Shown: piece by piece, positions 1-64,000 of the stretch | How the letters are laid out: each line of letters opens with the position of its first letter | How positions within the stretch are numbered: the first letter of the stretch is position 1 | DNA from: a virus | IMG/VR virus record: IMGVR_UViG_3300037307_000543 | Location: 3,138-67,137 of that record | Direction: 5' to 3' (one strand) | DNA length: 64,000 bases | Program-made: the position numbers and the translations under genes | Notes under the pieces: model-generated | What the model was told of the DNA's origin: nothing | Databases searched by the model: none | What the model saw: the letters and a program-made list of their open reading frames with translations, nothing else

Positions 1-643
1 TTCTCCAAAAGCCAACCGTACTTTTCTCAATGAAGTAGTCCTCCAGGTCATCACCGAAAGCCTCCTCATAAGTATAGTAAACGGCCTTTGAAGCAAAAAA
101 GACAGACTTGGCCCCTAAAATAGCCTGCCTTGACCAGTCGAGGTCTACGTCGAGAAAGCTGTCTTCGATACGATAGATATAAGGAATCCTCTTTTGAAAA
201 AGTAACGCCCTGATATGCCGCTTCTTGTCCTCACTGAAAGACGAGAGATCGGAGCTGAGAATAATGAGTTTGGATAAAACAAGTATCCCCACAGAAAACG
301 TCTCCGACCTTACGAGCTTGAAATCAAAACCAGCATCACCAGCAAGCTTTATAAGCGTCTTCGGAATCCTCGCGCTTGAGATCCAACGCACAGAATCAAC
401 AAGCTTCTCTTCAGGCATAAACGGCACTACGTCTTTTGGGATCTCTTTCTCTTCTCTCGCTACAGTCACGCCATACAGTTCGTTCAATGTGGGGGCCGGA
501 TTTGCAAAAGGAAGTGAGCTAACAATCTTTGCCCAGCCCTTTCTTTCATAGCTTCTCGCCACTTCCAAAGTAACTCTTCTTGGTTTAACACCAAACTTCG
601 ACCGCAGCTCTCGGCTTTCAAATACGATATCTACTTCTTCCAC
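1..643 (-). CDS. Hypothetical protein, runs off the window edge (possibly glycosyltransferase-like)
   Basis: Not in the ORF track. Manual translation from GTG at 643 (VEEVDIVFESRELRSKFG...) is open to base 1, with a GAAGGTGA Shine-Dalgarno-like sequence and a promoter upstream. The product guess is weak. Confidence 0.55.
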   Translation of the reverse strand, partial: MEEVDIVFESRELRSKFGVKPRRVTLEVARSYERKGWAKIVSSLPFANPAPTLNELYGVTVAREEKEIPKDVVPFMPEEKLVDSVRWISSARIPKTLIKLAGDAGFDFKLVRSETFSVGILVLSKLIILSSDLSSFSEDKKRHIRALLFQKRIPYIYRIEDSFLDVDLDWSRQAILGAKSVFFASKAVYYTYEEAFGDDLEDYFIEKSTVGFWR

Positions 644-669
644 GGTATCACCTTCTGATTTTTTCTGGG

Positions 670-698
670 AGGATAAGGCCAAACCTTCTTGAGGTCAA
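670..698 (-). promoter_or_regulatory. sigma70-type promoter
   Basis: TTGACC-17 bp-TATCCT on the minus strand, upstream of the 643 start. Confidence 0.55.
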
Positions 699-705
699 GA
701 ATTTT

Positions 706-736
706 CGGATGTGGAGTCAAAATGGCTCCACATCCG
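706..736. other. Intergenic hairpin
   Basis: CGGATGTGGAGTCA-AAA-TGGCTCCACATCCG inverted repeat. Confidence 0.55.
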
Positions 737-749
737 GGTTTGAGGAGAA

Positions 750-783
750 AAAGTCATGAAGCTAAAAATAGCTTCATGACTTT
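750..783. repeat. Dispersed palindrome copy 1 (may also act as a terminator)
   Basis: AAAGTCATGAAGCTA-AAAA-TAGCTTCATGACTTT just after the 786 stop; followed by a T-run on the minus strand. Confidence 0.85.
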
Positions 784-785
784 GG

Positions 786-1319
786 TTACGCGGACACCCA
801 GGTTATCGCAAGCTCAGTTGCGTTTGCCGGGAAGCCACGATAGAGCTTCCCAAGGATCAGGATCGCTGAAAAAGTGGCATTCCCACCGGCCGCAACTGCA
901 CGAAGGCTGATGTATCGCTGAATGACCGCGGCGTTTGAGCTTGTCACCACGCGAGCATAGGACTCGTCGAACACGTGGCCGAAGTCAAACTCCGCCATAT
1001 AGAGCCCTGCCGCGCTGATAGCTGCCAACGAGAAAGCAGCGTTGCTGTTCGCGTCGCCGTTCGAGTTGGTCAGAGCCGCATCGTCATCCCGAAGAGAAAG
1101 GGTCAGTGTGCCAGCCGTAAGTCCAGACACGTCTGCCACAATTACCCCTTTCGTGGGTTTGATGAATGAGCTGCTGGAATCAAGCCACGAATCAATGCTC
1201 GCACCAAGTTGGGCGGTGTTGTAGCTGTTGATCGTGCTGCCAGCAGTAAGAGTATTAGCAGGAATGAGCCGTCGAATGCTCAGACCGCTCAAGAGTTCAT
1301 GTCTTCCGTCCATTCCCAT
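786..1319 (-). CDS. Putative capsid decoration/minor head protein
   Basis: Small, beta-rich, Ala/Ser/Thr-rich ORF immediately downstream of the major capsid gene; call is by position only. Confidence 0.5.
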   Translation of the reverse strand: MGMDGRHELLSGLSIRRLIPANTLTAGSTINSYNTAQLGASIDSWLDSSSSFIKPTKGVIVADVSGLTAGTLTLSLRDDDAALTNSNGDANSNAAFSLAAISAAGLYMAEFDFGHVFDESYARVVTSSNAAVIQRYISLRAVAAGGNATFSAILILGKLYRGFPANATELAITWVSA

Positions 1320-1332
1320 CGTAACACCTCAC

Positions 1333-2667
1333 TTAGGACATATTCGGATCTGCGGTTGACTGGAGCACTACGAACGCCTTCTCCTGCTCGCAGATTCCAC
1401 CAACACGCGCCGAGGCGCGGAAAGCGGTCATGTTCTGCAAGAAGTAAACGTGTCGGCTCATTTCCACGGAGATCGTCTTGCGCTCTCCAATGAAATAATG
1501 TTTCCAGTCGCCAAGAATCACGTCGCCAGTCGTGCCGAGATCACTCGTGCGGTAGTCCGACATCACGATAGGAATGCCTGCGGCGAATCCGGCAACGCCT
1601 TCGCCAAAGTTATTGTACCCGTAACCTACGTCGATGACGGGTCGCCCGTTTTCGTCAACTTCCTTGCGGAGGTTGTTGAAAACCGCCTTCTTCATAAACC
1701 ACACCGCGTTCGCATCGAACATGGGCGGCAATAGACTGTGCATGTTGAGACAGTCGCGCCATCCTACCCGGTTCGCGCTGATGCGGTCACAGGTGATAAT
1801 GTTGGGAGTATTCAACAGGCCCAGCGGCTGTGAGCCGCCAAGACCGGTGATGAACGACTTGTCGGTGCCATACCAGTACGCTCCCTGGAAGAGCTGTACA
1901 AGCAAGTTGCCGATGTTGATCGCACTGTCAGCAAGAAGCTGATCAGTAATCGGGGTCGATGCAGAGACCTCGTAGCACTTCAGGGTAAGGAACTCGAACT
2001 CCGCCGTGGTGTTCGGCTTTACCCCGCCTTCAGAGGTCCACCGAAGCTCCACGTTACCGAAGAAGTTTTCGCTTCCCTGAGTAAGGTCCTGCTTGAGTTT
2101 AGGCCACTGAATCTCGTCAGTAGCCATAGGCCACACCTGAGCACGCGGCCATACGATGGTCCCCGGAGGAGCGAACTGGAGCATCGCATAGCGGATATCT
2201 TCAGGGACAAAGAGGCCCGCAGAGCTGTCGTCCGCCGACCGCATCGCGGTCGTCATGTCGGTGAGCGTATCCTTCGTGACAATCTGAACGCTATCGCCCT
2301 TTGTCACGAAACGGATTGTCTGACCAGAACGCGCCGCGCCGCGAAGTTTCGCCGCAAACTCGATCATCGGCTCCGAAGCGGTCTCGAAAAATCCTGACTG
2401 ACGCCGCAGCCCCTTCGTGCTGATGTTGTACATCCCAGCATTGACGATAGCTCCCTCGGGAAGCCGATACTGGTCCTCTCCAACCTGCTGGAGAGTACCG
2501 TCGTCAACGACCCCTTTGACACTATGAATCGTTTGAGGAACCGCCTTCTGAAGCTCGGTGATCTTGGTGTTGATGTCCTCAAGCATCCCTTTGGTCTTGA
2601 TCTCAACCTGATCACCGACCGTCTTAGCGAGCATTTCCTCGAACTTTTTCTTGGTAACCTCGTCCAT
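1333..2667 (-). CDS. HK97-fold major capsid protein with N-terminal delta (scaffold) domain
   Basis: AGLFVPEDI, WTSEGGVKP, QPLGLLN, ILGDWKHYFIGER, FRASARVGG motifs; about 130-aa N-terminal extension ending FVTK-G/IVTK-D. Confidence 0.93.
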   Translation of the reverse strand: MDEVTKKKFEEMLAKTVGDQVEIKTKGMLEDINTKITELQKAVPQTIHSVKGVVDDGTLQQVGEDQYRLPEGAIVNAGMYNISTKGLRRQSGFFETASEPMIEFAAKLRGAARSGQTIRFVTKGDSVQIVTKDTLTDMTTAMRSADDSSAGLFVPEDIRYAMLQFAPPGTIVWPRAQVWPMATDEIQWPKLKQDLTQGSENFFGNVELRWTSEGGVKPNTTAEFEFLTLKCYEVSASTPITDQLLADSAINIGNLLVQLFQGAYWYGTDKSFITGLGGSQPLGLLNTPNIITCDRISANRVGWRDCLNMHSLLPPMFDANAVWFMKKAVFNNLRKEVDENGRPVIDVGYGYNNFGEGVAGFAAGIPIVMSDYRTSDLGTTGDVILGDWKHYFIGERKTISVEMSRHVYFLQNMTAFRASARVGGICEQEKAFVVLQSTADPNMS

Positions 2668-2686
2668 TTTGTACCTCGCAACTATG

Positions 2687-4444
2687 TTATGGGCTCGAAG
2701 GCCCGATTTGGTCCAACTGCTCGATCAAGGGCCTTACTGCCTCAGAAGCAGCCTCAAAGCCCTTCTCGACCATGGGCTTAATGTCATCTTCGGTTAGGTC
2801 AGCAAGAAAACCGAGTCCTTTACCGTAGATGCCCTCATTCTTCTTATGCTCTATCCACTCGACGAGTTCATCGTCGGGAATTTCATCAAGGACTTCCTGA
2901 ACAAGCTGCACAGGACTCTTCTCGACGATCTCCCTCTTTTTCATCTGCTTCTTTACCCAGGTTTTGATCTGATCCGAATCCCACGAATCAGAATCAAACT
3001 CACAGGAAACAAGCTTCTGACAAGTAGTACAGAAGGCTCCATCGATACCCGTATATTCCTTAAACGTCAAATTTACGACGTTATGGTTGTCATGGTCTCC
3101 ATGATCCAGAAGGACAAAGTGCTTGTACGTTTCTTCTTCCTCTTCAGGCTCCTCCTCCTCTGTTTCCTCCGCTTCCTCTGGAGCTTGGCTCTTGAAAGGA
3201 CATTTCTCTTCCTGGCAAGCTTCGATTTCTTCAGGCGTCACTTCCTGATCACAATAAATGCAATATCGAAGCTCCTCTTCAGGTTCCTCTTCAGGTTCCT
3301 CTTCAGAAGCCATTTCATCAGAAATCTCCTCCGGCTCTTCTTCCTCCTCCGGAGCCTCCTCATCAATTTCTTCTTCACTAACTTCCTCTTCCGGAATCTC
3401 TTCTCCTTCGGGCTCCTCCTCGTATTCTTCTTCAGGAGCCTCTTCCTCGTACTCTTCCTCGGGAGCTTCCTCTTGTGGAGCTGTTCCGTTTGCCGCAGCT
3501 TCTCGCTGAGCAACAGAAGCCTCTCTCTGCGCCACAGCAGCCTCTCTTTGAGCTACTTCGACTTCCCTTTGGCGCAACCCTTCATCCGGTATTGCAGTCT
3601 CCATTGGTGCCTCCTCTGTAGCTGGCTGCTGCATCATTTCCATGAGTTGCTCTAAGTCCTGATCTCCAGTCTCCGGCGGAACTTCGCCCTCTGTTTCGGC
3701 CCCAGGTTCTTGAGAGTCAGGAACTGGAGGAACTTCGGGACCTCCAGCCACGTCTCCTTCAGCGACAGGAGTCTGAGAGACTCCTTCAGGGCCGCTCATC
3801 ATGGACATATCGGTCGGAGTATAATCGGTCATCCAGAGCGCATTCGGATCTTCTCCCTCTTCAAGCTTAATCGGAACACCTATATCGGCAGTATTCATCG
3901 TAGTTGTACGATTGATCCTACCCGTAAGCTGGCTTTCGATTGCCTTGATCTCAAGACCGGGATAGATTCCCTTTTTGGCTACAAGGTTGTGAACCCAAAG
4001 TATCTTGAGAAGACGATTCAGTGAGTCTTCGGTAACGGCAAGTTCAAACTGAGCGGCTTGATCACCGCTTCTCTTTCTCTGAACCTGAGCTTCTGCGGCC
4101 TCCGTAGCAATTGCTATTCCCTGAATCACCGATTGAGCAACGGTGTTGAGTTTTCCGATAAGCTCAAGTTTTCGCTCCTGATCGGTTTCCGCTTGAAGCT
4201 GATTTGCCGCATTGACGTAATCAATGATGATTTTCTTCGTGGCTTCTTTGCCTTGACTGTACCATTGGCTTGCAGCGGGCCAATACATCGCCCCCTGTTG
4301 AGCATTCGGCGTAGAGACGGTTGTCGCTACAGTTGACGGCTCGCCAGTAGGAGAGTTGGTTGTACTGTAAGGAATCCCAATGCCATAGCCGCTGTCTTTC
4401 GTTACGATTTTCTTAGCGGCTTTCTTCTTGGTTTTCTTCTTCAT
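2687..4444 (-). CDS. Highly acidic head-module protein (internal/scaffold-like)
   Basis: Long Glu/Pro low-complexity tract, QREAAVA repeats and a Cys4 module; lies between the protease and capsid genes. Confidence 0.6.
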   Translation of the reverse strand: MKKKTKKKAAKKIVTKDSGYGIGIPYSTTNSPTGEPSTVATTVSTPNAQQGAMYWPAASQWYSQGKEATKKIIIDYVNAANQLQAETDQERKLELIGKLNTVAQSVIQGIAIATEAAEAQVQRKRSGDQAAQFELAVTEDSLNRLLKILWVHNLVAKKGIYPGLEIKAIESQLTGRINRTTTMNTADIGVPIKLEEGEDPNALWMTDYTPTDMSMMSGPEGVSQTPVAEGDVAGGPEVPPVPDSQEPGAETEGEVPPETGDQDLEQLMEMMQQPATEEAPMETAIPDEGLRQREVEVAQREAAVAQREASVAQREAAANGTAPQEEAPEEEYEEEAPEEEYEEEPEGEEIPEEEVSEEEIDEEAPEEEEEPEEISDEMASEEEPEEEPEEELRYCIYCDQEVTPEEIEACQEEKCPFKSQAPEEAEETEEEEPEEEEETYKHFVLLDHGDHDNHNVVNLTFKEYTGIDGAFCTTCQKLVSCEFDSDSWDSDQIKTWVKKQMKKREIVEKSPVQLVQEVLDEIPDDELVEWIEHKKNEGIYGKGLGFLADLTEDDIKPMVEKGFEAASEAVRPLIEQLDQIGPSSP

Positions 4445-4782
4445 CGGGGTTCCTCCTCTTTGTTCTTCTTATCTTCCAATTCGGGTTCCCCTACAATCTT
4501 GTCCAAATACGTATATGGGCAATCCGGGTCTTGACACTGAGCGATCCTTTCTTCAGTAGCCTTTCTCTTGCATTTCGGACAAATACTTCCGATTTGCTCT
4601 TTGGAGAACAGGCCCGCGGACCTATCGTTCCCGGCGCTCATGTATCCAGAAGTCGTTGATGTGTCAATGGATTTTTCTTCAACATTAACAGAGTCGCCTT
4701 TCATCCATATTGGTGCGAACAGCCAAAAATCTGGAACCAACGAAACAAACGGTTTATCTTTTACAGCATCAGAAAAACTCAT
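4441..4782 (-). CDS. Small Cys4 zinc-ribbon-like protein
   Basis: Likely start at ATG 4782 (ATGA overlap with the upstream stop); CPKC...CQDPDCPY. Confidence 0.6.
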   Translation of the reverse strand: MSFSDAVKDKPFVSLVPDFWLFAPIWMKGDSVNVEEKSIDTSTTSGYMSAGNDRSAGLFSKEQIGSICPKCKRKATEERIAQCQDPDCPYTYLDKIVGEPELEDKKNKEEEPR

Positions 4783-7700
4783 AACTTTATTCCCCTTTCT
4801 GATAAAACAGAACACCATTCAGATTGGCTTGCTAACCGATAAATATCCCTTGAATTTTTTATGCCTTCAACAGCAAAGACCTCTTCTGCCGGTATTCCGT
4901 TAAAAATTTGGCCAAAAAGTCCAGGTAGCGTTATCAATTCAAATTCTGCAACTTCTCCGTTGTCTTCTTTAGTCGTAATTACTATTCTTTTTTGAATAAA
5001 TCCTTTCTGATTTTCAACCACCCTAACATAATCATCCGATAATTTCCCAAATTGGCCTTCAAGTTGTGGAAATCGAGACATTCCAAATTCACCATAATCA
5101 AAGTCTACTACTTTAACGTCGGAAATTATCCCACTACTTTTCGTATCAATCCCAGTCGAAGGATGTATATATCTGACCGAAAACTTCTTGCCCTTTAACT
5201 CTAAACCTGCTTTAACAAAATCGGCCTCTGTTTTCTTAAGGATTTGCCTTGCGCCTGGAGTATTGAGCAGGGTCAATGCGTGACCCCACTCGTGCATAAG
5301 GAGTTCTTTTGGTCCCCCCATAGAATCAATTACCTTTACGGCTTCTGGAAAATTATAATTAACCAAATTTATATTAAGGGTGTTTTTATGACCAATAAAC
5401 GCAATTTGATTTCCAAGCGCTGAATCAAGACTCCCTCCATAATCCACTTCGTCTCTTATCACGATTTTTACTGGGCCTGGACTTTCTAAATGGCCAAATT
5501 GCCTCATAAGGTCTTTTTGAAATCCCAATGGATTGTTTATATAATCTATCACTTTTGCTTTTTCCGGAAAACGCCTTCTATATGTTTTGATATTGAAATT
5601 CTTAATTTCATTAAATACTTTAATATCAAGAATAGATTGTGCAGTAGTGGTGGCATTTTTTCCAATTGCACTTCCAGACAGTACACCAATCGCAATTTTT
5701 TGGGCTTTTGATGTATTTCCTCCTGCTCTCGCGAATATATTCGAGTTCCTCAATATCTTATAGGCCCCAACAGATAAAGCTACTCCCCCAATAACGACCA
5801 CTCCCCCTACTATTTTCTTCGTCTTATCAGACATTATAACATCAGACGCAACACCTTCCTGTACGCTATTCTTGTCTCTGAATTTTCCATCCCGGTGTCT
5901 CGGGTGTTCAGATTCAACAAATTCCTCTTTAGACATTTCCTTCTTTACAATATCTTCTTCTCCAGGCCCATTTTTCACTAATTTAACTTGATTCCTCAAT
6001 GCGGAATAGACATCGTTCAAAACATCCAATACCGCCTCAAATCTCGTATGCCCAGGAAGAGCGTTTTCTATCGCGATCTTGCAAGCATCAGAGCAATCAA
6101 CCAAGTCGTCTATAAACACCTCGGCCATTGCGGTAGCGAGATCGTCAGCAGACGGAGCACGCCCCTGCAAAGGCTTCTCTTCTTCGTTCATCCCCTTTGT
6201 TATAAATTCAACAAATCCCTTCTTTGTTCCCTCCCTTATTTGTGCGTCGTACTCCCCGTACCACTCATCGTCCCCTCGTTTCGTTTCCTGCTTTTTGATT
6301 TCTTCCTGTAAAATTTTACCAGCTTCCGCTAGATTTTCTATGTCTTTTTTATGCTTTGGGTTTTTGATATATTCGACAAGGGCTTGAGCGGTCACTTGAT
6401 GAAGTTTCTTATCGTCCTTCATCAAATCTAAAAGTATTGCAGTCACTCTTGGATCATGAGCCTTAAAACCCCTTCTTGCAAATTCTTCTTGTAATGCTGC
6501 AAGCGCAAGGTTTGGAAGATATCTTTCTATAGTTGCCAAAAGAGATCTATAAAGCGGAACCGCTCCTTCCATTTCCCTACGAAGATGTTCGCCAACCAAC
6601 TTTGAAACAAGTCTCTCTTGAATATCCTGCTGGAATCCTTGTGCCGTATATGCTTCTGCTCTTCTTCTTTCTTTTTCCGCCAAAGCTCTTTCATACTTCG
6701 TCCATTCCGCGAGGTTTGGCTTTTCCTGCTTCTCCGCCTTTCCTTCCTCTTTCCGAAGAGCAGTCGATATCGCCTCTTTTTCTTTTTTCGATGACGTAAC
6801 TTCTTTCACGAAATTCATAATATCTTTGTGAAAATAAAACGCAGTTCCAGCAGCTCCCGTAGTAGCCCCAATTCCTGCCCAAGCCCTCACACTAAATGGG
6901 GGGATCACTTTCTCCATAAAGAAGTCTCCCAATGCTCCCCAATCGGAAGGAATTCGATCAGGTTTGTTCGGATCAAGTCTTCCGAGAGCCTTATCATACT
7001 CGTTTATTTCGTCTGGAGTATATGGAGTATAAATATAGTCTGGAATGATACCGTGCTTCCTCGTAAACTCTAAGTCTCCATTGCTTTTCCTTATTACAAT
7101 GCCATGACCCTCAAGCCAAGCGTTGGTTTTCGCCTCTATAGCTTTTGCAGTAACAAGTTTTTTGTTCTTCAACATCTCTGGAGTAACATCGTTCGAGATC
7201 TCAACCGCGTGTCTTTCCGCCTTCGTAATCGTATCCGCAAGGTCAGGCTTCAGAACGATTCGCCTTCCTCTCCATTCAAAAGGAAGCAATGGATCAGTAG
7301 ATTCCTTCGGAACAAGTTCAAGAATCTTCCTTTGTAGTTTTCCATCTTTGTTCCAATACGCTCTTTCCCACGCAGAAGTCAAAAGATCCTCAACCTGAAC
7401 TTTTCCGTTTCTTCCAACAAATACTATTCCAGTGTCTCCATCAAGAGAACCTTGCCTTGGCCTCCAATTCATCAAATCTTGTTTCACTTTGGTATTGACA
7501 AATGCCCCTTTACCAGGACCATAAATCGTTCCCTCAAGACCATATCCTCTCAATGTAGGCCCAAGACGATAGGCTCTTATTGCCTTTCCTCCAGTCTTTC
7601 CTTTCAGTTTCGCAACCGCACTTGCTATCCATCTATTAAGAAAATTAACCTGTTTCGCATCAATAGTGCCCCAACTCGTAAACGGACCAATTTTCGCAGA

Positions 7701-10700
7701 TTGAATCAGTTCCGCTGCAACAACCTCTCCCATCGCAAACTTGTTTATTGCGGAAAGCCGCCTCACTTGAGCAATTTCTCCAGTTCCCTTACCGCCACGT
7801 ATGATTTCTTTTGCCGCGGTTTTGGAAATATCTACGGCTCGAAAGAACTTATTGGGAATATATCTCGGTCTCTTCCAAAATATCGCGGCAAGAGTAGCCG
7901 CTCCAGCAAGAGTGGCGCCAGCAAGAAGGATCTTCGCAACCGCCCTATCTTCATCACTTACATTATCGCTTCTGTACTTTTTCCACGCGTCTGCAACGGC
8001 CTTATGTTTCTGGACTTCCTCATTAAACTTACTCAGACTCGCATCCATTATTCCATGAGCGTCTTTTGCGTTCACAGGAGATTGTTCTACAACTCCACTT
8101 GACGTTCTTGCTCTGTTGTAACTACTCCTAAGAGCATTCGCCATATCTTCCCGTTCTTTATCCATATACTTCACAGGATCGTCCATATAAAGAATCCAGT
8201 CCGGTTTTCCTAATCTGTAAGCATCTGCCCTGATCTTTTCTTTAACTTTCGCCTCGCTCATGCCCGGATTCTCGGCCTTGTACTTCTCTGTAAGTCTCTG
8301 CACAGCTTGAGGAGCTTTCTTGGGCATTCTCCCAGCCCCAGCACGAACTCCACCATGACTAGCGACAAACTTGGTTGCCCTTTTTGGAGCCGTTGTCGTT
8401 ACACCTGTGCCTGCCTTAACAAACTCTCCACCCCTCTCAGATCCCGCTGGAGCCCGAGGATGTTCGCGAGGATCAAATTCTTCCTTGGTCATCTCCTTGC
8501 CAACAAAATCAGCAAAGCCTTTCTCCAGCTTCTTTTTGGCCTCACTTCCTGCAACTACGGCTCCACCAACCGCGCCAGTTGCAATAACAGCCTTTGGAAG
8601 CGGACGCATTTTTTCAAGCTCTTCCGGTTTGATCCACTTATCAGAACCGGCGGGAAGCACTACGTCAGCAAATTTCTTGCTAGACAAAAGATCTTTAGGG
8701 TAGAGAAGGGCGCTTTCTTTTTTGAACTTGCCCCTAAACGCTTCTCCACCATAATTCTTGTACAATTCAGCAACCGTTCCGGCACAAATCACTCTATCGT
8801 CCTTCACAATGGCAGTAAAAAGAGAGCCTGTTATCGGGTCTGCCAATCTATCAACAACGAGATCTGGTCTTTCGCGAGCCATAGCCAGCGTCGTTGGTTG
8901 TTCTTGATCAAAAGTAAACCGAATTCCGCTCTGTTTCTCGTTTAGTGCATCTTCAATAATCCTCTCCCCCATTGCTTTCTTATCGCTCAGGCTCATTACC
9001 TCCTTTTTTGGTCTGAGAATAAGTGATATTGCGTCTGGTGTGGATCTTGGATAATCTTTGACTGAAAGAACCAGCCTGCCTTTCTCTCCTGACGTGGCTT
9101 GGGCAACCACAAACTTGCCCATGTGTTGACCAACAATCCCCCTACCAGCAAGAAAATCATCAAAGTCACTAACATATTTAGCTCTGTCTTTTACATCATT
9201 CCAAAAGAGTTTTTTCTGTTTATTCGTCTTAAATTTCAGATCCCCAACTCTATCCAATTCTCTACTCACAATTGTCTCAATTTTTTCTCCTTCATAACTC
9301 GTTAAGATTTCGTCGATATACTTCTTGTTCTCCATGTACTTCTTTATATTGAGATCGTTAACGACTACTCGCTTCCCTTCCTGTCCGAACATGTTCACAA
9401 AAAGATCTCTCGCTCTTTTGTGACGAACTCCCCCAGACATATAAGCCTCAACCATCTTTTTGTGCATATTTTGATCATACGTTCCAACAATCATGCTAGA
9501 ATGAGAATATGATCCCCCATTAACCGCCTTTGCAAAAACCTCTCTCAATCTCCGCCTCGCTGTCTCATCTCCTTTCGCAACGTGTTTGTACGTATCTCCA
9601 ATCAGATCTTCAATTCCATCATAAGGTCTGCTTCCCCAAATAAAAACATCCCCCGGTTGAGCTTGATTTCTCCAAGCAGCTTTGGCCTCCGGAGTCAGCC
9701 CATCCCACGGAACCATCTTTTTCGCCGCATCTGAATAGATAGTCTTTATTAGCCTTCCACCAACCCGTGCCGTAGCAAAAATCAATGGAGCAGAAGCTAT
9801 CCCTAAGCCAACAAGAGCTGTCTTTCCCTTATTCGCCCTTATCCACCGCACAACACCCTTCTTCTCTTCTTCACTCAGTTCTCTCGACTTACCCGGCTGA
9901 ACAACAGATGAACTCACAGTTCTGTATTTTACCGCCTTCGGCTTCTCCACCTCCTTCACCTTCTTTGGACTCATGCTCTGAGTAACAGACTTCGGTCCTA
10001 CCGTAGAAGGCTTCGCTGCTTCTCCCTTTGGACGAAACTTTCCATCGGCATGTCTGGGATGCTCCGCTTCCTCGAACTGCGCTTCGGTCATACCCTTCCC
10101 GATGAAAGCAGCAAAGCCTTTCTCTTCTACAAGATCCTTTATCTCATCGGTTATTTGTTGATACTGGTTGCTAAGATCCTTGTACTCTGGTATCTTATCG
10201 GCGCCTACTTCAACACCCTTCTCAAGCGCATCAGCAATAATATCAAGCGTGTCTGTAAGCGTTTGGACCTGATTTTCTGTATCAATCCCCTTTCGTCTTA
10301 TTCTGTCGGCCACTCCATACATCCCAGCCACAATCCAGTCCTTAAGTTTTTCCTTCGCGGCCTGAACCATGCCTTGACCGATCTGCGTTCTCGTCAGAAA
10401 GAGATAGCCAGCGGCGGCTCCGCCAAGCCTCAGTCCCCACTTCTTTGCCCACTCCGCCCATGAATCCTTGTCTTTCACCTGTTGAAGTGAAGACAAAATC
10501 TCTTGTTGGTTGCGAAGTATAGCATCCATCTGAGCTTGAGGAACGTTCACCGCGACGTTTGAGGTTCCGCCCATAGCGGTTATAGACGGTCCACCGGTCA
10601 ATGAGTGCCACAACTGAGGCCCATACTGAGAGGCATAAACAAGGCCCGCTCCCTTCGTCACGAAGCCGTAGAAGCTTTCTTCTTTCTCCTTTTCTTTGAT

Positions 10701-11294
10701 CCACTCTTTAACGATCATCTCAATTTTGCTCTTGTTGCCCTTCGCGTCAAACATCTTGATCACGACACCAGCAACCTGATTCCCTTTGTTCAAGTTATCG
10801 ACAAGCGCCCTTCTATTGGAGGGAATCGCAAGAGCAGAGATCTCGACAAGCTCCACTTCGTGATAGAGCTTCTTCACTCTTCTCCCGTTGGCGGTCTTGA
10901 GAGCGTCTGAAGGAATCTTGTTCAGGCTTGGATTCTCTTCGACCACCACGGGAACAAATCCGGCGGAGAACCCCCTGAGACAGCCTTCATGAAAAAGCGT
11001 CAGAAGCTCGTCGCCAGTCTGAGTATTGGCAAGCTGGAACTTGGCCCATATCCCGTCGTCTCTGAACTGCATATCAACACACTTTCCAATGGGCCTGGAT
11101 TTGTGCTGATGAGCTTCGATGAAGACAGGATAGGACATGTAGACCCCGATGTGCTTCTCGAACGCTCCAGGCATAACGATTTCGCCGTCCCTATCGACTT
11201 CAGGACGGGAGACGTACCCGGAGACCGTTCTTTGTTCAAGGTCTACGTCGGGAAGAAAATCATCTTCCCATTTGAAAGGTTTGGTAGTGAACAA
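4779..11294 (-). CDS. HK97-family prohead protease fused to a roughly 2000-aa multi-module extension
   Basis: N-terminal VSGYVS..VDRDGE, AHQH..PIGK, LRGFSAGF, ELVEISAL (His/Ser/Glu of the U35/S78 protease); downstream permuted papain-like motifs and HEWGH. Confidence 0.88.
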   Translation of the reverse strand: MFTTKPFKWEDDFLPDVDLEQRTVSGYVSRPEVDRDGEIVMPGAFEKHIGVYMSYPVFIEAHQHKSRPIGKCVDMQFRDDGIWAKFQLANTQTGDELLTLFHEGCLRGFSAGFVPVVVEENPSLNKIPSDALKTANGRRVKKLYHEVELVEISALAIPSNRRALVDNLNKGNQVAGVVIKMFDAKGNKSKIEMIVKEWIKEKEKEESFYGFVTKGAGLVYASQYGPQLWHSLTGGPSITAMGGTSNVAVNVPQAQMDAILRNQQEILSSLQQVKDKDSWAEWAKKWGLRLGGAAAGYLFLTRTQIGQGMVQAAKEKLKDWIVAGMYGVADRIRRKGIDTENQVQTLTDTLDIIADALEKGVEVGADKIPEYKDLSNQYQQITDEIKDLVEEKGFAAFIGKGMTEAQFEEAEHPRHADGKFRPKGEAAKPSTVGPKSVTQSMSPKKVKEVEKPKAVKYRTVSSSVVQPGKSRELSEEEKKGVVRWIRANKGKTALVGLGIASAPLIFATARVGGRLIKTIYSDAAKKMVPWDGLTPEAKAAWRNQAQPGDVFIWGSRPYDGIEDLIGDTYKHVAKGDETARRRLREVFAKAVNGGSYSHSSMIVGTYDQNMHKKMVEAYMSGGVRHKRARDLFVNMFGQEGKRVVVNDLNIKKYMENKKYIDEILTSYEGEKIETIVSRELDRVGDLKFKTNKQKKLFWNDVKDRAKYVSDFDDFLAGRGIVGQHMGKFVVAQATSGEKGRLVLSVKDYPRSTPDAISLILRPKKEVMSLSDKKAMGERIIEDALNEKQSGIRFTFDQEQPTTLAMARERPDLVVDRLADPITGSLFTAIVKDDRVICAGTVAELYKNYGGEAFRGKFKKESALLYPKDLLSSKKFADVVLPAGSDKWIKPEELEKMRPLPKAVIATGAVGGAVVAGSEAKKKLEKGFADFVGKEMTKEEFDPREHPRAPAGSERGGEFVKAGTGVTTTAPKRATKFVASHGGVRAGAGRMPKKAPQAVQRLTEKYKAENPGMSEAKVKEKIRADAYRLGKPDWILYMDDPVKYMDKEREDMANALRSSYNRARTSSGVVEQSPVNAKDAHGIMDASLSKFNEEVQKHKAVADAWKKYRSDNVSDEDRAVAKILLAGATLAGAATLAAIFWKRPRYIPNKFFRAVDISKTAAKEIIRGGKGTGEIAQVRRLSAINKFAMGEVVAAELIQSAKIGPFTSWGTIDAKQVNFLNRWIASAVAKLKGKTGGKAIRAYRLGPTLRGYGLEGTIYGPGKGAFVNTKVKQDLMNWRPRQGSLDGDTGIVFVGRNGKVQVEDLLTSAWERAYWNKDGKLQRKILELVPKESTDPLLPFEWRGRRIVLKPDLADTITKAERHAVEISNDVTPEMLKNKKLVTAKAIEAKTNAWLEGHGIVIRKSNGDLEFTRKHGIIPDYIYTPYTPDEINEYDKALGRLDPNKPDRIPSDWGALGDFFMEKVIPPFSVRAWAGIGATTGAAGTAFYFHKDIMNFVKEVTSSKKEKEAISTALRKEEGKAEKQEKPNLAEWTKYERALAEKERRRAEAYTAQGFQQDIQERLVSKLVGEHLRREMEGAVPLYRSLLATIERYLPNLALAALQEEFARRGFKAHDPRVTAILLDLMKDDKKLHQVTAQALVEYIKNPKHKKDIENLAEAGKILQEEIKKQETKRGDDEWYGEYDAQIREGTKKGFVEFITKGMNEEEKPLQGRAPSADDLATAMAEVFIDDLVDCSDACKIAIENALPGHTRFEAVLDVLNDVYSALRNQVKLVKNGPGEEDIVKKEMSKEEFVESEHPRHRDGKFRDKNSVQEGVASDVIMSDKTKKIVGGVVVIGGVALSVGAYKILRNSNIFARAGGNTSKAQKIAIGVLSGSAIGKNATTTAQSILDIKVFNEIKNFNIKTYRRRFPEKAKVIDYINNPLGFQKDLMRQFGHLESPGPVKIVIRDEVDYGGSLDSALGNQIAFIGHKNTLNINLVNYNFPEAVKVIDSMGGPKELLMHEWGHALTLLNTPGARQILKKTEADFVKAGLELKGKKFSVRYIHPSTGIDTKSSGIISDVKVVDFDYGEFGMSRFPQLEGQFGKLSDDYVRVVENQKGFIQKRIVITTKEDNGEVAEFELITLPGLFGQIFNGIPAEEVFAVEGIKNSRDIYRLASQSEWCSVLSERGIKL

Positions 11295-12323
11295 TTAATC
11301 CGAACTCCACTTAAGACCAGATCTAAGATATCTTGCGAGTTCTGCCGCCCTTGTAAGCTCCTCTTTCAAAACCTTATCCTTTATTGGTCTCTTCAGTCTG
11401 TCTTCAAGAATATCCAATGATTTTGATGTATTCAAAAGATCCTTTCTTTTTTGAAGAGGAAGAAGACCCGTTTTGCCCATATTCTTCACCCTTTGAGAAA
11501 GCATCAAAGCCATATCCTTTACGGCAGGACCTGCGGCTTTCTGGATGATTTGAGAAGAGGAAAGACGTTTTTTCCTCCATTGAGTGGGATCAAAATAAGA
11601 AATGTCCCGCTCTGAATCTCTCTTGGCCTTCCTCGGACTATTCTGTTTGGAAAACAACAAGTCACGAGCCTCTCGTTCCGCTTTTACAATCTCTGTTGGA
11701 ATACGTTCTTGATCCAGCGCCTCTCCAAGGCCATGATAAGACGCAACATCATCGTGCAACTTTTTCATTTTTTTTGCAGCCTTTGTATACCCCCTGGAGA
11801 TGGTAAAGCCTCCTTTCTCAACAATCATCGAATCGTCAAGTTCCTTGTATCGTTGACGCAGTTTCCGACTAATAACGTCAGAAATAGACCCAACCCTTTT
11901 TTCCTTTTCTGGAGAGAGTCCGAAACTGGAAAGCGGATTATTAAATTGAGAAAACTTGTCACCAAGAGTTTCTTTCATTCTGTCAACCGCGCTGATGATA
12001 ATCCGCTTGTCCTTGGGAGAGGTTTTTTTGTATTGTTTCAAAAACTCTCCTGCACCAGAAAGAGGAGAAGCGCTCGCTCTTTTCGCCTCTTGCAAAACCT
12101 CTTTGATCGCTCGTGGAGCTTTCTCAACAATCATCGAATCGTCAAGTTCTTTGGCCTCAATTCCCCACTCCTGCCCTCGCTCGGCCAGCACCTCATCCAG
12201 AGTCTTCCTGGCAGGCTCAACGGAGAATTCCTTTTCAATCAGTTCTTCAGGCTCCATGTTCTTGCACGTTCCGCCCTGAAGATCCATCGTCACAAAGCTT
12301 GCTTTTCCTCTTTTGTCAGACAT
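11295..12323 (-). CDS. Basic head-module protein with two KELDDSMIVEK repeats
   Basis: Likely start at ATG 12323 (AGGAGG upstream); 29-bp identical DNA repeat at 11815-11843 and 12121-12149. Confidence 0.7.
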   Translation of the reverse strand: MSDKRGKASFVTMDLQGGTCKNMEPEELIEKEFSVEPARKTLDEVLAERGQEWGIEAKELDDSMIVEKAPRAIKEVLQEAKRASASPLSGAGEFLKQYKKTSPKDKRIIISAVDRMKETLGDKFSQFNNPLSSFGLSPEKEKRVGSISDVISRKLRQRYKELDDSMIVEKGGFTISRGYTKAAKKMKKLHDDVASYHGLGEALDQERIPTEIVKAEREARDLLFSKQNSPRKAKRDSERDISYFDPTQWRKKRLSSSQIIQKAAGPAVKDMALMLSQRVKNMGKTGLLPLQKRKDLLNTSKSLDILEDRLKRPIKDKVLKEELTRAAELARYLRSGLKWSSD

Positions 12324-12334
12324 TGGAAGCCCTC

Positions 12335-14740
12335 CTAAGATTTCTCCGCCAGGACCGGTCTTCTCACGCACCGACAGTTCGGATGAAGCGTTGCCGATTC
12401 TTTGTACACCTTTCCGGTTCGATAATCCTTCAAAATGGTCCCGTGATTCGCTCTACAATTCTTCTCCGGATTTGAGTCATTACATACCCGCTCATCAAGC
12501 GCAGTCCACAAGACCGCTTTCTCGACAACGATTCTTCCCGCGTCCTTGTTTACTTTCTCAAACGACGCATCAGATCCCACATCCAATGCGCCGGAAAGCT
12601 CAGTTCGAGCAATCATAGACGCCCGCGCGGACCCCATATCAGCAAATTTCTCGCGAATGAGGTCCGCGACATCTTCTACATCCATGCCTTCCTTGAGCCC
12701 CGTCTTAATGATCTTCGTGATGGTTTTCTTAATCGTCCTACTTCTCAGCGTTGCCGACTGGTCGAGAAATCTACCGGCAGCATTGTATGTGGCCTCGTCC
12801 GGAGAAATGCCAAGCATTCCGCCAAGACCTTTCTCCACCAATCTCAGCCCGAAATTAAATCCAATGTCAACCGCCTTCATGATAAACAGACGAGACGATT
12901 CTTTATATTCGTATTCAAACTCATTCAAATCAAAGACTTCATCAGGTTCCTTAGTAACAATACCATTCGCGTTTTTCTTGACAATTTCTGATATCTGTAG
13001 TCCTTTGCCAACGAGAAACTTCTCAGCGACGGGTTTATAGATATTTTCAATAGCCTCAATCGCAGGAAGCATCTCTTCATAGCATTTGTAAACCACTCTC
13101 TCGTCTTCAGGCAGAATCTCTTCAATATATTCATCAATCCCTCTCGTAATAAGCTTCATCAATCCATCTTGAGAAGAAAGCTTTCCAAGATTCTGTGTTG
13201 CAGTCTGGATAGTTGGATTTGCTCGCATAAAAGCGGTCAGTCCTCCACGATTGCCACGAGCCGCATTGATAAGCGTAGAGAGATTGGGCGAGTTTCCCCT
13301 CATGGATTCTTTCAAGAGCCCCATAAGGTCGCCCTCCGGCCTCCCTCCAGTCATTCCAAACTGTCCTTGAAGCGCTGGGGCGCCTCCGCCCATCATGCCA
13401 CCTTGTGCGGCCATAGATGCACCGGCAGCAGCCGCAATGCTTTCATCCCATACCTTGTCCGCCTCTGAGTTGATTCCTCGAATCGGCTGTCCATTCATCC
13501 AAGGAACGTAGCACAGCGGAGAATCGAACGGCTTTTGGCCCCTTCTCAAGCGTATTTCATTGATTGTGGTCAATCCCATAGTCAATTCGCCCTGGTTTTT
13601 AGCAAGTTCCCATTCGTCATCTTTCGGATGAGCCGACTCATAGGTAAAAATAAGGCTCTTCGTGCTCTTAAACTGAGATCTGAGCTGAAGATTTATGCTT
13701 CCGGCAAGCACCTTCAATCGAGGAAGAACCGAATGGTCCACAAAGGTCTTCTCGGCCGCAATATCGGACGCCTTAGATGAAGCCCCCATAAGCCCAAGCA
13801 TAACCTCTGGAACCCCATACGCGGCCAAGATATTATCTTTGGTCCATTCACTCAAAGCCATGAACTCAAAGTCCTTCGCGGACATTCCCACTTGCTCGAT
13901 CTTTGCTTCTCCGGTAAGGACCGCGGGCTTAAACTGTCGCCCTGGCCCGCGATGTTTTGCGTTCCACCCTTCCGAAAGCCGTTCGGCTTGAGCCTTTGGA
14001 ATGGGGTGAGCAGGAACAATCACGAAATCCGGCCTTGCGTTATTCTGAAAAAAATCCTTCTCATAGACCTGAAGATAGAGATCCAAATCAGTGACGTGCG
14101 CCAGGGCTTGAATGGGGGTAAAGGGAAGCACCGGATTCATCGGATTCGGATAGTGGAAATAGACAACATCTTCGTACGGATACTCTCTTCTAAGCTGCTT
14201 CTGATAAGGAGATGCGAACACGAACTTATCAATGAGCCGATCAGTAGAGTTTCCCATCATGATCGTTACCAATTCATTCGGATTCATCAAATAAAGCTCT
14301 CTCGGGGCACCGATTGCATCTCTGATGATAAGCCAAAAAGCACATCCACACAGATCAAGATACATCTGCGTAGCTGCGAAAAACTGCTCTCCGTCAAAGT
14401 ACTTATTTGGCCTTCTCAGAAGCTCCAGGAGGGGGTGATGAAGAATTCGGTCAAACTCTTCATCGTTCGGCTGGCCAACCTCTTTGTACAGATAGAAGGG
14501 AACAGAGGCTACTTTGTTTTTGATCAGATTCACACAGGGATAAACCCAAGTACGATACTTGAGAAGTGCCTGTTGAGCATTAACTGTAGGGTTCAGAGTT
14601 CCAGGATTGGCATTGGAAACAGTAGAAAGCGTTCTCGAATTAAGCTCTTCCCACCCTTTTATTACCACGACGCCTGGATACTCATCAAAAAAATCTCGGT
14701 CTTTGGAAAAGGCGCTTCTCAGGCGATCAAGGAATCCCAT
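12335..14740 (-). CDS. HK97-family portal protein fused to a MuF/SPP1-gp7-like head morphogenesis domain
   Basis: Portal motifs VYPCVNLIKNKVASVP, DVVYFHYPNP, KDFEFMAL, ILAAYGVP; C-terminal ARTELSGA, WTALDERVC, HPNCRC. Confidence 0.9.
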   Translation of the reverse strand: MGFLDRLRSAFSKDRDFFDEYPGVVVIKGWEELNSRTLSTVSNANPGTLNPTVNAQQALLKYRTWVYPCVNLIKNKVASVPFYLYKEVGQPNDEEFDRILHHPLLELLRRPNKYFDGEQFFAATQMYLDLCGCAFWLIIRDAIGAPRELYLMNPNELVTIMMGNSTDRLIDKFVFASPYQKQLRREYPYEDVVYFHYPNPMNPVLPFTPIQALAHVTDLDLYLQVYEKDFFQNNARPDFVIVPAHPIPKAQAERLSEGWNAKHRGPGRQFKPAVLTGEAKIEQVGMSAKDFEFMALSEWTKDNILAAYGVPEVMLGLMGASSKASDIAAEKTFVDHSVLPRLKVLAGSINLQLRSQFKSTKSLIFTYESAHPKDDEWELAKNQGELTMGLTTINEIRLRRGQKPFDSPLCYVPWMNGQPIRGINSEADKVWDESIAAAAGASMAAQGGMMGGGAPALQGQFGMTGGRPEGDLMGLLKESMRGNSPNLSTLINAARGNRGGLTAFMRANPTIQTATQNLGKLSSQDGLMKLITRGIDEYIEEILPEDERVVYKCYEEMLPAIEAIENIYKPVAEKFLVGKGLQISEIVKKNANGIVTKEPDEVFDLNEFEYEYKESSRLFIMKAVDIGFNFGLRLVEKGLGGMLGISPDEATYNAAGRFLDQSATLRSRTIKKTITKIIKTGLKEGMDVEDVADLIREKFADMGSARASMIARTELSGALDVGSDASFEKVNKDAGRIVVEKAVLWTALDERVCNDSNPEKNCRANHGTILKDYRTGKVYKESATLHPNCRCVRRPVLAEKS

Positions 14741-15240
14741 TACTTGTTCCCAAACTCGTCTTTAAGAATCTTCTCAAGGTTGTCATTGTCGTCATCAAGC
14801 TTAAAAGCTGCCTTCTGGAGCAACTCTTCACGCTTCTTGTTCTTTTCGACAATCTTCGTCATCCATGAATCCTGACGAACCAAGCTATTCACAATCTTCT
14901 CTCTAAACGAAGAAAACCCAACAGCAAGATGCCCCACTTCCTCGTCTGGAGGGAGTACTTCGGGCTCTTTCGGACCAAAATCTTCTTCATGAGACACGAC
15001 AGTTTCTCCTTTAATCGTTTTCTCAGACGTTTTCTCGCCCTCTTCGGTGAGTTCGGTCACTACGATGTCTTGAATCTCTTTACAGTGAACAATGACCCCT
15101 CCGGATGGAGTATCGAACGACTCCACTCCGGATTTAGACTCCCGTATCCGTGCTAGAGCGGCTTCGACTTCGCTTTGCTCGCTCATCAGCAAGGACACGG
15201 GAGTATGATTCACGTACTTGAAGGTGAGTCTAAAACTCAC
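14740..15240 (-). CDS. Hypothetical head-module protein
   Basis: Translationally coupled to the portal gene; contains IVEK. Confidence 0.65.
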   Translation of the reverse strand: MSFRLTFKYVNHTPVSLLMSEQSEVEAALARIRESKSGVESFDTPSGGVIVHCKEIQDIVVTELTEEGEKTSEKTIKGETVVSHEEDFGPKEPEVLPPDEEVGHLAVGFSSFREKIVNSLVRQDSWMTKIVEKNKKREELLQKAAFKLDDDNDNLEKILKDEFGNK

Positions 15241-16437
15241 TTACTTCTTGACCTTTCCTTTTGGAACTCTCACGACCGAGGAGCACTTGAAGACGAAATC
15301 CTCTTCGTCAGCACCTTTCTCCTTACGAGTTGCTCTATAGACACCATAGCCGCCAGCGCCAAGAGCAGGAACCGCAGCAATGGCAAGACTCTTCTTGGGA
15401 TTATCCTTAATCCACTGAATTGCGGCTTCAGTTGCAGTTGGAGTGATCTTCCCAAACTGCTTCGAGAGTGCGCGACGAGTCTTGTAGGCAGGGATTCTCC
15501 CACTCTCTCTGCCCCTCAGCCACTCGGACTTCTTCGGAGCAGCGGCCTGAGCATCGCTGATTTCTCGGCTTTTGGTCCCGTAAATGTCGCCCGCAGCGGC
15601 CTTCTCAACGAAATCGGCAAAGCCTTTCTCCTTCCGTCTACTCAAAGCATAGACTCCGCCGCCGATAAGACCAGCCGCACCAAGCCCAGCCGCGCCCGTT
15701 CTGTACGGATGAGCAGCAGCATAACGACCAACAGCTTTTCCGCCTTCGGCCACTTTGCTCGCCGCAGCACGCACCTTCGGCTCGACATAACCCCGTGCCT
15801 TTTGGTACGCGCTTACAATACCCTCTTTGGCCTCACGAGTTTTTCTGCCGACAGGAGTCTCGCCAGGAGTCACTTTGACATCCCCGCCCTCCATCGAAAA
15901 TGTCCGACGAGTAAGATCCTCCTTGACAGGATTCTTCATCTTTTCGACCAAGAGGCTGTCATCAACCTCTTTTGCGACCATCCACTTCGAGTCAGACTCG
16001 CGAAGAGCAAGATGATCCGCTACCGACTTCTCGATAGTGTCGAACGAGCCGTCGATATCGTAGCGAGAAAACGAGTTCTGATCAACCACGAAGCCCTTCT
16101 CAACCATCTGGTTGTAGGACTCCCAACCCTTCTCGATCTCGTTTTTCTCTCCACCGAGATTCTGTGCGTCGGAAACGTAGGTTGCCTCAATGTCCTTTTT
16201 CGCCTCACCAGCTACTTCGGACAGATCATCCGCCATTGTGGTGCCGGGACCACCGGGCTTGTTCTCTCCCGGCTTGATGTTCGCACCACTTCTGTCAACT
16301 CCGGCAGAATCAACTCCGGCAGAATCAGTCACGTCCCGACCAGGATCAGCGGGAAGCGTATCCTCTGCATGACCATCGCCCTTGAAGACACTGAATTCCT
16401 CAAGGAACCCCTTCTGTACCAAGAATTCGTTGCTCAT
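15241..16437 (-). CDS. Head-module polyprotein-like protein with repeated (V/I)EK-G motifs and glycine-rich hydrophobic segments
   Basis: LVQKG, IEKG, MVEKG, KEVDDSLLVEK, EKGFADFVEKA; GAAGLGAAGLIGGG and AVPALGAGGYG segments. Confidence 0.7.
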   Translation of the reverse strand: MSNEFLVQKGFLEEFSVFKGDGHAEDTLPADPGRDVTDSAGVDSAGVDRSGANIKPGENKPGGPGTTMADDLSEVAGEAKKDIEATYVSDAQNLGGEKNEIEKGWESYNQMVEKGFVVDQNSFSRYDIDGSFDTIEKSVADHLALRESDSKWMVAKEVDDSLLVEKMKNPVKEDLTRRTFSMEGGDVKVTPGETPVGRKTREAKEGIVSAYQKARGYVEPKVRAAASKVAEGGKAVGRYAAAHPYRTGAAGLGAAGLIGGGVYALSRRKEKGFADFVEKAAAGDIYGTKSREISDAQAAAPKKSEWLRGRESGRIPAYKTRRALSKQFGKITPTATEAAIQWIKDNPKKSLAIAAVPALGAGGYGVYRATRKEKGADEEDFVFKCSSVVRVPKGKVKK

Positions 16438-16526
16438 TGTCTTTACCTCGCTTTTTCCTTCAAGCAGCCTCTATCGGACCCTCTCCTGAAGTCTCATGCC
16501 TGCCTTAACGGCCCAGCACGATGTTC

Positions 16527-18812
16527 CTAATTCTTCTTTCTCGATCTTTTGCCCATAGCTTCAATTCCGCCATAGTAATAAAGCTTCTTCAAGCCCTTTC
16601 CCACTGGATATTCGTCGTCATCTCCACTCAAACCATAATACAGACCCGCTCCACCAAGAAGAGCCGCACCGCCAAGACCATATTTCATGCCCCTAGAAAG
16701 ATCCTCTTGCGGCTTAGTAGCTTTAGGCAAACTCGGCTTAACCACCGAAGGCGGCTCAAAACGTTCCGCAGAACGAGACGGCGAGGGCGCTGACCTAACA
16801 GGAGAAGTCGGCTTATTCGCCTCTCTCAACTTTCTCGCGTGTTCCGATTGGCGAAAAGCAATCTCTTCTGCTTCATCAAAAACTCCACCGCGGCCTACCC
16901 GAGTTCCCGCCGCACCAGTGCCGGTAACGGCTTCGGCCCCAACAGGAATCTTTGGTTTTCTAGGCTTAAAAATATTCGTCACTTTTCTCAATGCTTGAGG
17001 CCACTTCTCAACAAGTTCATTGGCTACTGTTTCATAACGCGAAACACCCTTAATCATAATAAAGTCTTCACCTTCTATCGGCCTAATGAAGTTTGCCGCT
17101 TCATTCCGAACATATACCTTCCTGTGACCAACAGATCCGGCCCGCTCTCTAGTTCCAGCCGCTCGTTTATAAAGCTCCTGTACCGGTTCCCACTCTCGCG
17201 CTTCCTTTAAGCTCTTTTTATCTACCTTTTTGATGTTAAGTCGCTTTAGCCCTCTCCCACCTAAACCTCCCAAAAGAGCCCCGCTTGCTCCACCCGCCAA
17301 CGCTCCTCCAATAGCCCGAACAGCTTTTCTATCCTGTTCCTTTGTCGAAACATATCCACCGGCTCCTCCCAAGGCGGCCCCTACTCCAGCACCAATTAAG
17401 GCTCCTTTGATCCCCTTTTCCACTATTATAGAATCATCAAGTTCTTTCGCCTTCGTCGGCTTCAGATTCAACTTCGCGTTTCCGTGTCCGGTAGCAGTCT
17501 CCAATATATTCCTCTTAGCAAGAGCGATCCTCTTCGTCTTTGCCTCTGGCATATACGCTTTTTCCTTTTTCTTGTTCTGCTCTTTTATCGCAGCCTTCGG
17601 GGCTCCTTTCGCAGCTCCTTTGGTAAGACCCGTAGCAATTGTTTCAAATCCTATACCCCCCGAGGCCGAGCCTCTCCCGGCTTCCCCAAGGGAACTTCTT
17701 ACTACCTCAAATAGGATTCCTTTCTCTACGATCAAGGAATCATCAAGCTCTTTGACTACAAATTCCTTCTTCTTCAAATACGGCTGTCGCCCCTTTTTAT
17801 ATGCAGCAAGCGCATCGTCAAGTTTCTTTCTATACGCTGCAAGCTCTTCAATATTCGGTTTAGGAATCCTTTTTCCTGACTCATAAAGAGAATCAGCTAT
17901 CAGTTCTTTCGCCGTTTTATCAAAAATTCCTTTTTCTACAATGAGAGAGTCATCGAGTTCTTTAACAACCTGAAGTTTTCTATTCAAGGCCGCTTCTGCC
18001 GCATCATTCGCTCTCCTCATCTTCTCAACATTGGTCAAGGTCCTTTTAATGTTAGCCAATCTTTTAGAGCTATCGTCAAGAGTGGCATTAATCTCTCTCA
18101 TATGAGCAGCATAGCGATCAGCATAGTTAACGACTTCCTTTGCTAAATTAGCCTGTGCCCTTCCGGCACTTGAAATTACCGATCCAGCGCCTCCCACTGA
18201 TGCTCCCAAAGATCCGCCTATAAGAGCGCCCATTGCGGCCCTTTTCAAACGATGTTCTTTTTGTTTCGCGGTAGCCGCTGCGGTTCCAGCCCCACCAACA
18301 GCACCAATTCCGGCACCAATCGATGCAGCTTTTACAGCTCCTTTCTCGACGATGAGAGAGTCATCGAGTTCTTTGGCAACAGCCGCATCTCTCTCCAAAT
18401 ACTTCTTCCCAAGATGTCCAGCCGCGATGCCGCCTCCAACCATGAGTCCATATTTGCCCAATTTTTTCCAATTGATAGGTTTATGTCCAAGGGCGCGTTC
18501 ATAATGTTCTACTGAAGCCTTTGACACGAAGCTTTCTCCTAAAGTGGATTCAGAAACTCGTGTCCCTAAACTAGAATCATTCTCCCCCTTTACTTCAAAA
18601 CCATCCTCTCCTATATCCTTATATACAGGACGCACCCCAAGATCATCCGCGACCTCCTGAAGGCGCGCTTCAAGACTCGTCTCTCTCTTCGCTGGATCGC
18701 GAGTCGAACCTTCGAGAATAGACTCTTTATCAAACTCTTGAACAACAAGTGAAGGCTTCTGATCTACCTTCACCTCGTCCATTACGGCAAATGTGCTTTT
18801 TTCTCGCGGCAT
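16527..18812 (-). CDS. Head-module polyprotein with four KELDDS(L/I)IVEKG repeats and glycine-zipper segments
   Basis: Repeats at about 17413-17447, 17718-17753, 17928-17963 and 18339-18374. Confidence 0.75.
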   Translation of the reverse strand: MPREKSTFAVMDEVKVDQKPSLVVQEFDKESILEGSTRDPAKRETSLEARLQEVADDLGVRPVYKDIGEDGFEVKGENDSSLGTRVSESTLGESFVSKASVEHYERALGHKPINWKKLGKYGLMVGGGIAAGHLGKKYLERDAAVAKELDDSLIVEKGAVKAASIGAGIGAVGGAGTAAATAKQKEHRLKRAAMGALIGGSLGASVGGAGSVISSAGRAQANLAKEVVNYADRYAAHMREINATLDDSSKRLANIKRTLTNVEKMRRANDAAEAALNRKLQVVKELDDSLIVEKGIFDKTAKELIADSLYESGKRIPKPNIEELAAYRKKLDDALAAYKKGRQPYLKKKEFVVKELDDSLIVEKGILFEVVRSSLGEAGRGSASGGIGFETIATGLTKGAAKGAPKAAIKEQNKKKEKAYMPEAKTKRIALAKRNILETATGHGNAKLNLKPTKAKELDDSIIVEKGIKGALIGAGVGAALGGAGGYVSTKEQDRKAVRAIGGALAGGASGALLGGLGGRGLKRLNIKKVDKKSLKEAREWEPVQELYKRAAGTRERAGSVGHRKVYVRNEAANFIRPIEGEDFIMIKGVSRYETVANELVEKWPQALRKVTNIFKPRKPKIPVGAEAVTGTGAAGTRVGRGGVFDEAEEIAFRQSEHARKLREANKPTSPVRSAPSPSRSAERFEPPSVVKPSLPKATKPQEDLSRGMKYGLGGAALLGGAGLYYGLSGDDDEYPVGKGLKKLYYYGGIEAMGKRSRKKN

Positions 18813-18866
18813 AGGACTACCTCTAAGGTAGCCCCTTATAGGAAGGATCGAATCAGGTCAAGTGTT

Positions 18867-19160
18867 TTATTCTACGACTTCGACCGGTGTGCCAAGAGTT
18901 TCAGAAACTACTTCTTCAGTGGCCTGCTTCACGGTCTTCTCTATGAACTCATCGAAGGCGAGAAGCTCATCAAGCAACTCTTCTGTTGCGTCTTCTGGCG
19001 CTTTCTTAATCACTGAATACGCAGAAGCAAAGGCTCGTCCTTCGTCTTGATGCTTCTTGTAAGCGCTATTCCAAACATGAACCCACATTCGAGCTTTTTT
19101 TGCTGGAAGTTTCTGGACATTCTCCGGAAGAGAGGAAATATCATCAGGGTTATATGGCAT
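18867..19160 (-). CDS. ChaB-family protein
   Basis: MPYNPDDISSLPENVQKLP..ARMWVHVWNSAY..DEGRAFASAYSVIK fits the ChaB pattern. Confidence 0.8.
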   Translation of the reverse strand: MPYNPDDISSLPENVQKLPAKKARMWVHVWNSAYKKHQDEGRAFASAYSVIKKAPEDATEELLDELLAFDEFIEKTVKQATEEVVSETLGTPVEVVE

Positions 19161-20025
19161 CTGAGTTTCTCCTTCTTATGTTTTTAGCCCTTCCTCTAAA
19201 GTTTTCTTTCTTTATAGCGTCTTCAAAATACATGCCTCTAGCAATTCTATTCCGCAAGGTGCTATAGCTAAACCCAAAAAATCTTGCCCATTGTGCCAAG
19301 GTTTTCTTCATTCCATTGTATTCAATCCAGACATTATCTTTAGCATCATTAACTCCAAATATAGTATCAACGTCCTTAAAACTTCTTTTATCAATAGCTA
19401 TATCAAATGGAACTCCTATATTAATTCTATACCAAAGATTATGATATTTAATTCCATAAAACTCTGCCCACTGTGACAAAGTTCTCTTTTCTCCATTATG
19501 ATCTACAACAATATTTCTTCTAGTATTATTGCACTGAATTTTCCTATCTACAAATCTTACATTAGTAGGTTCATAGTTTCCATCATTATTTATTCTATCT
19601 ATAGTTAATCCTTTAGTATATCCAATAGAAATAGCATCCTCAATAAAGCTCTCTATTGTTTTCCATCGTTCACAAACTATTATACCCCTAGCGCCGTAAT
19701 CTCTATAATGATAATTATCACTATTAAAACATCTATTCATCATATTGTTCCACATTGGATATAATTCGTGATAAGAAAGGCCATGTTTTATCTTATTGTC
19801 TTTTCTTTTAGATACTTCTAATTTATAACATCCACATGACTTGGTACTTCCAGAAGTCAATTTACTAGGAATAACTTCTACTATGTTTCCACATTCACAA
19901 ATACACTTCACATAACTCACATTCCATCCATTTTTACGTTTCTTATATAAGAATTCAACAGGAATCAATCTTCCATATTTCTTATTCAATTCTATTTTAG
20001 ATTTTCTAATAGATTTGTAACTCAT
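19150..20025 (-). CDS. Free-standing HNH-family homing-endonuclease-like protein (paralog 1)
   Basis: YGRL, CICECG, KSCGC, YGARGIIVCERW, TIDRINNDGNYEPTN; visibly AT-rich. Confidence 0.8.
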   Translation of the reverse strand: MSYKSIRKSKIELNKKYGRLIPVEFLYKKRKNGWNVSYVKCICECGNIVEVIPSKLTSGSTKSCGCYKLEVSKRKDNKIKHGLSYHELYPMWNNMMNRCFNSDNYHYRDYGARGIIVCERWKTIESFIEDAISIGYTKGLTIDRINNDGNYEPTNVRFVDRKIQCNNTRRNIVVDHNGEKRTLSQWAEFYGIKYHNLWYRINIGVPFDIAIDKRSFKDVDTIFGVNDAKDNVWIEYNGMKKTLAQWARFFGFSYSTLRNRIARGMYFEDAIKKENFRGRAKNIRRRNSDAI

Positions 20026-20029
20026 GCTC

Positions 20030-20308
20030 TTAACCTCCCTTGTGTTTCTTTATTCTCCGAAATATAGTAGCTTTAGATACGTTTAACTCTTTTGCTATCT
20101 GGTCTGAAGTATAACCTTTCTCATATAGGTTTAATATTTCGTCAGTATTATCTTGTTTTACTTTGCTTACATCATAATCGAGATATCTCGTTAAATACCA
20201 TTTAACTGTTTGTTGGTGCATGTTGAAATGATTGCCTATTTTACGCAAACTCCATCCTTTTTGATGCAAGTTTTTCATTTCATCAACTGTTTTTATCGAA
20301 ATATTCAC
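20030..20308 (-). CDS. Tandem helix-turn-helix protein
   Basis: GWSLRKIGNHFNMHQQTV and GYTSDQIAKELNVSKATIFRRI. Confidence 0.75.
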   Translation of the reverse strand: MNISIKTVDEMKNLHQKGWSLRKIGNHFNMHQQTVKWYLTRYLDYDVSKVKQDNTDEILNLYEKGYTSDQIAKELNVSKATIFRRIKKHKGG

Positions 20309-20688
20309 TGAACTCTTCCAGAAACAAAATCTGCATTGTAAACGACAATGAATTCATCATGTCCATCAGGAACGGCCAACTCAACTCTCCCGTCTCCTTG
20401 AGACATAAGTTCTTCACGAGAAAAAGTCATCGATCCGAAGCGTGTTCTAGCAAGCATAGCGAGAATGACTTGACGATAGGCCGCAGCCTGGCCATCACTA
20501 ACAGAAGAATTCAATTGGCTTCTCAGAAAGCGGGCAAAAGCGATATCGGCCGAATCACCAAGCTCAGAAGAAAGGGTGCTGATCATGCCCACGAATACAC
20601 GAAGCAAAAGAAGACGCTCCTCGGGTGGGCGCTTCATAAGCTCCTGAGTCACTCCAGCAATTTCTACCATTTCCTTCGGAAGTACCAT
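20305..20688 (-). CDS. Hypothetical protein
   Basis: ORF coupled to its neighbours. Confidence 0.6.
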   Translation of the reverse strand: MVLPKEMVEIAGVTQELMKRPPEERLLLLRVFVGMISTLSSELGDSADIAFARFLRSQLNSSVSDGQAAAYRQVILAMLARTRFGSMTFSREELMSQGDGRVELAVPDGHDEFIVVYNADFVSGRVQ

Positions 20689-20700
20689 TTACTAATCTTT

Positions 20701-21768
20701 CTACAAGATAGCCAGCTCTGGCATATCATAAAACGCCAACGCCAATGCGTCTGCCCCGTCCGGAGATTCTCCAAGTTCTTTCTTGATCGTAAGTTTATCC
20801 ACTATCCTATAAAGCCCCCCATCTGAACTCGGTTTGAACTTAGTGTACGCAACCTGTTTAGCAAGCCTTTTATCGCTCGGCAATGAAATCATTCCTTCTC
20901 TGAACCGCTCCTGAAGGACAAAATACATCTCGGCACGTTGGTTAAGACATCTCAGCGAAGGATTTCTCGGACGCTCGTTAAAGGCTACACGAGTAAGGGT
21001 TACTTCTCGATCCATTTCAATTTCTTCTAACCTGGAAGCTATAGCTACACCAAGCCCTCCGGTTCTATCCAGCACGCACTCCTCTACTCCATACTCCTCA
21101 AATGCTCTGCACATAAGACCAACAACTTCCATCGGATCTCTATTAGGGTGCCACTGAACGTCAACCACATGAGGACCATGCCTGATCACAAAACAAGACG
21201 CGTCTCCGGCTCCAGTCCCAAAATCCGCTCCCATAACGACTTTGGTATCATCCATGAGAAGCTCTGGAAAGTCATTAAGAAAAATCGGCTCACATGTCCT
21301 TCCCCTGCGCTCAAGTGGATCTTCCTCATCCCATTCCTCTTCGCTATCTAAAAGCTCGTTAGGATTGATGCCATCGAATTTTCCAGAGCTTGTGTCATCG
21401 TCAAACTCAAGATCTTTGATACTGATCTTATCAACTATCATTGGCTCCGCTTCTTCAGCAGTTAGCGGAGCGTACTTCTTGTTGATCTCTTCCGCATCAT
21501 AGTACGAAAAATCCGAAGCCTTCTTAAGTTCTTCCTTAATTACATCAATATCCCACTCTGGAGCGGAGAAATCCTCACACGCGGCACGCATGAGATCAAT
21601 CGTTTCGTTAATAAGCTCTTTCTTTTTCTTAAAAAGAATCTTGGATTTCTCGGCGCTGTAAAGCTGATCAGCGATTGTTCTCAGTCTGGGAGCCTGCTCG
21701 GCATCGTAGGAAATCTTTGAAAGGAACAACAGAACAAGCTGAGTAAAGGTAAGTGGCTTATCAGACAA
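20701..21768 (-). CDS. terL: Terminase large subunit, stand-alone nuclease (RNase H-like) domain with N-terminal extension
   Basis: VMGADFGTGAGDASCFVIRHG, VLDRTGGLGVAIASRL, NQRAEMYF, IKKELGESPDGADALALAF. Confidence 0.88.
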   Translation of the reverse strand: MSDKPLTFTQLVLLFLSKISYDAEQAPRLRTIADQLYSAEKSKILFKKKKELINETIDLMRAACEDFSAPEWDIDVIKEELKKASDFSYYDAEEINKKYAPLTAEEAEPMIVDKISIKDLEFDDDTSSGKFDGINPNELLDSEEEWDEEDPLERRGRTCEPIFLNDFPELLMDDTKVVMGADFGTGAGDASCFVIRHGPHVVDVQWHPNRDPMEVVGLMCRAFEEYGVEECVLDRTGGLGVAIASRLEEIEMDREVTLTRVAFNERPRNPSLRCLNQRAEMYFVLQERFREGMISLPSDKRLAKQVAYTKFKPSSDGGLYRIVDKLTIKKELGESPDGADALALAFYDMPELAIL

Positions 21769-22335
21769 TTATTGAGCCTCGAACAGAGAAATCACTCGCA
21801 CCTTGCGATTCGTTCCACAATGAAGGCCAATCGTGCCTCTCAGTTTCCAGTCCGCTTTCCTGAAGATAGGAACGATCAGATCAAGCCACACGAGAAAACC
21901 TCCAGGCTTACAAACCGCGCGAGCTTCTCTTAGCACAATTCTCTTGTTTGGCAAGGGATAACCGTACTTCTCCGCATCAGCTTTCGAGTACGGCGGATCA
22001 GCAATAATGAGATCAAACGAATCGGGCGCAAAATACTCAGAAAGACTCTCTGCACAACCAACGAAATCTGGACGAAGGTCAAGATTAATATCAAACGTAA
22101 CTTCATCTTTCTCCTTCTCAACTACTCCGCTGAATAAGTGCAAAACAGATTCTGCTTTGGGAAACAGCGCTCTGATTCGTTTCAAATATGATGGAGGATA
22201 TTCTCCATGGAAATCATATTTGCGTTTATAGTAATTCCCCACCCACCAGTAGCCAGCAATAACTCCTTTATCATCAATTAAGCATTTTGGGTAATTCGGA
22301 AAAGTCTTACAATAATTATTGATATCAATCATCAA
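21769..22335 (-). CDS. Orphan amino-(N6A/N4C) DNA methyltransferase
   Basis: VLHLFSG SAM-binding motif and DLIIADPPY. Confidence 0.75.
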   Translation of the reverse strand: MMIDINNYCKTFPNYPKCLIDDKGVIAGYWWVGNYYKRKYDFHGEYPPSYLKRIRALFPKAESVLHLFSGVVEKEKDEVTFDINLDLRPDFVGCAESLSEYFAPDSFDLIIADPPYSKADAEKYGYPLPNKRIVLREARAVCKPGGFLVWLDLIVPIFRKADWKLRGTIGLHCGTNRKVRVISLFEAQ

Positions 22336-22583
22336 TGACTCCCGAGAATATTCTTGCTCACGAACATTGAAATGTGCCCGCAGCTAGGGCATACGCGAAA
22401 AAAGACCGACTTGCTTTCAACATCCGCAAGCACATCAAAGTCGTACGTCTTCTCGAATACCTCATGAAGAATGTTTCTCCGCTCAGTAACGAGCTTCCTG
22501 AACTCCACAACCGGGATCAGCACTCCATAGTTGTAGAGATCGACTCCTTCGTTGATCTCGCCGCTACAGCACGGACATTTCAT
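22332..22583 (-). CDS. Small zinc-ribbon protein
   Basis: CPCC...CPSCG. Confidence 0.55.
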   Translation of the reverse strand: MKCPCCSGEINEGVDLYNYGVLIPVVEFRKLVTERRNILHEVFEKTYDFDVLADVESKSVFFRVCPSCGHISMFVSKNILGSH

Positions 22584-22586
22584 CTC

Positions 22587-22790
22587 TCATTCTCCAGGAT
22601 GCGGTTCATAGGGGTCAAGCCGCCCGCCCATTTTCTCCAATAACTCAAGTTTCCTTCTCTCGATGTCTCGTTCAATATTAATTTGTTCCAGTTCTCTAGC
22701 GCTCCACCTCTCGTACTCTTCCGGACACAGGCCCTTCAGAAGATGGAGTAATATTCTCTCTATCCTGCTCAACCTTTCTCTATCGTTCAT
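22587..22790 (-). CDS. Hypothetical protein
   Basis: ORF with a GAGG ribosome-binding site. Confidence 0.55.
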   Translation of the reverse strand: MNDRERLSRIERILLHLLKGLCPEEYERWSARELEQINIERDIERRKLELLEKMGGRLDPYEPHPGE

Positions 22791-22803
22791 GATTTCCTCT
22801 TTT

Positions 22804-22835
22804 AGGTCATGAAGCTAAAAATAGCTTCATGACCT
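22804..22835. repeat. Dispersed palindrome copy 2
   Basis: AGGTCATGAAGCTA-AAAA-TAGCTTCATGACCT. Confidence 0.85.
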
Positions 22836-23000
22836 TCCAAAATTGGCCCGCCAGCAATTCCAACCTGAATAACCGTCCTCTGTAGCGAGTCTGGTGCGTC
22901 CTTGGTTGTTCCCTTCTGCAAACCAGCAGCGGGCCGTATTGTAGATTTTTTCATAGGTCTCAATCGCTTCATTTAATATACCTATTAAAGATATAGAAAC

Positions 23001-23681
23001 CTATTTCATATCTGAAGAATATAAAAATATCTGCTTATGTCTAACTTGTTTACTATTTCTAAAAATTTCAGCCATCTCGCTTATAGAGCGCCCCTTTCTA
23101 AAATGATACGATATTATACAACCAGATACTCCAAAAAATTTTGCCCAATCCTTAAGAATCATGCTGTTCCCTTCATGCTCTATCCAAAAATTGGTTCTTC
23201 TGTTTCTGGCCTGTTCTTTTGAAGTCGCCCATTTGCAATTTCCTGGAGAGTAATATCCGTTGTTATCTATTCTTTCTATCGACATTCCTTTTGGACATGG
23301 CCCCATGTCCTCATAAAAATTTTCAAATGACTTAAGCCAACGATCACAGACCTTAATGCCCCTTGCACCATAGTGACCATAGTATTTGCTATTTTCATTA
23401 TAACATCTCTTGATCATAGAAGACCACACATTATATTCTTTAGTAGTTAAGTTATCTCTAGCATGACCGTGTTTATAATTGACTTTTGCACAAATTTTAG
23501 ACGCAATCTCTTTATGCAAGCACCCACAGCTTTGCGTATAGCCAGCTACCAAATTTCCTCCATAAACAACCTTTTCCGTGCCACAAACACACTTGCACAA
23601 CCAACGACCAGATCCGCTATAAGAAAGAACTAGCAATCTTCCAAATCTTTTACCATTTAAGTCAATGAGTTTTGCCATCAA
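23001..23681 (-). CDS. HNH-family homing-endonuclease-like protein (paralog 2)
   Basis: FGRLLV, CKCVCG, SCGC, YGARGIKVCDRW, SIERIDNNGYYSPGNCKWAT. Confidence 0.8.
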   Translation of the reverse strand: MMAKLIDLNGKRFGRLLVLSYSGSGRWLCKCVCGTEKVVYGGNLVAGYTQSCGCLHKEIASKICAKVNYKHGHARDNLTTKEYNVWSSMIKRCYNENSKYYGHYGARGIKVCDRWLKSFENFYEDMGPCPKGMSIERIDNNGYYSPGNCKWATSKEQARNRRTNFWIEHEGNSMILKDWAKFFGVSGCIISYHFRKGRSISEMAEIFRNSKQVRHKQIFLYSSDMK

Positions 23682-24358
23682 TATCCTCTATCTTCATTCA
23701 TTTCGGTACTGACTCGTCCATTTTGCCATATTCCCTCATACAAATCATTTTCTATACCAGACAAATAGAAGAAGGCAACAGAAGCTATTCTTGCTCTTCT
23801 CTCAATAAAAACTGGCACAGAAGACGCGTTCGACAATCCAAAAGTAAGAATTCCAGAAAAATTTGGATGAACACTGCTCGTTATTAAATTTAAGCCACAT
23901 CTAAAAAGAGTTGTTCTTGAAGACACAAAGGCCCTTATCATAGAGGGAATGCTCAACACCTCAACAGTGGTAACTAAAAAATATTTCATAGGAAATATCG
24001 CATATCCAACTTTTCCATCTTCAGTCTGCATTAAATCGCACTTCCTAATTTCAGGAGTCCTCCTCTTCTCAATTCCAATCAGAGCAGGAACAATAAAACC
24101 TTGTTGAGCTATCTGATTTCGATCCAAAGATGGATTCAAAATCTTGGTAACGGTGGGAAATGGTTCATAACACTCATCAAGCCTCAGATCAAAGCTTCCA
24201 CCCTCTATGAAGTCCACATCAGGAGCATCGACAAGATTTCCATCATTGTCATAGATCCCAACAAGCGGCTTGAGAGACTCGATTCCCTTTTCGTCTCTAA
24301 TAATTACTCCATCGCGGATATAGCTTCTGATCTGATCGCTGGTAAGGCTAGTCATCAC
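23678..24358 (-). CDS. dcd: dCTP deaminase (trimeric dUTPase/dCTP deaminase fold)
   Basis: GSFDLRL, LVTTVEVLSIP, SSRTTLFRCGL, VHPNFSGILTFGLSN, RIASVAF. Confidence 0.8.
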   Translation of the reverse strand: MMTSLTSDQIRSYIRDGVIIRDEKGIESLKPLVGIYDNDGNLVDAPDVDFIEGGSFDLRLDECYEPFPTVTKILNPSLDRNQIAQQGFIVPALIGIEKRRTPEIRKCDLMQTEDGKVGYAIFPMKYFLVTTVEVLSIPSMIRAFVSSRTTLFRCGLNLITSSVHPNFSGILTFGLSNASSVPVFIERRARIASVAFFYLSGIENDLYEGIWQNGRVSTEMNEDRGY

Positions 24359-24528
24359 AAAATCTCCTCATCCAAATCAGCCTCATCGTGAATCCTCCTC
24401 ATCATGATACCCACAACCCCAACAGACGCAGAAAGAGTAAGAATCGCGGCAGTTAGTTTCTTTGCGTCATCATTATTAAATATGAATCTATCAAGATACG
24501 CCATATAAGCCTCAAATGATTCATCCAT
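24355..24528 (-). CDS. Small hypothetical protein (57 aa)
   Basis: Manual translation MDESFEAYMAYLDRF...; AGGAG ribosome-binding site; overlaps the dcd start. Confidence 0.5.
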   Translation of the reverse strand: MDESFEAYMAYLDRFIFNNDDAKKLTAAILTLSASVGVVGIMMRRIHDEADLDEEIL

Positions 24529-24625
24529 TTTCTCTCCTTTTAGTTTGGGCGGGCCGAAGCCCGCCCTTCCAGAGAAGCGTAAAACCCGGTGTAAAATAAG
24601 TGCCCTTTATAGCAAGGGGACTGTT

Positions 24626-25276
24626 CTATAGTCCTTCACCATTCCACTTTACCCGTTTACTGTTCCGAAAGATCTCGACTATCTCATCGAAAGAGTGGCC
24701 TTTTTTGAGATGATAGCAAACAGAACTTATATTCACTTGAAAAAGCCTTACCCAATCTTCAAGAATCATTTTCTTTCCACCATAGGAAAACCAATGATTT
24801 CTTCTCGTGTTTCGATTTTGCTCATAATTGGTTGCCCATTTGCAATTTCCTGGGGAGTAATATCCGTTGTTATCTATTCTTTCTATCGACATTTCTTTTG
24901 GACGTGGCCCCATATCTTCGTAGAAGTTTTCAAATGACTTAAGCCAATGATCGCAAACCTTGATGCCTCTTGCACCGTAAATACGATATTTATTATTGTT
25001 CTTATTATAACATCGGTCTTTTATTCCTACATAAGTGCTATATTCCCTACTCTTATAAAGTCCATGTTTAATTCTTATAGGAGACTTGTTTTCTGCTTTT
25101 AAGCAACCACACGACTTGGTTTCTCCTCTTATAAGCTGATCGCGACGAACAATTGTCATGCCCCCGCAATCACACTTGCAAACCCAAAACGAATGGCCAC
25201 GTTTGTTACTACCGCGATACGATAGAACAATTAAGCGACCAAATCTCTTTTCGACCAAATCAATCAATCTTGACAT
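24626..25276 (-). CDS. HNH-family homing-endonuclease-like protein (paralog 3)
   Basis: Same motif set as paralog 2; shares a 143-bp near-identical DNA block with it. Confidence 0.8.
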   Translation of the reverse strand: MSRLIDLVEKRFGRLIVLSYRGSNKRGHSFWVCKCDCGGMTIVRRDQLIRGETKSCGCLKAENKSPIRIKHGLYKSREYSTYVGIKDRCYNKNNNKYRIYGARGIKVCDHWLKSFENFYEDMGPRPKEMSIERIDNNGYYSPGNCKWATNYEQNRNTRRNHWFSYGGKKMILEDWVRLFQVNISSVCYHLKKGHSFDEIVEIFRNSKRVKWNGEGL

Positions 25277-25327
25277 ATCATTTTTTATCTAGGAGGACAG
25301 ACTCACTCCATCCTCCTCGATACCTCA

Positions 25328-27073
25328 TCAGAACTCCACCAGCACCGAGCCCTGCAAGCCAAAGATGGTTGACAGATCTCTATTCGGATCTATCCTCACT
25401 CCTTCACCCTGGCCCGTAGAAAGCGGATTCGGAATCGTGTTGAGAGTAGAGAGATCCTGAAACGCGTGTTTGAACCATTGCCCAGGCTTCCACCATTCCA
25501 TCCTCATTCCGAACGTAAGCGCCTCCAAAAGCTTCCACTGAAGACCACAGCCGATGGAGTTACCAAGAAAGTTATCGGCTACGACTGGAGCAATTGTCGG
25601 CGCAGAAGAAATCCCGCCCCCATACTGGCCCCATATCGTAGAGTTATTGGAAGCCCTTCTCGAATAGAGAAACGTACCAAAAAGGTTCAAGTTCGACGCT
25701 ATGGCATAATCCAATCTGATCCCAAGCCCAAGATAATCATAAAAGACTGGATAACCAGAAGCGTTATAGCTGTTGTTTCCCGTACCAAAAAACGGTAAAA
25801 CAAAGGCATAAGGATCTACCGCCTGCCATCTGTTGCCAGAAACGGTGTAAAGCTGAAACTTATCATCTACCGGCCTTCCCGTAGAAGTTCCCGTAGCGGC
25901 CGCGAAGTTAAGGGTTCCGTTCGACGTTTGATGCCCAGAAGAGTAAAAGTGAACAAGTGTCGTCTTCAACGGCCCCGCTATCGTCCCCATTTCAACCATC
26001 CACGCGAGAGGTGTACCCGAAATCTGCCTCCCTCCCGTGCGAACAACCGAAATCTTCTGATAGCCAAATTCTCCGTTGAAAAAGAACCCGCCCCTCATGT
26101 ACTTGAGATACGCAGAGAGAGTATGGAAAAAGATGTCACTGTGAATTGGAAAATTCTGTAAATCGGTTCCGTCGCTTCCAGCCCCGCCAGAAATAACTCC
26201 CTCACTAAGCATGGCAAAAGCCGCACCGTTCACATCATCACGCAGGGTCCACGTCGTGAACGGTGTTGCATGTACTCCTCTCCATGCTTGACTGCGAGCA
26301 AGAAACCCAATATCGGCAGACCCATCTCTGTAAATAAGGCCAGCGTACACGTCAAGCTGCTTCTGCTCGGTCCTATCAAATGTAGAAGCAACGGTTAACG
26401 GAGTCCTATCCTTATTCCTTGTATCACCGCGAGAGGAAAATTCTCCCGTATCGGAGAGTACGACAGCAGTCAAAAAGGAAAGAGGACCATAGGGAACCAC
26501 AAGCCGCACAAAATCTGCCCTGTAGTCTCCAATGGTCCATCCAAGGCCGAACTGAAAAGGTGTTCGCCCAATAGAAATCTTCCCCCACGGAATATCCGCA
26601 TCTACCCAGAGCGACCTGACCCCAGGAACCGCGATAGCATTCTCAGGTTCAAGAGTGCGAGAAGAAAGGCGAATATAGCCAGCATACGGCTGTGTATTAA
26701 GCCAGTTGCTACCGCCCACATACTGCCCATTAAGGTCTCCAGAAAAGCCAACTTCGCTATTGACCCTCACGGCCTGATTCACAATAAATTTTGGCCACAA
26801 GACAAGGCGTTGAATCCAAAAAGATCCGTCACTTCCTTTGGAACTCAATCCTTCCGTAAGGAGCACGCCATTAACCGGCCCAGGGAAGCCTATCGTAGTT
26901 TGACCGCTCCCAATCGAACTTTGGGCTGTATCAATATTCCCAAAGAGACTGTTTTTCCCAATTTGGGAAAAGTAAACGTATTTGTTCTCGTATATAACGG
27001 GAACATCGAAAGAAAACGCCATTGCACTTGTCGTCACACAAAGCGCAAGAAACAGAAACAGAAGCTTTTTCAT
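25328..27073 (-). CDS. Outer-membrane beta-barrel (porin-like) protein
   Basis: Sec signal peptide MKKLLFLFLALCVTTSAMA, alternating hydrophobic strands rich in aromatic residues and Gly, C-terminal ...GSVLVEF. Confidence 0.75.
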   Translation of the reverse strand: MKKLLFLFLALCVTTSAMAFSFDVPVIYENKYVYFSQIGKNSLFGNIDTAQSSIGSGQTTIGFPGPVNGVLLTEGLSSKGSDGSFWIQRLVLWPKFIVNQAVRVNSEVGFSGDLNGQYVGGSNWLNTQPYAGYIRLSSRTLEPENAIAVPGVRSLWVDADIPWGKISIGRTPFQFGLGWTIGDYRADFVRLVVPYGPLSFLTAVVLSDTGEFSSRGDTRNKDRTPLTVASTFDRTEQKQLDVYAGLIYRDGSADIGFLARSQAWRGVHATPFTTWTLRDDVNGAAFAMLSEGVISGGAGSDGTDLQNFPIHSDIFFHTLSAYLKYMRGGFFFNGEFGYQKISVVRTGGRQISGTPLAWMVEMGTIAGPLKTTLVHFYSSGHQTSNGTLNFAAATGTSTGRPVDDKFQLYTVSGNRWQAVDPYAFVLPFFGTGNNSYNASGYPVFYDYLGLGIRLDYAIASNLNLFGTFLYSRRASNNSTIWGQYGGGISSAPTIAPVVADNFLGNSIGCGLQWKLLEALTFGMRMEWWKPGQWFKHAFQDLSTLNTIPNPLSTGQGEGVRIDPNRDLSTIFGLQGSVLVEF

Positions 27074-27145
27074 CTATTCCTCCTTAAAAACACACACTAC
27101 CTTTTTCTCAGAAGGCTGCTGGAGCGAGCGTTCATTGATTTTGGC

Positions 27146-27230
27146 CTGAAGCTTTACAATTGCCTTTGAGCCTCTCAACACCTAAAGGTGAAAGATTCCG
27201 GACTTGATTATGCCGCCACATAATCAACCT
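27146..27230 (-). ncRNA. IS200/IS605 right end; 3' part of the omega-RNA plus predicted guide
   Basis: GGAATC-TTTCACCTTTAGGTG-TTGAGAGGC-TCAA matches the typical tnpB right-end layout, ending at 27166. Guide would be AGGCAATTGTAAAGCTTCAG (27165-27146). The 5' boundary is unknown. Confidence 0.65.
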
Positions 27231-28266
27231 CGTGGATCGCTCCGATCCCGACAACGAGAGTGTTGACAGCAGCGTTGATGTCTCTGTCATGTAGAGTTCC
27301 ACACTCTGAACACTTCCATTGTCTTACCGACAAGCCCGCCAATCCTGAAGGACCAGTTAAGGCACCACAAGACGAACAGGTCTTGGTGGAATTATTGCTA
27401 TCAACTTCAACATATTTCCTACGACAAGAACTGCACTTATAGGAAAGCATTCGTTGAAGTTGATAGTGGCCCGAAGAGGCCACCGATTTACCAAATCTCT
27501 TAGAAATGGCTTTTATATTATCTCTACTAAAAACAATTATGGAATTCTCTGAAACTAATCGCCTACTTAATTTGTGATTACGATCCTTCCTCTTGTTAGC
27601 TATCCTTTCATTAATTCTAGCGGTCAATTTTTTATTCTTTCCTCGCTGAGCCTGTCCTAACCTTTTAATTCTCTTCTCAAGTTCCTTCGGGTGTTTTATC
27701 TTCTCCCCCGTTGAAAGAGTTATAAGATGTTTGAATCCTGGATCTATCCCAACAGCCCCATTACCCACTATTGGAATCTCGTTAGGATTAGTGTCAATTA
27801 CCAAACATAGATACCATCCAGAAGCCTTTTTAACAATTCTACCATTCTTGATTTTGCCACCTAGCAAAGTCTGTTTATGAAACCGAGTCTTGCCAACTCC
27901 AGGAATAGAAATGTGGTTATTTGTTGGCGGCCTAAACGGATCGGGAAAATAAATACTATTAAGCTTGTTTCTCTGTCCTTTAAGCCTTGGACTTTTGGTT
28001 CTTTTCTTAAAACAATTAATCCAAGCCAGATAAGCTTGAGACAGAACACCTTGTAAAACATGGCTAGGTATAGCAAGTTTTTTACTATGGTTTGCAAGCA
28101 GATTTTGAAAGTCTTTGGGAGAATGATAAATCTTGTTTTGAGCATCTAACTCTATTTTTCTAATGGCCCAATTCCAAACACCCGTAAGGTTCCATAGCCA
28201 CTCATTAAGTTGAGTTTCTTGTTTACGAGTCAGTCTTAATTTTAATTGTCTCTGAATCATTGGCAT
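27208..28266 (-). mobile_element. tnpB: TnpB-family RNA-guided protein (IS200/IS605-type, no tnpA seen) with atypical RuvC-II
   Basis: QLKLRLTRKQ, VGIDPG (RuvC-I), STKTCSSCG and WKCSECG zinc finger, HDRDINAA (RuvC-III); RuvC-II reads IIVFSRDN instead of IviEdL. Confidence 0.88.
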
Positions 28267-28275
28267 TCTCTTTCA

Positions 28276-28359
28276 CAGAGCATAGAGGAAGCAAGGTCTC
28301 GTAAAAAATACGTTGCTTGTCAGTTCTGCTTCATAAAGTCTTGCTTCCTCTATGCTCTG
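28276..28359. repeat. Perfect 20-bp inverted repeat upstream of tnpB
   Basis: CAGAGCATAGAGGAAGCAAG (28276-28295) and CTTGCTTCCTCTATGCTCTG (28340-28359), 44-nt loop. Confidence 0.85.
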
Positions 28360-28407
28360 GTCTCTATCCCTTTACCACAACCAGTTGCAGGTGTCAAGAA
28401 AAATCGA

Positions 28408-28797
28408 CTACACTTGCTTCTCGATAGCGTCCATGAGCTTCCTAATGTTCTCCATAAGGGGAGACATAAGCCCAACCTCTTCGTTGATCTCGATGAACTT
28501 TTTCATCTTCTCCCACTTACCATCAGAGGAAGAAATGTAAATAGGAGTTCCTACAGGCGGCATTACATCCTTCAGAGACGCGACTTTCGGCTTCTTCTTT
28601 TTGATAATCCTCGCCAGCTCTCCTTTCATCTTGCTCGTAGCCTTTATCAAAGCTGCATCGGCCTCCTTTCTCCTTTTGTACCACCCTTTCATGTACTTGG
28701 ATCTGAACTTCTTCTTGCAATCGGGATCTCCACATTGCTTCTGAAGCTCATTGGGTGTATGAAACACCTTTCTGCAAATCTCACATATTTTTTTCAT
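28408..28797 (-). CDS. Zinc-ribbon/coiled-coil hypothetical protein
   Basis: CEIC...CGDPDC at the N-terminus. Confidence 0.65.
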   Translation of the reverse strand: MKKICEICRKVFHTPNELQKQCGDPDCKKKFRSKYMKGWYKRRKEADAALIKATSKMKGELARIIKKKKPKVASLKDVMPPVGTPIYISSSDGKWEKMKKFIEINEEVGLMSPLMENIRKLMDAIEKQV

Positions 28798-28982
28798 TCC
28801 TGTTCCTCCCTTTCTGGATCGTAAAGTCCTTTCTCGAAAAGTTCGTCGATTGTTTCTCTCATGATAAACACCCTACTTCCGATTTTGAGGTGTTTAATCT
28901 CCCCACGAGAGGTTCTTTGCCTCCACCAAGACACACTCATCCTGGTTTCCATTGCCGCTTCCGGTACGGTAAGAAGCTCCAT
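28794..28982 (-). CDS. Excisionase/AlpA-like helix-turn-helix protein
   Basis: LLTVPEAAMETRMSVSWWRQRTSRGEIKHLKIGSRVFI. Confidence 0.75.
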   Translation of the reverse strand: MELLTVPEAAMETRMSVSWWRQRTSRGEIKHLKIGSRVFIMRETIDELFEKGLYDPEREEQE

Positions 28983-29004
28983 ATCGCTCCTCCTTTAGTA
29001 CCGA

Positions 29005-29034
29005 AATATACCACCATCGAGTATCATGTGTCAA
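29005..29034 (-). promoter_or_regulatory. sigma70-type promoter
   Basis: T-tract then TTGACA-18 bp-TATATT with an extended TG. Confidence 0.65.
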
Positions 29035-29069
29035 GAAAAAAATTCTGAAAATTCAAGGGCTGTACAAGC

Positions 29070-29100
29070 GAAAGGGAGCCCATGCCCAGGACTCCCTTTC
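29070..29100 (-). terminator. Probable intrinsic terminator downstream of the structured RNA
   Basis: GAAAGGGAG...CTCCCTTTC stem with A/T-rich flanks. Confidence 0.55.
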
Positions 29101-29149
29101 TTTTATAGCTTACTAGCTTTTCAAGAGCTGCTGCTATTTTTTGTAGTCC

Positions 29150-29390
29150 GCCATCAGTCCTTCTCGACCGTGGTTAAATAACACTTGCTCTGCCATTGAG
29201 CTACGTCGGCATAGGTTCGGAGCCGACGACCGGATTTGAACCGGCAACCAGTGCTTGGTCTCGAAGTGTCCGACTTAGGACGGATAACGATAAAGCTGAG
29301 GGCTCAACACGATAACGACCAAGAAAATCGCCTTTCTGGTTTACAATAATACGAGAAAGGCTTGATCACGATAACGAAGACACTGAGCCC
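29150..29390 (-). ncRNA. Structured RNA with a circularly permuted tRNA-like domain (29254-29181)
   Basis: T arm GCCGG-TTCAAAT-CCGGT and acceptor 3' strand CGTCGGC come before an 11-nt loop, then acceptor 5' strand GCCGACG and D arm GCTC-AATGGCA-GAGC; GCACT/AGTGT close the stem. No anticodon loop. Outer boundaries are approximate. Confidence 0.75.
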
Positions 29391-30151
29391 TATCTTCCGT
29401 TATGAATGTAGCTGAAGATCTCCTTCCCTACTTCCTCTTTGATTACTTCAGCCGTGTTCGCCCGCATACGCGCCTTCTTCACGGCCTCGATCAGTTCACC
29501 AATCCTGCGAAGCATCTCCTGACGCCTGCGAGGAAAGACCTTCCCGGTCCATACAGCCTGCACGGTGCGCCCAATCGGCCGGTCCTCGGTCCATTCCTTG
29601 ATCTGAGCCGGATGCTTATCGGTAGGCTCCACCATGACCTTGTGAAGGTGGACCTTCTCGGTCTTGTGCCTGATAATAGGATCTCGCGCGCGGAACACGC
29701 CATCGCCCTTATCCTTGTCAGCATCCCATACGACTCCACCTTCGACTACGGGAATGTTCTCATACACCGTCTTCCACTTGTCAAGCCAGTTCTCCAGCGT
29801 CAAGAGAAGCGTGGCGGGAAGCTTTGCAATGAGAATCGTACCGTCTTCCAGCACGATATCGGCCATAGCCTGTTGATTGGTCGTTTCCTTCTGAGCCAGG
29901 GCGTCAAGAAAGCGGATGGCCTCCTTCGAGAACGCATCGAGATCCTGATCCACCGTTGCCGATACTTCGACAGACTCGTATCCCTGCGGCTCTTCGTTCT
30001 TTCGACTTTCGTCGAACATCTCAAGCCGCTTGACCGCACCGTCATACCGGTGAGTCTGTTTGGTAAAAAAGGCAATAGTGTCTGCCTGAGCCTTCTGAGC
30101 AGTAGCCTGAAGGTCGGCAATCACCGCCAGCACTTCATGGAGTTGTGACAT
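29390..30151 (-). CDS. Helical hypothetical protein directly upstream of the structured RNA
   Basis: 253-aa ORF with a GGAGG ribosome-binding site; its stop abuts the first RNA stem. Confidence 0.75.
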   Translation of the reverse strand: MSQLHEVLAVIADLQATAQKAQADTIAFFTKQTHRYDGAVKRLEMFDESRKNEEPQGYESVEVSATVDQDLDAFSKEAIRFLDALAQKETTNQQAMADIVLEDGTILIAKLPATLLLTLENWLDKWKTVYENIPVVEGGVVWDADKDKGDGVFRARDPIIRHKTEKVHLHKVMVEPTDKHPAQIKEWTEDRPIGRTVQAVWTGKVFPRRRQEMLRRIGELIEAVKKARMRANTAEVIKEEVGKEIFSYIHNGR

Positions 30152-30362
30152 TGTTTTCCTCCTTTATGAATCCGATCTTCGATTCACCGTCTATTGGGAT
30201 CAATCTTTTTTCATTAAACCATCGCGCGTCGAAAGGCTCTCCCTCGTTATTGAGCGTTTCCGGAATCAGCGCGTATTCGCAAAAACCATAGATCCATTCT
30301 ATCTTTCCAACAACAATCCCGGAAAAACCGGAGATCTTATCTTTCATCCTTTTGCCAAGCAT
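30135..30362 (-). CDS. Hypothetical phage protein
   Basis: LGKRMKDKISGFSGIV pattern; ribosome-binding site and promoter upstream. Confidence 0.65.
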   Translation of the reverse strand: MLGKRMKDKISGFSGIVVGKIEWIYGFCEYALIPETLNNEGEPFDARWFNEKRLIPIDGESKIGFIKEENNVTTP

Positions 30363-30458
30363 GATTTCCTTTCTTTTTTTGGCCGGGAGCTAGCACTTCT
30401 CCCGGCCAAATCCGCAACCCCAGTCTCAACAAGAGACCTCACGAAAAGGAGTAAATTA

Positions 30459-30487
30459 TATATACCCTATCCGGTCTCACATGTCAA
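30459..30487 (-). promoter_or_regulatory. sigma70-type promoter
   Basis: TTGACA-17 bp-TATATA(TAAT); a GC-rich 5'-UTR hairpin follows at about 30378-30410. Confidence 0.65.
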
Positions 30488-31118
30488 GAAGAAAATTCAA
30501 CGATTCTTCGGCCAACCAAGAAGAGCGAGAAGCAGGGCTCCAAATATGCAAATCAGAAGCAGCATTGTAGAGATCATTTCTCTCTCCTAAAAACAATCAG
30601 CCAGAAAAACAACCCCAATCCCAAGCAAGAAAATTATCGCGCAGATTATGGAAAAGAAGATAAGAAACTTCGGAGAGCGCCATCTTCTCTCTGGAGAAGC
30701 TTCGTCTTCCCACACAACCTCGGTTTCAGCCTCTTCAATGATCTCTTTCTCGTCCATCCTATTCTATCCTCGCTGTGTTGTTTGCCGACTCATATCGAAG
30801 GTCATCAACCTTCTCCCATGGTTCCACGCCTTCCGGCTTTGTCAAGCACCAATAGCACACTTCAGCGTCCACCGGGCATTCCAAAATCCCAATTATGAAA
30901 TCCTTAACGATCATTCTTCACCTCTTTCCAACAAAGCTATTTTATTCTGAAGAATAACAACCATCGCTTTTAAACACCCGATACGCTCACGCCTGGAACA
31001 CCAAAGCTCAAGCTCTTTGTCCGCTTCGTCGATAATGCAAGAAAATCGGAACATTCTCTCCGGGTCTAAGTCAACCATGCTCTTTCTCCTGTGCCTAGTT
31101 ACTTGTATGGTAAGGTGT

Positions 31119-31319
31119 TCATTGCTCCATCAACCTCCGCACCTCCTCTATCAAACAACCCAATAGTTGCGCGCCCTTACTCTGAGTTATCTGCTCAGAA
31201 CTCAAGGCAAGCTTTACGAGAAACTGCAAATCGGCTACATGAATCAGCCGAATTTTAGGTAGGAGCAAAAGAGATGTCCCTTCTTGCAGCTTCAAAAAGT
31301 TACTCATCGTTAGATCCAT
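31119..31319 (-). CDS. Hypothetical protein
   Basis: ORF track; GAGGTGA ribosome-binding site. Confidence 0.5.
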   Translation of the reverse strand: MDLTMSNFLKLQEGTSLLLLPKIRLIHVADLQFLVKLALSSEQITQSKGAQLLGCLIEEVRRLMEQ

Positions 31320-31320
31320 C

Positions 31321-31884
31321 TCACCACCTCAATATTCGTTCGTCGTCATGAATGGGCTCAAAGAAGACCGGTATCACGTATCGTGCAGCGTGAAGCCTTC
31401 CCTCCGCAATACCGTAAGCCGGACTGAGCACGTTGCCTGTGATAGCCAATCTGTCACCTTGCAGAATGTAGAACTCCAAAGAATTGCCTAGGCAGGGAAG
31501 GGTGAACAACACCCGAAAAACCCCTTGTTGCGGCCCTTTGCTTCTCGTCTCATAACGCTCGCCTAATCTTGTCCAGCCAAACAAATTCTTGTAGTAGATA
31601 GGGCTAGTGATCTCTTCTTCGGTTAAGAGTTCGATCAGCGCCCACTCCTCCTCGCCACACTTCCATGCCGTGTTCATCAGGTTGAGCTTTGACTCCCAAT
31701 CAAGCAGCCGCCACCCATTAATGAAGCTTATAACATCGGTTACAACGACCTCAATGGGAATCGGCAATTTGAGAAGTTCTCCATTCCCAATCCACGAGTC
31801 TATGCAATGATTATAGAGGTCTTGACCGCTGATGGGCTTGCCAAGCTCGATAGTTCTCTTCCTCTCATTGAAATAGACTCCCAT
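31321..31884 (-). CDS. Hypothetical protein
   Basis: ORF track; GGAGGTGG ribosome-binding site. Confidence 0.65.
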   Translation of the reverse strand: MGVYFNERKRTIELGKPISGQDLYNHCIDSWIGNGELLKLPIPIEVVVTDVISFINGWRLLDWESKLNLMNTAWKCGEEEWALIELLTEEEITSPIYYKNLFGWTRLGERYETRSKGPQQGVFRVLFTLPCLGNSLEFYILQGDRLAITGNVLSPAYGIAEGRLHAARYVIPVFFEPIHDDERILRW

Positions 31885-32437
31885 CTACCACCTCCACAGT
31901 AGTCCGATTATGGACACAAGCAATGCACCCATCAGAAGCCCAAGGCTTGCATCAAGTTGTATGTCCATCACAATTCAAACCTCCGAAAGAGGATGCGTCT
32001 GTACTCGGCAAAGCGGCAAAAGGTGGGATGTCCAAGCTCTATAGAACTCATCAAGCGACACGCGTTGAACAGTTCATAACTCCAAACGATCATTCCCCAG
32101 TTCTCGTAATGAATTCGACAGAAATAAGGACATGGAGGGCAGTCTTCTGGTCCTTGCCACTCCTCCCGTTTGGGATCAGGCTCGTACCCAGTTATAGGCT
32201 CAAATTTGCGAGAAAGCAGTTCGCTCCTGATAAGTTCCTTTGTCTGTCGAGAGGTCGGCAGTTCGCAACGCACTACGGGAGAGTCCTGCATAGGCCCACG
32301 TGCTCCTTTCCTTATCTCATGAGCCCTAACAAGCGAAAGCATGTCAAACAGCCACTTTTTGCCGCCATCGACCGCCACGGCAGAACAAGCTGGACATAAT
32401 TTGTCCTTTCCCATATCGGTGCCGCAGATCTTGCAAA

Positions 32438-32692
32438 TCATTTCTTCCTCGTCAAGCCTCCTATCAGAGACACCACCGCTACGATAATCGTCAACAAGCT
32501 CGACAATCGGTTCAGCCACAGATCCCACGCGATCACCTCTGTAGGAGTCACGATCCAGTCTCCAGGATACTCCACCAGACCCTTAGAGAAGTTCAAAATA
32601 GCCTTATCTTGCCATGCGCGAACCCACTCGTAGTCGTGATAGAAGACCCCTACACCTATTCCGATGCTTATGAACAAGAGTGCGTGCCACAT
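32438..32692 (-). CDS. Small membrane protein
   Basis: Hydrophobic termini. Confidence 0.45.
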   Translation of the reverse strand: MWHALLFISIGIGVGVFYHDYEWVRAWQDKAILNFSKGLVEYPGDWIVTPTEVIAWDLWLNRLSSLLTIIVAVVSLIGGLTRKK

Positions 32693-32701
32693 AGAACCCC
32701 T

Positions 32702-33025
32702 CTATCTCGGCTTTCTATTATCCTCCTCCTGCTTCGACCAGCCATAAATCATGGCAAGCAGAAAAGGCAAGGGCCACAAAAGCCCTAATATCGCCGTGTT
32801 CCTAGCGTCTATCTCAGAATAACCAAGCTGCAACAAGACCCATTGTAAAAACAACGGACTCAAAATCCACAGCGTTGTCACAATGAAAACCCACCACCCA
32901 GCCAGAAAGTATTTCATGTCTCCTCCCTGTGCGGTTCTACGTAAAGCCGAACGACTCGCGTCGGCTTGCTTGTAGAAGCAATAAGCAATTTCATTTGAAC
33001 AGCGTTCTCTGAGAGTCGTATCCAC
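32702..33025 (-). CDS. Small membrane protein (start uncertain)
   Basis: Two hydrophobic segments; likely starts at MKYFLAG after GGGAGGAG. Confidence 0.5.
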   Translation of the reverse strand: MDTTLRERCSNEIAYCFYKQADASRSALRRTAQGGDMKYFLAGWWVFIVTTLWILSPLFLQWVLLQLGYSEIDARNTAILGLLWPLPFLLAMIYGWSKQEEDNRKPR

Positions 33026-33118
33026 TTACCACCAGCAAGAACCAACCTGGATAGGTCTGGAAGAGTGAACCAGCCTTTACGAAGGGGTTTATCTACTTTG
33101 AGCATAGGACTTTTCATT

Positions 33119-33478
33119 TCAGTATTCCACCTCTACCGCTCCAAAATCCACACACAGGAACTCTCTACCCTCCCCCTTATAAGGAAAGCGTTCAATCCAT
33201 GTTCCCGCCGACTCACCTGACGCAACCTGCAAAGTCTCTCTATCGTCATGATCGTGATGCGGACGATAGACGTGACGCTCAAAGCGAATTTTTTTGTCAA
33301 TGTCAATAATGATCTCGAACTCTGTGCCTCCATTTCTGACAAAGGCCAAAAGCAGACCAGCCTTTCTATTTACTCCCCTTTGAAAAATCTCCAAGGTATA
33401 TTCCTCATCGGAAACGCGAACTCCATCAATACAAACCTTACTACCTAAATCTGTCTCCTGAACGTGCGTAAGTTTCAC
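33119..33478 (-). CDS. Hypothetical protein
   Basis: ORF track; coupled to its neighbours. Confidence 0.6.
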   Translation of the reverse strand: MKLTHVQETDLGSKVCIDGVRVSDEEYTLEIFQRGVNRKAGLLLAFVRNGGTEFEIIIDIDKKIRFERHVYRPHHDHDDRETLQVASGESAGTWIERFPYKGEGREFLCVDFGAVEVEY

Positions 33479-33711
33479 TTCGTCTCCTCCATTAAACGGT
33501 CTGCAACATTATCGGCGTCACACGGAGGATCGACACGAGCGTGATACCAGTGCGTAATCAAACAGTCGTCTCGATGTCCGGATAAGAAAACGAGTCGCTC
33601 CGGGTTCCACCCGGCTCGCTTACACTCTCCTTGAGCGTGGTAAAACACGTCATAGCCCCAAACAGTCTCGTTCGGCTCCGGCAATGCGTCAGTCACTCTA
33701 ATCCAGATCAT
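33475..33711 (-). CDS. DUF551-like small phage protein
   Basis: WIRVTDALPEPNETV...ITHW pattern. Confidence 0.55.
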   Translation of the reverse strand: MIWIRVTDALPEPNETVWGYDVFYHAQGECKRAGWNPERLVFLSGHRDDCLITHWYHARVDPPCDADNVADRLMEETK

Positions 33712-33865
33712 TTTAGTTTCTCCAATCTGACTTTTGATTCCTTAATTTCCCTTTAGCAGTGCACTCTGCATCGCAAAAGCGACGCCTTTTGAAAGCGGCA
33801 AGAGGCTCCGTATAACAGAGACGCTATTCATAAACGGGTTGGCCATTTTCTGATCCTTCACGCAC

Positions 33866-33894
33866 AAGATACAATATCCATTCTCAAGTGTCAA
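33866..33894 (-). promoter_or_regulatory. sigma70-type promoter
   Basis: T-tract then TTGACA-17 bp-TATCTT. Confidence 0.65.
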
Positions 33895-33914
33895 GAAAAA
33901 AGATTGAAGTTATA

Positions 33915-33952
33915 GAAGAAGAAAGCCTGACGCTTTCGTGGAGCGTCAGGCT
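33915..33952 (-). terminator. Rho-independent terminator
   Basis: AGCCTGACGCT-7 nt-AGCGTCAGGCT followed by TTCTTCTT on the minus strand. Confidence 0.75.
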
Positions 33953-34019
33953 CTAAGGAAGGAGTTTTAGCAAGGGCAACATCTCACAATCGAAAGTGTC
34001 TTATAACGAAGACGGTTTG

Positions 34020-35006
34020 TCAAGAAGGAAATTCTGCATCCGGATACTTCTTAATAAAGTCCGACACCTCTGAATTCGGCACATACACCTTCTCTCCATT
34101 AACCTCAAGCACCACATACCTTCCTTTCCAATTCGCCGGAACGGTTAAAGCGTTCTCTACGCTCCACCCGCTCCTTAACCTACTGACAATCAGCTCATAG
34201 TTTAATCCTGTCTTCTTCGCCCACCACTTCATAGAGGCTGTCTTTCCGTTATGAGTTATCGTCTTTGCACTTCTAGGAATATAAGGCTTCGTTAGCGCTT
34301 TTTCCACAGTCCATCCGTTCCTTATTCTGGAGCGCAGCGCTTCCGGATGTATTCCTACCTTCTTTGCCCAACTCCCTATTGGGGCCGTTTCTCCCTTATA
34401 TGTAATTGTCTCTGTTGGCATCCTTTCTTGACAAAGACGGAACAATTTATCTTCCGGCCAATTCCTGTTTAATCTATAATAAATAACATAAGGTGAAATT
34501 CCTACAAGCTCGGCAACAAGAGAAACCGGAAGAAGTTTTCCATTATACTCAACTAACCTGTTAGTTCTTTTATTTCGACATTGCTCTTTCTGGGTGGCCC
34601 ATCTGCAATTGCCAGGCTCATAATCTCCGTCATTATCAATCCTCTCTATCGCATATCCTTCCGGTCTTGGCCCCATATCTTCGCAAAATGCCTCAAATGA
34701 TTTTTTCCATCTATCGCACATCTTTATTCCACGACCGCCATAGTTTTTGTAAGCTCTATTGCCCTTGCTATAACAGCGTTGTTTTATTCCTTTCCATATA
34801 GACCAGAGAGGCCCCTTTTTCTCTTCCATCATTTTCCTTTTTTTTGAGTTGTAGCATGTTCTACATGACTTGATTCCACTCTTAAGGGCAAGACGAGTTA
34901 CTTCAATTTCTTTTCCACAAGAGCATTTACACAGATAGGTTGTTTCTTCAAGTCGCCTTAACACCTTTAGCGAGCCTACTGTAGTCCCTTCGTATGTTTT
35001 GACCAT
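34020..35006 (-). CDS. HNH-family homing-endonuclease-like protein (paralog 4) with three C-terminal DNA-binding repeats
   Basis: YGGRGIKMCDRW, IERIDNDGDYEPGNCRWAT; repeated ITY/HxG...W...G...LRSRI..GWTVE.AL units. Confidence 0.8.
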   Translation of the reverse strand: MVKTYEGTTVGSLKVLRRLEETTYLCKCSCGKEIEVTRLALKSGIKSCRTCYNSKKRKMMEEKKGPLWSIWKGIKQRCYSKGNRAYKNYGGRGIKMCDRWKKSFEAFCEDMGPRPEGYAIERIDNDGDYEPGNCRWATQKEQCRNKRTNRLVEYNGKLLPVSLVAELVGISPYVIYYRLNRNWPEDKLFRLCQERMPTETITYKGETAPIGSWAKKVGIHPEALRSRIRNGWTVEKALTKPYIPRSAKTITHNGKTASMKWWAKKTGLNYELIVSRLRSGWSVENALTVPANWKGRYVVLEVNGEKVYVPNSEVSDFIKKYPDAEFPS

Positions 35007-35169
35007 AATAATTATTCAATACAGTATGTTGTTTCAGGTGTCAAGAATAAAATTTCCTAGTATAAAAATTTCTCGACGTGGGTACGACCAATTGGCATAC
35101 CCCCCTTTCGCGCCACACCCACGGGATTAAAAGAAAAACCCCCCCTTCCTTAACAATATCAATCGAGAT

Positions 35170-35195
35170 TCATGAAGCTATTTTTAGCTTCATGA
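35170..35195. repeat. Dispersed palindrome copy 3
   Basis: TCATGAAGCTA-TTTT-TAGCTTCATGA. Confidence 0.85.
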
Positions 35196-35301
35196 TATCC
35201 TCAATGATATTGCGGCTTGTACAAAAATATGCCCGCAGGATTTCTCCCTGCAGGCTCCCATTGGGAAATGTTAGATTTGGTTCACTCCAGAGAGTAGCAC
35301 G

Positions 35302-35676
35302 TCACTTGAGCCTTGTCCAGTCTGCTCTCTTTACGCTCTCCCTCTGCTTCCTGTCTAGCTCTTTGATTCTTTCCTTGCGTAGCCTTTGTTTCTCGTCATC
35401 TGTTTTCAACCTGGACGAGGTGGGCCGAGAGGGACAAAGCTCTCCTTCTTGCTCTTCAGCTCTTTCCTTATCAACCTTGTCATCCATTGCCCAAGATTCT
35501 CTACGTAAGGAAACATTTTCCTGATCTCCTCTTTCTCTTCCTCGCTCAGCTCCGCAAGGGTCTCCATCTATAATTCTCCTTCTACAATACGCGCTCACAG
35601 ATTTGTGCTCCTGGAAGGCTTTGAGCCTTACTTGTTCATATTCCTCCACGCTCATAACTACGCTTATGATCTTCAT
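35302..35676 (-). CDS. Hypothetical protein (possible ribbon-helix-helix N-terminus)
   Basis: KIISVVMSVEEYEQVRLKAFQEHKSVSAYCRR. Confidence 0.45.
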   Translation of the reverse strand: MKIISVVMSVEEYEQVRLKAFQEHKSVSAYCRRRIIDGDPCGAERGRERGDQENVSLRRESWAMDDKVDKERAEEQEGELCPSRPTSSRLKTDDEKQRLRKERIKELDRKQRESVKRADWTRLK

Positions 35677-36012
35677 AACTTCATAATAATCTATCCCTGG
35701 AGAGAAGTCAAGCTGTACAAAGTGAAGCTCCCCGAGCTGCCACTGGAGAGCTTCGTTTGTATTGGGCGTTGCACCCTGTGGTGGGACTGAAGATGTTGGG
35801 TAGGTTTTGTTTTGGGTAGGGCGGCGGGAGGCACTTCCTCCCCTTTTTTTACCGCAGGGCTATCCTACTCTATACTCCTTTTCCCAACAATAGTTTTGTT
35901 TTGTGTTTTAGCTATCTCTATCCAGTAGCTCATTATATAGCCTACCTTCTCAAACTCCTTTGCTAGATAGGTTCATCACATTAACAAATACTTAGTACTC
36001 ATTAAGGATTTA

Positions 36013-36267
36013 TTAAGTTGATTTCCTAACCGGCGGGATCTGAGGAGTTTTCTTTTCCTCATAACACCACGCGCTCACCGGCCCGCGCTCTCGCTCCGTT
36101 ATGTTCGCAATTTGAACATCAGCTCCAACAGTATCCAAGAAAGCACGCACCGCTTCTATCCACTCTGGATTTAGCCCCGAAATAGATTTCAACTCATTAA
36201 GAATTTGTGACTTCAAGAGTCGAGCGTTTGAGGCTGCTTTGAAACAGTCAGAGCTAATATGATACAT
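36013..36267 (-). CDS. Hypothetical protein
   Basis: ORF track; GGAGAG ribosome-binding site. Confidence 0.55.
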   Translation of the reverse strand: MYHISSDCFKAASNARLLKSQILNELKSISGLNPEWIEAVRAFLDTVGADVQIANITERERGPVSAWCYEEKKTPQIPPVRKST

Positions 36268-37288
36268 GCCTCTCTCCTTTCATTTCCTCCAACGCTTCAT
36301 TCTTTCAACTCCACAATCGCCGGATTGACTACTTCTTCTTCTTCACTCGCTCCATAGCGTGCCATTTCCTGAGTTCCTCTCCATGAATCCATGCTTGAGA
36401 AAGGATACCCACCGCCATCACATACATGAATCCAGTTATTCCTTCAGTGTCCGCATCATGTGATGCCTGTTTCGCTATGTCCTTCAGCTCTTCTCCCTTG
36501 TTTATCCTTTCTTCCATAAGGTTCGCCCACCGTGCTGCATAGCTGAAGCACGCATAGCCATACGGATCTTGGTTGTTTCTTAGTCCTTCTTCCCAATCCT
36601 TTTTTCCTCAATAATAGAAAATTTTTCAATCATTTTCCTTCCCTTTTCTCCAGTACAGGACTCGTCGTCTTAACAAATACTTAATTCTTGTTAAGTGTGG
36701 CTTAATCTTCTTCTTTTCCCAAGACAACTACTCTTCCGCTTCTATATGGCTGTAGTGATCGTCCCCACATAGTTGGTTCCAAATGGATAATGATCGTATC
36801 TCATTATCTTCCACCATTCCCACCAGTGGACCGCGTACCCTTCTGTGGCATACCTTTTTATTTCCGCCCCCATCCTCATTTCAGGAGCAGCTTCACACAC
36901 ATAATAAATGAGACTTTTAATCATCTTCTCTGTTTCCTGATTTCCTGCTCTATGTCTCTTTCATCCCTTTTCTGTATTTCCTTCAGCAGCTTCTCGACTT
37001 CCTGCTCGTGCTTTACACAGAGGTGATAGCTGCACCCTGTTGAAATTCCACATACCTCGCAAATCCTTTCTTCAGGAAATATTCTCAAAATTTCCTGTCC
37101 ACAGAATCATCTCTTTATCGGTCATCTCTTCTCTCCTGTTCTCAGCTCATACATTGCGCTGGTAGATAGCTCTTCAGTTTGTCTGTGATTCTTGAGAGCT
37201 GTTCTGATCCAGTCCAACATCTCAGTCTCTTTCAGATTCGTTTTCATCCATTCCCATAGCTCCTCATCTATCACAACAGGCAATATTT

Positions 37289-37516
37289 TCATTTGTACAC
37301 CACCCTTGCGTATTTCGTTCCCGTTACCCTTTTTACCTTTTCTATTTTTCCAAGAGCTTCCTCAAGATCGTTGATAAACAAGTCAGTCACTTTGAGCCCT
37401 TTGCTGAAATTGATTAACGATGCCTTACCTATCCCTATGGCTTTGCCAAATACACCCCAGGACATATCGTTTTTCAGATCCATCATTTTCTTTCTCAACT
37501 CATCATACTTATCCAT
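37289..37516 (-). CDS. XRE/Cro-like helix-turn-helix protein
   Basis: MSWGVFGKAIGIGKASLINFSKG; AGGAGG ribosome-binding site. Confidence 0.6.
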   Translation of the reverse strand: MDKYDELRKKMMDLKNDMSWGVFGKAIGIGKASLINFSKGLKVTDLFINDLEEALGKIEKVKRVTGTKYARVVYK

Positions 37517-37527
37517 TTGCTTCCTCC

Positions 37528-38130
37528 TTATACATATCCTTCCAGCTTTGCTTTCTTCATAAACTCAGCAAATATCTCTTTCGGTGTTGCATCTTCCCAT
37601 TCGGTCTTTATTTCTTGACCGATAAACATACCTACTCTCTCTTTCAGTTTTTCCATTCTCTCCTTGTTGTTTCTTCCTTCCATATCAAAGTCTCTTGCTT
37701 TGTTCATTGCTCCTTCATGTTTGCCACGCGCCTTGAAGAAGAGAATTCTCATTGTGTGTTGGAGAAGATTCTGGAATATCCTGATCAGTTTATCCATCTC
37801 CTTCACATATCCTTCAGCATCATACTCGCTTTCCCTTTCCGTAAGCCTTCTCTTTGAATTGTAAAGCAACTTCAACTGACTCTTTATTCCTTGGTCCAGT
37901 CTCCAGTCAGCTTTGTACTCGGTGCCGCGAGCAAGCATCGTCCTGTCAAACCAGTACAGGTCATAGATCGCATTGATAGCCTTATGAACATCATCAGACA
38001 GTGAGTTCATTTTGTCGAAGTTCTTCGACTTGAACGCGTTAGCGAACGCCTTCTGTACGCTTGGGATCTTCTCTACAACCTCAAGCGTCTTCTCCGCGTA
38101 CACCACTGGAGATGGTGGAAGATGTATCAT
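37528..38130 (-). CDS. Helical hypothetical protein
   Basis: 200-aa ORF with a ribosome-binding site. Confidence 0.65.
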   Translation of the reverse strand: MIHLPPSPVVYAEKTLEVVEKIPSVQKAFANAFKSKNFDKMNSLSDDVHKAINAIYDLYWFDRTMLARGTEYKADWRLDQGIKSQLKLLYNSKRRLTERESEYDAEGYVKEMDKLIRIFQNLLQHTMRILFFKARGKHEGAMNKARDFDMEGRNNKERMEKLKERVGMFIGQEIKTEWEDATPKEIFAEFMKKAKLEGYV

Positions 38131-38515
38131 ATCTCCAATCCTCTTGCGTGGTTGTTATAAGATTCACTTGTCTCCATTGGTCAGCCTTTGCTTGAGCTTC
38201 TTCGTCGCTTTTCGCCCAGAAGTATCCAGAGTCTTTCGTGAACTCATCTTCTGAGTTATGATCTTCAGTGGGAATTATTCTTTCAGGAGAAAGGCTGAAC
38301 GGATTTGCTGAAGGCCACCCAAAGTCGATATGGTAAAATATCCAGCCTTCTTGAACTTTGGCGATGATGCGCTGAAGGTTTTCGTTGTCATCTTTTTTCA
38401 CCCCAAGGTCGGCTCCATACATCCCTTTGAGAAGCTTGGAATACTTCAACGCTTCGGGGCGCTTGAAGAACTTTGCGTAGACGTAGCCACTCTCTTTATC
38501 ATAAACTTGCCACAT
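38081..38515 (-). CDS. Hypothetical protein
   Basis: ORF track; AGGAGGAG ribosome-binding site. Confidence 0.55.
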   Translation of the reverse strand: MWQVYDKESGYVYAKFFKRPEALKYSKLLKGMYGADLGVKKDDNENLQRIIAKVQEGWIFYHIDFGWPSANPFSLSPERIIPTEDHNSEDEFTKDSGYFWAKSDEEAQAKADQWRQVNLITTTQEDWRYDTSSTISSGVRGEDA

Positions 38516-38688
38516 TTACTCTCCTCCTTTTGGTTTACCTAATACAGCCGCCCACTCATCGGGATCAAGGTCAGTTTTGAAGTTCTTGTTTTCCTCTTCC
38601 TCGTACTCGAAGCACACCGGGCATAGACCATAGAAACGATCCCATTCTTTTTTGCTGATTTCCGTCTCGCAATTTCGGCACCTTAATA

Positions 38689-38910
38689 TCATTGGATTTT
38701 TTCGTTCATGAAGCTATTTTTAGCTTCATGATCTAACCACTCCAGGACCAAGCTTCTCAACTCTTGCTGACATTTCGGGCATAGCCGAAAATAGTACCCG
38801 TCCATAGACTGCCGCTCTTCGACCTTCAGGGAGATGCTTCGCAGATGGTCTCGTGCTCCGCATCTAATACACTCCTTTGTGTCAAGCCTATGGACGGGTA
38901 AATCGGTCAT
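38689..38910 (-). CDS. Small zinc-finger protein containing palindrome copy 4
   Basis: CIRCG...CPKC. Confidence 0.6.
   Translation of the reverse strand: MTDLPVHRLDTKECIRCGARDHLRSISLKVEERQSMDGYYFRLCPKCQQELRSLVLEWLDHEAKNSFMNEKIQ
38706..38731. repeat. Dispersed palindrome copy 4 (intragenic)
   Basis: TCATGAAGCTA-TTTT-TAGCTTCATGA, encoding HEAKNSFM on the minus strand. Confidence 0.85.
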
Positions 38911-39200
38911 GCGTTCATGCCTGCTTTCAGCGGGCTTGATACACGGAAAGAGATCGCCTTGCGAGCAGGCACTTGATGCACCTTCCCATCGATAGGACTC
39001 TTGAGAGTCCTACCCTTGCGCTGTTTCACCTTGAAGTCTCCAAGCCCTCTGAACTGTACGTCACCGCCTGCTTTGAGCACGTCAATGGCGGTATCCAGAA
39101 ACAGATTCACCACACCCTTGATATCGGCTTTGGAGAATCCTTCCGACTTGGAATATACCATCTCGATCAAATCGCCGGTTGCTACTTTTTTCGCAGCCAT
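38907..39200 (-). CDS. hup: HU/IHF-family DNA-binding protein
   Basis: VQFRGLGDFKVKQRKGRTLKSP...VPARKAISFRVS; start at ATG 39200 after GGAGGG. Confidence 0.88.
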   Translation of the reverse strand: MAAKKVATGDLIEMVYSKSEGFSKADIKGVVNLFLDTAIDVLKAGGDVQFRGLGDFKVKQRKGRTLKSPIDGKVHQVPARKAISFRVSSPLKAGMNA

Positions 39201-39267
39201 GTTTCCCTCCAGAAGATATTGAAATTTGAACACTCTCCGGATAACATAAGTAAAATCAGAATGCAAG

Positions 39268-39891
39268 TTATTTTTTTCTGAAAATCCAAAACACAGACCC
39301 CCACTTCCTCGCGTGAAGCTGGTGCTTATGTCTCATCGTTGGTCTATTGTTCACCGATATCACAAAGAGCTTATCGATAGGATCGAACTTAACTTCTCTT
39401 GCCCATTCTAAAATATCGTGTTCGATCCAGTGTTGTTTTCCGCTCGATATGAAGTTCTGACATTTTACGATAAACAGTCCTTTTTCTACCAACACCCATC
39501 GAATCTTATATATTCCATTCAAATAAGCCTCATAAATCGCTTTCTCTCCACAAACCGATTCAAGATTATACTGCCGTTCGATCATGTCGGTTCTCTTCGC
39601 CGTTGAGCTGTTCCCGTACGGTGGATCGAAGACAACGCAATCAAACGACTCTCTCCGAAAAGGGAGAGCCTCGTAGTCGGCCTGGAGGTCAAGGAAGGGG
39701 AAAGGATAGCGGTCCATCCGTACGACCGTGTACGGACCTGTCACGCGTTTCCAGAAGACGCCCTTAGAATAGGTAGCATCCAAGATGATCGCGTCAGCCG
39801 GAACATAGAACTCTATGATCTCCCTGAACGCGTCCGGTTGATCGAGATACTCATGGTTCGCTCCACAGAGCATTGTAGAGTAGAGAGTCAC
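39268..39891 (-). CDS. Orphan amino-DNA methyltransferase
   Basis: ILDATYSKG and FDCVVFDPPY. Confidence 0.75.
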   Translation of the reverse strand: MTLYSTMLCGANHEYLDQPDAFREIIEFYVPADAIILDATYSKGVFWKRVTGPYTVVRMDRYPFPFLDLQADYEALPFRRESFDCVVFDPPYGNSSTAKRTDMIERQYNLESVCGEKAIYEAYLNGIYKIRWVLVEKGLFIVKCQNFISSGKQHWIEHDILEWAREVKFDPIDKLFVISVNNRPTMRHKHQLHARKWGSVFWIFRKK

Positions 39892-40169
39892 TCAACCACA
39901 TCCTTCGCATAAACATCAATATCATCGTTTCTTGGTATCATAACAACTCTCTTCTCTCTCATTTGAATAGTCGCTATCGCCCCCCATAGCCCAGTCGCCT
40001 TGTTAATTGTTTCCCACCCTTTTCCATTCCAAAAGGCAACTTCATTGTCTTTGAAAATACGGTATGACCGGACCGTTTCTTTCCTTTTCAGTGCGATCTC
40101 TTTCAAGCACGCCATACAGAGATCGATTCTCTCAGAAAATTCTGTGCCACAAAGCTTGCAAACAGGCAT
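39888..40169 (-). CDS. Small zinc-binding hypothetical protein
   Basis: CKLCG...CMAC. Confidence 0.55.
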   Translation of the reverse strand: MPVCKLCGTEFSERIDLCMACLKEIALKRKETVRSYRIFKDNEVAFWNGKGWETINKATGLWGAIATIQMREKRVVMIPRNDDIDVYAKDVVE

Positions 40170-40573
40170 TACAACATCCCCCTCCGCAAAAGCAACTCTC
40201 TTCTGATCTCAAGATAGTGACTGAGAGGAATGGCAATCCAAGTCTCTTGTTTGCCCAACGTCCCTCTCTTAAACACTACCGCAGGCTCACAGCCGTACTC
40301 TGTATTCTCTGTAGCCTGAGCAAGAGCTTTCCACATGTTGATGCTCTTCATGTTCTTGCATTCAATGGAAAGCCCAACCTTCGCTCTGCCCGTTGAGGAA
40401 AGCTTTATATCTACCCCAGTCTCGCACCCTACGGGAGTTCTGATCTCGTCCTCAGTAAGCTCAAACGCATCTTTGACAAGCTCCATCACTCGCTTCTGAA
40501 AGCTTCTCCCTTTCTGAATCCTGCTTCTCACGTTTGCTGCCATAGTCATCCTCCGACAACCAACCTGTATCAA
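40169..40573 (-). CDS. PD-(D/E)xK Holliday-junction resolvase-like nuclease
   Basis: KGRSFQKRV, GVDI, SIECKN, PAVVFKR. Confidence 0.78.
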   Translation of the reverse strand: MIQVGCRRMTMAANVRSRIQKGRSFQKRVMELVKDAFELTEDEIRTPVGCETGVDIKLSSTGRAKVGLSIECKNMKSINMWKALAQATENTEYGCEPAVVFKRGTLGKQETWIAIPLSHYLEIRRELLLRRGML

Positions 40574-41072
40574 GGCTTAGTTCAAGCTTCTCGCGATGGT
40601 CATGAAAATCAATGAAGTCCATTCCAGCTATCGCCTTCAGAATAGAGGCAGAAAATCTCCTGGTAGAGATCACTTTGAACTTCTTACCCATTGCTCGAAA
40701 CGCTTCAAGAATACAGTCAAAGTCGCCATCTCCAGTCACGATGATAGCAAGATCATAATATGGATTGTTCAGGCAGATATCTCTGAGCATAACCATATCG
40801 AGATTTGACTTGTGAAACATGTCTCCGTTTTCCAGTTTCACTTCCTTCACTGGCTTAGAGACAATCTGATAGCCGAAATCAACGAGACGAGCAAAGAACG
40901 CTTTCTTCTCAGAAGTATCATCTTTGTACGATCCGATATAATAAGCTGCTCTTTCCAGGTCTCCAAATTGTTTACAAAACTTCAAAAGCTTTTCAAAGTC
41001 GAGTCTCCATCCGAGATCGTCCTTCTGAAGATAAAACAAGTTGTCACCATCAATGTAGAGATGAACAATCAT
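40461..41072 (-). CDS. NYN/LabA (PIN-like) domain ribonuclease
   Basis: LYIDGDNL, KSNLDMVM..D, IVTGDGDF, GKKFKVIS. Confidence 0.82.
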   Translation of the reverse strand: MIVHLYIDGDNLFYLQKDDLGWRLDFEKLLKFCKQFGDLERAAYYIGSYKDDTSEKKAFFARLVDFGYQIVSKPVKEVKLENGDMFHKSNLDMVMLRDICLNNPYYDLAIIVTGDGDFDCILEAFRAMGKKFKVISTRRFSASILKAIAGMDFIDFHDHREKLELSLDTGWLSEDDYGSKREKQDSEREKLSEASDGACQRCV

Positions 41073-41099
41073 TCTTCTTTCCTTTCTTTGTTAGCCAAT

Positions 41100-42095
41100 T
41101 CATTCTTTTGATCCTGTGGAAAGCTTCCTAATGTCCTCTGCGCTTACTACTTCTTTCCCTAGCTGCGCCTTCTTCAAGATGTTGCGAAGGAATATCCCTT
41201 TCGCAATCGCCGCCGCAATGCTCTCATCGTCTATGAGCTGATATTCAGAGGTCTTCGGAAACTCGCCATAAATCCTCGCCACAACCCACGGACTTCCCGG
41301 CCCATGTCTCCTGAGCTGTTGATTGATCCAAGCCATTGAGCAGAGCCCTGGATATGGTTCGGGTTCGATAGCGCAGTACTTTCCCTCTTTATCAACGCCA
41401 ATGTTTGGAGACTCGTATGAGCTGATCTTGATAATGTGGTATCCGGGTACGGCTCTCGTATGAGTCTCGTGGAAATAAGTATTCGGTTCAATCGGATTCC
41501 CAATGAGCAACACCTTGTTGTCTTTTGAAGTAAGAAGCCCTTCAGCAGAATCATAGATCGACTTCGGAATACCGCAAGCTTCATCGAATACCACAAGCAT
41601 ATTGCCCGCATGGATACCTTGAAACGCTTGCTCTTCGTCAGTCGTAAACCCGATTGCATAGTGTTCAGGATCATCGGGATCTCTTACCTTCATTGTCTTC
41701 AGACACTCACCCGCTCTCGCTACATTCTGCCTTAGCCTTATGTGAAGCTTCTCAATCGCTGACCAAAGAATCTCTTTTACCTGTCGGCCCGTAGGTGCAG
41801 TCGTAACGACGCGAGAACCGGGAAAACAGGTAAAATACCAGAGAACAAGTGCGGCAGTGCCGTAAGATTTCCCTACGCCATGCCCGCTTCTGACAGTCGT
41901 GCGCTGGTTCGCAGCAACCGCCCTCATAAATTCCCGTTGTCTCTCCCACGTGCTGAGACCAAGAAATCTCTTAGACCACACATCGGGAAATCTCTGGTAA
42001 AGCGCCATTAGGTCTTGAACGAATCCGTGTTCTTCCCATATCTGGTTCTCTATCTCATATGGATCCTTGATCTTTTTTGCTTCAGAAAACGACAT
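41100..42095 (-). CDS. terL: Terminase large subunit, stand-alone ATPase domain
   Basis: WERQRE, VRSGHGVGKS (Walker A), VTTAPTGRQV, VVFDEACGI (Walker B), LLIGNP, ARIYGEFP; start at 42095 (TAATG coupling). Confidence 0.9.
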   Translation of the reverse strand: MSFSEAKKIKDPYEIENQIWEEHGFVQDLMALYQRFPDVWSKRFLGLSTWERQREFMRAVAANQRTTVRSGHGVGKSYGTAALVLWYFTCFPGSRVVTTAPTGRQVKEILWSAIEKLHIRLRQNVARAGECLKTMKVRDPDDPEHYAIGFTTDEEQAFQGIHAGNMLVVFDEACGIPKSIYDSAEGLLTSKDNKVLLIGNPIEPNTYFHETHTRAVPGYHIIKISSYESPNIGVDKEGKYCAIEPEPYPGLCSMAWINQQLRRHGPGSPWVVARIYGEFPKTSEYQLIDDESIAAAIAKGIFLRNILKKAQLGKEVVSAEDIRKLSTGSKE

Positions 42096-42262
42096 TAATG
42101 ATGCCCCACGTGCCATTTACCACAAAGACCGCATTTCCAAGCTTTGAGCCTAGTTGGTCTTCTGCAATCCGGCGCTTTCTTTAATTCTTCAATCCATTCT
42201 TCCGCTTTCTCTTTTGTTTTGAATGGTTTTTTCCTGTAACATGAAAGCAATCCACCAGCCAT
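42095..42262 (-). CDS. Small zinc-finger protein (55 aa)
   Basis: Manual translation MAGGLLSCYRKKPF...AWKCGLCGKWHVGHH; coupled on both sides. Confidence 0.6.
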   Translation of the reverse strand: MAGGLLSCYRKKPFKTKEKAEEWIEELKKAPDCRRPTRLKAWKCGLCGKWHVGHH

Positions 42263-44166
42263 TACACCTCCAATGAAGTAATCCCATTCTCGTACTTCAC
42301 AACGATCAGATCGTCTACCATACTCGGGTCTACATCCACATGTGACACGAGATAAAGCGGTTTCTGATCAAAATGCTCTCTCAACAATCCTAACACATCG
42401 GACACGCCCTGGCTATCTAAACCATTAAAGGGCTCGTCGAGAATGAGAAGATTGATCTCTTTTTCGCTCTGGATCAGCTTCATTTCCCCAAGAGCGAGAG
42501 ACACGGCAAGATTGACACGCGCCTTCTCTCCACCCGAAAGACCTCTATAGTTGTCCGCTCCACCTCTTTTGGATGCAGAGAGACCGAACCTCTCACGATA
42601 TTCTCCTGACTTGAGCTTGACAACAGTATGAAACTCGGCCTTGAGCATACCATCACTGATCATGTCGAGGTATTTCTTGATCTTCGAGTTGAGTACAGGA
42701 GTAATGGTCTCCAAGAGAAAGCTCTGAATCCCTTGAACACCAAATCCCTCCTGCCAAAAGCGAGCAGGCACAAGGCACTCATCACATGCTTTCAGCTTTC
42801 CTTCCGCTTCTTCTACTGCCCTTTCAAGCTCCTCAAGTTCCGCCTCATAAGCCTTTATCCTCTCGGTGTATGGGCTGGCAGATAACTTGAGTCTAGTCAG
42901 CTCAGCCTTTTGATCTTTCATCTTTGACTCAAGGCGATTCATTGCTCTTTCTTTTTCCTCATCTTCTCGCGAAGAAAGTTCTACGAAAAGCTTCTGACGC
43001 TCCTCGTTTCCCTTCAATATGGCTTCCTCAAATGCTTTTATGTTATCAGAAGCCTCTGATAATTCGACCTGTTTCTTTTCGTTCTCTACCAAAAAAGATT
43101 GGAGTTCTACCTCGCTTATTCTTAAACGATTTTCAAGTTGTTTTCTGTGATCAGAAAGACCTTTCTTGGTAATTATACTTCCACATTCAGAACACCTTGT
43201 TCCTATAAGGCTCTCCATATCATCAAGTTTCCCACGAATATTTCTAACTTCTCTCTGACATTGAGCAATAATCAAATCAAACCGAGCAACCTTCTTGCCC
43301 AATTCCTCAGACTCTCTCTTGTAATGTCTAAGATATGCCTCGTGATCGATAATAGACCTTTTAATCTTGGCGATTCTGTGAGCTATCATCTCGTTACCCG
43401 TTCGTTTCCCTGCTTCCGCACGATAAGGGACAATAATAGCTTCGGCTTCCTTGATCTCTCTCTCAAGTTTATCAATAGAGTCTGCTTTTTCCCTTTGCCA
43501 TTCGGCCTCGTCTGTTATTGCCAAATCCTTTACGTGCAGCATCATTTCTTTCTTTTCGATAACAGAATCAATCGATCCTTGCAAATTTATTTTCTGGCTC
43601 TCGTAGAGCGTCACCTCACTCTTAGCGTTTTGATAGCAATAAGAGATCCAACCAATATCAAGAAACTTCTCCAAGAAAAACTCTTTAAGGATCTTGTCGG
43701 TCAGATACCCAAACGGAATAACGCCTTCTTGTGGAAAATAAACAGAACGGCTGAACGTATCATAGTCCATGCCAAGAAGGTTCTGAACCATATCATTGCC
43801 TGTAGCGATATTTCTGCCGGACAACTCAATGGTGTCGTCTTTGTCTGATCCCTTTAACTTTGCATAAATCTTGAGAGTAGATGTTCCATTATCTCTCTTT
43901 CGAGTTATCTCATGAATAAATTCGTCATCCTCAATGTTCACAATTACCGCACATGGCTTTTCTGGTTTGTATTGGCCTCTCGCGGTCCTGTCATAGAGGC
44001 ACCACGTCAGCGCCTCAAAGATCGTAGATTTCCCTGCCCCATTGCTTTGGGAGCCTCCATCAAGGTTTTTGCCAACGACGGCATGAACTCCCGGCTTATC
44101 GAGCGCCAGGAAAAGAGCCTCGGCCTTGTAGAATCCTTGAAGATGTACACTGTTGATGTTGATCAT
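42262..44166 (-). CDS. sbcC: SbcC/Rad50/gp46-like ATPase
   Basis: NGAGKST, coiled coil with CSEC hook, LSGGEK, LILDEP. Confidence 0.9.
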   Translation of the reverse strand: MININSVHLQGFYKAEALFLALDKPGVHAVVGKNLDGGSQSNGAGKSTIFEALTWCLYDRTARGQYKPEKPCAVIVNIEDDEFIHEITRKRDNGTSTLKIYAKLKGSDKDDTIELSGRNIATGNDMVQNLLGMDYDTFSRSVYFPQEGVIPFGYLTDKILKEFFLEKFLDIGWISYCYQNAKSEVTLYESQKINLQGSIDSVIEKKEMMLHVKDLAITDEAEWQREKADSIDKLEREIKEAEAIIVPYRAEAGKRTGNEMIAHRIAKIKRSIIDHEAYLRHYKRESEELGKKVARFDLIIAQCQREVRNIRGKLDDMESLIGTRCSECGSIITKKGLSDHRKQLENRLRISEVELQSFLVENEKKQVELSEASDNIKAFEEAILKGNEERQKLFVELSSREDEEKERAMNRLESKMKDQKAELTRLKLSASPYTERIKAYEAELEELERAVEEAEGKLKACDECLVPARFWQEGFGVQGIQSFLLETITPVLNSKIKKYLDMISDGMLKAEFHTVVKLKSGEYRERFGLSASKRGGADNYRGLSGGEKARVNLAVSLALGEMKLIQSEKEINLLILDEPFNGLDSQGVSDVLGLLREHFDQKPLYLVSHVDVDPSMVDDLIVVKYENGITSLEV

Positions 44167-45176
44167 TATTCTCGTTCCTCGTAATACCGTATGCCGTCAG
44201 CCTTCATCTCTTGTCGCTCTCTATAATCACAATAAGAAGAGATAATATCCGCGGGCTTCATTGCCACATTCACTTCCATTCTCGGTTGTTGAGTTGCGGA
44301 CTCTTCATCTTCAACGACAAACCGGATCTTCCAAGACGAATCAAGCTTCTTCTTTATGGCTTTCATCTCTCCTTCGTTCTTCACATGAACACGGTAGAAG
44401 TTCTTATTACTCAGATCAGAGTCAAAGAACCTTTTGGCGTCTTCGATTACTACAAAACACGGGGCATCAATTTGATGATGCAAGAAATTATATTCCTCCT
44501 TTTTGTCATATATCCAATATCCTTTGCTACTCTTTCCTGCATCAGAAAACGAATGTTGGTGTGGAGAGCCCAAGGAGACCCAATTGTTCCAAACGGCTCT
44601 GATGTGAAAGTCTCCAAGAAACGCCATTGGAGGCTGAACTCCATCTTGCAGGCTTACGCTATTTGGCAGCGGCACAAAGCCAGCCTTGGCAAGCAGCTCG
44701 TCTGCAAGAAAATGGCCGATGATAATTCCGTCCCCTTCTCTGTACTCAGAAAGCAAACCAGCAACCTTCTCTTTTTCCATGTGAGGTATCAAAAAGTACT
44801 TCTCGCCATTAAAGGTACACGGTCCTGGAGTCATGATCTCTGACATGTAATCAACAAACACATCCAAAGCACTGTACTTCCTAGAACCAACGCTATAGTC
44901 ATGTTGACCAGGAATGGCAAGAAATGAATTAACTGGAATAGCGGCAGCTCTGAAGACATCCATCACATAGTAAACGTGCTCAGGTTTAAGCCGAGAGCCG
45001 TCATGAAAAAAGTCACCACAGAAGATAACCGTATCTCCCTCTTCATAGGCTCCAAGAATCTCTTTGAGAACTTTTAGGCCATCCATGAAGCGCGTGTTCA
45101 GGCCAGTCTCCGGGTCTATCGAAGAGAACTCTTGCCAATCATGGAGATGAAGATCGCTAAATATGATAGACTTCAT
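44166..45176 (-). CDS. sbcD: SbcD/Mre11/gp47-like metallophosphoesterase nuclease
   Basis: IFSDLH, FCGDFFH, IPGQHD, IIGH, LGDFH; start at ATG 45176. Confidence 0.88.
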   Translation of the reverse strand: MKSIIFSDLHLHDWQEFSSIDPETGLNTRFMDGLKVLKEILGAYEEGDTVIFCGDFFHDGSRLKPEHVYYVMDVFRAAAIPVNSFLAIPGQHDYSVGSRKYSALDVFVDYMSEIMTPGPCTFNGEKYFLIPHMEKEKVAGLLSEYREGDGIIIGHFLADELLAKAGFVPLPNSVSLQDGVQPPMAFLGDFHIRAVWNNWVSLGSPHQHSFSDAGKSSKGYWIYDKKEEYNFLHHQIDAPCFVVIEDAKRFFDSDLSNKNFYRVHVKNEGEMKAIKKKLDSSWKIRFVVEDEESATQQPRMEVNVAMKPADIISSYCDYRERQEMKADGIRYYEERE

Positions 45177-45180
45177 TTTT

Positions 45181-45543
45181 CTATTTCTCGCACTTTCTGC
45201 AAACAAATGGAAAAGCGTGCTCAAAAATGTTTCCACTTGGCAGCGGAAAGTGAAGATCCTTGTAGTGAAGCACGCTATAAGTACGAAAGCACGGCTCACC
45301 ACACTTCGAGCATTTTTCAATAACGAGGGTAGCTCCTATCGTGACTACTGGATCTTCTTTTATCTTCTCCCATGTAGTAATCTCATGCTGCAATTGATGC
45401 AGGGTCACGGAACAACATACGTAATAAGTTCCATCTTCCTTGGTTATATAAGTATCGTCCCCATAAAAGGATGCTCTAGCCCTCTCGCCATTATCAAGCT
45501 CGAACTTCCCTTTCATCACTTCAAATTTTTTGGCCATTCCCAT
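45181..45543 (-). CDS. Hypothetical protein
   Basis: ORF track; Cys pairs. Confidence 0.55.
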   Translation of the reverse strand: MGMAKKFEVMKGKFELDNGERARASFYGDDTYITKEDGTYYVCCSVTLHQLQHEITTWEKIKEDPVVTIGATLVIEKCSKCGEPCFRTYSVLHYKDLHFPLPSGNIFEHAFPFVCRKCEK

Positions 45544-45553
45544 ATCCTCCTAA

Positions 45554-45856
45554 TCAAAAAAACGCATACGGATCAAGTCCTTCTCTTTTTGCATCATAAT
45601 AGCCACACATACCGCTATAATGACCCTCAAGAACGGTACTAGTCCTCGACGCAAACATCTTCATTTCCCAATATGCTTCTTCTTCTCGTTCTCCTTCCAG
45701 AGCCCACCTTCCGCCATGGAGACAAGTAAACACTACATCATGACATCCCAAAATGCTGTCTCCTACCTCTGGATATTTCCACTTACTGAGAAAACCATTA
45801 TCAATAAGATAATCTCTTCCTCCATAATAGCCGCACCTGATCCTTTTCATCTCCAT
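45554..45856 (-). CDS. Hypothetical protein
   Basis: ORF track. Confidence 0.55.
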   Translation of the reverse strand: MEMKRIRCGYYGGRDYLIDNGFLSKWKYPEVGDSILGCHDVVFTCLHGGRWALEGEREEEAYWEMKMFASRTSTVLEGHYSGMCGYYDAKREGLDPYAFF

Positions 45857-46530
45857 ACCTTTTCGGATACGTTCTTCTTCAAATACTTAGCTGGATTTCC
45901 CACCACCACAATCTCTGAATCTACGTCTTTCGTCACTACGGCTCCTGCGCCAACAAGCGATCTTCTGCCAAGCCGAATGCCAGGAAGGATAATGGCCCCA
46001 GAGCCCACATAACACTTCTCCTCTATCACGGCATTTCCAGAGATATTCACCCCAGGAGAAATGGTAGAAAAGTCCCCTATCTTAACGTCATGGCCAAGAG
46101 TACATGACAAATTCACAAAAACAAAATCTCCAATTTCTATTCCAGTAGTAAATATTGATCCTGGTGAAATAATGCAGCCTTTTCCTATATTCACATCAAA
46201 CTGAAAAATAGAAGGATCAATTAATGCTGGCGTATAAATCATTTCTTCAATCTCTGATAATTTGTTTCTTACACTTTCTTTAGCATCCGGATCTGCCAAA
46301 GCAACAATGACACTAGTCTTATTACCTGTCTTCTCGAATCTGTCTTTTATGAAATCGATATTGCCAAGACATTTGAAGTTTTCATATATTGTTTCTCCAG
46401 CAGGAATCTTGTCATCAATTACTCCAATCACATTACAGCCACGCAATCGATAAAAAGTCTGAAGCACCTCTTTGCCGATGCCTCCACCTCCATACACAAC
46501 AAAATCACTCCAAGCTTCAACTACTCTCAT
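45847..46530 (-). CDS. PglD/NeuD-family hexapeptide-repeat sugar acetyltransferase
   Basis: VVYGGGGIGKEV, VIVALAD, GHDVKIGDFSTISPGVNISG, GAGAVVTKDV, VVVGNPAK. Confidence 0.85.
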   Translation of the reverse strand: MRVVEAWSDFVVYGGGGIGKEVLQTFYRLRGCNVIGVIDDKIPAGETIYENFKCLGNIDFIKDRFEKTGNKTSVIVALADPDAKESVRNKLSEIEEMIYTPALIDPSIFQFDVNIGKGCIISPGSIFTTGIEIGDFVFVNLSCTLGHDVKIGDFSTISPGVNISGNAVIEEKCYVGSGAIILPGIRLGRRSLVGAGAVVTKDVDSEIVVVGNPAKYLKKNVSEKVWR

Positions 46531-47665
46531 TTTCTTCGCTCTCTTTGACGAGGAACAGCTCTTCTTCGATCTCTCCCATAAGCTCAGGATTCTCAAGAAA
46601 GGCACGAGTCATGCCGTTAATCCCTCGCCCTACCCTATCTCCCTTCCATAACCACCAGCCGCTCTTCTCGTAATCCACTCGCTCATCGTATTTGTGAAAC
46701 TCTCTATCAATCAGCAGTTGAGCAAACGTGGCTTCCTGAAAGATTCCTCTCTCGTCGAACATGAGATAGAAGCTTCCTCTGCGAAAAGGAGGAGCTAGTT
46801 TGTTTTTGTTTATCGTAAACGAACAAATAAGCCCTACTGGATCTGGACTATGCTGGTCTATCGAAGGATCTTTATCGGAAGGGATCTTCGCGCCGGAACT
46901 CAGTTTAATGCGAAGAGAAAACATGAAATTCTTCGCATTTCCTCCTGGAGAATATTGGGGGTCTCCAAACGTTACTCCGGGCTTTTCTCTCATTTGGTTT
47001 ACAATGATCAATGTGGCGTTTGAAGTGGTGACTTCGCTACAGAAGCGCGGAAACATGCGCGACATGGCAAGCGACTTGTCCATTTTGTCCCTCATGTTTC
47101 CCGCCTCATAGTCTCCATCGACTGCCCCCGGATCAGTGGCCGCAAGGCTATCAAGAGAAATAAGGATCGGAATCTCTCGGCTAATCGCACGAATTTTCTT
47201 GAAGCTTTTGGAGGCTAGGTTAAAAAATTCCTCCAGGTTAAAATCCCTCGGATCTTTACCTGTTTCGTCATAACGCTGTATAAAGCGAAGACGGCTCGGA
47301 TCAATACCAACTTCCAACATTCTCCGCTCTTCGTGGCTATGTTCACTATCACCGAGAAAAACGACTCCGCTTGGCTGCATGTTTAAGAATTCCCGGATGA
47401 TATGGTCAAGGAGAACAGACTTGCCCCCGGACTCAGGCCCCCATATCTCGACAGCCTTACCGTGAGGTATGCCGCCTTTTGTCCCCGGCCTGAACCCCGC
47501 AATGGCATAATCGAGGCTTACCGCGCCCGTAGGAATCCAGAAGGGGATATCTGCCCACCGCTCTTCTTCAAGTTTTCGATATTCTTTCGTTCCCAATGCT
47601 TCATCGAGATCAAGTTCGTTCGATGGTTGTTCGTTCTCGTACTCCGCCTTCTTCTTTCTCGACAT
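46517..47665 (-). CDS. recA: RecA/UvsX-family recombinase
   Basis: IPTGAVSLDYAI, EIWGPESGGKS, LDSLAA, IVNQMR, PGG, NKLAPPFR. Confidence 0.9.
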   Translation of the reverse strand: MSRKKKAEYENEQPSNELDLDEALGTKEYRKLEEERWADIPFWIPTGAVSLDYAIAGFRPGTKGGIPHGKAVEIWGPESGGKSVLLDHIIREFLNMQPSGVVFLGDSEHSHEERRMLEVGIDPSRLRFIQRYDETGKDPRDFNLEEFFNLASKSFKKIRAISREIPILISLDSLAATDPGAVDGDYEAGNMRDKMDKSLAMSRMFPRFCSEVTTSNATLIIVNQMREKPGVTFGDPQYSPGGNAKNFMFSLRIKLSSGAKIPSDKDPSIDQHSPDPVGLICSFTINKNKLAPPFRRGSFYLMFDERGIFQEATFAQLLIDREFHKYDERVDYEKSGWWLWKGDRVGRGINGMTRAFLENPELMGEIEEELFLVKESEENESS

Positions 47666-47787
47666 GACATTCCTCCGCGAGAATTTTCTCACACTCTTTC
47701 ACAACCAGCTCATCAATGGCAAAACCGTATTGCCACATAATAAGATCAAAATCGTGTCTTTCCTCGAATGACATGAATCCTCTAAAA

Positions 47788-47819
47788 GGGTCATGAAGCT
47801 ATTTTTAGCTTCATGACCC
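47788..47819. repeat. Dispersed palindrome copy 5
   Basis: GGGTCATGAAGCTA-TTTT-TAGCTTCATGACCC, 10 bp past the SSB stop. Confidence 0.85.
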
Positions 47820-47829
47820 CGGGGGCAAG

Positions 47830-48711
47830 CTACGCGTGATTCAGAGCCTTTTTCAGCTCATCCTTCTTCTTCCCGCCGGGAAGTGCCTTCACCGAGGAGC
47901 CGCCGCTGATTGAAATAGTATGAGCGAAGTCATACAGAAAATCGGGAATCGTTGCCTGATGCTTGTCAATCAGCTCCATGAGATCCTGATTGGAAAACGG
48001 AAGCTGATCATCGTTCATCGAGCGAGGGAGAAATTCCTTGATGTCTGGCCAAGAATCGACATTGCGAAATTCCTCCGGGATTGGATACGGCTTCAGAAGC
48101 GGCTTAGCATCCCAATAGAACTTGTTGGTCGGCTTACCGCTAATGAGAATGTTGTGTCCTGTATCCCAATCAAGAAGTTGATCAGGCCCGAAGTTGTCTC
48201 GGTCCTTGAGCCACTCATTGAAAGACTGAACGAGCATCCCAGGCACTTTGATGATCTTGAGAGCCGGAAGCGATCCGAAATCCGGTGGCTTCTTTTCGCC
48301 CTCGTCCTTTGTGTACTTGACCAGCAGGGCTCTGACCAGACCATACGTCCGAAGCTTGATTCCGCCCTTTCCTTCCTTGTCTCCGGCGATAATCTCGCTT
48401 TTGCGGCTCAGTTTGCCCATGGTGATGCCCCAATTGATCGCGTTGCAGATAATGCACTCGTCTCCATAGAGAGTCTTCGGACACGGAACCGAGTACGAGT
48501 AGCCCTCATCAGTTTCAGGAAGCACCGAACGGTGCTCCCCAAGAGGAACCATCCAGTCGGGAGAGGAACACGGCAAAAGTCTGATCTCGTATTCTCCGCG
48601 CCAACGCATTGAAAGCAAAAGGTTTTGCGCCGGATCGTACGTCCGCATAGCCTGATCGACTACCGCTGTGCGTTCCTCCACCCACGAAAAGTCGAATATA
48701 GGCTCGCTCAT
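47830..48711 (-). CDS. T4 gp32-like single-stranded DNA-binding protein
   Basis: YEIRLLP, EH..., CPKTLYGDECIIC, DWDTGHNI; sits among recombination genes. Confidence 0.7.
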   Translation of the reverse strand: MSEPIFDFSWVEERTAVVDQAMRTYDPAQNLLLSMRWRGEYEIRLLPCSSPDWMVPLGEHRSVLPETDEGYSYSVPCPKTLYGDECIICNAINWGITMGKLSRKSEIIAGDKEGKGGIKLRTYGLVRALLVKYTKDEGEKKPPDFGSLPALKIIKVPGMLVQSFNEWLKDRDNFGPDQLLDWDTGHNILISGKPTNKFYWDAKPLLKPYPIPEEFRNVDSWPDIKEFLPRSMNDDQLPFSNQDLMELIDKHQATIPDFLYDFAHTISISGGSSVKALPGGKKKDELKKALNHA

Positions 48712-48968
48712 TATTTGCCACCTTTCTCACTTTTTGACTTAGAAGCTCCCTTTCTGCCTCGTTTGGAGATTTTGATATCTTCCTCGGCTTCGACTTTTGT
48801 AGAAGCAAGGGCAGCCTCAATATCGTCCCAGAAAAACTTGTAGACCCCGCCGAGACGATAATGAGCAACTTGCTTGCTGCGCGCCCTGGCCTGCCACCAT
48901 GCCTTAGATAGACCCGTTCTCTCCGCCACTTCTCCAGCGCTCAAAAGATTTTCAAGAAAACCGGACAT
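48711..48968 (-). CDS. Excisionase-like helix-turn-helix protein
   Basis: LLSAGEVAERTGLSKAWW...VAHYRLGG. Confidence 0.72.
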   Translation of the reverse strand: MSGFLENLLSAGEVAERTGLSKAWWQARARSKQVAHYRLGGVYKFFWDDIEAALASTKVEAEEDIKISKRGRKGASKSKSEKGGK

Positions 48969-48977
48969 TTTTTCCTC

Positions 48978-49472
48978 CTATAGTCCTGGTTTGAGATTGC
49001 GCTCGCGCTCTATTTCAGCCTTCAGAAGTTTTAACATGTCTGCTCTCTGTTTGAGCGATTCAAAGTCGATTTGAAGCTGGTTTACAAGCGATTGCGCTAC
49101 GATATGGTTGGCCGTTTGTAAAATTACCTGTCCGTCATTTTGGACAAGCGCTTCCAAGTCCTGCACCGTCGCTGTCTTGCTGTTCCCGATTACCACCCCC
49201 GTTCCTTTGAACTCCATGTGAGTCTGAGCTTTGACGACCTTCAGATCGAGGTATTCTTTGGCCTCTTTCTCTTTTGCATGGCGCAACAGAGTTCCCACGT
49301 ACTGAAGCATCGCTGGTTGTACCTGTACTTCCTCGTCAAGATTTGCCTTGTTGATCACGAACTTCCGTGCTCTTTCTTGGGCATCGATAATCGCTCCTTC
49401 TTCAAGAGACTCGAAAAGATCTCCCAAGGAATCATTGTAGAGTTCAAAAATGCCCTCTAGGCGCTCACTCAT
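48978..49472 (-). CDS. UvsY-like recombination mediator (putative)
   Basis: Helical protein INKANLDEEVQVQPA...LKQRADML next to SSB and RecA. Confidence 0.55.
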   Translation of the reverse strand: MSERLEGIFELYNDSLGDLFESLEEGAIIDAQERARKFVINKANLDEEVQVQPAMLQYVGTLLRHAKEKEAKEYLDLKVVKAQTHMEFKGTGVVIGNSKTATVQDLEALVQNDGQVILQTANHIVAQSLVNQLQIDFESLKQRADMLKLLKAEIERERNLKPGL

Positions 49473-49821
49473 TTTCTTCTTCCTCCGTCTCCTCAACCTC
49501 TTCGGGCAGCTCGCCCAAACCAGGGATCATGACCTCGGATTCCAATTCCATAAGCCACGCCTGAGTCGAATCGTTCAGATGATAGACCTGATTCATCAAC
49601 TCGTTAGTTAGGTTAAGAACCTGAAATACACGATTCGAGAACTCGAACGAAAGATTTTTCATCGCAGAACTTCGGAACTGTCCGAGTCGGTCTTGAACCC
49701 GCCCGAGCATCATGCAGATTTCCATGTTACGCTGCTGAACGATCTTTCGCGCGTGGAGTACAAGATCGAACTCCTCATCGGCAACAACTTGATTCCCCTC
49801 TTCAGTTTTCTTCTTCACCAT
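49465..49821 (-). CDS. Hypothetical helical protein
   Basis: Likely start MVKKKTEE at 49821. Confidence 0.55.
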   Translation of the reverse strand: MVKKKTEEGNQVVADEEFDLVLHARKIVQQRNMEICMMLGRVQDRLGQFRSSAMKNLSFEFSNRVFQVLNLTNELMNQVYHLNDSTQAWLMELESEVMIPGLGELPEEVEETEEEENE

Positions 49822-52800
49822 CTTCTGTCTCCTCGTAGATTTTTTGCAAGTATGCCATTGCGGCATCGTACGCCTTTTGGTTATTGGCAGCCCCTTCTCT
49901 GAGAAGCGCTGCGGGATGTATGCAGTAAACAACCGGAACGATCTCTCCATTAACCGATTCGGGATATGCCCGCGCCTGCTCAGCCAGAAGCCGAATCCCG
50001 CCTTCCTGCTTCCTGAAAAAGAAAAGCGGAGTATTGCCAAGCGCGAGAATGATGCGCGGCTTCAACAAAGCAATCTCCTGAGACAGATATCCAAAGCACT
50101 CGGTGAGCAGCGGCCTCGGAAGTTTATTATCCTTCGGACGACACTTGTAAACGTTTGTCACAAACCACTTGCTGCGATCAAGTCCAATTGCCTTCAGACT
50201 GTTCTCAAGATAAACACCTGCCTTTCCTACAAATGGTCTTCCCTGATCTACTTCCTGCTCTCCGGGAGCCTCTCCGATAATCATGATCTGAGGATCTTGG
50301 CTAAACTCAAATGGAACCGGAGTTTCGTATGCCTTGTACAGATCACATTTTTGACACTTCGATATGGTATTTGCCAACTCCAAAAGCTCCAGTTCGTTAC
50401 AAGACATCCCGAATTCTGGTTTTACCTCCGGCAAGAACACCCCTGGAAGCATAGTCATGAGAAGGGTATTACGCTCAGACTCGGAATACACTTCTTCGCC
50501 GGAATAGACCTTTTCCCAAATGGCGGGATCTTGAGTCCCATCATTGATCTTGTCGATATGGCCCAAAGCATGATAGGTGCTCACGTTGAGATTCCGAAAA
50601 CACCCAGCGGCTATCAGCGCCCCAAGAACCTTTTTATTAACCGTCCTTTTCGGGACTCTGATTCTGAAATCTTCGAGAGATCTAAACTTTCGTTGCTCTC
50701 TTGCCTCCAAGATTGCGTCAACTGCGGCTTTGCCGACCGCTTTGATGCTATCCAATCCCACAAGGAGTTTTTCATCATATATGCGAAAGCCACCGAGCGA
50801 AGTGTTAATTTCTGGGAGCGTGATTTCGATACCGAGTCTATGAGACTCCACCAGAAAGCTCGCCCTTTTACCTTCATCGGGAGTACACGCATACAGTGCA
50901 GCCAAATATTCCATCGGGTAATGAAGCTTAAGCCACATTTGCCTGACTGCGAGTTCTGTGTATGCAACTGCATGAGATCGGTTGAACGAGTAGCGAGAAA
51001 AGTTTGCCAAATCGCTAAAGAGCCTCTCTGCGATGGAGTTAGGCATGTCAGAAGTTTTTTCACAGCCTCGGACGAATCTTTCACGGTCTTTCTCAAATTC
51101 TTCCTTCCCTTTGCTCTTGGCGATAACTCGCCGCATTTGATCCGCGGCGGGCATGTCATATCCCGCTACCCACCGAGCAATCTGCATGATCTGTTCCTGA
51201 TAGATGATAACACCGAAAGTTTCATCGCCTATGCCCTTAAGATATGACGCGTAAGGCTTAAGGCTAATTCGTCCACCCCTTGTAAGAGTGTTGATATAGC
51301 GCACCACATAGTCAGCCATCATTCCGGAATCCATTGGCCCCGGTCTCCCAAGAGCATTGATGTCAGCAAGAGTATTGAATGACGTTATTGGATGGAGCTT
51401 CTTGCAAAGGTCCGTCATTGCGCGAGTCTCAAACTGAAACGTTCCGACAGTGTGTCCCTCGCCAAAGGCGCGGCACACTTCCTCAGATCTGACATCAACC
51501 GTATTCCAGTCTATGTCTATCCCGTGACGCTCTTTGATAAATCTTCTCGCTTCAGCAACGATATCGAGCGAGCGCAGGCCCAGCACATCAAGCTTCACCC
51601 AGCCGAGATATTCCACATCGGACATTTCCCAGTTCACGCACCAGTCGTCGCCACGCTTTTCCAGCACCGCATATTCAGAGATCTCGTCGCTGCTGACCAC
51701 GATACCGGCTGCATGTTTTCCTGTCTGGCGGAGGGTTCCTATGACTCCTCTTGCGTAGTCAACTATTTGAGCTGCATTCTTGATGTCTTTTACCTTGAAC
51801 GCAAGCCTCTGCCAGTCTCCTTCAGTCTCCACAGATTCAACGCTCTTGGTCAGCTCCTTAGACTTCCAGTAATCGACTTTGAAGTACCGAGCTACGTCAG
51901 TAATGGCCGACCGAGGCTTCAGTTCGGAAAACGTATTGATGTTCGCAACACGCTCCTCACCGTATCGCGTTCTTAGGTACTCTAAAGCCTCGTGCCGTCG
52001 CGATTGAGGAAAATCAAGATCGATGTCGGGATAATCGGTACGTTCAGGATTCAAAAAGCGCTCAAAGAGCAGATCGTTCTCAAGCGGGTCAATTTGGGTA
52101 ATTCCAAGTAGGAAACACACCAATGACCCGCTTGAGCTTCCCCTCCCCGGAGACAGTTCCATACCCATACCCCGAGCCCACTCAACCAAATCATAAACCA
52201 GAAGGAAGTAGTCACTAAACGCCTTCTTTGCAATAACATCAAGCTCGTGTACCATTTGGTCTCGATACTGCATTATTTGTCCGGGAGTAGGGAATTTCTT
52301 TTTTTCCAGATATCTTTTCAGGCTTTCGGTAGCGATATCGGTTAAAACGCTATGAGATTCTCCTTTCCCAATCCGAGGAAGAACGATATTTCTTTTTTCC
52401 AGATAATACTCGATCTTATCAGCGATTACATCTGTCATTTCAAGCGCCTTTTCCCATGTTTCCGTTGGAAGATAATCAAGAGTATCTCCGCATTTGAAAA
52501 CCATTTCATAGTTCTGAGCGAGATGAAGTCCACGAAGATCGAATTCCAGTTTGCCTCCCGTGTTAAGACTTAGAAGAAAATCGTGATAACGAGAATCTCC
52601 TTCGTTCACATAATGAACGTCGTTGGTAACAACCAGTGGCAATCCGGTTTTACTTGCCAACTCATACGCCTTAAGATTTGTCCCTTGCTGGCCTGGAAGT
52701 GGAACAGGCATGAGTTCGAGATAGACATCACGCTCCGGGCTATGGAGAACATCGAGAAGGTTCTCAATGTTGGGATGATTAAGTAACCCGTGCATACAAG

Positions 52801-53185
52801 CGGTTCCGATAACCACATCAGAAAGAGTCGCCAGGAGAGACGGATCAACTCTCGGACGATAATAGAAGTTGCGGTGAGCTTCATTCATAACGCGAATCAG
52901 ACTCTTCCATCCTTTTTCATTCTTCGCGAGGATCACCACGTGATAAACCGACTCTCCTTTCGTGCGTTCGGACGCGTCGTCCACCATGTACGCCTCTACT
53001 CCCAGAATCGGCTTAATGTTGTGTTCTTTACACGCTTTCGCAAACCTCACGTGGCCGGAGATTGATCCATGATCCGTAATGGCAAGAGCCTTAAACCCCC
53101 TTTCAGCCGCAGCCGCAGCAAGAGCCTCCGGAGAGGCAAGACCATCCAAGAGAGAATAAATACTATGAACATGAAGATGAACCAT
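49802..53185 (-). CDS. dnaE: DNA polymerase III alpha (PHP + Pol C core) fused to a C-terminal family-4 uracil-DNA glycosylase
   Basis: HLHVHSIYSLLDG, ITDHG, TNDVHY, PGRGSSSGSL, PDIDLDF, KLDVLGL, FNRSHA; then CQKC, IGEAPG.QE, PFVGKAG, NVYKCRP, HPAALLR. Confidence 0.93.
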   Translation of the reverse strand: MVHLHVHSIYSLLDGLASPEALAAAAAERGFKALAITDHGSISGHVRFAKACKEHNIKPILGVEAYMVDDASERTKGESVYHVVILAKNEKGWKSLIRVMNEAHRNFYYRPRVDPSLLATLSDVVIGTACMHGLLNHPNIENLLDVLHSPERDVYLELMPVPLPGQQGTNLKAYELASKTGLPLVVTNDVHYVNEGDSRYHDFLLSLNTGGKLEFDLRGLHLAQNYEMVFKCGDTLDYLPTETWEKALEMTDVIADKIEYYLEKRNIVLPRIGKGESHSVLTDIATESLKRYLEKKKFPTPGQIMQYRDQMVHELDVIAKKAFSDYFLLVYDLVEWARGMGMELSPGRGSSSGSLVCFLLGITQIDPLENDLLFERFLNPERTDYPDIDLDFPQSRRHEALEYLRTRYGEERVANINTFSELKPRSAITDVARYFKVDYWKSKELTKSVESVETEGDWQRLAFKVKDIKNAAQIVDYARGVIGTLRQTGKHAAGIVVSSDEISEYAVLEKRGDDWCVNWEMSDVEYLGWVKLDVLGLRSLDIVAEARRFIKERHGIDIDWNTVDVRSEEVCRAFGEGHTVGTFQFETRAMTDLCKKLHPITSFNTLADINALGRPGPMDSGMMADYVVRYINTLTRGGRISLKPYASYLKGIGDETFGVIIYQEQIMQIARWVAGYDMPAADQMRRVIAKSKGKEEFEKDRERFVRGCEKTSDMPNSIAERLFSDLANFSRYSFNRSHAVAYTELAVRQMWLKLHYPMEYLAALYACTPDEGKRASFLVESHRLGIEITLPEINTSLGGFRIYDEKLLVGLDSIKAVGKAAVDAILEAREQRKFRSLEDFRIRVPKRTVNKKVLGALIAAGCFRNLNVSTYHALGHIDKINDGTQDPAIWEKVYSGEEVYSESERNTLLMTMLPGVFLPEVKPEFGMSCNELELLELANTISKCQKCDLYKAYETPVPFEFSQDPQIMIIGEAPGEQEVDQGRPFVGKAGVYLENSLKAIGLDRSKWFVTNVYKCRPKDNKLPRPLLTECFGYLSQEIALLKPRIILALGNTPLFFFRKQEGGIRLLAEQARAYPESVNGEIVPVVYCIHPAALLREGAANNQKAYDAAMAYLQKIYEETEDGEEEN

Positions 53186-53203
53186 CGAGTTTTCCTTATA
53201 GGA

Positions 53204-54118
53204 TCAGCCTATACCCAATCTATAGCGCCTGTCAAGTTTATTCTTCACAGCACCGACCATTTTCTTCAAAATCTCGAATTTGTTATTTGTTTCAGCCGAT
53301 TGCTCTTTTTGATCCGCTGGATCTCCTTCTACAAGCGGAACAATTAAGATAGAATCGAAATACGAATCAAGAGCATAATAAAGCTCAACCGCTTTATCTG
53401 TTGCGTCTGAATCGAACATTATCCGTATATCTTTGACTCCATCCAACATCCGAAGCTGTGAATCTGTCAACTCCTTCCCAAATATCGCAACGGTATTAAT
53501 TCCCTGACTCGAAAGAATCATTCGATCAAATGGTCCTTCAACAATCGTAACTGGACTATCAGAGTCCATATCATCATAGCCATATAGAAAGTCTCTTGTA
53601 TTGACCCCTGGAGGATTCTTGTAGCGGAGAGGCGCGTCATCGAGAATCGTTCGAGCTTGAAAGGATACAACTTTTTTTTGGTAGAAAATGGGAATGATGA
53701 TCCGATGCGAGTACGGAGGGATAAGGGTAAAGTAGAGCTTGTAGCGATCAATCATCCAGTCGTCTATTCCCCGCGCGAGCAGATACGACTTAGCGCCTCG
53801 TATCCAGCCGGTATCCGCTGGCAGCTTGACTTCTTCCAGCGGCTTCTCGAAGACAGGTTTGGATACGGTAAAGTCGAGAGCGCCATGCACCAGCCCATAC
53901 GCCTCGTTAATGGGAACACCGAGAAGCTCGGCAACAACCCGCACCCAGTCGCCTTTCTCTCCGCACTTGAAACAGTGGAAAACCGGCTTCTCGACCGAGA
54001 TGCAGAAATGGCGTTTGCCTTTGCCACAATACGGGCAATCGAGCGTGACGTTGGTCTCGTCATACCAGTCATATACGATCCCGTTGTCATCGAGGAATGA
54101 CGCGACATCAAACGCCAC
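53204..54118 (-). CDS. dnaG: DNA primase (zinc finger + TOPRIM)
   Basis: CPYC...HCFKCG, IIIPI, IVEGPFD, MFDSD; likely GTG start at 54118 after AAGGAG. Confidence 0.85.
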   Translation of the reverse strand: MAFDVASFLDDNGIVYDWYDETNVTLDCPYCGKGKRHFCISVEKPVFHCFKCGEKGDWVRVVAELLGVPINEAYGLVHGALDFTVSKPVFEKPLEEVKLPADTGWIRGAKSYLLARGIDDWMIDRYKLYFTLIPPYSHRIIIPIFYQKKVVSFQARTILDDAPLRYKNPPGVNTRDFLYGYDDMDSDSPVTIVEGPFDRMILSSQGINTVAIFGKELTDSQLRMLDGVKDIRIMFDSDATDKAVELYYALDSYFDSILIVPLVEGDPADQKEQSAETNNKFEILKKMVGAVKNKLDRRYRLGIG

Positions 54119-54314
54119 TTGAAAGCTCCTTTGGCAGAGCCATAGAGATGATTGACAGCCCGATACGCTGTCTATCGGATAGAGCGTATTTGCTTTTGCC
54201 CACGCCATAAATGGGAGTGAGAGCTTGTCGGCACGCAATCCACAATGCGCTCAGTTCTTCCACATCTCCTTCAATCACATACTTGCTTCCACCATTTTTT
54301 CTCGTTATCTTCAT
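54108..54314 (-). CDS. Hypothetical protein
   Basis: GGAGG ribosome-binding site. Confidence 0.5.
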   Translation of the reverse strand: MKITRKNGGSKYVIEGDVEELSALWIACRQALTPIYGVGKSKYALSDRQRIGLSIISMALPKELSSGV

Positions 54315-54326
54315 TTTGTCCTCCTT

Positions 54327-55652
54327 TCAGTCAGGAAAAAAGTCGAACATGCGTCCTGTTTCGTAATCATGGTTCAACATAAATCTTTTGCCTACTCTTC
54401 CGTATCTATTAAACTCTGGTTTGCAGATTATATCATTTTTGCTGTCGTCGCGCAAGTTCTTTTTTACTGACTTTTTAGTAAGAATAACGAAAAGGTCAGC
54501 AGTAAATACCTTGGAGATGTCTTCACTCACCGCTTCTGCGCCTACATCGTCTTTGATAAATGCGCTTCTATTGAGTTGAGTTGCGGTAATGACTGAACAG
54601 CCCGCTTGTTCTGCAAGAGCGCGAAGCTCAACCGTATTACGCCCAATGCGATGACGGAATTCTTCGTTCTTCTGCGGAGCGCCCATGAGGTCTACGTAAT
54701 CGACAATCACGCTGTCCACACGGCGTCCTTTACGGAGACTTTGATTAATATCGTACATAATTGTGGATGTATTGAGGCTATATGGAGAGACTTGAAAAAA
54801 TTCGATTGGATTGTACTTACCGTACTGCTCTGCTATCCTGTCCATAGTTGCACGAGCGATATTAGATCCGTTTGCCTTCAAGTCGAATGTGGATATCCCG
54901 GTAAGCGCGGATATAGCCCGCATGGATAGATACTTTACGCTCACTTCCAGGCTATAATAGTTTACATTAAATCCACGAAGCATCTGTCCTAGTCCAATGT
55001 TCAAAAGGAGAGTTGTTTTTCCGAGTTTTGGAGAAGCAGCAAAAATGGCAAGATTACCTACTGGCAGTCCGCCGCCGACGAGTATTTCATCAAGGCGTGA
55101 TTCTATATCGTCGTCACTTCCTCTTACGCACAGCGGAATAACTCGTAGGCTTTTGTTTTCTTCCTCGTTGATTTCAAGATTGAATACTTCTGGATGTGTA
55201 CGCCTAAAGGTCGCTATCTCTTCCACTTCTCGATAGGTCTTATATATCTCTTTGAGCTTACCGTCTTGGAGAAGAGAAAGGCATTTTTCTTGAGCCTTAA
55301 AAAGAAGAGCCGTCTCCACATGGTTCTCTACACGCACAATCACGTTGTCAATGATTGACTCAAGCAGCCTTGAATCACCATTGAGAAACGGTTCGATAAA
55401 TGCGATAGCTTTTTCTTTTATCTTATCGGGTGTTTTTATATCCAGCTTCAATTCGCTGATCACATTCATAAATGTGGGAACGGCATTCTTGCGCTTGTCT
55501 AACCGAGATACCGCTTTATAAGCAGCAATCACATCGGGAAAATTGAGAAAGTCTTTTGTTATATTGTTAATTGCATATTCTCTAAAACCAGGATCATGAA
55601 TTAAGGCAACTACGAACTGTTTCTCGAACTCGTGCTCATACGTTTCCGCCAT
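54327..55652 (-). CDS. DnaB/gp41-like replicative helicase
   Basis: AASPKLGKTT, YSLEVS, VIVDYVDLM, TATQLNR. Confidence 0.87.
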   Translation of the reverse strand: MAETYEHEFEKQFVVALIHDPGFREYAINNITKDFLNFPDVIAAYKAVSRLDKRKNAVPTFMNVISELKLDIKTPDKIKEKAIAFIEPFLNGDSRLLESIIDNVIVRVENHVETALLFKAQEKCLSLLQDGKLKEIYKTYREVEEIATFRRTHPEVFNLEINEEENKSLRVIPLCVRGSDDDIESRLDEILVGGGLPVGNLAIFAASPKLGKTTLLLNIGLGQMLRGFNVNYYSLEVSVKYLSMRAISALTGISTFDLKANGSNIARATMDRIAEQYGKYNPIEFFQVSPYSLNTSTIMYDINQSLRKGRRVDSVIVDYVDLMGAPQKNEEFRHRIGRNTVELRALAEQAGCSVITATQLNRSAFIKDDVGAEAVSEDISKVFTADLFVILTKKSVKKNLRDDSKNDIICKPEFNRYGRVGKRFMLNHDYETGRMFDFFPD

Positions 55653-55816
55653 ACCTTCCTCTCCTTCATAACTTTATCATAAGCATGCTCGGCTTGTTCA
55701 CGAGTCGTGTTTATGTTTTCGACTGCTTGAGTGAACATTATTGATCTGACCATAAGTTCACGACGAAGAACTGGATCTTTGAGAATCAATGGAATGTTCC
55801 ACCTTTTTCTTTTCAT
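55610..55816 (-). CDS. Hypothetical protein
   Basis: ORF track. Confidence 0.5.
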   Translation of the reverse strand: MKRKRWNIPLILKDPVLRRELMVRSIMFTQAVENINTTREQAEHAYDKVMKERKVWRKRMSTSSRNSS

Positions 55817-57684
55817 TGTGTTACCCTATTTAAGATTTCATCCATTAAGTGACCGACATTTCGTCTTACATCATGAGTGCTACTTAACACTTTATTTCTC
55901 TGGTGTCCAGCGAAATCTTCGCGAGGCTGTCTCACAAGCGGCTTTATATCTGGCTGAAAGTGAGCAAACTCCTGATAATCCTCTAGTGATCGCTTGCTTA
56001 TGAGATTGGTAAAAAGTACATGCTCTCCATGTTTCCAGACCTGAGCCTTTATCCACCAATCGTAGTAGGCATCAGATTCATCCGCCATCCTACGAGCTTT
56101 GGCAAGTATCTTTATCGACCGAGGACTCAATTTACGGTTTGAGTCAATACCAAACCAGTAAAGCACGCGACCAAGGAAAATCTGATTTCTTGATTCCTCG
56201 TCATAGAGACCATACTCAACGAAACAGTCCGGATCGAAGCCTGAGAACATGGTCTTATCCAAGGGGTCGTAGTCGAGATTCATCCACATACGGTACTGGA
56301 GATCACCAAGTCCTTTGCAACGCTCGCGAGCGACAATCGATTTCCAGTTCGGGTAGTCGATCTGGATGTGGGCAATCCGGAAGTATCTTTTGACCAGGGC
56401 AGTCTCTCCTTCCTCACGAAGGATCTTCTCGAACTTGTAATATCTCGGTATTCTCGCCGTCACAAACGGCTTCTTGAGAAGAGACGCGATTTTCCTTTCC
56501 AGCTCGGTTTTGTATTCAGCGGCTTCTGGAGCAGGGCTCAGGCGATTAGGACATGAAGCTATTTTTAGCTTCATGAACTTGTCCTCTTCCGGAGGCTTCT
56601 CTGCTGGCTTATCGTCATCATCCCATTCGTCGTCTCCTGGAAGGCTGACGAACCTTTTTGCGTTTTCATCGAGGGGCTTATAGAATCCTACCGGCCGTCG
56701 TCCTTTCATTTTCTCTTTGACGATCTCAAGCTCCTTCCTCAGTCTCTCGATATCACGGCAGCGATCTATCGAGTGGAAATAAAGCTCAGGCTCCTTCAGT
56801 TCCTTGATTCGGAAAAACTTGCTGAAGACTTCATCTTGGAGAAAATCGGCGGCGGAATCCCTGTCCACTGGGATGTTATCATTTTTCTCTTCAATACTTT
56901 CCTCATGGGGAACCAAACAATCCCCAGTGGGATTTTCTTCCCATGCAAAATGAGGCTCTGCGAATTTTGCATGTACACATCCTTCTTTCTTTCCTTCTTC
57001 TATATATAATATATTCTTCCTTACGGGGCCAACGTTGTCACCACTTGATATCGTTGGAGAATTTGGGCACTTTTTCTGGTTTTCTCTATAATTTCTCATG
57101 GTGTCAATTTTGACACCACTTGATATTGTTGATGAATTAGGATTTTCTTTGTGATTTAGCATGGTGTCAATATTGTCACCACTTGATATTGTTGGACTTT
57201 TGATAAGGTCCACCTCTGGAAAGAGTTTACCATAGCCCTCGGGATAATCCCAAGCACTATTTTCTGTAAATTCTCTAGTGGTTTTACGGAGATAGGAAAA
57301 CAAACCTATCCAATCAATGATAAAATTTCTTCGGTTGTTTGCCCTGGTAGGTCGATACAAGCAGGAAAAAACGTGGCCTTTCAATTCCTGGAGAACGGAC
57401 GAGACTTTCCTTTTGATTGTTCGCTCGGAAAACCCCCAAATATCTACAATAGTCTTGCCTGAAGGGTTGCACTGACCGGTTTTGAAATTGAAGAATTCGG
57501 CAAGGATGGAATAGAGGAATTGCTTTACTCCAGGTTTCAGGACTCCGTTCGGAATTGACCTGATGCACTTCTTTACAGCAGCTTTGTCGAGATTAAATGG
57601 AGAGTGATTGAACCTCTTATACTCAACTATGGTATCTTCCCATGACGTGTACGACACTTGTTTTCTCCGTGCAATTTCTTCCAC
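55813..57684 (-). CDS. Replication-initiator-like protein with N-terminal winged helix and internal repeats
   Basis: KQFLYSIL...QCNPSGKTI...SERTIKRKV resembles lambda-O-type helix-turn-helix domains; three S(P/S)TISSG repeats; lies upstream of the helicase. Confidence 0.6.
   Translation of the reverse strand: MEEIARRKQVSYTSWEDTIVEYKRFNHSPFNLDKAAVKKCIRSIPNGVLKPGVKQFLYSILAEFFNFKTGQCNPSGKTIVDIWGFSERTIKRKVSSVLQELKGHVFSCLYRPTRANNRRNFIIDWIGLFSYLRKTTREFTENSAWDYPEGYGKLFPEVDLIKSPTISSGDNIDTMLNHKENPNSSTISSGVKIDTMRNYRENQKKCPNSPTISSGDNVGPVRKNILYIEEGKKEGCVHAKFAEPHFAWEENPTGDCLVPHEESIEEKNDNIPVDRDSAADFLQDEVFSKFFRIKELKEPELYFHSIDRCRDIERLRKELEIVKEKMKGRRPVGFYKPLDENAKRFVSLPGDDEWDDDDKPAEKPPEEDKFMKLKIASCPNRLSPAPEAAEYKTELERKIASLLKKPFVTARIPRYYKFEKILREEGETALVKRYFRIAHIQIDYPNWKSIVARERCKGLGDLQYRMWMNLDYDPLDKTMFSGFDPDCFVEYGLYDEESRNQIFLGRVLYWFGIDSNRKLSPRSIKILAKARRMADESDAYYDWWIKAQVWKHGEHVLFTNLISKRSLEDYQEFAHFQPDIKPLVRQPREDFAGHQRNKVLSSTHDVRRNVGHLMDEILNRVTQ
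56552..56575. repeat. Dispersed palindrome copy 6 (intragenic)
   Basis: CATGAAGCTA-TTTT-TAGCTTCATG. Confidence 0.85.
57035..57196. repeat. Iteron-like direct repeats (candidate replication origin)
   Basis: CACCACTTGATAT(C/T)GTTG at 57039, 57114 and 57177; perfect palindrome GGTGTCAA-TT-TTGACACC at 57100-57117; AT-rich run near 57001. Confidence 0.7.
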
Positions 57685-57863
57685 TCCGCTTCATAACGTC
57701 AATAGGACATGGTAGTACAGCCAAAACTACAAGAAAGTCAAGAAAAATTTTGTATGAAGAAAATTTAATGGGGAAGCGTATTGCACGGAGGACGCCTCCC
57801 CATCGCAGGGGGTTATGAAGTGTCTCAATAGTGCTCAAAATGTCTCTAAATGTCAAGAAAAAA

Positions 57864-59282
57864 CTAAACCGATTCCCAAAAAGATTCAGCGAGTAGCTTT
57901 TCCATTGTAATTTTCTCTACATCGAAAGCCTCGTCCCGCCTGCAAAGAGACATCCGGTCCTCACTATGAGACCACAGGAGATCGTGACTCATGTCAAAGA
58001 AATCGAAGATCACCGTCTTGTCCTTCTTCTCAACCTTGGTGATCCCACGGCCGTACTTCTGGTAACTTTGAATGGCTGACTTGTAACCAGAAGCAACGAT
58101 TACTGATTCCAAATACGGTATGTCTATACCTTCATTGAAAATGCGTGTTGAGATAAGTGCCCCTATGTCTCCAGCCTGAAGCCGTAAAATGGCATCTGCC
58201 CTCTTTTTTGACGATGCGGAACCGGATACATATTCAACCGGAATACGGTCCCCAATGTGATTCATAATGTTTTTGCCATGATCGAGCTTCTCGACAAGTA
58301 TGAGGCTTGGCATACCTTTTCGGTACATTCGTGAGGCTATGAGAGCAATAGCCATATTGCGTTCCTCGTGGTTCACTACACCATTTTCGTATATCATGTT
58401 CCAGTCTTCGCCCCATATTTGGTCAGCGATCTCCACGAAATAAATCTTCGGCTTCGCTATCCTCCCGACATCGACCAGTTCCTTCATGCGAACTTCGTAA
58501 ATCAGTGGTCCTGTTATGGCCATTGATGCGAGCTTATTCTCTTTTCCAGATATGAGAGCCGTTGCAGAGAGTCCCAGACGGTATCTTGCAGACTTCAAAT
58601 GGTAAGCAACCTTCTGATACGTCTCTGAGGCTCGGTGGACCTCATCGAAAATCACAAACTCGCGGGATTCGAGAAAGTCAATTGCCGCGTCTGGATTGGA
58701 TGAAAGTGCTCGCCCCAGACTTTGGATCGTGGCAACCGTAACCCTTGAGGGACTCCAGGTTCCCTCTCCTATCACTCCTGGATCGATGTGGGCCTTCTCC
58801 TGGTACTCTCTGACCGTCTGGTGGAGGAGATCCTTGGTGTGGACGACAAAAAGCGTAGGGACGGCTAAGATTTGCGTACAGGCGATCCCTATGACGGTCT
58901 TACCTGACCGCGTGGAGAGCTTGCATATCCCTCGCTTGTACTTGAACAAAGCCTCTATGGACTTGTGCTGATGATCGCGAAGCTCTACGGTAAGATGCGG
59001 CTCTTTGAATTCGATAGAGGTTTTCTCATCTCGACGGTCCCCAATCTTGTACTCGATATTCTCTTTCTTCAATTTTTTGATGATCTCAGGAAGAAGACCT
59101 GTTGCGAAAGACTGATAGCGAGCGCTAAAAAAGCTCTTCTTCCCGTCCCACCGTCCTTGTTTGTATGCGAGTGAATACCGAGCCCCCTTGGTAAAAAATG
59201 TCAAATGGTCGGCAATCACTCGCACCTCATCCCTTGGTCCTCTTACGTAAGACCACACGTTGTCGAACGCGATTTCGATCAT
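57864..59282 (-). CDS. Superfamily-2 (UvsW-like) helicase
   Basis: LRDHQ, STRSGKT, FDEVH, GLSAT, NEGIDIP, QKYGRG. Confidence 0.88.
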   Translation of the reverse strand: MIEIAFDNVWSYVRGPRDEVRVIADHLTFFTKGARYSLAYKQGRWDGKKSFFSARYQSFATGLLPEIIKKLKKENIEYKIGDRRDEKTSIEFKEPHLTVELRDHQHKSIEALFKYKRGICKLSTRSGKTVIGIACTQILAVPTLFVVHTKDLLHQTVREYQEKAHIDPGVIGEGTWSPSRVTVATIQSLGRALSSNPDAAIDFLESREFVIFDEVHRASETYQKVAYHLKSARYRLGLSATALISGKENKLASMAITGPLIYEVRMKELVDVGRIAKPKIYFVEIADQIWGEDWNMIYENGVVNHEERNMAIALIASRMYRKGMPSLILVEKLDHGKNIMNHIGDRIPVEYVSGSASSKKRADAILRLQAGDIGALISTRIFNEGIDIPYLESVIVASGYKSAIQSYQKYGRGITKVEKKDKTVIFDFFDMSHDLLWSHSEDRMSLCRRDEAFDVEKITMEKLLAESFWESV

Positions 59283-59902
59283 TCACTTTTCTCCATTGGA
59301 AACGGATAAATCTCGATACTGTTTCCGATATTGAGATTAATGTTATGTCGAAGAGACTTGTGAAAAATAATCGATCTCGTGATCACCTCGTGCGTAAACT
59401 CAGGAGCGATGTCCAAAAGAGCTTCCACAGCCTTGAAGAGTGCATCACCCTCTGGTTTACCCATATGAGCGTTTGCAAAGTAGGTAAGCCAGCTAAAGAG
59501 CAATCTGTGTATTCCGGCTACTCTGAGCGCCGTTGCTGCACTCAGCATTTTCCCAAAGGCATATCCCTCGAAAGGAACCTTTTTGTCGATAAGGTCAATG
59601 ATGACCCGAGCAGCGAGAATAGCTCCTGGAAGATCTTCTTCTGAAATACGGACAGAGGTAGTAGGATTTTCGTTCATGGAGATCAGTTTTTTTCCGAATT
59701 CCCGATAGCCTTCCATAGCTGTCTCGATCACCAAATCTGCCAGCTTCTTGATCACGTCAGGATTTGCGAAGAACATCGCTATTTGAAGATCGTTGACAGG
59801 TTTGAGAAACATACCTCCACATTCCTTGTTGAGGCTGCACTTCTCACATCCGAACCTCTCACACATCTCCTCCATCTTTTCTCTCAAATCATTGATATCC
59901 AT
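59279..59902 (-). CDS. Hypothetical protein
   Basis: Start at ATG 59902 after AAAGGAG. Confidence 0.6.
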   Translation of the reverse strand: MDINDLREKMEEMCERFGCEKCSLNKECGGMFLKPVNDLQIAMFFANPDVIKKLADLVIETAMEGYREFGKKLISMNENPTTSVRISEEDLPGAILAARVIIDLIDKKVPFEGYAFGKMLSAATALRVAGIHRLLFSWLTYFANAHMGKPEGDALFKAVEALLDIAPEFTHEVITRSIIFHKSLRHNINLNIGNSIEIYPFPMEKSE

Positions 59903-59918
59903 ATTTCTTTCTCCTTTG

Positions 59919-59952
59919 TTCGACCTGAAGCTATTTTTAGCTTCAGGTCGAA
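59919..59952. repeat. Dispersed palindrome copy 7 (symmetric variant)
   Basis: TTCGACCTGAAGCTA-TTTT-TAGCTTCAGGTCGAA. Confidence 0.85.
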
Positions 59953-59961
59953 GTTGGTCGA

Positions 59962-61251
59962 TCAAGCGTGTTTCGCCATTGCCTGCTTGATGCGAGCCTC
60001 AAGCCACACATGGAACTTCTTGTCATGGCCGTCGAAGTTCCCTTCGGCTCCATACTTCTCCTTCATGAAGTCGAGCCACTTTTCTTCCACTTCAGAAAGC
60101 GCCTTCGCTACCGGCCCGAGGACAATTACGGGACCGTGGATGTTAAAGAGCTTCGTGTAGAGCTGCTCAAGATCCAACTCTCCCTTAAGGACCAACTTGT
60201 GGCTCTCAGGATCTCGCTCCTTAACATACTTCATCCAGCCGTCCACTTGACTCCAAATCGTCCCGACGCGAGCCTTGTCTCCGAGCTTCTTGATCTGCTC
60301 CTCAAGCAGGCGCGGAGCGTATCGCTTCACGTACTCGTATTGTTTCTGCTGAGCAACAGACACACCCGCCAGACCAGCCTTCCTCGACAGAGCGCCACCT
60401 CCCTTGGTTATCTTCGGGACCTCTTTCTTGGGAGCTTCGCCCTTGCCCTCTTTCTTGGGAGCTTCGCCCTTGCCCTCTTTCTTGATAATGGCCCTCGTCT
60501 CGGAGATTTTCGCCAACCTCTTTTCTTTCTCCTCTTTGTCGATTTTCTTCAACTCCTCGGGCCGCATCTTGGCGATGTATTCGAGCCTCTGGAGATCGGT
60601 CAGATGCCGACGCTCGACATTGAGATTCATGATATAGTCCGAAATCTCGTCGGGGGAGAGATCCAGAACCCGGATCTTGTCTTCCGGGATCGGCATCTTG
60701 AGTTCAGTCATGATGTCGAACCGGGTATGACCGTCGATGATTCGACCATCGGGCAAGACCTCGATGGTTCCGAGAAGCCCCTTTTTCTTGATGGACTTTT
60801 TGAGGCTCTGATACTGCTCGGAGTTGGGCCTTACCATTATGGCCTTAATCTCTGGATCGATATACGGCTGTTTGTTGGCAGGTACCGCTGGAGCCGGGTT
60901 TGCAACCCTTTTCGGTGGCACCTTTCCTGCTTTCTTCTTCTGCATTTCTTCCTCCTCTTTGTCCATGTCTGGAAGCGATTTAGCTGCTTCCATGACCTTG
61001 TGTACGATCCCGTTCACAAGGTCGCTCTTTTCAGAGCCTTCAATCTCGGCAATCTTGCCAAGGCTGGAAAGCTGCTGAGCATTAAGCTCAAGCAGCTCCT
61101 CCCGAAATGCTCCTTCGTCTTGGTCATGCACCTCCATAAATCGGTACTTGAGACCACCGAAGGACTTCACTCCCAACAGGGCATGATCCATTTCCCTCCT
61201 CCTTTTGACTTCCATGCTCGAACCATACGGATATTCTCGCATGGAAGTCAA
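59962..61251 (-). CDS. ParB/Srx-domain protein
   Basis: QYQSLKKSIKKKGLLGTI..IIDGHTR...LNVERRHLT; duplicated KKEGKGEAP; true start may be 61215. Confidence 0.78.
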   Translation of the reverse strand: MTSMREYPYGSSMEVKRRREMDHALLGVKSFGGLKYRFMEVHDQDEGAFREELLELNAQQLSSLGKIAEIEGSEKSDLVNGIVHKVMEAAKSLPDMDKEEEEMQKKKAGKVPPKRVANPAPAVPANKQPYIDPEIKAIMVRPNSEQYQSLKKSIKKKGLLGTIEVLPDGRIIDGHTRFDIMTELKMPIPEDKIRVLDLSPDEISDYIMNLNVERRHLTDLQRLEYIAKMRPEELKKIDKEEKEKRLAKISETRAIIKKEGKGEAPKKEGKGEAPKKEVPKITKGGGALSRKAGLAGVSVAQQKQYEYVKRYAPRLLEEQIKKLGDKARVGTIWSQVDGWMKYVKERDPESHKLVLKGELDLEQLYTKLFNIHGPVIVLGPVAKALSEVEEKWLDFMKEKYGAEGNFDGHDKKFHVWLEARIKQAMAKHA

Positions 61252-61266
61252 GGAATATTTGTTGAT

Positions 61267-61470
61267 TTATCCTGATTTTTTTACCCACTCGATCTTTCGA
61301 CCCGTGAGTTTCTCCCAGCGCACAGCTGTCTGCCCACAAAGGCGATAGTACCGCTTTGCGCGCCGGTCATTACCGATCTTTGCTGCAAAGTCTCCTCTCT
61401 TTTTCAGTTTCAGAAGAAGATTCCACAGCGTCTCGTCGCTACACAGTTGAATGACTTCCGCTTTTGTCAT
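61267..61470 (-). CDS. Hypothetical protein
   Basis: AAGGAG ribosome-binding site. Confidence 0.55.
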   Translation of the reverse strand: MTKAEVIQLCSDETLWNLLLKLKKRGDFAAKIGNDRRAKRYYRLCGQTAVRWEKLTGRKIEWVKKSG

Positions 61471-61726
61471 GAAACTCCTTTCCGAGAATGAAGAGAAATC
61501 CCTCTTCAGTCTCTTCTACGGTTCCGATAACCTGAGACCGACTGCCTCCGTTAGAGCCGCCTGTAGCGCACACAAGGAACCTGTCCTTTCCACATTCATC
61601 CACATATCCTCTTACGCTTACTCCAGCGTTCCATCCTCGAATGTGGGCATATATGCCGCTTTTGGGGGTTCCTTGACGCGTTGCTTCTCCTCGACTTCCC
61701 TTAATGTTTGCATAAAATCTTGACAT
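61439..61726 (-). CDS. Hypothetical phage protein
   Basis: MSRFYANIKGSRGEATRQG; AGGAG ribosome-binding site. Confidence 0.6.
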   Translation of the reverse strand: MSRFYANIKGSRGEATRQGTPKSGIYAHIRGWNAGVSVRGYVDECGKDRFLVCATGGSNGGSRSQVIGTVEETEEGFLFILGKEFHDKSGSHSTV

Positions 61727-61737
61727 TCATTCTCCTT

Positions 61738-62046
61738 TCAGGAAATGTCTACACCGAGCTTTACCAGACCAAGATCCAGCAATGTTCGGTTCTTGACTCT
61801 TCCCTTTTTCATGACCTCTTTCAAGGTCTCTCCCGGTACGGGAACAGTTACGGAGATATCCCCGAACCCTACCGTAAGACGAGTAAGCCCGCCTTTATCG
61901 GGAAGGATTTCCTCCATCTCCGCTCGCATTTCATCAATCGTTTTCGGTTTTGCCACTTCAGACGGCTTGCGTCTTACTACGGCCTTCTTGTCAGTAGACT
62001 GGCGGGATTTCTTCATCGTACCTCCTCGATCCTGTAAAGGGGACAA
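61738..62046 (-). CDS. Hypothetical protein
   Basis: Likely start MKKSRQ after GAGGAGG. Confidence 0.55.
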   Translation of the reverse strand: MSPLQDRGGTMKKSRQSTDKKAVVRRKPSEVAKPKTIDEMRAEMEEILPDKGGLTRLTVGFGDISVTVPVPGETLKEVMKKGRVKNRTLLDLGLVKLGVDIS

Positions 62047-62257
62047 CGCGTGTCCGTTTCGGCTTTACCGGTTCATCACAGTACCGGCACTTCTTGCAAG
62101 GATCATATTGAGATTGCACTACCTCCTCTTCCCCATAGTAACGCACACGGAGTAACTTGATGTCCGAGCGCGTTGTTTTGCATTGGGTGCGAGACATTCG
62201 GCATTTGAACGTCTCGCACCAGATTGAGTTCTGTTCAAGCCACTGTTCAGGAGTCAT
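61991..62257 (-). CDS. Cys-rich hypothetical protein
   Basis: ORF track. Confidence 0.5.
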   Translation of the reverse strand: MTPEQWLEQNSIWCETFKCRMSRTQCKTTRSDIKLLRVRYYGEEEVVQSQYDPCKKCRYCDEPVKPKRTRVVPFTGSRRYDEEIPPVY

Positions 62258-62490
62258 AGCCCACTCGTTTTTGAAGAAACTTCATCAGTTATTTCAAGTG
62301 TATCCCAGCTATGGCCACATTCTTCGCACCACACCTTGTAAGAATAAAGCGGGCTTATTGTAACTTTCTCCCAACGCCCGCCGCCTGAATGTTTTTTGTG
62401 CCTCATGGGAACCATCACGATCTTTACTCCCGATAAGGCTATGCTTCCACATTCTGGACACAACATTAGAAGTACTCTCCTTTCGCCCAT
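62254..62490 (-). CDS. Zinc-ribbon protein
   Basis: CPECG...CEECG. Confidence 0.55.
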   Translation of the reverse strand: MGERRVLLMLCPECGSIALSGVKIVMVPMRHKKHSGGGRWEKVTISPLYSYKVWCEECGHSWDTLEITDEVSSKTSGL

Positions 62491-63212
62491 TGAATGAGCC
62501 CATTGAGGGCTCGATTGCGCTCGTAAGCGCCTACCAAGCTCAGATTCTTGTGCAGCTCGGTGTTCGCTCCATGAAAGCCATATAGCGTAGGCTCGTACGT
62601 GGGATCTTCGCCTTCCTTTCCCTCATACACGAGTTCGCAGAAAGCTGCAAATTTGGAAGGTGGAAGAACTCTGTCGTGCATAGCTGCAAAGATCATCTCC
62701 CGAAGTACGTACTTGTTCAGTTCGTAATTGTGGAGATCTTCGTGCCACTCCTGGAATTCTCCGAGATAGCCCTGGAGTTTGATGATTGCTCCATCCATGA
62801 GGAACACCAGCTCGGCTGTAGTAAGCCTTCCAGTGTGTTTGCGCTTGATAACGACACCATCGGAGCTGAACGCGAGATTGTCACAGACAAAAACACGCGT
62901 TCCAGCCATAAGACCAATGCACATAGACTTGTCCATAGCGTTCCTAATCCCGACGGCCCACGTCATGTCTTCGTTACCACGCTGAGCAATATCCCATGCT
63001 CCAAACATCTTCATCCCATTTTCAGAAATAGAATAGCGTTTGTTTATGGGCACGAGATCAGCTCGGTGAAGACTGTCCTGGACCACATCGATAACGTCGG
63101 CGTGATGGACAGGGTTCCATGTTTTCGTCCGTGGCACTTCCGGCAAACTCCGAATCATTTCCTCATTTGCGAGATGTGTGCCGCAATGGGCAATAAGATT
63201 AGCTTTTTTCAT
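62466..63212 (-). CDS. DUF932-like phage/plasmid protein
   Basis: IRNAMDKSMCIGLMAGTRVFVCDNLAF, KRKHT. Confidence 0.75.
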   Translation of the reverse strand: MKKANLIAHCGTHLANEEMIRSLPEVPRTKTWNPVHHADVIDVVQDSLHRADLVPINKRYSISENGMKMFGAWDIAQRGNEDMTWAVGIRNAMDKSMCIGLMAGTRVFVCDNLAFSSDGVVIKRKHTGRLTTAELVFLMDGAIIKLQGYLGEFQEWHEDLHNYELNKYVLREMIFAAMHDRVLPPSKFAAFCELVYEGKEGEDPTYEPTLYGFHGANTELHKNLSLVGAYERNRALNGLIQWAKGEYF

Positions 63213-63513
63213 GCTTCTTTCTCCTCTCTTGGCCTTCGTTGGCTTTCAGGAAATCTTCCAAGTGAAGCCCCTCCACAATCTTGGCTACCGTTACCATTTT
63301 GCCGTTAGGTAGTTGAATATACTTCTCCCACTGTTTGCAGTTCGCGTATTCAATGGCTTTGATGCACAAAGGAATGAACACCAGTGAAACAGGCGGATAA
63401 TGGTTTGCCTGAAGGTGCCACTGAAGAGCGCTCTGCAACCGAAGATTGCAAAAACCTACCTCTTCCGCCATTGACTGAGCCGATTGTTTACCCATTCTTT
63501 TTCTCCCTCCCAT
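63199..63513 (-). CDS. Hypothetical protein
   Basis: ORF track. Confidence 0.55.
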   Translation of the reverse strand: MGGRKRMGKQSAQSMAEEVGFCNLRLQSALQWHLQANHYPPVSLVFIPLCIKAIEYANCKQWEKYIQLPNGKMVTVAKIVEGLHLEDFLKANEGQERRKKHEKS

Positions 63514-63533
63514 TCTTTTTGTGGTGAGATCAC

Positions 63534-63962
63534 CTCCAGCTCCTGCTCTTACTTCCGCTCCAGCTCTTGCTCCAGCTCCTGCTACGGCTCTTGCTCCAGC
63601 TCCTGCTCTTGCTCAAGCTCTCGCTCCAGCTCCCGCTCCTGCTCTCGCTCCAGCTCCCGCTCCTGCTCCAGCTCCAGCTCCAGCTCCTGCTCTTGCTCAA
63701 GCTCTCGCTCCAGCTCCCGCTCCTGCTCCAGCTCCAGCTCCAGCTCCTGCTCTTGCTAAAGCTCTAGCTCCAGCTCCCGCTCCTGCTCCAGCTCCAGCTC
63801 CAGCTCCTGCTCTTGCTCAAGCTCCAGTTCTTGCTCCCGCTACGGCTCCTGCTCCAGCTCCTGCTCCAGCTCCCGCTTCCGCTCCTGCTACAGCTCCAGC
63901 TCCTGCTACGGCTCTTGCTCCAGCTCCTGCTCCAGCTCCTGCTCCTGCTCAAGCTCTCGCTT
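63534..63962. repeat. Degenerate 6-bp tandem array (GCT-CCA/CCT/CTT...)
   Basis: About 70 hexamers; the minus frame encodes Ser-X repeats (SRSWSGS). Confidence 0.9.
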
Positions 63963-64000
63963 CGCGGTAACTCAAATATTTTGGTACAAATGGTCATATG

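Follow-up and report, generated by a model that had tools for sequence, protein, structure and literature searches.

Motif-punctuated proteins in the head-gene module of an uncultured tailed phage as candidate cargo of an HK97-type prohead protease

Three proteins of an uncultured tailed phage, p761, p398 and p358, are probably head-internal cargo or ejection polyproteins, and the motif KELDDSxIVEKG that recurs in them most likely marks, as judged from its sequence, the place where the phage's own capsid-maturation protease cuts inside the head. The proteins are encoded in a 64,000-nucleotide stretch of viral DNA, the whole of which is referred to here as the window. The phage has a porin-like gene, which suggests that its host has an outer membrane, and, since a tblastn search of the portal against cultured phages gave no match above ~28% identity, it has no cultured relative. 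From the data presented below we infer cleavage, the scissile bond, packaging, ejection and any action on membranes.

A six-frame scan finds exactly seven copies of the motif, all on the minus strand and in three genes around the portal gene, with none in any other frame or strand of the window.

18339..18374, minus strand: motif copy 1 of p761, KELDDSLIVEKG (aa 147-158)
17928..17963, minus strand: motif copy 2 of p761, KELDDSLIVEKG (aa 284-295)
17718..17753, minus strand: motif copy 3 of p761, KELDDSLIVEKG (aa 354-365)
17412..17447, minus strand: motif copy 4 of p761, KELDDSIIVEKG (aa 456-467)
15937..15972, minus strand: the single, diverged motif copy of p398, KEVDDSLLVEKM
12117..12152, minus strand: motif copy 1 of p358, KELDDSMIVEKA
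11811..11846, minus strand: motif copy 2 of p358, KELDDSMIVEKG

The earlier note on this DNA took the 12-residue spacer to be under selection at the level of the peptide, and this is borne out by copies that vary mostly synonymously and are kept in homologues otherwise ~25-30% identical. The 36-nt copies of p761 differ from one another at 3-9 nucleotides, which amounts, pairwise, to 3-7 synonymous and at most one non-synonymous codon difference, and the codons flanking them bear no relation to one another. The conserved extent of the motif is 12-14 residues, with up to six repeats per protein, and its best-conserved positions are the two lysines, both present in 38 of the 40 tabulated matches (39 of which are real copies). 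Among the same matches the residue preceding the second lysine is variable (E, S, G, F, T, D, N or V) and the one that follows it is small (G in 26, S in 6, A in 3).

The proteins that carry these copies are arranged as follows.

16527..18812, minus strand: p761, a 761-aa head-internal polyprotein candidate (open reading frame)
15241..16437, minus strand: p398, the second candidate cargo protein (open reading frame; its homologues are a 647-aa protein of L006, a 408-aa protein of L012 and P0013)
11295..12323, minus strand: p358, the third candidate cargo protein, 342 aa from a re-assigned start (open reading frame, Shine-Dalgarno with ATG, segment properties)

The start of p358 is most likely the ATG at 12323, not the GTG at 12371, and an AGGAGG Shine-Dalgarno sequence lies 7 nt upstream of this ATG. 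In p761 an acidic N-terminal segment (aa 1-157, pI 5.2) is followed by four basic modules of 137, 70, 102 and 295 aa (pI 9.1-10.1), in p398 the N-terminal part is acidic (pI 4.3) and the C-terminal part, which contains one hydrophobic, glycine-rich helix, is basic (pI 10.1), and p358 has an acidic first segment and then two basic modules. Across the window proteins and their relatives the segment ahead of the first motif is always acidic (pI 4.3-6.1), and those past it are basic (pI 8.1-10.3) with one exception, the second segment of an 858-aa protein of L006 (pI 5.5). By analogy, this acid-then-basic polarity may be read as with a propeptide and a mature internal protein.

The description of the spacer as punctuation between modules rich in glycine zippers or basic residues needs little change in outline, as the motif does separate such modules, and several of its particulars do not hold. 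All four glycine-rich strings quoted in the earlier note are present in p761, and two of them fall in the 295-aa segment past the last motif instead of between spacers. The products had been described as short peptides; the inter-motif segments of p761 measure 137, 70 and 102 aa and that of p358 102 aa, so that the products would be small proteins. The term glycine zipper is compositional only, because the best Pfam Gly-zipper scores in a relaxed run (14.8-15 bits, E 0.023) lie below the gathering cut-offs of 25-28.9 bits, and the segments in question are marginally hydrophobic (Kyte-Doolittle 1.2-1.5 over 19 residues). They resemble the Glycine zipper 2TM families (PF13488, PF13441, PF05433) in their small-xxx-small runs with basic flanks, and Gly-zipper proteins are the nearest structural neighbours of the Atlas model (TM-scores ≤0.5), but members of those families are lipoproteins of the bacterial outer membrane and not components of virions. 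Searches of Pfam and PHROG gave no families for p761, p398, p358 and p166, and a protein Atlas feature search returned unnamed viral clusters only, with scores <0.8. An AF2 model of p761, used for secondary-structure context only, is mostly of low confidence (mean pLDDT 43) and places the four motifs in non-helical, low-confidence linkers at helix ends, a placement that we count in favour of their accessibility in the model.

A profile search of the spacer across metagenomes, as the earlier note had proposed, was run with 17 copies against 1.84 billion representatives and matched only 13 metagenomic proteins, each with several copies, so the spacer is present in homologues; all members of the motif family are metagenomic. 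The portal of L006 is 51% identical to that of the window, and seven motif copies are found there in proteins before and after the portal. Wherever the genomic context is readable (the window, L006, L012, L013 and the contig of P0004), the motif genes adjoin the gene for a portal-MuF protein, the S78 protease gene fused or adjacent to that of a giant protein, or both. In the window they sit between the terminase and the capsid gene, and the neighbour families recognised by Pfam and PHROG are portal, MuF, S78 protease, capsid protein and HNH only. Such a setting in the head module, beside portal and prohead protease, fits the suggestion made earlier of packaging and proteolytic release. P0004 and P0006 have both ends in common and differ in the number of motif-bounded modules, and modules are gained and lost from copy to copy as independent units. 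Among IMG/VR records the exact degenerate DNA pattern of the motif gave nothing beyond the window's own record and a relaxed pattern gave the L006 contig only; a word-indexed homologue search with p761 returned p761 itself and P0002; and a portal-alignment scan of metagenome contigs yielded two short contigs (L009, L010) that are uninformative as to context. Only sugar-metabolism genes, and no tail genes, are present in the remaining 3.9 kb of the contig.

The enzyme that would act on these proteins is encoded in the same head module, in the next gene but one, and keeps the same company in L006, L012 and L013.

10797..11234, minus strand: S78 (HK97-type) prohead serine protease domain at the N-terminus of a 2171-aa protein (Pfam PF04586, 1.1e-8, aa 21-166)
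10650..10664, minus strand: core FVTKG just past the protease domain, the predicted release point of the protease from the giant protein

In all four phages its histidine and serine align with H65 and S114 of HK97 gp4, which we take to be the catalytic pair, and by sequence the protease looks active. In L006 the protease is a separate open reading frame that ends ...LIGK and then stops, exactly where the fused protein of the window has FVTK-G. A complex prediction of aa 1-215 of the 2171-aa protein with a 40-aa motif peptide scored 0.00 (partner pLDDT 40), a score that speaks neither for nor against binding. A PDB sequence search gave no match for the protease region and weak HK97-fold matches only for the capsid protein.

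The second half of the motif contains a short core, hydrophobic-[VI]-x-K-[GA], which is a head-wide code, both enriched and conserved in position: head proteins contain 22 occurrences in 6.2 k residues, versus 3.0 ± 1.7 in shuffles, and the other 12.8 k residues contain 5. Beyond the three cargo candidates and the protease, cores of this kind are found at the following places.

12335..14740, minus strand: portal-MuF fusion protein, 801 aa (Pfam PF04860, 2.7e-57, and PF04233, 1.4e-6; PHROG portal families)
14654..14668, minus strand: core VVIKG near the portal N-terminus (portal alignment)
12827..12841, minus strand: core LVEKG at the portal/MuF junction, conserved in four phages
14839..14853, minus strand: core IVEKN in a 166-aa protein
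2759..2773, minus strand: core MVEKG near the C-terminus of an acidic, scaffold-like 585-aa protein
2269..2310, minus strand: FVTKG (aa 120) and IVTKD (aa 129) in the major capsid protein (Pfam PF05065), just upstream of the N-arm

The position near the portal N-terminus is kept in the three phages for which this end is available (VVIKG in the window, IVQKG in L006, LTVKG in L012), and the cores at the portal/MuF junction of four phages (LVEKG, MVQKG, LIEKG, MVAKS) fall in one alignment column block. FVTKG and IVTKD are the only two hydrophobic-V-x-K sites of the capsid protein and align with AVAKS of the L006 capsid protein and with TFNK103/S104 of HK97 gp5, and the N-arm, DD[SA]SAG, aligns with DADSAG of HK97. 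The pattern hydrophobic-V-x-K-small is common to the motif and to a candidate cut site, placed by alignment, at the boundary of delta-domain and N-arm. The KELDDS half is confined to the cargo proteins and is missing from the candidate sites in capsid protein and portal.

HK97 gp4, the archetype of S78, cuts gp5 at TFNK103/S104 (PMC10275583). The protease described here belongs to the same Pfam family (MEROPS S78), with His and Ser aligned, the candidate site in the capsid protein has the same place relative to the N-arm, and the proposed I-V-E-K/G agrees with T-F-N-K/S of HK97 in a lysine at P1, a small residue at P1' and a hydrophobic residue at P3 (PMC10275583). However, HK97 carries no internal cargo, and the only class of substrate known there consists of the capsid protein plus the protease itself, whereas here the protease is fused to a multi-module protein of 2171 aa and the putative cargo sites are embedded in a conserved motif of 12-14 residues that is repeated up to six times per protein.

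The motif-bearing proteins also have in common a conserved N-terminal tag, M-x-R-G-x3-F-x2-M, which in the four phages is confined to the N-termini of motif-bearing head proteins.

18780..18812, minus strand: N-terminal tag of p761, MPREKSTFAVM (family consensus M-x-R-G-x3-F-x2-M)
12285..12323, minus strand: N-terminal tag of p358, MSDKRGKASFVTM

The full tag opens ten of the 13 representatives found with the motif profile; P0007 and P0013 have its tail only (M-x-x-F) and P0003 a variant lacking the final Met. As far as sequence can tell, the tag is a candidate capsid-targeting signal, and a better one than the DDS part of the motif, for which the earlier note had suggested this role. As in T4-type internal proteins, a conserved N-terminal peptide of ~10 residues is common to otherwise unrelated proteins. 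However, the T4 tag ends in L/I-x-E, cut by a gp21-type (S77) protease, whereas the protease here is S78 and the tag is not followed by a conserved x-E site; the first motif lies 40-170 residues downstream. The resemblance to the T4 capsid-targeting sequence is a likeness in mode of working, not membership.

We propose that the tag and the acidic first segment would bring each protein into the assembling prohead, where the S78 protease at the N-terminus of the neighbouring 2171-aa protein would act on p761, p398 and p358. It would cut each KELDDSxIVEKG after the second lysine, following the rule hydrophobic-V/I-x-K and then G, S or A, and, according to the same short rule, would process the capsid and scaffold-like proteins, trim the portal at its N-terminus and at the junction with MuF, and sever its own tether. 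The products would be one acidic pro-piece per protein and some nine basic pieces, about twelve fragments of ~70-295 aa in total. Several of the fragments would contain hydrophobic helices, one or two each, that resemble glycine zippers, and the fragments would stay with the DNA and probably be ejected into the host. The KELDDS part probably provides an additional element for recognition or docking in substrates that are otherwise disordered. The scissile bond is placed provisionally, from conservation and from analogy with one enzyme, HK97 gp4. Cleavage after the glutamate, according to the T4-like I-V-E rule, was set aside because the Glu position varies and the following Lys does not. A cut after the second lysine would leave the acidic motif on the C-terminus of each basic fragment, which counts against this placement and needs explanation.

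A precedent is provided by SPN3US gp245, which cuts the long propeptides of ejection proteins at several sites, and by the capsid-targeting sequences of T4 (PMC3012670, PMC10052503). The proposed scheme has in common with T4 (gp21, L/I-x-E) and with the processing of ejection proteins by phiKZ gp175 and SPN3US gp245 (A-x-E) basic head-internal proteins and a prohead protease that removes an N-terminal pro-region or targeting region, in part by multiple cuts (PMC3012670, PMC10052503). Unlike the case described here, those systems employ S77-like proteases with Glu at P1 and three-residue sites, remove N-terminal propeptides without dicing the protein into retained modules, and have no sequence similarity to the tag or the motif. 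The polyvalent proteins of Iyer et al. 2017 (PMC5512222), as presented in the sections of that paper drawn on here, are likewise head-delivered, multi-module, associated with MuF and peptidases and proposed to be processed into parts, and the neighbouring 2171-aa protein fits that class; but enzymatic domains are not recognisable in the three proteins that bear the motif, and those sections describe neither a conserved cut motif between modules nor processing driven by S78.

The long motif may serve another or a further function, for example in docking, oligomerisation or ordered ejection, since 12-14 residues go far beyond known prohead-protease sites and the KELDDS half is missing in capsid protein and portal. 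The same two features, along with a conservation better than that of any known site, favour an alternative that we regard as unlikely: the motif would be an uncleaved, multivalent docking peptide, each copy of which would attach to the inner face of the capsid, to the scaffold-like protein, to the portal or to MuF, the protein being tethered at several points or released in order, and the likeness of the core to protease sites would be coincidental or secondary. In HK97 a strand that immediately precedes the cleavage site docks on the P-domain sheet of the capsid (PMC10275583), which therefore sets a precedent for short peptides binding the interior of the shell. A docking peptide accounts less well for lysines as the best-conserved residues with a small residue after the second, as in the K/S site of HK97, for the gene boundary in L006 exactly after such a lysine, and for modules that come and go as independent units; moreover, docking and cutting can coexist.

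A more elaborate form of the processed-cargo reading is quite unlikely. The 12-mer would be a bipartite load-and-cut cassette for capsid cargo in which both lysines are cut and the acidic decapeptide E-L-D-D-S-M-I-V-E-K is excised, and a dozen glycine-zipper peptides would be stored with the DNA and, on ejection, would become inserted in the envelope of the host, where they would open the path of DNA entry or form its lining. Among non-enveloped animal viruses, the gamma peptide of nodaviruses and protein VI of adenovirus are membrane-active peptides primed by maturation, and the cassette, if real, would provide a phage counterpart to them as well as a transferable tag with which foreign proteins could be brought into HK97-type heads.

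It is very unlikely that the motif is cut by another enzyme, either the HExxH zincin or the papain-like module of the 2171-aa protein or a host protease after ejection. The giant proteins of the window and of L012 do contain HEWGH and HEYAH, respectively, and metallopeptidase domains have been proposed by Iyer et al. 2017 (PMC5512222) to process polyvalent proteins in the head or after injection. However, HExxH was not found in the sequenced parts of L006 (22 kb) and L013 (10 kb), both of which bear the motif; all four phages have the S78 domain, and the precedent set by S78 agrees with a P1 lysine and a small P1' residue (PMC10275583). The comparison made in the earlier note with leader-repeat bacteriocin or RiPP precursors, in which the spacers would be recognised for maturation or export and the products secreted, is scarcely credible and is already contradicted by genomic context: to a formal resemblance only (conserved spacers repeated between variable glycine-rich cores) and one sub-threshold Microcin V match in a relative (E 0.29) are opposed the absence of a modifying enzyme, C39 peptidase or ABC exporter from the neighbours in Pfam and PHROG scans, recognisable neighbours that are head genes, a location between terminase and capsid gene and always with portal and prohead protease, the lack of a signal peptide and of a double-glycine leader, and segments of 70-295 aa.

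To our knowledge, the loading of proteins into tailed-phage heads and their roles in entry are understood for few models (T4, P22, T7 and the phiKZ group). The HK97 protease family is the best studied, and the specificity of S78 is poorly defined. The lineage described here is an unusually legible case, combining a conserved tag, a long recognisable motif between modules, an HK97-family protease and small glycine-zipper or basic modules. Should the motif be a signal for cutting and loading, sequence alone would suffice to predict the mature virion proteome throughout an uncultured clade, S78 specificity could be addressed in a simple co-expression assay, and a possible tag for packaging foreign proteins would be at hand; if the released modules are membrane-active, a principle from non-enveloped animal viruses would be extended to phages.

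Besides its single diverged motif copy, p398 has two additional short cores.

16093..16107, minus strand: short core MVEKG in p398, inside a second repeated motif, KG-W-E-S-Y-N-x-M-V-E-K-G
15598..15612, minus strand: short core FVEKA in p398, within EKGFADFVEKA

The second motif, KG-W-E-S-Y-N-x-M-V-E-K-G, is repeated at least five times in the 647-aa homologue of p398 in L006.

The motif K-E-L-D-D-S-x-I-V-E-K-G occurs exactly seven times in a six-frame scan of the window, with no copy in other frames or on the other strand: four in p761, one, diverged, in p398 and two in p358, all unannotated minus-strand proteins encoded near the portal gene. The last of these almost certainly begins at the ATG at 12323, which an AGGAGG site precedes. 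The 36-nt copies in p761 differ at 3–9 bases, nearly all synonymously, and the codons flanking them are unrelated to one another, which indicates that the repeat is kept as a peptide rather than being the result of a recent duplication of DNA. The glycine-rich strings quoted in an earlier note, which took the motif for a spacer between glycine-zipper peptides, are present; its set of motif proteins has to be extended to p398, and the segments between motifs measure 70–137 aa, with a last segment of 295 aa. The term "glycine zipper" is fair as a description of composition but is not borne out by the Pfam models (15 bits versus cut-offs of 25–29), and structural neighbours in the Atlas are weak (TM 0.5 or lower).

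The window covers 64 kb of a viral contig from IMG/VR, 67.9 kb long, whose completeness CheckV puts at 71%, and its minus strand holds all long genes. The motif-protein region forms the first half of the head-assembly module.

Head-module genes in transcription order (minus strand)
1: terminase part
2: HNH endonuclease
3: 97-aa protein, read as ChaB-like from its position and from PF06150 matches on the equivalent genes of relatives
4: p761
5: p398
6: 166-aa protein
7: portal-MuF fusion (PF04860, 2.7e-57; PF04233, 1.4e-6)
8: p358
9: 2171-aa protein, its first 166 residues an S78 (HK97-type) prohead protease (PF04586, 1.1e-8)
10: acidic 585-aa scaffold-like protein
11: HK97-fold major capsid protein (PF05065, 1e-35)

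Pfam and PHROG scans gave no family for p761, p398, p358 or the 166-aa protein. The HNH homing-endonuclease-like gene lies within the module (window 19150–20025; PHROG 374, 3e-62); a similar-looking gene sits directly after the portal in the metagenomic relatives L012 (16252–16950) and L013 (1784–2440), both from SRR33452760/61, and these differing positions would be in keeping with a mobile insertion. Beyond the head genes, in the downstream direction, the contig end (G000 contig 1–1416, L014) carries nucleotide-sugar epimerase-like and aminotransferase-like genes; the examined parts of this contig yielded no tail genes.

The spacer is present in homologues, so that the earlier proposal is not refuted on this count. 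L006, a relative whose portal is 51% identical, has seven copies in proteins before and after its portal, and a JGI protein that is 32% identical over only 31% of p761 holds three. When 1.84 billion representative proteins were searched with a profile built from 17 copies, just 13 were retrieved at E ≤ 0.001, and each of them had between two and six stretches that matched it; no close relative was found among cultured phages, and the exact DNA pattern of the motif is absent from the remainder of IMG/VR. The motif-bearing clade is rare. At every locus with readable neighbours, the motif genes adjoin a portal-MuF gene, or an S78 protease that is either fused to a giant protein or encoded next to one, or both of these.

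Maturation of head-internal proteins by proteolysis is established in T4, phiKZ and SPN3US. The reading to which we incline, from sequence and by analogy, is that the motif proteins are cut inside the prohead by the phage's own prohead protease, and that the basic, glycine-zipper-bearing modules are internal or ejection proteins which stay with the DNA; the cut would fall after the second lysine of the motif. In 40 matches, of which 39 are real copies, the best-kept positions are the two lysines (38/40 each), the second being the sole invariant column in the 17-copy alignment. A wide range of residues precedes it (E, S, G, F, T, D, N, V), and a small one follows (G 26, S 6, A 3). Variants of the motif include I-V-V-K in L013 and V-x-F/S-K in L006. 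In all four phages (the window, L006, L012 and L013) the protease domain retains a His and a Ser at the positions of H65 and S114 in HK97 gp4, which we take to be catalytic; in the 2171-aa protein the Ser lies in G-F-S-A-G-F. HK97 gp4, the S78 archetype, cuts the capsid protein between K103 and S104 (PMC10275583), where the sequence is T-F-N-K/S. Taken together, this cut, the aligned His and Ser and the pattern of conservation point to cleavage after the second lysine; for the K/G bond specifically, we regard the case as evenly balanced. Since the first lysine is equally conserved and often follows V-A or V-V, a second cut there may excise a decapeptide. The AF2 model of p761 is poor (pLDDT 43); it puts all four motifs between helices, in stretches that are non-helical and of low confidence, a placement compatible with their being accessible linkers. 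Release by cleavage and an ejection or membrane role of the products, both suggested earlier, remain live.

An N-terminal tag, M-x-R-G-x3-F-x2-M, opens 10 of the 13 family members; in P0003 the final Met is missing, and only the tail of the tag is left in P0007 and P0013. In the four phages it is confined to the N-termini of motif-bearing head proteins, bar a 74-aa L012 protein immediately preceding the protease gene. In full it reads M-x-R-G-(K/N/S)-x-x-F-x-(T/V)-M, with x-G-F next in many cases, and it heads most motif-bearing head proteins.

Occurrences of the N-terminal tag
window 18780–18812, 12285–12323
L006 6906–6940, 12393–12430
L012 10001–10035, 11997–12030, 17213–17245
L013 2488–2530

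The tag is a candidate capsid-targeting signal. The segment ahead of the first motif is acidic in every case (pI 4.3–6.1) and later segments are basic (pI 8.1–10.3), with the single exception of the second segment of the L006 858-aa protein (pI 5.5); tag and acidic segment would have the part that the capsid-targeting sequence plays in T4 and propeptides play in giant phages (PMC3012670, PMC10052503). The number of motif-bounded modules varies among relatives with common ends, being six in P0004 and five in P0006.

The last five residues of the motif, hydrophobic-V/I-x-K-G/A, are not restricted to p761, p398 and p358. This short core occurs 22 times in 6.2 k residues of head-module proteins versus 3.0 ± 1.7 in shuffles, and five times in the other 12.8 k residues of the phage. 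In the capsid protein it is found only at aa 120 and 129 (L006: aa 121), directly upstream of D-D-S/A-S-A-G, which aligns with HK97 D-A-D-S-A-G, the start of the mature N-arm. F-V-T-K-G comes right after the protease domain of the 2171-aa protein; in L006 the protease is a separate gene, whose ORF ends ...L-I-G-K and a stop at the equivalent place. Two sites in the portal-MuF fusion are conserved in position.

Short-core sites in the portal-MuF fusion
window 12827–12841: portal/MuF junction, conserved in 4/4 phages
window 14654–14668: near the N-terminus, conserved in three phages (the L013 portal N-terminus is cut off)

This conservation suggests that the MuF part is cut free after assembly.

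The motif is much longer than any characterised prohead-protease site, and its K-E-L-D-D-S half is missing from the capsid-protein and portal core sites. This half must add something: it could be an exosite that helps the protease to cut disordered substrates, a strand that docks on the inside of the shell or a signal that sets the order of exit. In HK97 a scaffold strand docks directly ahead of its cut site (PMC10275583), an analogy for docking here; that the motif is an uncleaved docking element, the main rival to processing by the prohead protease, strikes us as improbable. A less probable candidate for the cutting enzyme is the giant protein's HExxH domain, since neither the L006 nor the L013 locus was found to carry it, while S78 is there in every case. 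The likeness to bacteriocin or RiPP precursors drawn in the earlier note fails, given the absence of maturation or export genes nearby, the embedding in the head module and products that would be 70–295 aa long.

Polyvalent head-delivered proteins are already catalogued (PMC5512222). New here are a cargo-specific motif of 12–14 residues with up to six repeats per protein, an N-terminal tag common to the motif proteins, the proposed dicing of one protein into many retained small modules and the association with an S78 protease that is in its turn part of a giant multi-module fusion protein.

Further repeated elements were seen. A second delimiter, K-G-(W/Y/F)-E-x-Y-N-x-x-(I/V)-x-K-G-F, occurs once in p398 (aa 100–115, window 16093–16140), at least five times in the L006 647-aa protein (L006 6903–9346) and a single time in a 142-aa glycine-zipper protein that is free-standing in L006. 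K-G-F-x-x-F-(V/I)-x-K-(G/E) marks the limits of the modules in the 2171-aa protein (window 4779–11294), several of which open with E-E-F-x3-E-H-P-R-x-x-D-G-K-F, as does a separate L006 911-aa protein; near aa 2001 of the 2171-aa protein there is a HEWGH zincin. The acidic scaffold-like proteins have a Cys4 zinc-ribbon-like motif, C-x2-C-x12-C-x4-C-P-(F/L/Y), which recurs at the C-termini of some giant proteins.

Occurrences of the Cys4 motif
window 2687–4444: 585-aa scaffold-like protein, aa 395–425 and 470–480
L006 14661–17396: C-terminus
L006 17353–19542
L013 3935–9244: C-terminus

Follow-up and report, generated by a model that had tools for sequence, protein, structure and literature searches.

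A probable two-gene large terminase in an uncultured freshwater phage, with the ATPase and nuclease encoded about 19 kb apart

Two terminase genes and their surroundings

The DNA studied here belongs to a 67.9-kb record of an uncultured freshwater phage, of which a stretch of 64 kb was analyzed (hereafter the window). CheckV rates the record as linear and 71% complete, with about 29% of the genome absent. The window contains a large terminase subunit (TerL) split over two genes, one for the motor ATPase and the other for the nuclease (Table 1); each ORF has its own start and stop, and 19,331 bp separate the stop of the ATPase gene from the start of the nuclease gene. The canonical architecture, with both domains in one polypeptide, is absent here and likewise in the relatives. 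The original prediction had delineated the same two ORFs, both of which lie on the minus strand, and the TerL identity that it assigned to each is upheld by the TerL profile phrog_2 and by fold. The ATPase protein matches positions 259-470 of phrog_2 (266-470 in the match with E = 1.6e-23) and residues 154-349 of the nuclease protein match positions 474-592 (E = 6e-9), such that the halves abut in profile coordinates. In the same manner, one 509-aa one-chain TerL is covered end to end, by the ATPase at residues 16-286 and by the nuclease at 293-452. These two genes account for all phrog_2 matches in the 67.9-kb record, and the earlier expectation that no full-length terL lies elsewhere holds for this 71% complete sequence.

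Table 1. Coordinates of the split terminase and of associated features in the window
Feature	Position	Strand	Details
TerL ATPase-only gene	41100-42095	-	331 aa from M8; longest ORF from 42116, 338 aa
Inter-domain linker and clade-specific C-terminal tail	41103-41249	-	ATPase residues 290-338
Interval between halves	21769-41099		19.3 kb, ~40 ORFs
TerL nuclease-only gene	20701-21768	-	355 aa; TTG start
N-terminal extension of nuclease protein	21304-21768	-	residues 1-155
Conserved pre-domain segment	21253-21303	-	residues 156-172; invariant G156, R157, P161
RNase H-like TerL nuclease domain	20722-21246	-	residues 175-349
SbcC-like (42262-44166) and SbcD-like (44166-45320) genes	42262-45320	-	immediately upstream of ATPase gene
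Double-HTH protein	20030-20308	-	92 aa; two genes downstream of nuclease gene
Portal protein fused to Mu F-like domain	12335-14740	-

The ATPase probably begins at M8 (position 42095), the start used in both the database copy P0011 and the homolog P0012. It shares 38% identity over 287 aa with the first 286 residues of the 509-aa one-chain TerL and displays the Q-motif (W57, Q60), Walker A (G82, K83, S84), Walker B with the catalytic glutamate (D178, E179) and the C-motif region (G206, N207, P208). The Walker A, Walker B/Glu and C-motif residues are invariant across 7 clade members, and most of them stay unchanged in a set of 47 sequences, one-chain TerLs among them. The best Foldseek matches of its structural model (pLDDT 87.9) are T4 gp17 (2o0j, E = 3e-9) and the P74-26 TerL (4znk, TMt 0.70). 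At the sequence level, the score against Pfam Terminase_6N (15.5 bits) lies under the 22-bit cut-off and a PDB search returned no matches. The chain terminates past the inter-domain linker, and invariant residues persist in the linker and tail (L294, A301, K306, G307, R311, G320); the ATPase gene is indeed complete in its motifs and ends after a retained linker, as had been proposed.

The TTG start of the nuclease gene immediately follows the TAA stop of an upstream methyltransferase gene. Foldseek matches of its nuclease domain include Sf6 gp2 (4ife, 5c10; E ~1e-9, TMt 0.67), E217 (8dkr) and G20c (5m1o), and a PDB sequence search with the nuclease profile gave weak matches to TerL nucleases only. 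D182, D234 and D337 (also D340) are invariant among 7 nuclease-only homologs, and we interpret the first three as a conserved acidic triad of putative metal ligands. The three-Asp domain is thus as intact as originally described; its leader, taken to be about 190 unrelated residues, instead comprises about 155 poorly conserved ones. This N-terminal extension of ~150 aa is found throughout the clade, is helical and acidic, is modeled with a pLDDT below 50 and matched no family in Pfam and PHROG scans.

The two genes occupy distinct neighborhoods. The ATPase gene closes a replication/recombination module (SbcD, SbcC, ATPase, NYN, RusA), and its association with SbcCD is kept in relatives. Following transcription, the nuclease gene comes 6 kb ahead of the portal gene, where terL is usually located; only the nuclease half occupies this position, the ATPase half adjoining SbcCD instead. 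The double-HTH protein, encoded at the same position beside the nuclease gene in relatives too, is a weak candidate for a small-terminase-like recognition subunit. The dozens of genes said to lie between the halves were counted as ~40 predicted ORFs, among them two methyltransferases, three HNH endonuclease paralogs, a dCTP-deaminase-like gene, a 581-aa gene, a TnpB-like transposase, an HU-like DNA-binding protein, RusA and an NYN-like gene. Several palindromic elements also lie between the ATPase and nuclease modules, and accessory and mobile genes seem to accumulate in the gap.

Relatives and the origin of the split

A 118-kb relative from ENA, obtained from another sample and examined over 40 kb in three stretches, encodes both halves in the same order and on the same strand, 28.5 kb apart. 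Its gene order (ATPase, NYN, deaminase-like, nuclease, portal) is that of the window, and the interval genes common to both are the NYN, 200-aa and deaminase-like genes only; synteny, one of the checks suggested at the outset, is thus preserved. The IMG/VR relative G001 has a nuclease-only gene upstream of its portal gene, with no ATPase anywhere in 35 kb, including 14 kb upstream of the nuclease gene. Two further contigs bear ATPase-only genes placed after RecA, SbcD and SbcC and before an NYN gene. Altogether, three genomes have the nuclease gene ahead of the portal gene. In one relative, the nuclease half went undetected in a six-frame search with phrog_2.

BLASTP identified 7 ATPase-only and 7 nuclease-only homologs that are 39-68% identical to the window proteins and have invariant catalytic motifs. 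When the nuclease profile was used as query, the best 27 representative clusters (50% identity) were 220-450 aa in length, which leaves no room for a one-chain TerL together with such an N-terminal extension, and the first full-length TerL came at rank 28; 10 of these 27 clusters, taken from the longer ones, were checked against PHROGs and match the nuclease part of phrog_2 only. A profile scan of IMG/VR recovered mostly one-chain TerLs at ~34% identity, and a scan of the same collection for close relatives with P0002 peptides found no match. Arthrobacter phage Amigo and the other isolates matched by the ATPase have ordinary one-chain terL genes, and none of the isolated phages in the collection searched has such a split.

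In phylogenetic trees, the ATPase-only clade is monophyletic (support 0.996) with the 443-aa one-chain TerL P0019 as its sister, and the nuclease-only clade is likewise monophyletic (support 0.997) with P0019 nearby. The monophyly of each half among one-chain TerLs points to a single ancient fission behind both clades. An ancestral one-chain terL would have broken at the hinge between ATPase and nuclease, after which the gap may have widened into a variable stretch populated by accessory and mobile genes, now 19.3 kb in the window, 28.5 kb in one relative and 14 kb or more in another, with the ATPase gene ending up in the recombination module and the nuclease gene staying at the terL place upstream of the portal.

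Predicted docking and competing explanations

The original prediction had the halves assembling in trans through the new terminal extensions, and had named a complex prediction as a check. The complex passes its controls, with an ipSAE of 0.79 (runs 0.79, 0.78 and 0.80) versus 0.00 for the best control; no fewer than 39% of contacts recur between the runs, and the partner has a pLDDT of 65 or higher. Of 80 solved complexes, 58 attain this ipSAE mark, as do 2 of 110 mismatched pairs; the calibration holds only roughly since custom shallow alignments were used, and the score could stem from one-chain TerL structures that the model has memorized. With these qualifications, the prediction is in favor of a putative complex of the two proteins and of assembly in trans. 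The interface is formed on the ATPase side by the C-terminal linker and tail (residues 290-336), and on the nuclease side by the pre-domain (160-172) and the domain body (200-201, 282-323). The clade-specific segments at both new termini, namely the ATPase tail and the nuclease pre-domain (of which residues 156-172 are partly inside), reach this interface, and ATPase residues 290-338 are the part predicted to dock to the nuclease protein. Docking through the new termini is thereby retained for the ATPase tail and the short pre-domain segment; the N-terminal extension as a general docking site is not, most of its ~150 residues being outside the predicted interface. Invariant residues are not clearly enriched at the interface, whose 31 residues include 7 of 37 invariant positions against ~6 expected by chance.

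We consider it likely that this is a genuine two-gene large terminase, the halves of which assemble without a covalent bond. Both proteins retain their catalytic residues, and the ATPase protein of such an enzyme would be the translocating motor. Its linker helix and tail (290-336) would dock non-covalently onto a surface of the nuclease protein made up of the pre-domain (160-172), helices 277-290 and 300-308 and the beta-hairpin 311-322. This docking would rebuild the hinge and hairpin contacts that carry inter-domain signals in T4 gp17, and the two chains would act jointly in packaging and in headful or end cutting. The domains of gp17, when expressed apart from each other, are not known to restore packaging, which counts against a two-chain reading. 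So does the dependence of nuclease regulation in T4 on communication between covalently linked domains (PMC3074133). As a speculative extension, which we regard as doubtful, fission could have freed the two activities for separate timing or amount, the ATPase being made with the replication-recombination genes and the nuclease late with the head genes; the ATPase might then translocate DNA beside SbcCD and RusA on branched concatemers, with the acidic extension restraining the nuclease until docking. The uncoupling of cutting from translocation, which the original prediction had held possible, would likewise be conjectural.

Several other explanations have to be weighed against a terminase assembled from two chains. 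The halves might be uncoupled and form no stable complex, with the ATPase acting as the motor alone, in the manner of phi29-type ATPases that lack an active nuclease, and the nuclease cutting concatemers independently, perhaps after recruitment via its N-terminal extension to the portal, to DNA or to a small-terminase-like protein. Since the genes sit in different modules with several palindromic elements between them, their separate expression is plausible; moreover, the ~150-aa extension is clade-wide yet outside the predicted ATPase interface, and the HTH protein is a conserved neighbor of the nuclease gene. We nevertheless judge this unlikely, as the predicted complex passes with all controls at 0.00, and the ATPase retains the whole linker and a conserved extra tail, with no obvious purpose for these if there were no docking partner.

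It is improbable, in our estimate, that an intact one-chain terL resides in the missing ~29% of this linear, 71% complete sequence, making the two genes paralogous remnants or repurposed proteins (e.g., an ATPase with a role in recombination alongside SbcCD and RusA, as its location among recombination genes could suggest). Against this, the nuclease gene is found in three genomes where terL normally lies, upstream of the portal, both halves retain their catalytic residues across deep divergence, and both trace to the same neighborhood of one-chain TerLs. Further, the absent part, going by gene order, most likely comprises the genes for tail and lysis that would follow the capsid gene.

The halves could also be rejoined into a one-chain TerL by excision of the 19-kb interval, RNA trans-splicing or a split intein. 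Atypical split inteins were first discovered in metagenomic TerL genes. The interval contains HNH endonucleases and a TnpB-like gene, and terL genes are known sites of introns and inteins (PMC12880540, PMC7156551). However, in keeping with the earlier remark that the breaks bear no intein or intron hallmarks, Rfam at the gathering threshold had no intron match in the 64 kb, and at E-values up to 1 yielded four weak matches in 20000-43000, none to an intron family; the lack of a ribozyme match speaks against a group I or II intron-split gene. A split intein was likewise rejected, the new termini showing no Hint-fold blocks: Pfam intein/Hint families matched neither protein at E-values up to 1, Cys is absent from the ATPase tail, and every clade member has GR...P in the pre-domain segment rather than His-Asn plus a nucleophile (Cys/Ser/Thr). 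For a skin-type excised element, the longest exact repeat shared by the break regions is 9 nt, which is at chance level (shuffle mean 9.2), and no att-like repeat was seen; the larger interval ORFs include no serine or tyrosine recombinase by comparison with PHROGs, and the Logan contigs of the source run hold no joined ATPase-nuclease form. As the ORF ends and added segments are, in addition, conserved as separate genes, we regard rejoining as very improbable.

Finally, a misassembled or chimeric contig, a concern raised with the original prediction, is extremely improbable. The DNA is present in a single sequencing run, the Logan contigs of which fail to bridge the full interval because of breaks at HNH paralog repeats (23257-23277 and 24855-25568), but the most that these repeats could do is exchange the 23.3-24.9 kb segment. 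One 27.8-kb Logan contig runs from 25568 to past the ATPase gene, Logan depth is even (~7-9x), and in the independently assembled 118-kb relative, which comes from another sample, the two genes keep their order across a still wider gap.

Comparison with known terminases and implications

The two proteins share with the one-chain TerLs (T4 gp17, Sf6 gp2, P74-26/G20c and D6E) the ATPase fold and motifs, the RNase H-like fold with its acidic triad and the domain order; the placement of terL relative to the portal gene in those phages is that of the nuclease gene here, and the predicted contacts resemble their linker and hairpin contacts. They differ in being separate chains whose genes lie in different modules at a distance of 19-28 kb, and in having a conserved added segment at each new terminus as well as the ~150-aa nuclease extension. 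phi29 gp16 is likewise a motor ATPase without an active nuclease in its chain, although the 50 Foldseek matches listed for the ATPase model contain no entry for it. In phi29, the DNA that is packaged is protein-primed and of unit length and no terminase nuclease is required, whereas here an intact nuclease is kept as a separate gene. The terminase gene of herpesviruses is spliced, and introns or inteins interrupt terL in Jug phages (PMC12880540) and cyanophage Mic1 (PMC7156551). In these cases the coding sequence is likewise broken and homing endonuclease genes occur nearby; however, the pieces there lie side by side or almost so and are spliced back into a single chain, whereas the two genes described here are ordinary ones ~40 ORFs apart. 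Our literature search, which lay largely outside subscription journals, turned up only such intron and intein cases and no unspliced two-gene TerL.

The large terminase, the signature enzyme of tailed phages and herpesviruses, is regarded as a single chain. In the T4 model, DNA movement and nuclease control are ascribed to motions about the covalent inter-domain hinge (PMC3074133). A diversified phage clade in which this hinge is cut and the halves are encoded 19-28 kb apart is a natural experiment on covalent coupling. Genomes with a split TerL will be overlooked or wrongly scored by phage detection, completeness estimates and phylogenies that rely on TerL. If the two proteins do package together, covalent linkage would be unnecessary for coupling and the docking elements would become mappable; separate expression with docking in trans, if true, would count against models that require a covalent hinge for translocation.

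Separate genes for the two domains of a large terminase

The ATPase and nuclease domains of the large terminase (TerL) lie in two separate genes of the window, and the observation of a split TerL made in the original prediction is confirmed by profile, alignment and fold matches. The ATPase-only product, P0001, spans 338 aa in the longest ORF (41100-42116); its true start is probably M8 at position 42095, as in the database copy and the closest homologue. It matches positions 266-470 of the TerL profile phrog_2 (E 1.6e-23), shares 38% identity with a 509-aa one-chain TerL over residues 16-286 of the latter, and has an AlphaFold model (pLDDT 87.9) that best matches the ATPase domains of T4 gp17 and P74-26 TerL. 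The ATPase clade invariantly retains Walker A (G82, K83, S84), Walker B with the catalytic glutamate (D178, E179), the GNP C-motif region and a W57/Q60 motif. The nuclease-only product, P0002 (355 aa), matches phrog_2 positions 474-592 with residues 154-349, aligns over residues 189-347 with that 509-aa TerL (its residues 293-452), and over residues 160-349 folds like the nuclease domains of Sf6, E217 and G20c TerL; D182, D234 and D337 are invariant in its clade. Residues 1-150 gave no family match and are modeled with low confidence. Judging from these invariant motifs, both halves look active.

The window covers positions 3138-67137 of a linear IMG/VR virus record of 67,871 bases with a CheckV completeness of 71%, and a six-frame phrog_2 search of the entire record recovered just the two halves, which abut in profile coordinates; the large unassigned ORFs of the window had no TerL match among the PHROGs. 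An intact terL could lie in the missing ~29% of the genome, but this is unlikely, as the gene order indicates that this part probably carries the tail and lysis genes.

No signal of a rejoining of the halves by intron, intein or excision was found, which makes it very unlikely. Rfam returned no family at gathering score over the 64 kb, and none of the four weak matches (E up to 1) within 20000-43000 is an intron family. At E up to 1, neither protein matched an intein or Hint family; the conserved 31-residue ATPase tail (KG..LR......G...S.E.I) has no cysteine, and the conserved 21-residue segment ahead of the nuclease domain lacks His-Asn plus a nucleophile, the segment reading GR...P in every member. 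The longest repeat between the break regions is 9 nt (shuffle mean 9.2), which is chance level, and the source-run contigs hold no joined form. The ATPase gene end and the nuclease gene start look like those of ordinary genes: downstream of the ATPase stop codon come a ribosome-binding site and the next gene, and P0002 starts with a TTG abutting the stop of a methyltransferase gene. An assembly artefact is ruled out by split homologues from other samples, the gene order of relatives and the even depth of the Logan contigs over the interval in the source run, the one freshwater metagenome run holding this DNA, where contigs break only at repeats (184 nt, 85% identity) between two HNH paralogues.

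Gene order and conservation of the split

Nearly every gene is on the minus strand, and transcription therefore proceeds toward lower coordinates; gene order was assigned by PHROG scans.

Genes and other features of the window, from high to low coordinates, with repeated elements last
Feature	Position	Strand	Remarks
Helicase	57864-59282		PHROG; first in order
DnaB-like helicase, primase			PHROG
DNA polymerase	49802-53185		PHROG
UvsX-like recombinase			PHROG
SbcD-like	44166-45320		PHROG
SbcC-like	42262-44166		PHROG; just before ATPase gene
TerL ATPase (P0001)	41100-42116	-	phrog_2
NYN-like, RusA, methyltransferase			PHROG; next after ATPase gene
Many small ORFs, three HNH paralogues, TnpB-like transposase, 581-aa gene			further in interval
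YrlA (Y RNA-like) match	29158-29267	-	below threshold
dCTP-deaminase-like, second methyltransferase			PHROG; nearer nuclease gene
TerL nuclease (P0002)	20701-21768	-	phrog_2
Double-HTH protein, 92 aa	20030-20308	-	two genes after nuclease gene
Small genes, fourth HNH, 761-aa gene			between nuclease and portal genes
Portal fused to Mu F-like domain	12335-14740		large head genes follow
Major capsid	1333-2667		end of order
HNH endonuclease paralogues (four)	19150-20025, 23001-23681, 24626-25276, 34020-35006	-	phrog_374, phrog_3377
26-nt motif, core TCAnGTGTCAAGAAnAAA (five)	28379-28404, 29016-29041, 30469-30494, 33876-33901, 35026-35051		inside interval
28-nt palindrome, TTCATGAAGCTATTTTTAGCTTCATGAT (three)	22806-22833, 35169-35196, 38705-38732		AT-rich; two identical

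The 26-nt motif is a possible promoter or operator of the phage. One copy of the palindrome lies just upstream of the methyltransferase and nuclease operon, and the YrlA match scores 30.1 bits (E 0.006), short of the gathering score of 69. The double-HTH protein weakly matches the small terminase (phrog_141, E 1.5e-5) and has HTH-protein counterparts of 87-97 aa at the equivalent position in relatives, making it a candidate recognition subunit.

Other samples yielded nuclease-only homologues of 327-354 aa (39-50% identity by BLASTP), with one of 220 aa, and ATPase-only homologues of 302-332 aa (43-68% identity). We walked 40 kb of a 117,981-base ENA contig, where a nuclease-only gene is located upstream of the portal-Mu F gene. 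A gene for a 338-aa protein, with an NYN gene after it, has its end 28.5 kb upstream of the nuclease gene; the C-terminal half of this protein, tail included, is 51% identical to P0001. The order ATPase, NYN, 200-aa gene, deaminase-like gene, nuclease, portal is common to this relative and the window, which otherwise share little of the interval. Two further contigs place ATPase-only genes after RecA, SbcD and SbcC and before an NYN gene. In the 35,188-base relative IMGVR_UViG_3300037504_000875, a nuclease-only frame of 309 aa lies upstream of the portal gene; no ATPase is encoded anywhere in the record, hence none in the 14 kb upstream of that frame. The nuclease-only gene there (20061-20924) was missed by the six-frame phrog_2 search and recovered by the clade profile (E 4e-77); split halves can escape generic TerL profiles.

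Predicted docking of the halves

The original prediction had the halves assembling in trans through new terminal extensions, an interpretation that is partly supported. Complex prediction gave P0001-P0002 an ipSAE of 0.79 (runs 0.79, 0.78 and 0.80; all three controls 0.00), although the alignments were shallow and the score may reflect memory of one-chain TerL structures; 58 of 80 solved complexes reach this ipSAE mark, as do two of 110 mismatched pairs. At least 39% of contacts are common to the runs, with partner pLDDT of at least 65. In the predicted interface, residues 290-336 of the ATPase face residues 160-172, 200-201 and 282-323 of the nuclease protein, a surface that includes two helices and the beta-hairpin 311-322 in the model. 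Most of the N-terminal extension of P0002 lies outside it, so that assembly through the extensions is only partly borne out. One-chain relatives have ~16 residues from the conserved linker alanines to the first nuclease strand, whereas the split proteins are longer here, with the 31-residue ATPase tail and the 21-residue segment of the nuclease protein. T4 gp17 has a track, made up of its hinge, ATPase subdomain II and a beta-hairpin of the nuclease domain, that relays the state of the ATPase to the nuclease (PMC3074133). We infer that the contacts predicted for the split proteins resemble such a track held noncovalently, in which the ATPase tail would dock on the nuclease protein.

Origin of the split

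In the ATPase-domain tree, all seven ATPase-only proteins group in a single clade (support 0.996) that falls within the one-chain TerLs and has a 443-aa one-chain TerL as its sister; the nuclease-domain tree likewise unites the eight nuclease-only proteins (0.997), and the same 443-aa protein is close to them. On these sequence comparisons, both trees point to one old fission. Against 1.84 billion representatives, the nuclease profile placed short proteins (220-450 aa, to E 5e-51) at ranks 1-27 and the first full-length TerL at rank 28; all ten of the longer short proteins checked match just the nuclease part of phrog_2, with N-terminal extensions of up to about 260 aa. The nuclease-only family has thus diversified.

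Three IMG/VR loci (L008:2036-3479, L022:2010-3842 and L033:6996-9561) encode TerLs similar to L010, a one-chain TerL of 426 aa, as adjacent halves. The cut falls at the same domain boundary (about residues 242-249 of L010), and the gaps measure ~185 nt, ~560 nt and ~1.3 kb. Another distant split may be present at L081:10004-10567, where a 188-aa nuclease-only ORF has no L010-like ATPase in the 10 kb to each side. The gap in the window is occupied by genes for homing endonucleases and methyltransferases, a TnpB-like gene and dozens of small ORFs; gap contents differ almost completely between relatives. The simplest reading would be that terL broke at the hinge, that the halves gained the ability to dock in trans, and that the gap at the border of the replication and head modules then grew.

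A literature search, mostly outside subscription journals, found no published unspliced two-gene TerL. The two-gene TerL described here is a new form of a known enzyme and has real interest for packaging-motor researchers and phage annotation.

Follow-up and report, generated by a model that had tools for sequence, protein, structure and literature searches.

A phage-carried gene for a predicted outer-membrane β-barrel related to a multi-paralog protein family of Desulfomonilales

The barrel gene and its carrier phage

The DNA analysed here, referred to below as the window, is a stretch of 64,000 nucleotides (positions 3138-67137 of IMGVR_UViG_3300037307_000543). It comes from an IMG/VR virus contig of 67,871 bp, whose completeness is estimated at about 71%. 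The gene under study lies in the following surroundings, in window coordinates:

25328..27073, minus strand: intact ORF for an outer-membrane β-barrel precursor, 581 aa plus stop codon (ORF list and translation)
27017..27073, minus strand: Sec signal peptide, codons 1-19, with a predicted signal-peptidase I site after A-M-A (sequence, model and homologs)
27079..27085, minus strand: Shine-Dalgarno sequence AAGGAGG, 5 nt upstream of the ATG (sequence)
25331..25360, minus strand: final β strand (last 10 codons) of the BAM β-signal type, with alternating hydrophobic residues and a terminal Phe
25286..25322, minus strand: strong stem-loop just past the stop codon of the barrel gene, without a U-tract (RNA fold)
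27208..28266, minus strand: TnpB of the IS200/IS605 type, directly upstream of the barrel gene (Pfam Cas12f1-like_TNB and OrfB_IS605; phrog_506)
24626..25276, minus strand: HNH homing-endonuclease gene, directly downstream of the barrel gene (phrog_374, E 2e-66)
1333-2667, co-oriented: major head protein
12335-14740, co-oriented: portal
20701-21768, co-oriented: terminase-like gene

The first-pass annotation had described a protein of 581 aa with a signal peptide and a terminal Phe, and this description holds in each part: the ORF occupies exactly positions 25328-27073, it begins with a Sec-type signal, and its product ends in ...VLVEF. The strand, which had not been given before, is the minus strand. 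The signal peptide, as read from the sequence, consists of two Lys residues, a hydrophobic core and A-M-A in front of the cut between residues 19 and 20, and cleavage after Ala19 is predicted; no lipobox was seen in the N-terminal sequence. The same N-terminal layout, ending in A-x-A followed by W-E-F, is present in the full-length homologs, and residues 2-15 form a detached helix in the AlphaFold2 model. At the other end, the terminal Phe (F581) is conserved in at least 90% of 111 family sequences, and the last strand of the modelled barrel comprises residues 569-580.

The stem-loop that follows the gene, obtained by folding of 25277-25330, has a free energy of -20.5 kcal/mol (z -4.86; none of 200 shuffles was as good). 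It was not called by a simple terminator scan, and is possibly a transcript-end or stabilising hairpin ahead of the next gene. A simple promoter scan gave no convincing minus-strand promoter just upstream of the barrel gene, which is probably transcribed within a longer minus-strand transcript. An Rfam search of 24400-28700 returned no family, and neither a companion regulator nor a known sRNA was found beside the gene.

Apart from the structural genes listed above, the carrier encodes a DNA polymerase, a primase, DnaB-like and other helicases, a UvsX-like recombinase and SbcCD-like nucleases, as well as a DNA methyltransferase, a protein resembling dCTP deaminase and at least four paralogous HNH endonucleases. 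In the 67.9-kb record, itself about 71% complete, searches for tyrosine and serine recombinases, integrases and resolvases found nothing, and the phage is probably virulent, as far as a record of this completeness indicates. Taken from the phylogeny of the barrel gene alone, its host would be a bacterium of the Desulfomonilales type. A search for a host link through TnpB gave no match at E 1e-10 in five genomes of this type.

Fold and family of the encoded protein

Two AlphaFold2 runs were performed. The first one, built on 22 sequences, produced a barrel-like model whose loops were poor (pLDDT 71.6), and the second one, with a 111-sequence alignment drawn from fetched loci, gave a model of mean pLDDT 89.3 and pTM 0.88, in which no segment falls below 50. 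It is built almost wholly of long antiparallel β hairpins, connected on one side by turns of two residues and on the other by loops of up to 68 residues. Comparison with the PDB by Foldseek produced 390 matches at E ≤1e-3; all the top ones listed are outer-membrane barrels, led by AlgE (E 5.6e-16), the major outer-membrane protein (MOMP) of C. jejuni and the Occ/OprD channels. VIA-align, a fold search independent of Foldseek, gave the following Z values (where two are given, for model 1 / model 2):

C. jejuni MOMP (PDB 5ldt): 25.4 / 22.5, with about 350 residues aligned at 3.6-3.8 A
AlgE: 23.7 / 21.3
Occ/OprD and ChiP: 19-23
LamB/ScrY: 17-20
16-stranded general porins: 12-17.6
22-stranded TonB-dependent receptors: about 11

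The transmembrane β-barrel proposed in the first-pass annotation is what both the model and the two fold searches return, and no fold of another kind was predicted. On the strength of this modelling, the window protein is confidently predicted to form a closed antiparallel transmembrane β-barrel. Z values are highest against 18-stranded barrels, and DSSP lists 19 long β segments in the model; it is this ranking, with MOMP, AlgE and Occ/OprD at its top, that leads us to group the predicted structure with the 18-stranded channel class.

At the level of sequence, the protein has no match in Pfam, NCBIfam or PHROG, even at E 1 to 10. Searches of PDB sequences gave nothing real, either for the single protein or for the 111-sequence family profile, and tblastn against 50,697 GenBank phage records found no match. 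The nearest named family is PF13372 (Alginate_exp), which is matched weakly by 2 of 22 relatives (best E 0.0017, below the Pfam threshold) and, even at E 10, not by the window protein itself. In the ESM Atlas, the protein adjoins Thermodesulfobacteriota clusters labelled 'putative porin', and a structure search there gave TM values of 0.66-0.69 to PF13372 clusters. The most fitting view of the family is that of a distant and so far undescribed branch of the AlgE-like barrels. No paper on it, and none using the phrase 'phage-encoded porin', was found in the literature; the porin of an AEM 2025 paper, considered as a viral porin, turned out to be a host protein.

Among 1.84 billion sequences, the family has 788 representatives at E 1e-3, 521 at 1e-10 and 305 at 1e-30, and a scan of one genome each for 185,579 species yielded 352 family loci. 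The best 80 of these 352 loci belong nearly all to MAGs of Desulfomonilaceae, Desulfomonilales or 'Syntrophaceae', and of 251 genomes taken from across that phylum only 5 contain the family, which agrees with the earlier, unverified impression that the protein resembles porins of the Desulfobacterota type. The five genomes checked contain 13-27 family matches each, some of them in tandem. No fixed operon partner was found among the neighbours of 89 host copies: these neighbours represent 122 Pfam families, including PAS sensors, 3-hydroxyacyl-CoA dehydrogenases and response regulators, none occurring more than six times, and they give no clue to a substrate. With its many scattered paralogs and no fixed partner, the host family resembles, by analogy, the situation of the OprD/Occ substrate channels.

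The window protein is a member of this family. It lies inside the family tree with a support of 99 and gives a full-length profile match to the unnamed multi-paralog outer-membrane protein family of Desulfomonilales. In the alignment, 110 family members are 25-51% identical to it over their full length, and of 69 positions whose conservation in the family reaches at least 85% it retains 63 (family median 66, minimum 61).

A probable phage clade within the family

The closest relatives of the window protein, P0002-P0016, are 39-51% identical to it and are unnamed metagenome proteins from contigs of up to 72 kb; one of them, P0006, occurs as an identical sequence on 75 contigs, the longest of 69.9 kb, and P0009 and P0016 lie on contigs of 68.3 and 65.5 kb. 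Trees built with FastTree (116 family members) and IQ-TREE (57 members) had the same outcome. A single clade with a support of 99, comprising 18-19 rows, unites the window protein, P0002-P0016, L001 (the barrel copy of a second IMG/VR phage, 98 kb in length), L082 and the partial L083; apart from the two phage copies, 16 metagenome clusters are counted in it. The clade contains no MAG-binned sequence, and no member of it appeared among the reference-genome matches. Its sister (support 91) is a host clade in which one Desulfomonile tiedjei MAG is represented by several paralogs, and the phage clade itself is nested within further host clades. This nesting indicates transfer from host to phage, with any root placed outside the clade. 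The sizes of the contigs, the absence from reference genomes, the base composition and the viral nature of both long contexts (2 of 2) point to a clade that is mostly phage-borne.

A fragmented copy on a 140-kb MAG contig (L079) was considered as a prophage or host link and rejected. IQ-TREE puts it in host clade B; it is frameshifted and 64% identical to L086, it has the barrel gene alone in common with both phages, and the genes around it are consistent with a bacterial chromosome, in an assembly prone to frameshifts.

The composition of the genes of the phage clade was compared with that of their surroundings and of the host paralogs:

window copy: gene GC 0.488; carrier GC 0.461 (window)
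L001 copy (record G001): gene GC 0.522; carrier GC 0.488 (whole G001 record)
L082 copy: gene GC 0.394; contig GC 0.374
L083 copy: gene GC 0.481; contig GC 0.450
host paralogs (mean ± sd): gene GC 0.546 ± 0.032, GC3 0.619; fetched loci GC 0.533

Each gene of the phage clade is close to the GC content of its own contig and well off that of the host paralogs, and in GC3 the window gene takes a middle rank among the genes of the window. The earlier statement that the protein is encoded by the phage is borne out both by this composition and by the phage genes on either side. All members of the clade that are not cut by a contig end are intact, full-length ORFs; no terminal branch of the clade is longer than that of the window copy. 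Within the clade, the long loops are conserved at least as well as the strands. Three of the loops fall short of their counterparts in the nearest host clades, with median lengths (phage/host) of 37/49 at residues 112-148 of the window protein, 34/40 at 206-239 and 29/42 at 473-501. Carrier-like composition, intact reading frames and the conservation of family positions and loops argue against mis-assembly and decay, and point to an old host-to-phage capture that would have been kept under continuing constraint.

In the second phage, neither the capsid protein nor the portal nor the window ORF at 41100-42116 had a match, and comparison of the whole records revealed only the barrel gene, HNH genes and two weak matches in common. 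Since the two carriers share almost nothing else, the barrel gene would either have moved between unrelated phages or have stayed while everything around it was replaced. Two extra IMG/VR scans gave no further viral carriers. In four contexts the upstream neighbour differs, being TnpB, a QueE-like radical-SAM gene, an RNA 2'-phosphotransferase or an unknown ORF, and the TnpB adjacency is seen in the window phage alone (not upstream of L001, L082 or L083), so that it looks incidental and a functional pairing of TnpB with the barrel is disfavoured; the barrel gene behaves as a single-gene insert. In L001 it lies within an island of at least five glycosyltransferase or GtrB-like genes and is also followed by an HNH gene, 47% identical to the adjacent HNH of the window. 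A single mobile cassette of outer-membrane protein and HNH gene was considered and is not supported: the HNH of L001 is no closer to the adjacent HNH of the window than to another one there, and both phages abound in HNH genes.

Possible roles and relation to known systems

One plausible scenario would begin with a phage ancestor that captured one copy from the multiplied porin-like family of Desulfomonilales, and with phages that retained the captured gene and passed it among themselves. During infection, the precursor would be exported by the Sec pathway and cut after Ala19, and the host BAM machinery would insert the mature barrel into the outer membrane of the host. There it may act as an added or substitute diffusion channel, re-tuning the traffic across this membrane; the most likely benefit would be a higher uptake of nutrients, in support of phage replication in an anaerobe that grows slowly. 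To the proposal that the barrel is such a channel and supports phage replication we give even chances. It is rated the most likely reading because the family resembles one of substrate channels, because the loops are conserved rather than diversifying, and because the carrier has the gene content of a virulent phage. Metabolic helper genes are common in phages that have their own replisome and lack an integrase.

The main rival reading concerns the adsorption of phages. The phage copy could be a receptor-incompetent stand-in that dilutes or displaces the host paralog used for adsorption; this would shield the infected cell from a second infection and spare the progeny from sticking to debris, as in the paradigm of PA-2 Lc. 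We regard such receptor replacement, or superinfection exclusion, as rather unlikely, yet it and a channel activity are not mutually exclusive. Shortening of three loops relative to the nearest host clades, the presence of the gene in two otherwise unrelated phages and its position in L001 within a glycosyltransferase/GtrB-like island, which represents surface remodelling, speak for it. On the other hand, with 13-27 family matches per host genome, swapping one paralog is not obviously protective, and the loops within the phage clade are conserved and not diversifying; moreover, no companion regulator or known sRNA accompanies the gene, and the two carriers have no detectable tail or structural genes in common, so that a common receptor is not indicated. 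As to the shortened loops, they fit receptor replacement as well as they fit the channel reading. The first-pass annotation had proposed an effect on permeability or on receptor availability, and the observations are compatible with either one.

The barrel might also be an AlgE-like exporter, that is, an exit pore for a phage-directed polysaccharide that alters the cell surface. AlgE chains top the Foldseek list and reach Z values of 21-24, and the weak PF13372 matches of 2 of 22 members, the atlas TM values of 0.66-0.69 and the glycosyltransferases flanking the gene in L001 are in line with this idea, but MOMP and Occ channels match the model equally well, the window protein (P0001) has no PF13372 match at E 10, no gene of the GT2 or GT1 family was found in the 67.9-kb record, and glycosyltransferases are outside the top 25 families flanking the host paralogs. 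We consider export improbable. The mobile elements around the gene raise the question whether it is a passenger that rides with TnpB and HNH genes and brings the phage no benefit; the HNH gene that follows it in L001 and the long terminal branch of the window copy would agree with that. Such a role is nevertheless quite improbable, given that clade members at 39-51% identity are intact ORFs, that the window copy keeps 63 of the 69 conserved positions and that its composition is fully ameliorated. TnpB is missing from the other three contexts, HNH genes are numerous enough (at least four in the window, several within 22 kb of L001) for chance alone to bring one next to the gene, and the HNH of L001 is no nearer to the adjacent HNH of the window than to another window copy. 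An artefact, whether a host gene mis-assembled into phage DNA or a host contig miscalled as viral, would come to mind for a family that is otherwise bacterial and for contigs that, like those of IMG/VR, are metagenome assemblies. It is hardly credible in view of the co-oriented phage genes on both sides with short gaps, the mid-rank GC3 of the gene, far from host genes, the clade-mate carried by an independent IMG/VR phage and the lack of phage-clade members among reference-genome matches.

A bolder reading may be formulated as well. In the distant past the clade may have separated, as a porin lineage specific to phages, from one branch of the Desulfomonilales family, and unrelated, probably virulent phages may have kept and exchanged it as a dedicated host-takeover device with trimmed surface loops; we put this forward tentatively, as possible though somewhat doubtful. 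If it is true, phages of slow-growing anaerobes would routinely re-plumb the outer membrane of their hosts, for feeding, receptor replacement or both, and the same protein family would be the prime receptor candidate for these phages.

That phages carry outer-membrane proteins is already established from Lc, NmpC, Lom and Bor, and current ideas are not overturned. What is new here is the protein family, its probable 18-stranded class, the host lineage and the signs of a long-lived phage-specific clade common to unrelated phages. The work defines an undescribed outer-membrane family that lacks a Pfam or NCBIfam model and has a predicted fold like those of AlgE, MOMP and OprD. The Desulfomonilales that carry it are anaerobes of sediment and groundwater whose envelope is essentially unstudied, and their paralogs are obvious receptor candidates. 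Phage porins, known mainly from temperate coliphages, now include a predicted one from a phage that is apparently virulent and whose host would belong to a distant phylum, and composition and phylogeny together suggest that such a gene can last long in phages and occur in unrelated phage genomes. The distribution of the family is narrow, and the gene is therefore practical as a host-prediction marker for uncultured phages.

Among cellular proteins, the best single structural match is the MOMP of C. jejuni (PDB 5ldt), but the two proteins are about 10% identical, there is no Pfam match, and MOMP is a chromosomal protein of another phylum. AlgE, an 18-stranded barrel, combines a top structural match with the closest named sequence family (PF13372); it differs from our case in that the window contains no alginate or other polysaccharide gene set and that the host paralogs are many and scattered. 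The OprD/Occ channels of Pseudomonas and Acinetobacter are 18-stranded barrels similar to the predicted fold (Z 19-23), and like them the host family has numerous paralogs per genome, located amid catabolic and regulatory genes. In contrast, no sequence relationship to them was detected (no Pfam OprD match at E 10), and the window protein is larger by about 150-200 residues, with much longer loops.

Porin-like barrels of other hosts are also found among proteins of uncultured phages in BFVD, for example A0A6J5L4P1 ('OmpC porin') and A0A8S5S2G8 ('Phosphate-selective porin O and P'). They belong to other porin families, with TM values of 0.41 or less and 7-9% identity to the window protein, and to our knowledge none of the phage proteins annotated as porins in BFVD has been studied.

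Lom and Bor of λ, which are expressed as extras (PMC8065619), share with the window protein the status of phage-carried outer-membrane proteins, but neither is a channel. Lom is a small 8-stranded barrel of the Ail/Lom type, and Bor is a lipoprotein. Lc and NmpC are 16-stranded general porins of the OmpC type, about 340-370 aa in length, from temperate enterobacterial phages, and NmpC is the cryptic-prophage counterpart of PA-2 Lc, accompanied by the IpeX sRNA. The window protein differs from them in its length of 581 aa and in its best matches, which are to 18-stranded channels (Z of 17.6 or less for 16-stranded porins); unlike the Porin_1/OmpC-type proteins, it has no Pfam porin match. Its carrier differs too, having its own replisome and no integrase found in the roughly 71% complete record. 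In infected or lysogenic cells, Lc and NmpC alter the set of proteins present in the outer membrane (PMC8065619 and references cited there). The likeness to them lies in the principle: in each case a full-size, signal-peptide-bearing channel protein from the host's own porin family resides in a phage genome.

Copies of the barrel family in host genomes

Recent local duplication seems to have been one route by which the barrel family expanded, as pointed to by two tandem pairs of host paralogs:

L033, 9989-11737 and 12256-14025, tandem pair of host paralogs
L022, 7695-9395 and 9932-11587, tandem pair of host paralogs

Both pairs come from Desulfomonilaceae/Syntrophales MAGs, and they group together in the tree. 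Two loci, L029 and L032, are identical, one being filed under a Desulfomonilaceae MAG and the other under a Terriglobia MAG, and a few members (L006, L035 and L012) are found on short contigs of MAGs labelled Pseudomonadota or Pseudomonadales. The Terriglobia, Pseudomonadota and Pseudomonadales placements probably reflect errors of binning or labelling rather than true occurrence of the family beyond Desulfomonilales.

In G006, the MAG holding the clade B locus L079, many family members are broken by frameshifts or stop codons, including the one at L079 10001-11901. Other genes of this MAG are likewise fragmented, a pattern that fits errors of long-read assembly more than true pseudogenes.

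DNA on either side of the barrel gene

Two intergenic segments border the barrel gene in the window:

25286-25322, minus strand, stem-loop with an 11-bp core, directly 3' of the barrel-gene stop codon
27074-27207, minus strand, gap of 134 nt from the TnpB stop codon to the barrel-gene start codon

The stem-loop is strong (-20.5 kcal/mol, z -4.9) and is followed by an A-rich run, with no U-tract, and then by the start codon of the HNH gene. The gap is the expected position of the guide (omega) RNA of TnpB and of the right end of the element. Rfam gave no match there, and the downstream end of the gap harbours the ribosome-binding site of the barrel gene.

Phage genes around the two barrel-gene copies

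In the second phage (IMGVR_UViG_3300044260_000037), the barrel-gene copy at locus L001 lies within an island (parts at L001 4323-7527 and 15210-18522) where five or more genes are of glycosyltransferase or GtrB-like type; a peptidase and a radical-SAM protein resembling QueE are encoded there too. The island may serve to remodel the cell surface, and the window's record has no counterpart of it. In the window, a 355-aa ORF (20701-21768) matches a large-terminase PHROG, the match being confined to its C-terminal half (residues 154-349).

Both phages are dotted with HNH endonuclease paralogs belonging to a single PHROG family (phrog_374/3377). The window has four or more of these genes, and 22 kb of L001 contain several:

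Window 19150-20025, minus strand, HNH endonuclease gene
Window 23001-23681, minus strand, HNH endonuclease gene
Window 24626-25276, minus strand, HNH endonuclease gene
Window 34020-35006, minus strand, HNH endonuclease gene
L001 5660-6172, HNH endonuclease gene
L001 12064-12717, HNH endonuclease gene
L001 14638-15303, HNH endonuclease gene
L001 near 16100 and 19250, HNH gene fragments

One HNH pair flanks a dCTP-deaminase-like gene (window 23678-24358) on both sides. Taken as a set, these genes look like a homing-endonuclease family in active spread, common to two otherwise unrelated phages.

What the first reader, a model, noticed from the sequence alone, without database searches (positions are those of the whole stretch)
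29150..29290. Circularly permuted tRNA-like RNA with no anticodon and a closed acceptor stem
Seen on the minus strand, in this order: GCACT, variable loop, T arm (TTCAAAT loop), CGTCGGC, an 11-nt linker starting TCC, GCCGACG, D arm, AGTGT. All tRNA helices pair, but the 3' half precedes the 5' half. The flanks (GTCC...GAGACC and GGTC...GGAC) can extend the anticodon-position stem. Acceptor G1-C72, C2-G71 and U73 are Thr-like. Established: bacterial YrlA Y RNAs have this kind of permuted tRNA-mimic topology and usually sit beside Ro60; permuted tRNA genes are known in some algae. No Ro60/TROVE gene is in this window. Inference: a tRNA mimic or decoy (for example against anticodon nucleases or uncharged-tRNA sensors) partnered with the 253-aa ORF, or a two-piece RNA matured by RNase P and CCA addition.
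Basis: partly seen in the sequence, partly recalled or inferred. Interest (0 to 1): 0.85.

Follow-up and report, generated by a model that had tools for sequence, protein, structure and literature searches.

The report
Phage tRNA-mimic RNA beside DUF7873
The flagged stretch is a real, back-to-front tRNA look-alike with no anticodon; it heads a roughly 325-base phage RNA that almost always follows one uncharacterised gene (DUF7873), which suggests an undescribed RNA-protein pair related to bacterial Y RNAs that usually has no Ro60 gene in the same phage.

Summary
On the minus strand, 29254-29181 encodes a T arm, a 7-bp acceptor stem, a linker, a D arm and a 5-bp anticodon-position stem in permuted order. 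A long helix closes it instead of an anticodon loop.

It is not a chance fold. A covariance model built from relatives scores the window copy at 96.3 bits (E 5e-13). The same RNA lies just downstream of the DUF7873 gene in 84 of 88 related loci and in cultured Rhizobium, Klebsiella, Ralstonia and Gordonia phages. Twenty of 21 modelled pairs show compensatory changes. After the acceptor 3' strand and discriminator, 55 of 63 copies encode CCA; the window has CCG.

The closest known family is YrlA, the bacterial Y RNA, but its defining features are not met:
- Rfam score is 30 bits against a threshold of 69.
- The Ro60-binding motif is absent.
- No Ro60 gene occurs in 16 of 17 near-complete carrier phages.

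Best reading: a Y-RNA-like tRNA mimic made from the DUF7873 transcript, probably cut by RNase P into two pieces and bound by a DUF7873 dimer. Transcription, processing, binding and function are all untested.

This scan has already noted the DUF7873-RNA pair on other DNA (41 notes, at least 31 genomes), mostly with two tRNA-like heads. This window has one head plus a hexamer-repeat hairpin.

The parts
29390..30151 (-). DUF7873 gene (253 aa), the constant partner of the RNA. Its TAG stop codon (29392-29390) overlaps the first base of the RNA's 5' hairpin.
   Evidence: Pfam PF25283, E 1.8e-63. 431 relatives in IMG/VR and 74 cultured-phage records. AF2 model pLDDT 90.9 with no informative structural match. 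Homodimer predicted with ipSAE 0.74 against a best control of 0.00.
29300..29390 (-). 5' hairpin P0. The closing stem is GGGCTCA (29390-29384) with TGAGCCC (29306-29300). It encloses repeated TCGTTATCGTG units and an inner hairpin. In relatives the loop holds 5-8 hexamer repeats of the YAGNNU type.
   Evidence: Stem complementarity for own partners is -9.9 kcal/mol against -6.8 for mismatched partners, p 8e-14. Many compensatory stem variants are visible in the folds. YA(G/T) spacing of 6 nt makes up 22% of spacings against 5% in controls.
29285..29299 (-). Conserved single-stranded joint (TCAGCTTTATCGTTA in the window; family consensus CAG-nTT-nAG) between P0 and the closing helix.
   Evidence: Invariant or near-invariant columns at the 5' end of alignments A2/A3 and of model R1.
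29255..29284 (-). 5' strand of the long closing helix (P1 TCCGTCC 29284-29278; P2 CTTCGAGACC 29266-29257).
   Evidence: MFE fold. Own against mismatched flank duplexes: -25.2 against -15.9 kcal/mol, p 9e-22 over 63 copies.
29181..29254 (-). Permuted tRNA-like head: anticodon-position stem P3 (GCACT 29254-29250 with AGTGT 29185-29181), variable loop, T arm (29245-29229), acceptor stem (29228-29222 with 29210-29204), D arm (29201-29187).
   Evidence: Sequence. Covariation: T and acceptor stems 100% paired, D stem 98.5%, P3 69%. RNAalifold on 51 sequences: 15 of 16 pairs with compensatory changes. Partial Rfam YrlA alignment.
29211..29221 (-). Discriminator T (29221), CCG (29220-29218) and linker AACCTAT (29217-29211) capping the acceptor stem. 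This is the predicted RNase P and 3'-trimming site.
   Evidence: 55 of 63 family copies have CCA here. Linker length runs 3-79 nt with no other conservation. U is at -1 in 29 of 63 copies. The window copy has CCG.
29147..29180 (-). 3' strand of the closing helix (internal loop TATTTAACCAC; P2 GGTCGAGAAG 29169-29160; P1 GGCGGA 29152-29147).
29071..29099 (-). Terminator-like 11-bp hairpin that probably ends the RNA unit. A strong sigma-70-like promoter for the next gene follows at 29034-29005.
   Evidence: Read from the sequence. Promoter scan: 11 of 12 matches with an extended -10. No promoter-like site between the DUF7873 stop and the RNA. The U tract is weak, so termination is inferred.

Best explanation
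The flagged element is the tRNA-like head of a roughly 325-nt phage non-coding RNA (about 29390 to 29070, minus strand). Its architecture is that of YrlA, the bacterial Y RNA: T arm, acceptor stem and D arm sit on a long helix formed by the RNA's two flanks, with no anticodon loop. It belongs to a distinct, undescribed family that is encoded immediately 3' of DUF7873 and is usually found in phages with no Ro60 gene.

Likely mechanism (all steps inferred):
1. The RNA is transcribed with DUF7873, since the hairpin P0 starts at the stop codon and no promoter lies between them.
2. The head folds into a tRNA elbow plus acceptor arm.
3. Host RNase P cuts 5' of G1 (29210), and the 3' side is trimmed or repaired to N-CCA. 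The result is a two-piece molecule held together by the acceptor stem and closing helix, as shown for M. smegmatis YrlA.
4. A DUF7873 homodimer binds the RNA, possibly through the hexamer-repeat hairpin and closing helix.

The resulting particle would present a tRNA-shaped surface to tRNA-handling host or phage factors (processing, repair, or tRNA-targeting defence). Its function cannot be decided from sequence.
For: - Real, conserved structure: R1 gives 96.3 bits, E 5e-13, in the window. 20 of 21 pairs have compensatory changes, and the covariation score is 0.80 against 0.215. Closing-helix complementarity for own against mismatched partners has p 9e-22; for P0, p 8e-14.
- Link with DUF7873: the RNA is found on the same strand just downstream of the gene in 84 of 88 loci; two of the four misses have under 120 nt of downstream sequence. 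No other gene neighbour is conserved. Each of 16 near-complete genomes has exactly one full-length match, next to DUF7873. The pair is also present in cultured Rhizobium, Klebsiella, Ralstonia and Gordonia phages.
- Ro60 gene usually absent: no TROVE in the record and TROVE in only 1 of 17 near-complete carrier genomes. The Ro-binding motif GNCGAAN0-1G occurs in 1 of 63 copies. Ro60-adjacent modules in two phages match only the tRNA-like core of R1, not its flanks.
- Processing: 7-bp acceptor stem, CCA in 55 of 63 copies within an otherwise unconserved linker of 3-79 nt, and U at -1 in 29 of 63. M. smegmatis YrlA, with a 7-bp stem, is cut by RNase P in vivo and in vitro and gains CCA (PMC4201824).
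- Dimer: ipSAE 0.74 against a best control of 0.00, runs agree in at least 97% of contacts, partner pLDDT 91. The mark was reached by 20 of 30 solved homodimers and 1 of 23 monomers.
Against: - There are no transcript, processing or binding data. The only listed sequencing run that holds the stretch is a DNA run that may be the source sample; no RNA run was listed.
- The window copy has CCG rather than CCA.
- In several relatives the linker is a hairpin that pairs with CCA or extends the acceptor stem. This could hinder cleavage and suggests that CCA may serve RNase P recognition or pure mimicry rather than a free 3' end.
- DUF7873 is near-neutral (median pI 6.6) and has no recognisable RNA-binding fold.
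- Tight synteny is also compatible with a cis-acting 3' UTR element, or with an enzyme-substrate relation rather than a stable particle.
- My loci are the 80 IMG/VR relatives closest to this window's protein plus 8 genome hits, so the near-universal pairing is shown only for this subfamily.
- An earlier scan note reports a later check that put only 22/100 on stable binding.
Confidence: 0.55

Rival explanations
1. It is an ordinary YrlA-type Y RNA that works with a Ro60 (Rsr) protein supplied by the host. DUF7873 is then an accessory factor or merely a neighbour.
For: The only Rfam match is YrlA, a full-length alignment at 30.1 bits, E 1.6e-4. Ro60-adjacent modules in Rhizobium phage RHph_TM30 score no better with that model (36-37 bits) than the DUF7873-linked RNA of the same phage (35.9 bits), so the Rfam threshold misses phage YrlA. 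In three of the four carrier phages that have a TROVE (or, in one, weak TROVE-like) hit, that ORF lies within about 1-6 kb of DUF7873.
Against: The Ro-binding motif GNCGAAN0-1G is present in 1 of 63 copies. 16 of 17 near-complete carrier genomes encode no TROVE protein. RHph_TM30 has separate YrlA-like modules beside its own TROVE gene, and those share only the tRNA-like core with this family. The family-specific flanks and P0 hairpin always travel with DUF7873. The host is unknown, so host Ro60 cannot be excluded.
Confidence: 0.12
2. It is a cis-acting 3' UTR or processing element of the DUF7873 transcript. A tRNA-shaped punctuation mark would be cut by RNase P to define or stabilise the mRNA 3' end, or to separate it from downstream tRNA genes. 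It would have no trans-acting role.
For: P0 starts at the stop codon, and the median gap from stop codon to the model start is 88 nt. There is no promoter-like site between gene and RNA. Genuine tRNA genes often follow within 60-100 nt in relatives, and the module sits inside tRNA islands in cultured phages.
Against: A punctuation signal needs only a minimal acceptor/T-arm. Here a D arm, a 25-30-bp closing helix, a conserved joint and a hexamer-repeat hairpin are all maintained by compensatory change. The element accompanies DUF7873 only, once per genome, and not other genes of the tRNA islands. The window itself has no tRNA genes.
Confidence: 0.15
3. It is a true circularly permuted tRNA gene, or a two-piece tmRNA, that matures into a decoding or trans-translation RNA.
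For: The 3' half precedes the 5' half. CCA is encoded in most copies, and all tRNA tertiary-contact positions are present (U8, A14, G18-G19, T54-T55-C56, A58). The gene order is the same as in permuted tRNA genes and two-piece tmRNA genes.
Against: There is no anticodon loop: the anticodon-position stem runs into a long helix made by the two flanks. ARAGORN, which detects permuted tmRNA, and Rfam tRNA/tmRNA models find nothing here. G3-U70 occurs in 1 of 63 copies, and the discriminator and first pairs vary. No conserved tag reading frame was seen.
Confidence: 0.03
4. It is an artefact: two adjacent or tandem tRNA genes read across their junction, a tRNA-derived attP core, or a decaying tRNA relic.
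For: Junctions of tandem tRNAs give the order T arm, acceptor 3' strand, spacer, acceptor 5' strand, D arm. Chen et al. warn that dimeric tRNAs can be false positives. Some partial core-only R1 hits in large phages may be of this kind.
Against: No tRNA is detected on either side in the window. The acceptor strands pair 7 of 7 across the linker in every copy while their sequences differ between phages. The outer flanks pair with each other. The element keeps a fixed position after DUF7873 in unrelated genome contexts.
Confidence: 0.02

Closest known systems
YrlA (Y RNA-like A; Rfam RF02553), the Ro60/Rsr-bound bacterial and phage Y RNA (Chen et al. 2014, PMC4201824), especially the M. smegmatis form
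   Same: Both have the permuted order T arm, acceptor-like stem, D arm inside a multiloop closed by a long helix formed by the RNA's 5' and 3' parts, and no anticodon. The 7-bp acceptor stem matches M. smegmatis YrlA, which is cut by RNase P and receives CCA to become a two-piece RNA. The Rfam YrlA model aligns end to end. The tRNA-like core of my model also hits modules next to phage TROVE genes.
   Different: The score is 30 bits against a gathering score of 69. The GNCGAAN0-1G Ro-binding motif is absent. There is no Ro60 gene in the record or in 16 of 17 near-complete carrier genomes. The constant neighbour is DUF7873, not rsr. The family has its own flanks: the stop-codon hairpin with hexamer repeats and a conserved joint. 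CCA is encoded in 87% of copies rather than added.
Circularly permuted tRNA genes of Cyanidioschyzon merolae and other algae (from my own knowledge: Soma et al. 2007)
   Same: The 3' half of the tRNA is encoded upstream of the 5' half, joined by a linker at the acceptor stem that RNase P and 3' processing would remove.
   Different: Those genes yield complete tRNAs with an anticodon loop, through a circular intermediate made by the splicing endonuclease at a bulge-helix-bulge motif. Here the anticodon side is a long closed helix and there is no anticodon.
Two-piece tmRNA from permuted ssrA genes (from my own knowledge: Keiler, Shapiro and Williams 2000)
   Same: The permuted gene order matches: a T arm/acceptor 3' strand/CCA piece comes before the acceptor 5' strand piece. 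Maturation is expected to give two base-paired RNAs.
   Different: There is no G3-U70 alanine identity (1 of 63), no tag reading frame, and a canonical D arm is present. ARAGORN and the Rfam tmRNA model are negative.
Double-headed DUF7873-linked tRNA-mimic RNAs noted earlier by this scan on other DNA (AI notes)
   Same: Same protein partner, same position downstream of the gene, same permuted tRNA-like module, same absence of Ro60.
   Different: Those notes describe two tandem tRNA-like modules, mostly with loop-capped acceptor stems. This window's subfamily has one module with an N-CCA-type linker, and in place of the first module it has a hairpin filled with hexamer repeats.

Membership tests
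YrlA / bacterial Y RNA (RF02553) | Permuted tRNA-like domain (T arm, acceptor-like stem, D arm) closed by a helix of the RNA's two flanks | tested here: met
   Sequence, fold, covariation, flank duplex test.
YrlA / bacterial Y RNA (RF02553) | Score at or above the Rfam gathering threshold (69 bits) | tested here: not met
   30.1 bits in the window. No YrlA hit at gathering level in 20 related loci. Caveat: phage modules beside a TROVE gene also score only 36-37 bits, so this threshold is a weak test for phage RNAs.
YrlA / bacterial Y RNA (RF02553) | Ro60-binding helix with the GNCGAAN0-1G motif on the 5' strand (Chen et al. 2014) | tested here: not met
   The motif is present in the 5' flank of 1 of 63 copies and in the 3' flank of 1 of 63. 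The window has only CGA at the aligned place.
YrlA / bacterial Y RNA (RF02553) | Encoded next to an rsr (Ro60/TROVE) gene | tested here: not met
   No TROVE in the 67.9-kb record. TROVE found in 3 of 40 carrier records and in 1 of 17 that are at least 90% complete.
YrlA / bacterial Y RNA (RF02553) | Bound by Ro60 in vivo | not testable with these tools
   Needs immunoprecipitation. The host and its Ro60 status are unknown.
Permuted tRNA gene (algal type) | Processing restores a complete tRNA with anticodon loop (bulge-helix-bulge junction, circular intermediate) | tested here: not met
   The anticodon-position stem continues into a 25-30-bp helix made by the flanks. No 7-nt loop is present, and ARAGORN finds no tRNA.
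Two-piece tmRNA | G3-U70 alanine identity, tag reading frame, and detection by ARAGORN or Rfam tmRNA models | tested here: not met
   G-U at 3-70 in 1 of 63 copies. ARAGORN and Rfam are negative.
DUF7873-linked tRNA-mimic RNA (provisional family, model R1) | Full-length match to the model on the same strand directly downstream of a DUF7873 gene | tested here: met
   Window 29126-29311(-): 96.3 bits over model positions 1-194, 79 nt after the stop codon. The window sequence was one of the 34 used to build the model, so its match is partly by construction. Loci not used for the model (for example L020, L045, L014, L095) score 91-138 bits.

The most novel reading that the evidence does not exclude
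A DUF7873 dimer and this RNA form a new ribonucleoprotein class, widespread in phages, that does not need Ro60. After RNase P cleavage and CCA maturation, the two-piece tRNA mimic would act as bait or adaptor for tRNA-directed host factors, for example by neutralising defence enzymes that attack the acceptor end or elbow of tRNAs, or by recruiting tRNA repair or processing enzymes to phage tRNAs. The hexamer-repeat hairpin would be the platform that the protein reads.
Probability: 0.25. Interest if true: 0.85.

Novelty: new variant of a known kind. Interest (0 to 1): 0.68.

Why it matters
Y RNAs with tRNA-like domains are so far understood only as partners of Ro60. Here the same tRNA-mimic module sits on a different scaffold with a different, completely uncharacterised protein partner. 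The pair occurs in hundreds of uncultured phages and in cultured phages of Rhizobium, Klebsiella, Serratia, Vibrio, Ralstonia, Gordonia and Arthrobacter, often inside tRNA gene islands.

If the pair is a particle, it is a second, independent use of tRNA mimicry in RNA-protein machines. It would also be a new player in the conflict over tRNAs between phages and hosts. It gives DUF7873 (Pfam PF25283) its first functional lead. It shows that the Rfam YrlA threshold misses phage members. It is directly testable in available laboratory phages.

Tried and rejected
**Checks that found nothing or did not help**
- ARAGORN and Rfam at gathering thresholds found nothing in the window.
- A single-protein scan of IMG/VR found no relatives. 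An alignment-based scan was needed.
- Structure-based function for DUF7873: Foldseek against PDB gave no hit with E at or below 0.001. VIA-align wide gave only generic helical-bundle matches with Z at or below 8.9. AFDB clusters returned only uncharacterised relatives. A PDB profile search found nothing. The ESM Atlas returned only its own family. PHROGs gave no family.
- Expression evidence: the only listed sequencing run holding the stretch is a DNA run that may be the source sample, and no RNA run was listed.
- Literature: no paper mentions DUF7873, and there was nothing on permuted tRNA-like RNAs in phages beyond Chen et al. 2014. Neither is held, so I could not check them.

**Readings considered and rejected**
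- Tandem-tRNA junction, attP core or tRNA relic.
- tmRNA or a functional permuted tRNA.
- Conserved Thr identity.

**A lead I dropped**
- I first suspected a loop-E-like AGUA/GAAAG internal loop in the closing helix. It is present in only part of the family: YGAA(A)G in the 3' flank of 19 of 63 copies, and A(G/U)UA in the 5' flank of 42 of 63. I do not claim it.

Full report
**1. The observation**

In order:
- anticodon-position strand GCACT
- a 4-nt variable loop
- a T arm with loop TTCAAAT
- acceptor 3' strand CGTCGGC
- T-CCG plus a 7-nt linker
- acceptor 5' strand GCCGACG
- TA
- a D arm with loop AATGGCA
- A, then AGTGT

All tRNA tertiary-contact positions are present (U8, A14, G18-G19, T54-T55-C56, A58, G53-C61). 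The flanks pair into a long helix. ARAGORN finds no tRNA or tmRNA in the window, and Rfam at gathering thresholds finds nothing. At a relaxed threshold the only relevant match is YrlA (RF02553): 30.1 bits against a gathering score of 69, E 1.6e-4, full-length alignment at 29158-29267. The single-sequence fold is only modestly better than shuffles (z -2.1), so the case rests on comparative data.

**2. Context**

The window is an IMG/VR phage record of 67.9 kb, estimated 71% complete. The 253-aa ORF directly upstream (29390-30151, minus strand) is DUF7873, Pfam PF25283, E 1.8e-63. No TROVE/Ro60 gene is in the record. Downstream lie a terminator-like hairpin (29099-29071), a strong sigma-70-like promoter (29034-29005) and an HTH_17 gene. 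No promoter-like site lies between DUF7873 and the RNA.

**3. Relatives**

- DUF7873 has 80 clusters in the protein collection and 431 confirmed places in IMG/VR. I fetched the best 80 of these plus 8 from prokaryotic assemblies.
- A regex needing only T-loop and D-arm motifs found the permuted arrangement 110-600 nt after the gene in 50 of 88 loci.
- A parser requiring T, acceptor and D stems to pair found it in about 75.
- A covariance model (R1: 34 sequences, 194 positions, 21 pairs) found it in 84 of 88 loci, always on the gene's strand just downstream. Two of the four misses have under 120 nt of downstream sequence.
- The window copy scores 96.3 bits (E 5e-13) at 29126-29311 and is the only hit in the window.
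- In 16 of 17 near-complete carrier genomes there is exactly one full-length match, next to DUF7873.
- No other protein-coding neighbour is shared. The next most common ORF cluster occurs in 8 of 89 loci.
- 74 cultured-phage records carry DUF7873: Vibrio 29, Rhizobium 12, Gordonia 11, Klebsiella 7, Serratia 6, Arthrobacter 3, Ralstonia 2 and others.
- R1 finds the RNA after the gene in all four cultured phages I examined: RHph_TM30 (90.9 bits), Klebsiella Centimanus (50), phiRSL1 (44.6) and Gordonia Ronaldo (40.9).

**4. Structure support**

- RNAalifold on 51 sequences recovers the T, acceptor and D stems. 15 of 16 pairs have compensatory changes, and no pairs are broken in the T and acceptor stems.
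- On A3, with the anticodon-position stem added, 92.4% of cells pair and 20 of 21 pairs change on both sides. The covariation score is 0.80 against 0.215 (0 of 500 shuffles reach it) and 0.09-0.17 for slid registers. The anticodon-position stem pairs in 69% of cells.
- The sequences were chosen for pairing in three of the stems. The informative parts are therefore the diversity of pair types and the fourth stem.
- The closing helix is too variable to align, so I tested it without an alignment. The 60 nt before the variable loop and the 60 nt after the D arm of the same copy pair at a mean of -25.2 kcal/mol, against -15.9 for flanks of different copies (63 copies, p 9e-22).

**5. The RNA is larger than the flagged stretch**

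The 30 nt starting at the DUF7873 stop codon pair with the conserved 5' end of the model (UUG-CCC...). Own partners give -9.9 kcal/mol against -6.8 for mismatched ones, p 8e-14, with many compensatory stem variants.

In the window this hairpin (P0) is GGGCTCA (29390-29384, overlapping the TAG stop) with TGAGCCC (29306-29300). Its loop holds short repeats. Across the family, YA(G/T) triplets are spaced 6 nt apart in 22% of cases against 5% in control regions. In the window the repeat unit is TCGTTATCGTG.

A conserved joint (CAG-nTT-nAG) links P0 to the closing helix. The whole unit runs from about 29390 to about 29070.

**6. The acceptor end**

After the acceptor 3' strand and one discriminator base, 55 of 63 distinct copies read CCA, where chance would give about 1 in 64. 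The linker that follows is 3-79 nt long with no other conservation. U precedes G1 in 29 of 63 copies. The window has CCG.

In some relatives the linker is a hairpin that pairs with CCA or simply lengthens the acceptor stem.

Identity elements are not conserved:
- discriminator G 23, U 21, A 13, C 6
- pair 1-72 is G-C in 33 of 63
- the window's C2-G71 occurs in 3 of 63
- G3-U70 occurs in 1 of 63

The Thr-like reading is therefore coincidental, and a family-wide aminoacylation identity is unlikely.

**7. Relation to YrlA and Ro60**

Chen et al. 2014 (PMC4201824) define YrlA by two modules: a tRNA-like module and a Ro60-binding helix with GNCGAAN0-1G on the 5' strand, next to rsr. They showed that M. 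smegmatis YrlA, which has a 7-bp acceptor stem, is cut by RNase P in vitro and in vivo and receives CCA, giving two Rsr-bound pieces.

Here the tRNA-like module is shared but the rest is not:
- The motif occurs in 1 of 63 copies.
- TROVE is present in 3 of 40 carrier records, and in 1 of 17 near-complete ones.
- Where a phage has both systems (RHph_TM30), its TROVE gene has its own YrlA-like modules upstream. Those match only positions 63-151 of R1. The full-length form sits by DUF7873, 6 kb away in the same tRNA island.
- The 358-kb record behind L046 shows the same split.
- The Ro60-adjacent modules also fail the Rfam threshold (36-37 bits), so that threshold alone does not separate the families.

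In three of the four carriers with a TROVE or weak TROVE-like hit, that ORF lies within about 1-6 kb of DUF7873. This may reflect a shared tRNA or RNA-repair island, or a functional relation.

**8. The protein**

The AF2 model is confident (pLDDT 90.9): a helical bundle with long beta-hairpins. No informative match was found in PDB, AFDB or the Atlas. The protein is near-neutral (median pI 6.6) with 13 conserved basic positions.

A symmetric, extensive homodimer is predicted:
- ipSAE 0.74 against a best control of 0.00
- runs agree in at least 97% of contacts
- partner pLDDT 91
- the mark was reached by 20 of 30 solved homodimers and 1 of 23 monomers; these counts hold only roughly, because my own alignment was used

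This supports dimerisation but does not show it. It says nothing about RNA binding.

**9. Interpretation**

Shown:
- a conserved, structured, permuted tRNA-like RNA of YrlA architecture
- obligate synteny with DUF7873 in this subfamily
- absence of the Ro60 gene and the Ro-binding motif
- conserved CCA

Inferred:
- co-transcription with DUF7873
- RNase P cleavage at G1 and maturation to a two-piece RNA
- binding by a DUF7873 dimer
- a role at the interface with tRNA-handling factors

My estimates:
- about 0.9 that the RNA is a real functional element linked to DUF7873
- about 0.5 that DUF7873 binds it stably
- about 0.5 that it is cut by RNase P in vivo

The rivals are host-Ro60 dependence, a cis 3' UTR or punctuation element, a true permuted tRNA or tmRNA, and an artefact. 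They are weighed in their own sections.

**10. Earlier notes of this scan**

41 notes in at least 31 genomes describe a DUF7873-linked tRNA-mimic RNA, mostly with two tandem modules. One note carries a later check that upheld the observation (90/100) but put stable Ro60-independent binding at 22/100.

My results agree on the pair and add four points for this window:
- a single-headed variant
- a stop-codon hairpin with hexamer repeats in place of the first head
- 87% encoded CCA
- a predicted protein homodimer

Noticed in passing
window 27208-28266 (-): A TnpB/IS605 OrfB-type protein of 352 aa (Cas12f1-like TNB and OrfB_IS605 domains; phrog_506) with no tnpA seen nearby. It lies about 0.8 kb beyond the RNA unit and is not part of it.
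   Followed up: no
window 24626-25276 (-) and 34020-35006 (-): Two HNH homing-endonuclease-like genes (phrog_374 / phrog_3377) flank the region. A 581-aa ORF (25328-27073) has a signal-peptide-like N terminus and no Pfam or PHROG match.
   Followed up: no
L096 2813-2896 (Klebsiella phage vB_KpM_Centimanus, OZ240615.1): The record annotates an ARAGORN 'tRNA-Stop(tta)' that overlaps the T arm and acceptor 3' strand of the DUF7873-linked RNA (R1 hit 2780-2993). This is probably a mis-call of the tRNA mimic rather than a suppressor tRNA.
   Followed up: partly
L101 4976-5229 (Rhizobium phage RHph_TM30, upstream of the TROVE gene at 5907-7475): YrlA-like modules beside a phage Ro60 gene score only 36-37 bits with Rfam YrlA (gathering score 69). 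The Rfam threshold therefore misses phage Y RNAs.
   Followed up: partly
L091 2594-3178 (358-kb IMG/VR phage record, downstream of a 563-aa TROVE ORF): Four tandem permuted tRNA-like modules (R1 core hits of 33-73 bits) lie next to a phage Ro60-like gene. The same genome has further core-only hits at 115-140 kb, some of which may be junctions of tandem tRNA genes.
   Followed up: no
L087 915-1252: A tmRNA (Rfam 52.7 bits) lies about 1.2 kb upstream of DUF7873 on a contig from an uncultured-bacterium assembly. The module may therefore sit beside other tRNA-like RNAs there.
   Followed up: no
L015 (IMG/VR record, contig 78702-78902) and L074 record (84817-85548): TROVE-like ORFs lie within about 1 kb (weak, 19 bits) and about 6 kb (53 bits) of DUF7873. 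When a carrier phage has a Ro60-like gene, it tends to be close to the DUF7873 module.
   Followed up: partly
window 29150-29132 (-): A 6-codon ATG...TAG mini-frame (M-A-D-Y-K-K) lies in the 3' tail of the RNA. It has no tmRNA-like tag features. I did not test it for conservation and take it to be chance.
   Followed up: no
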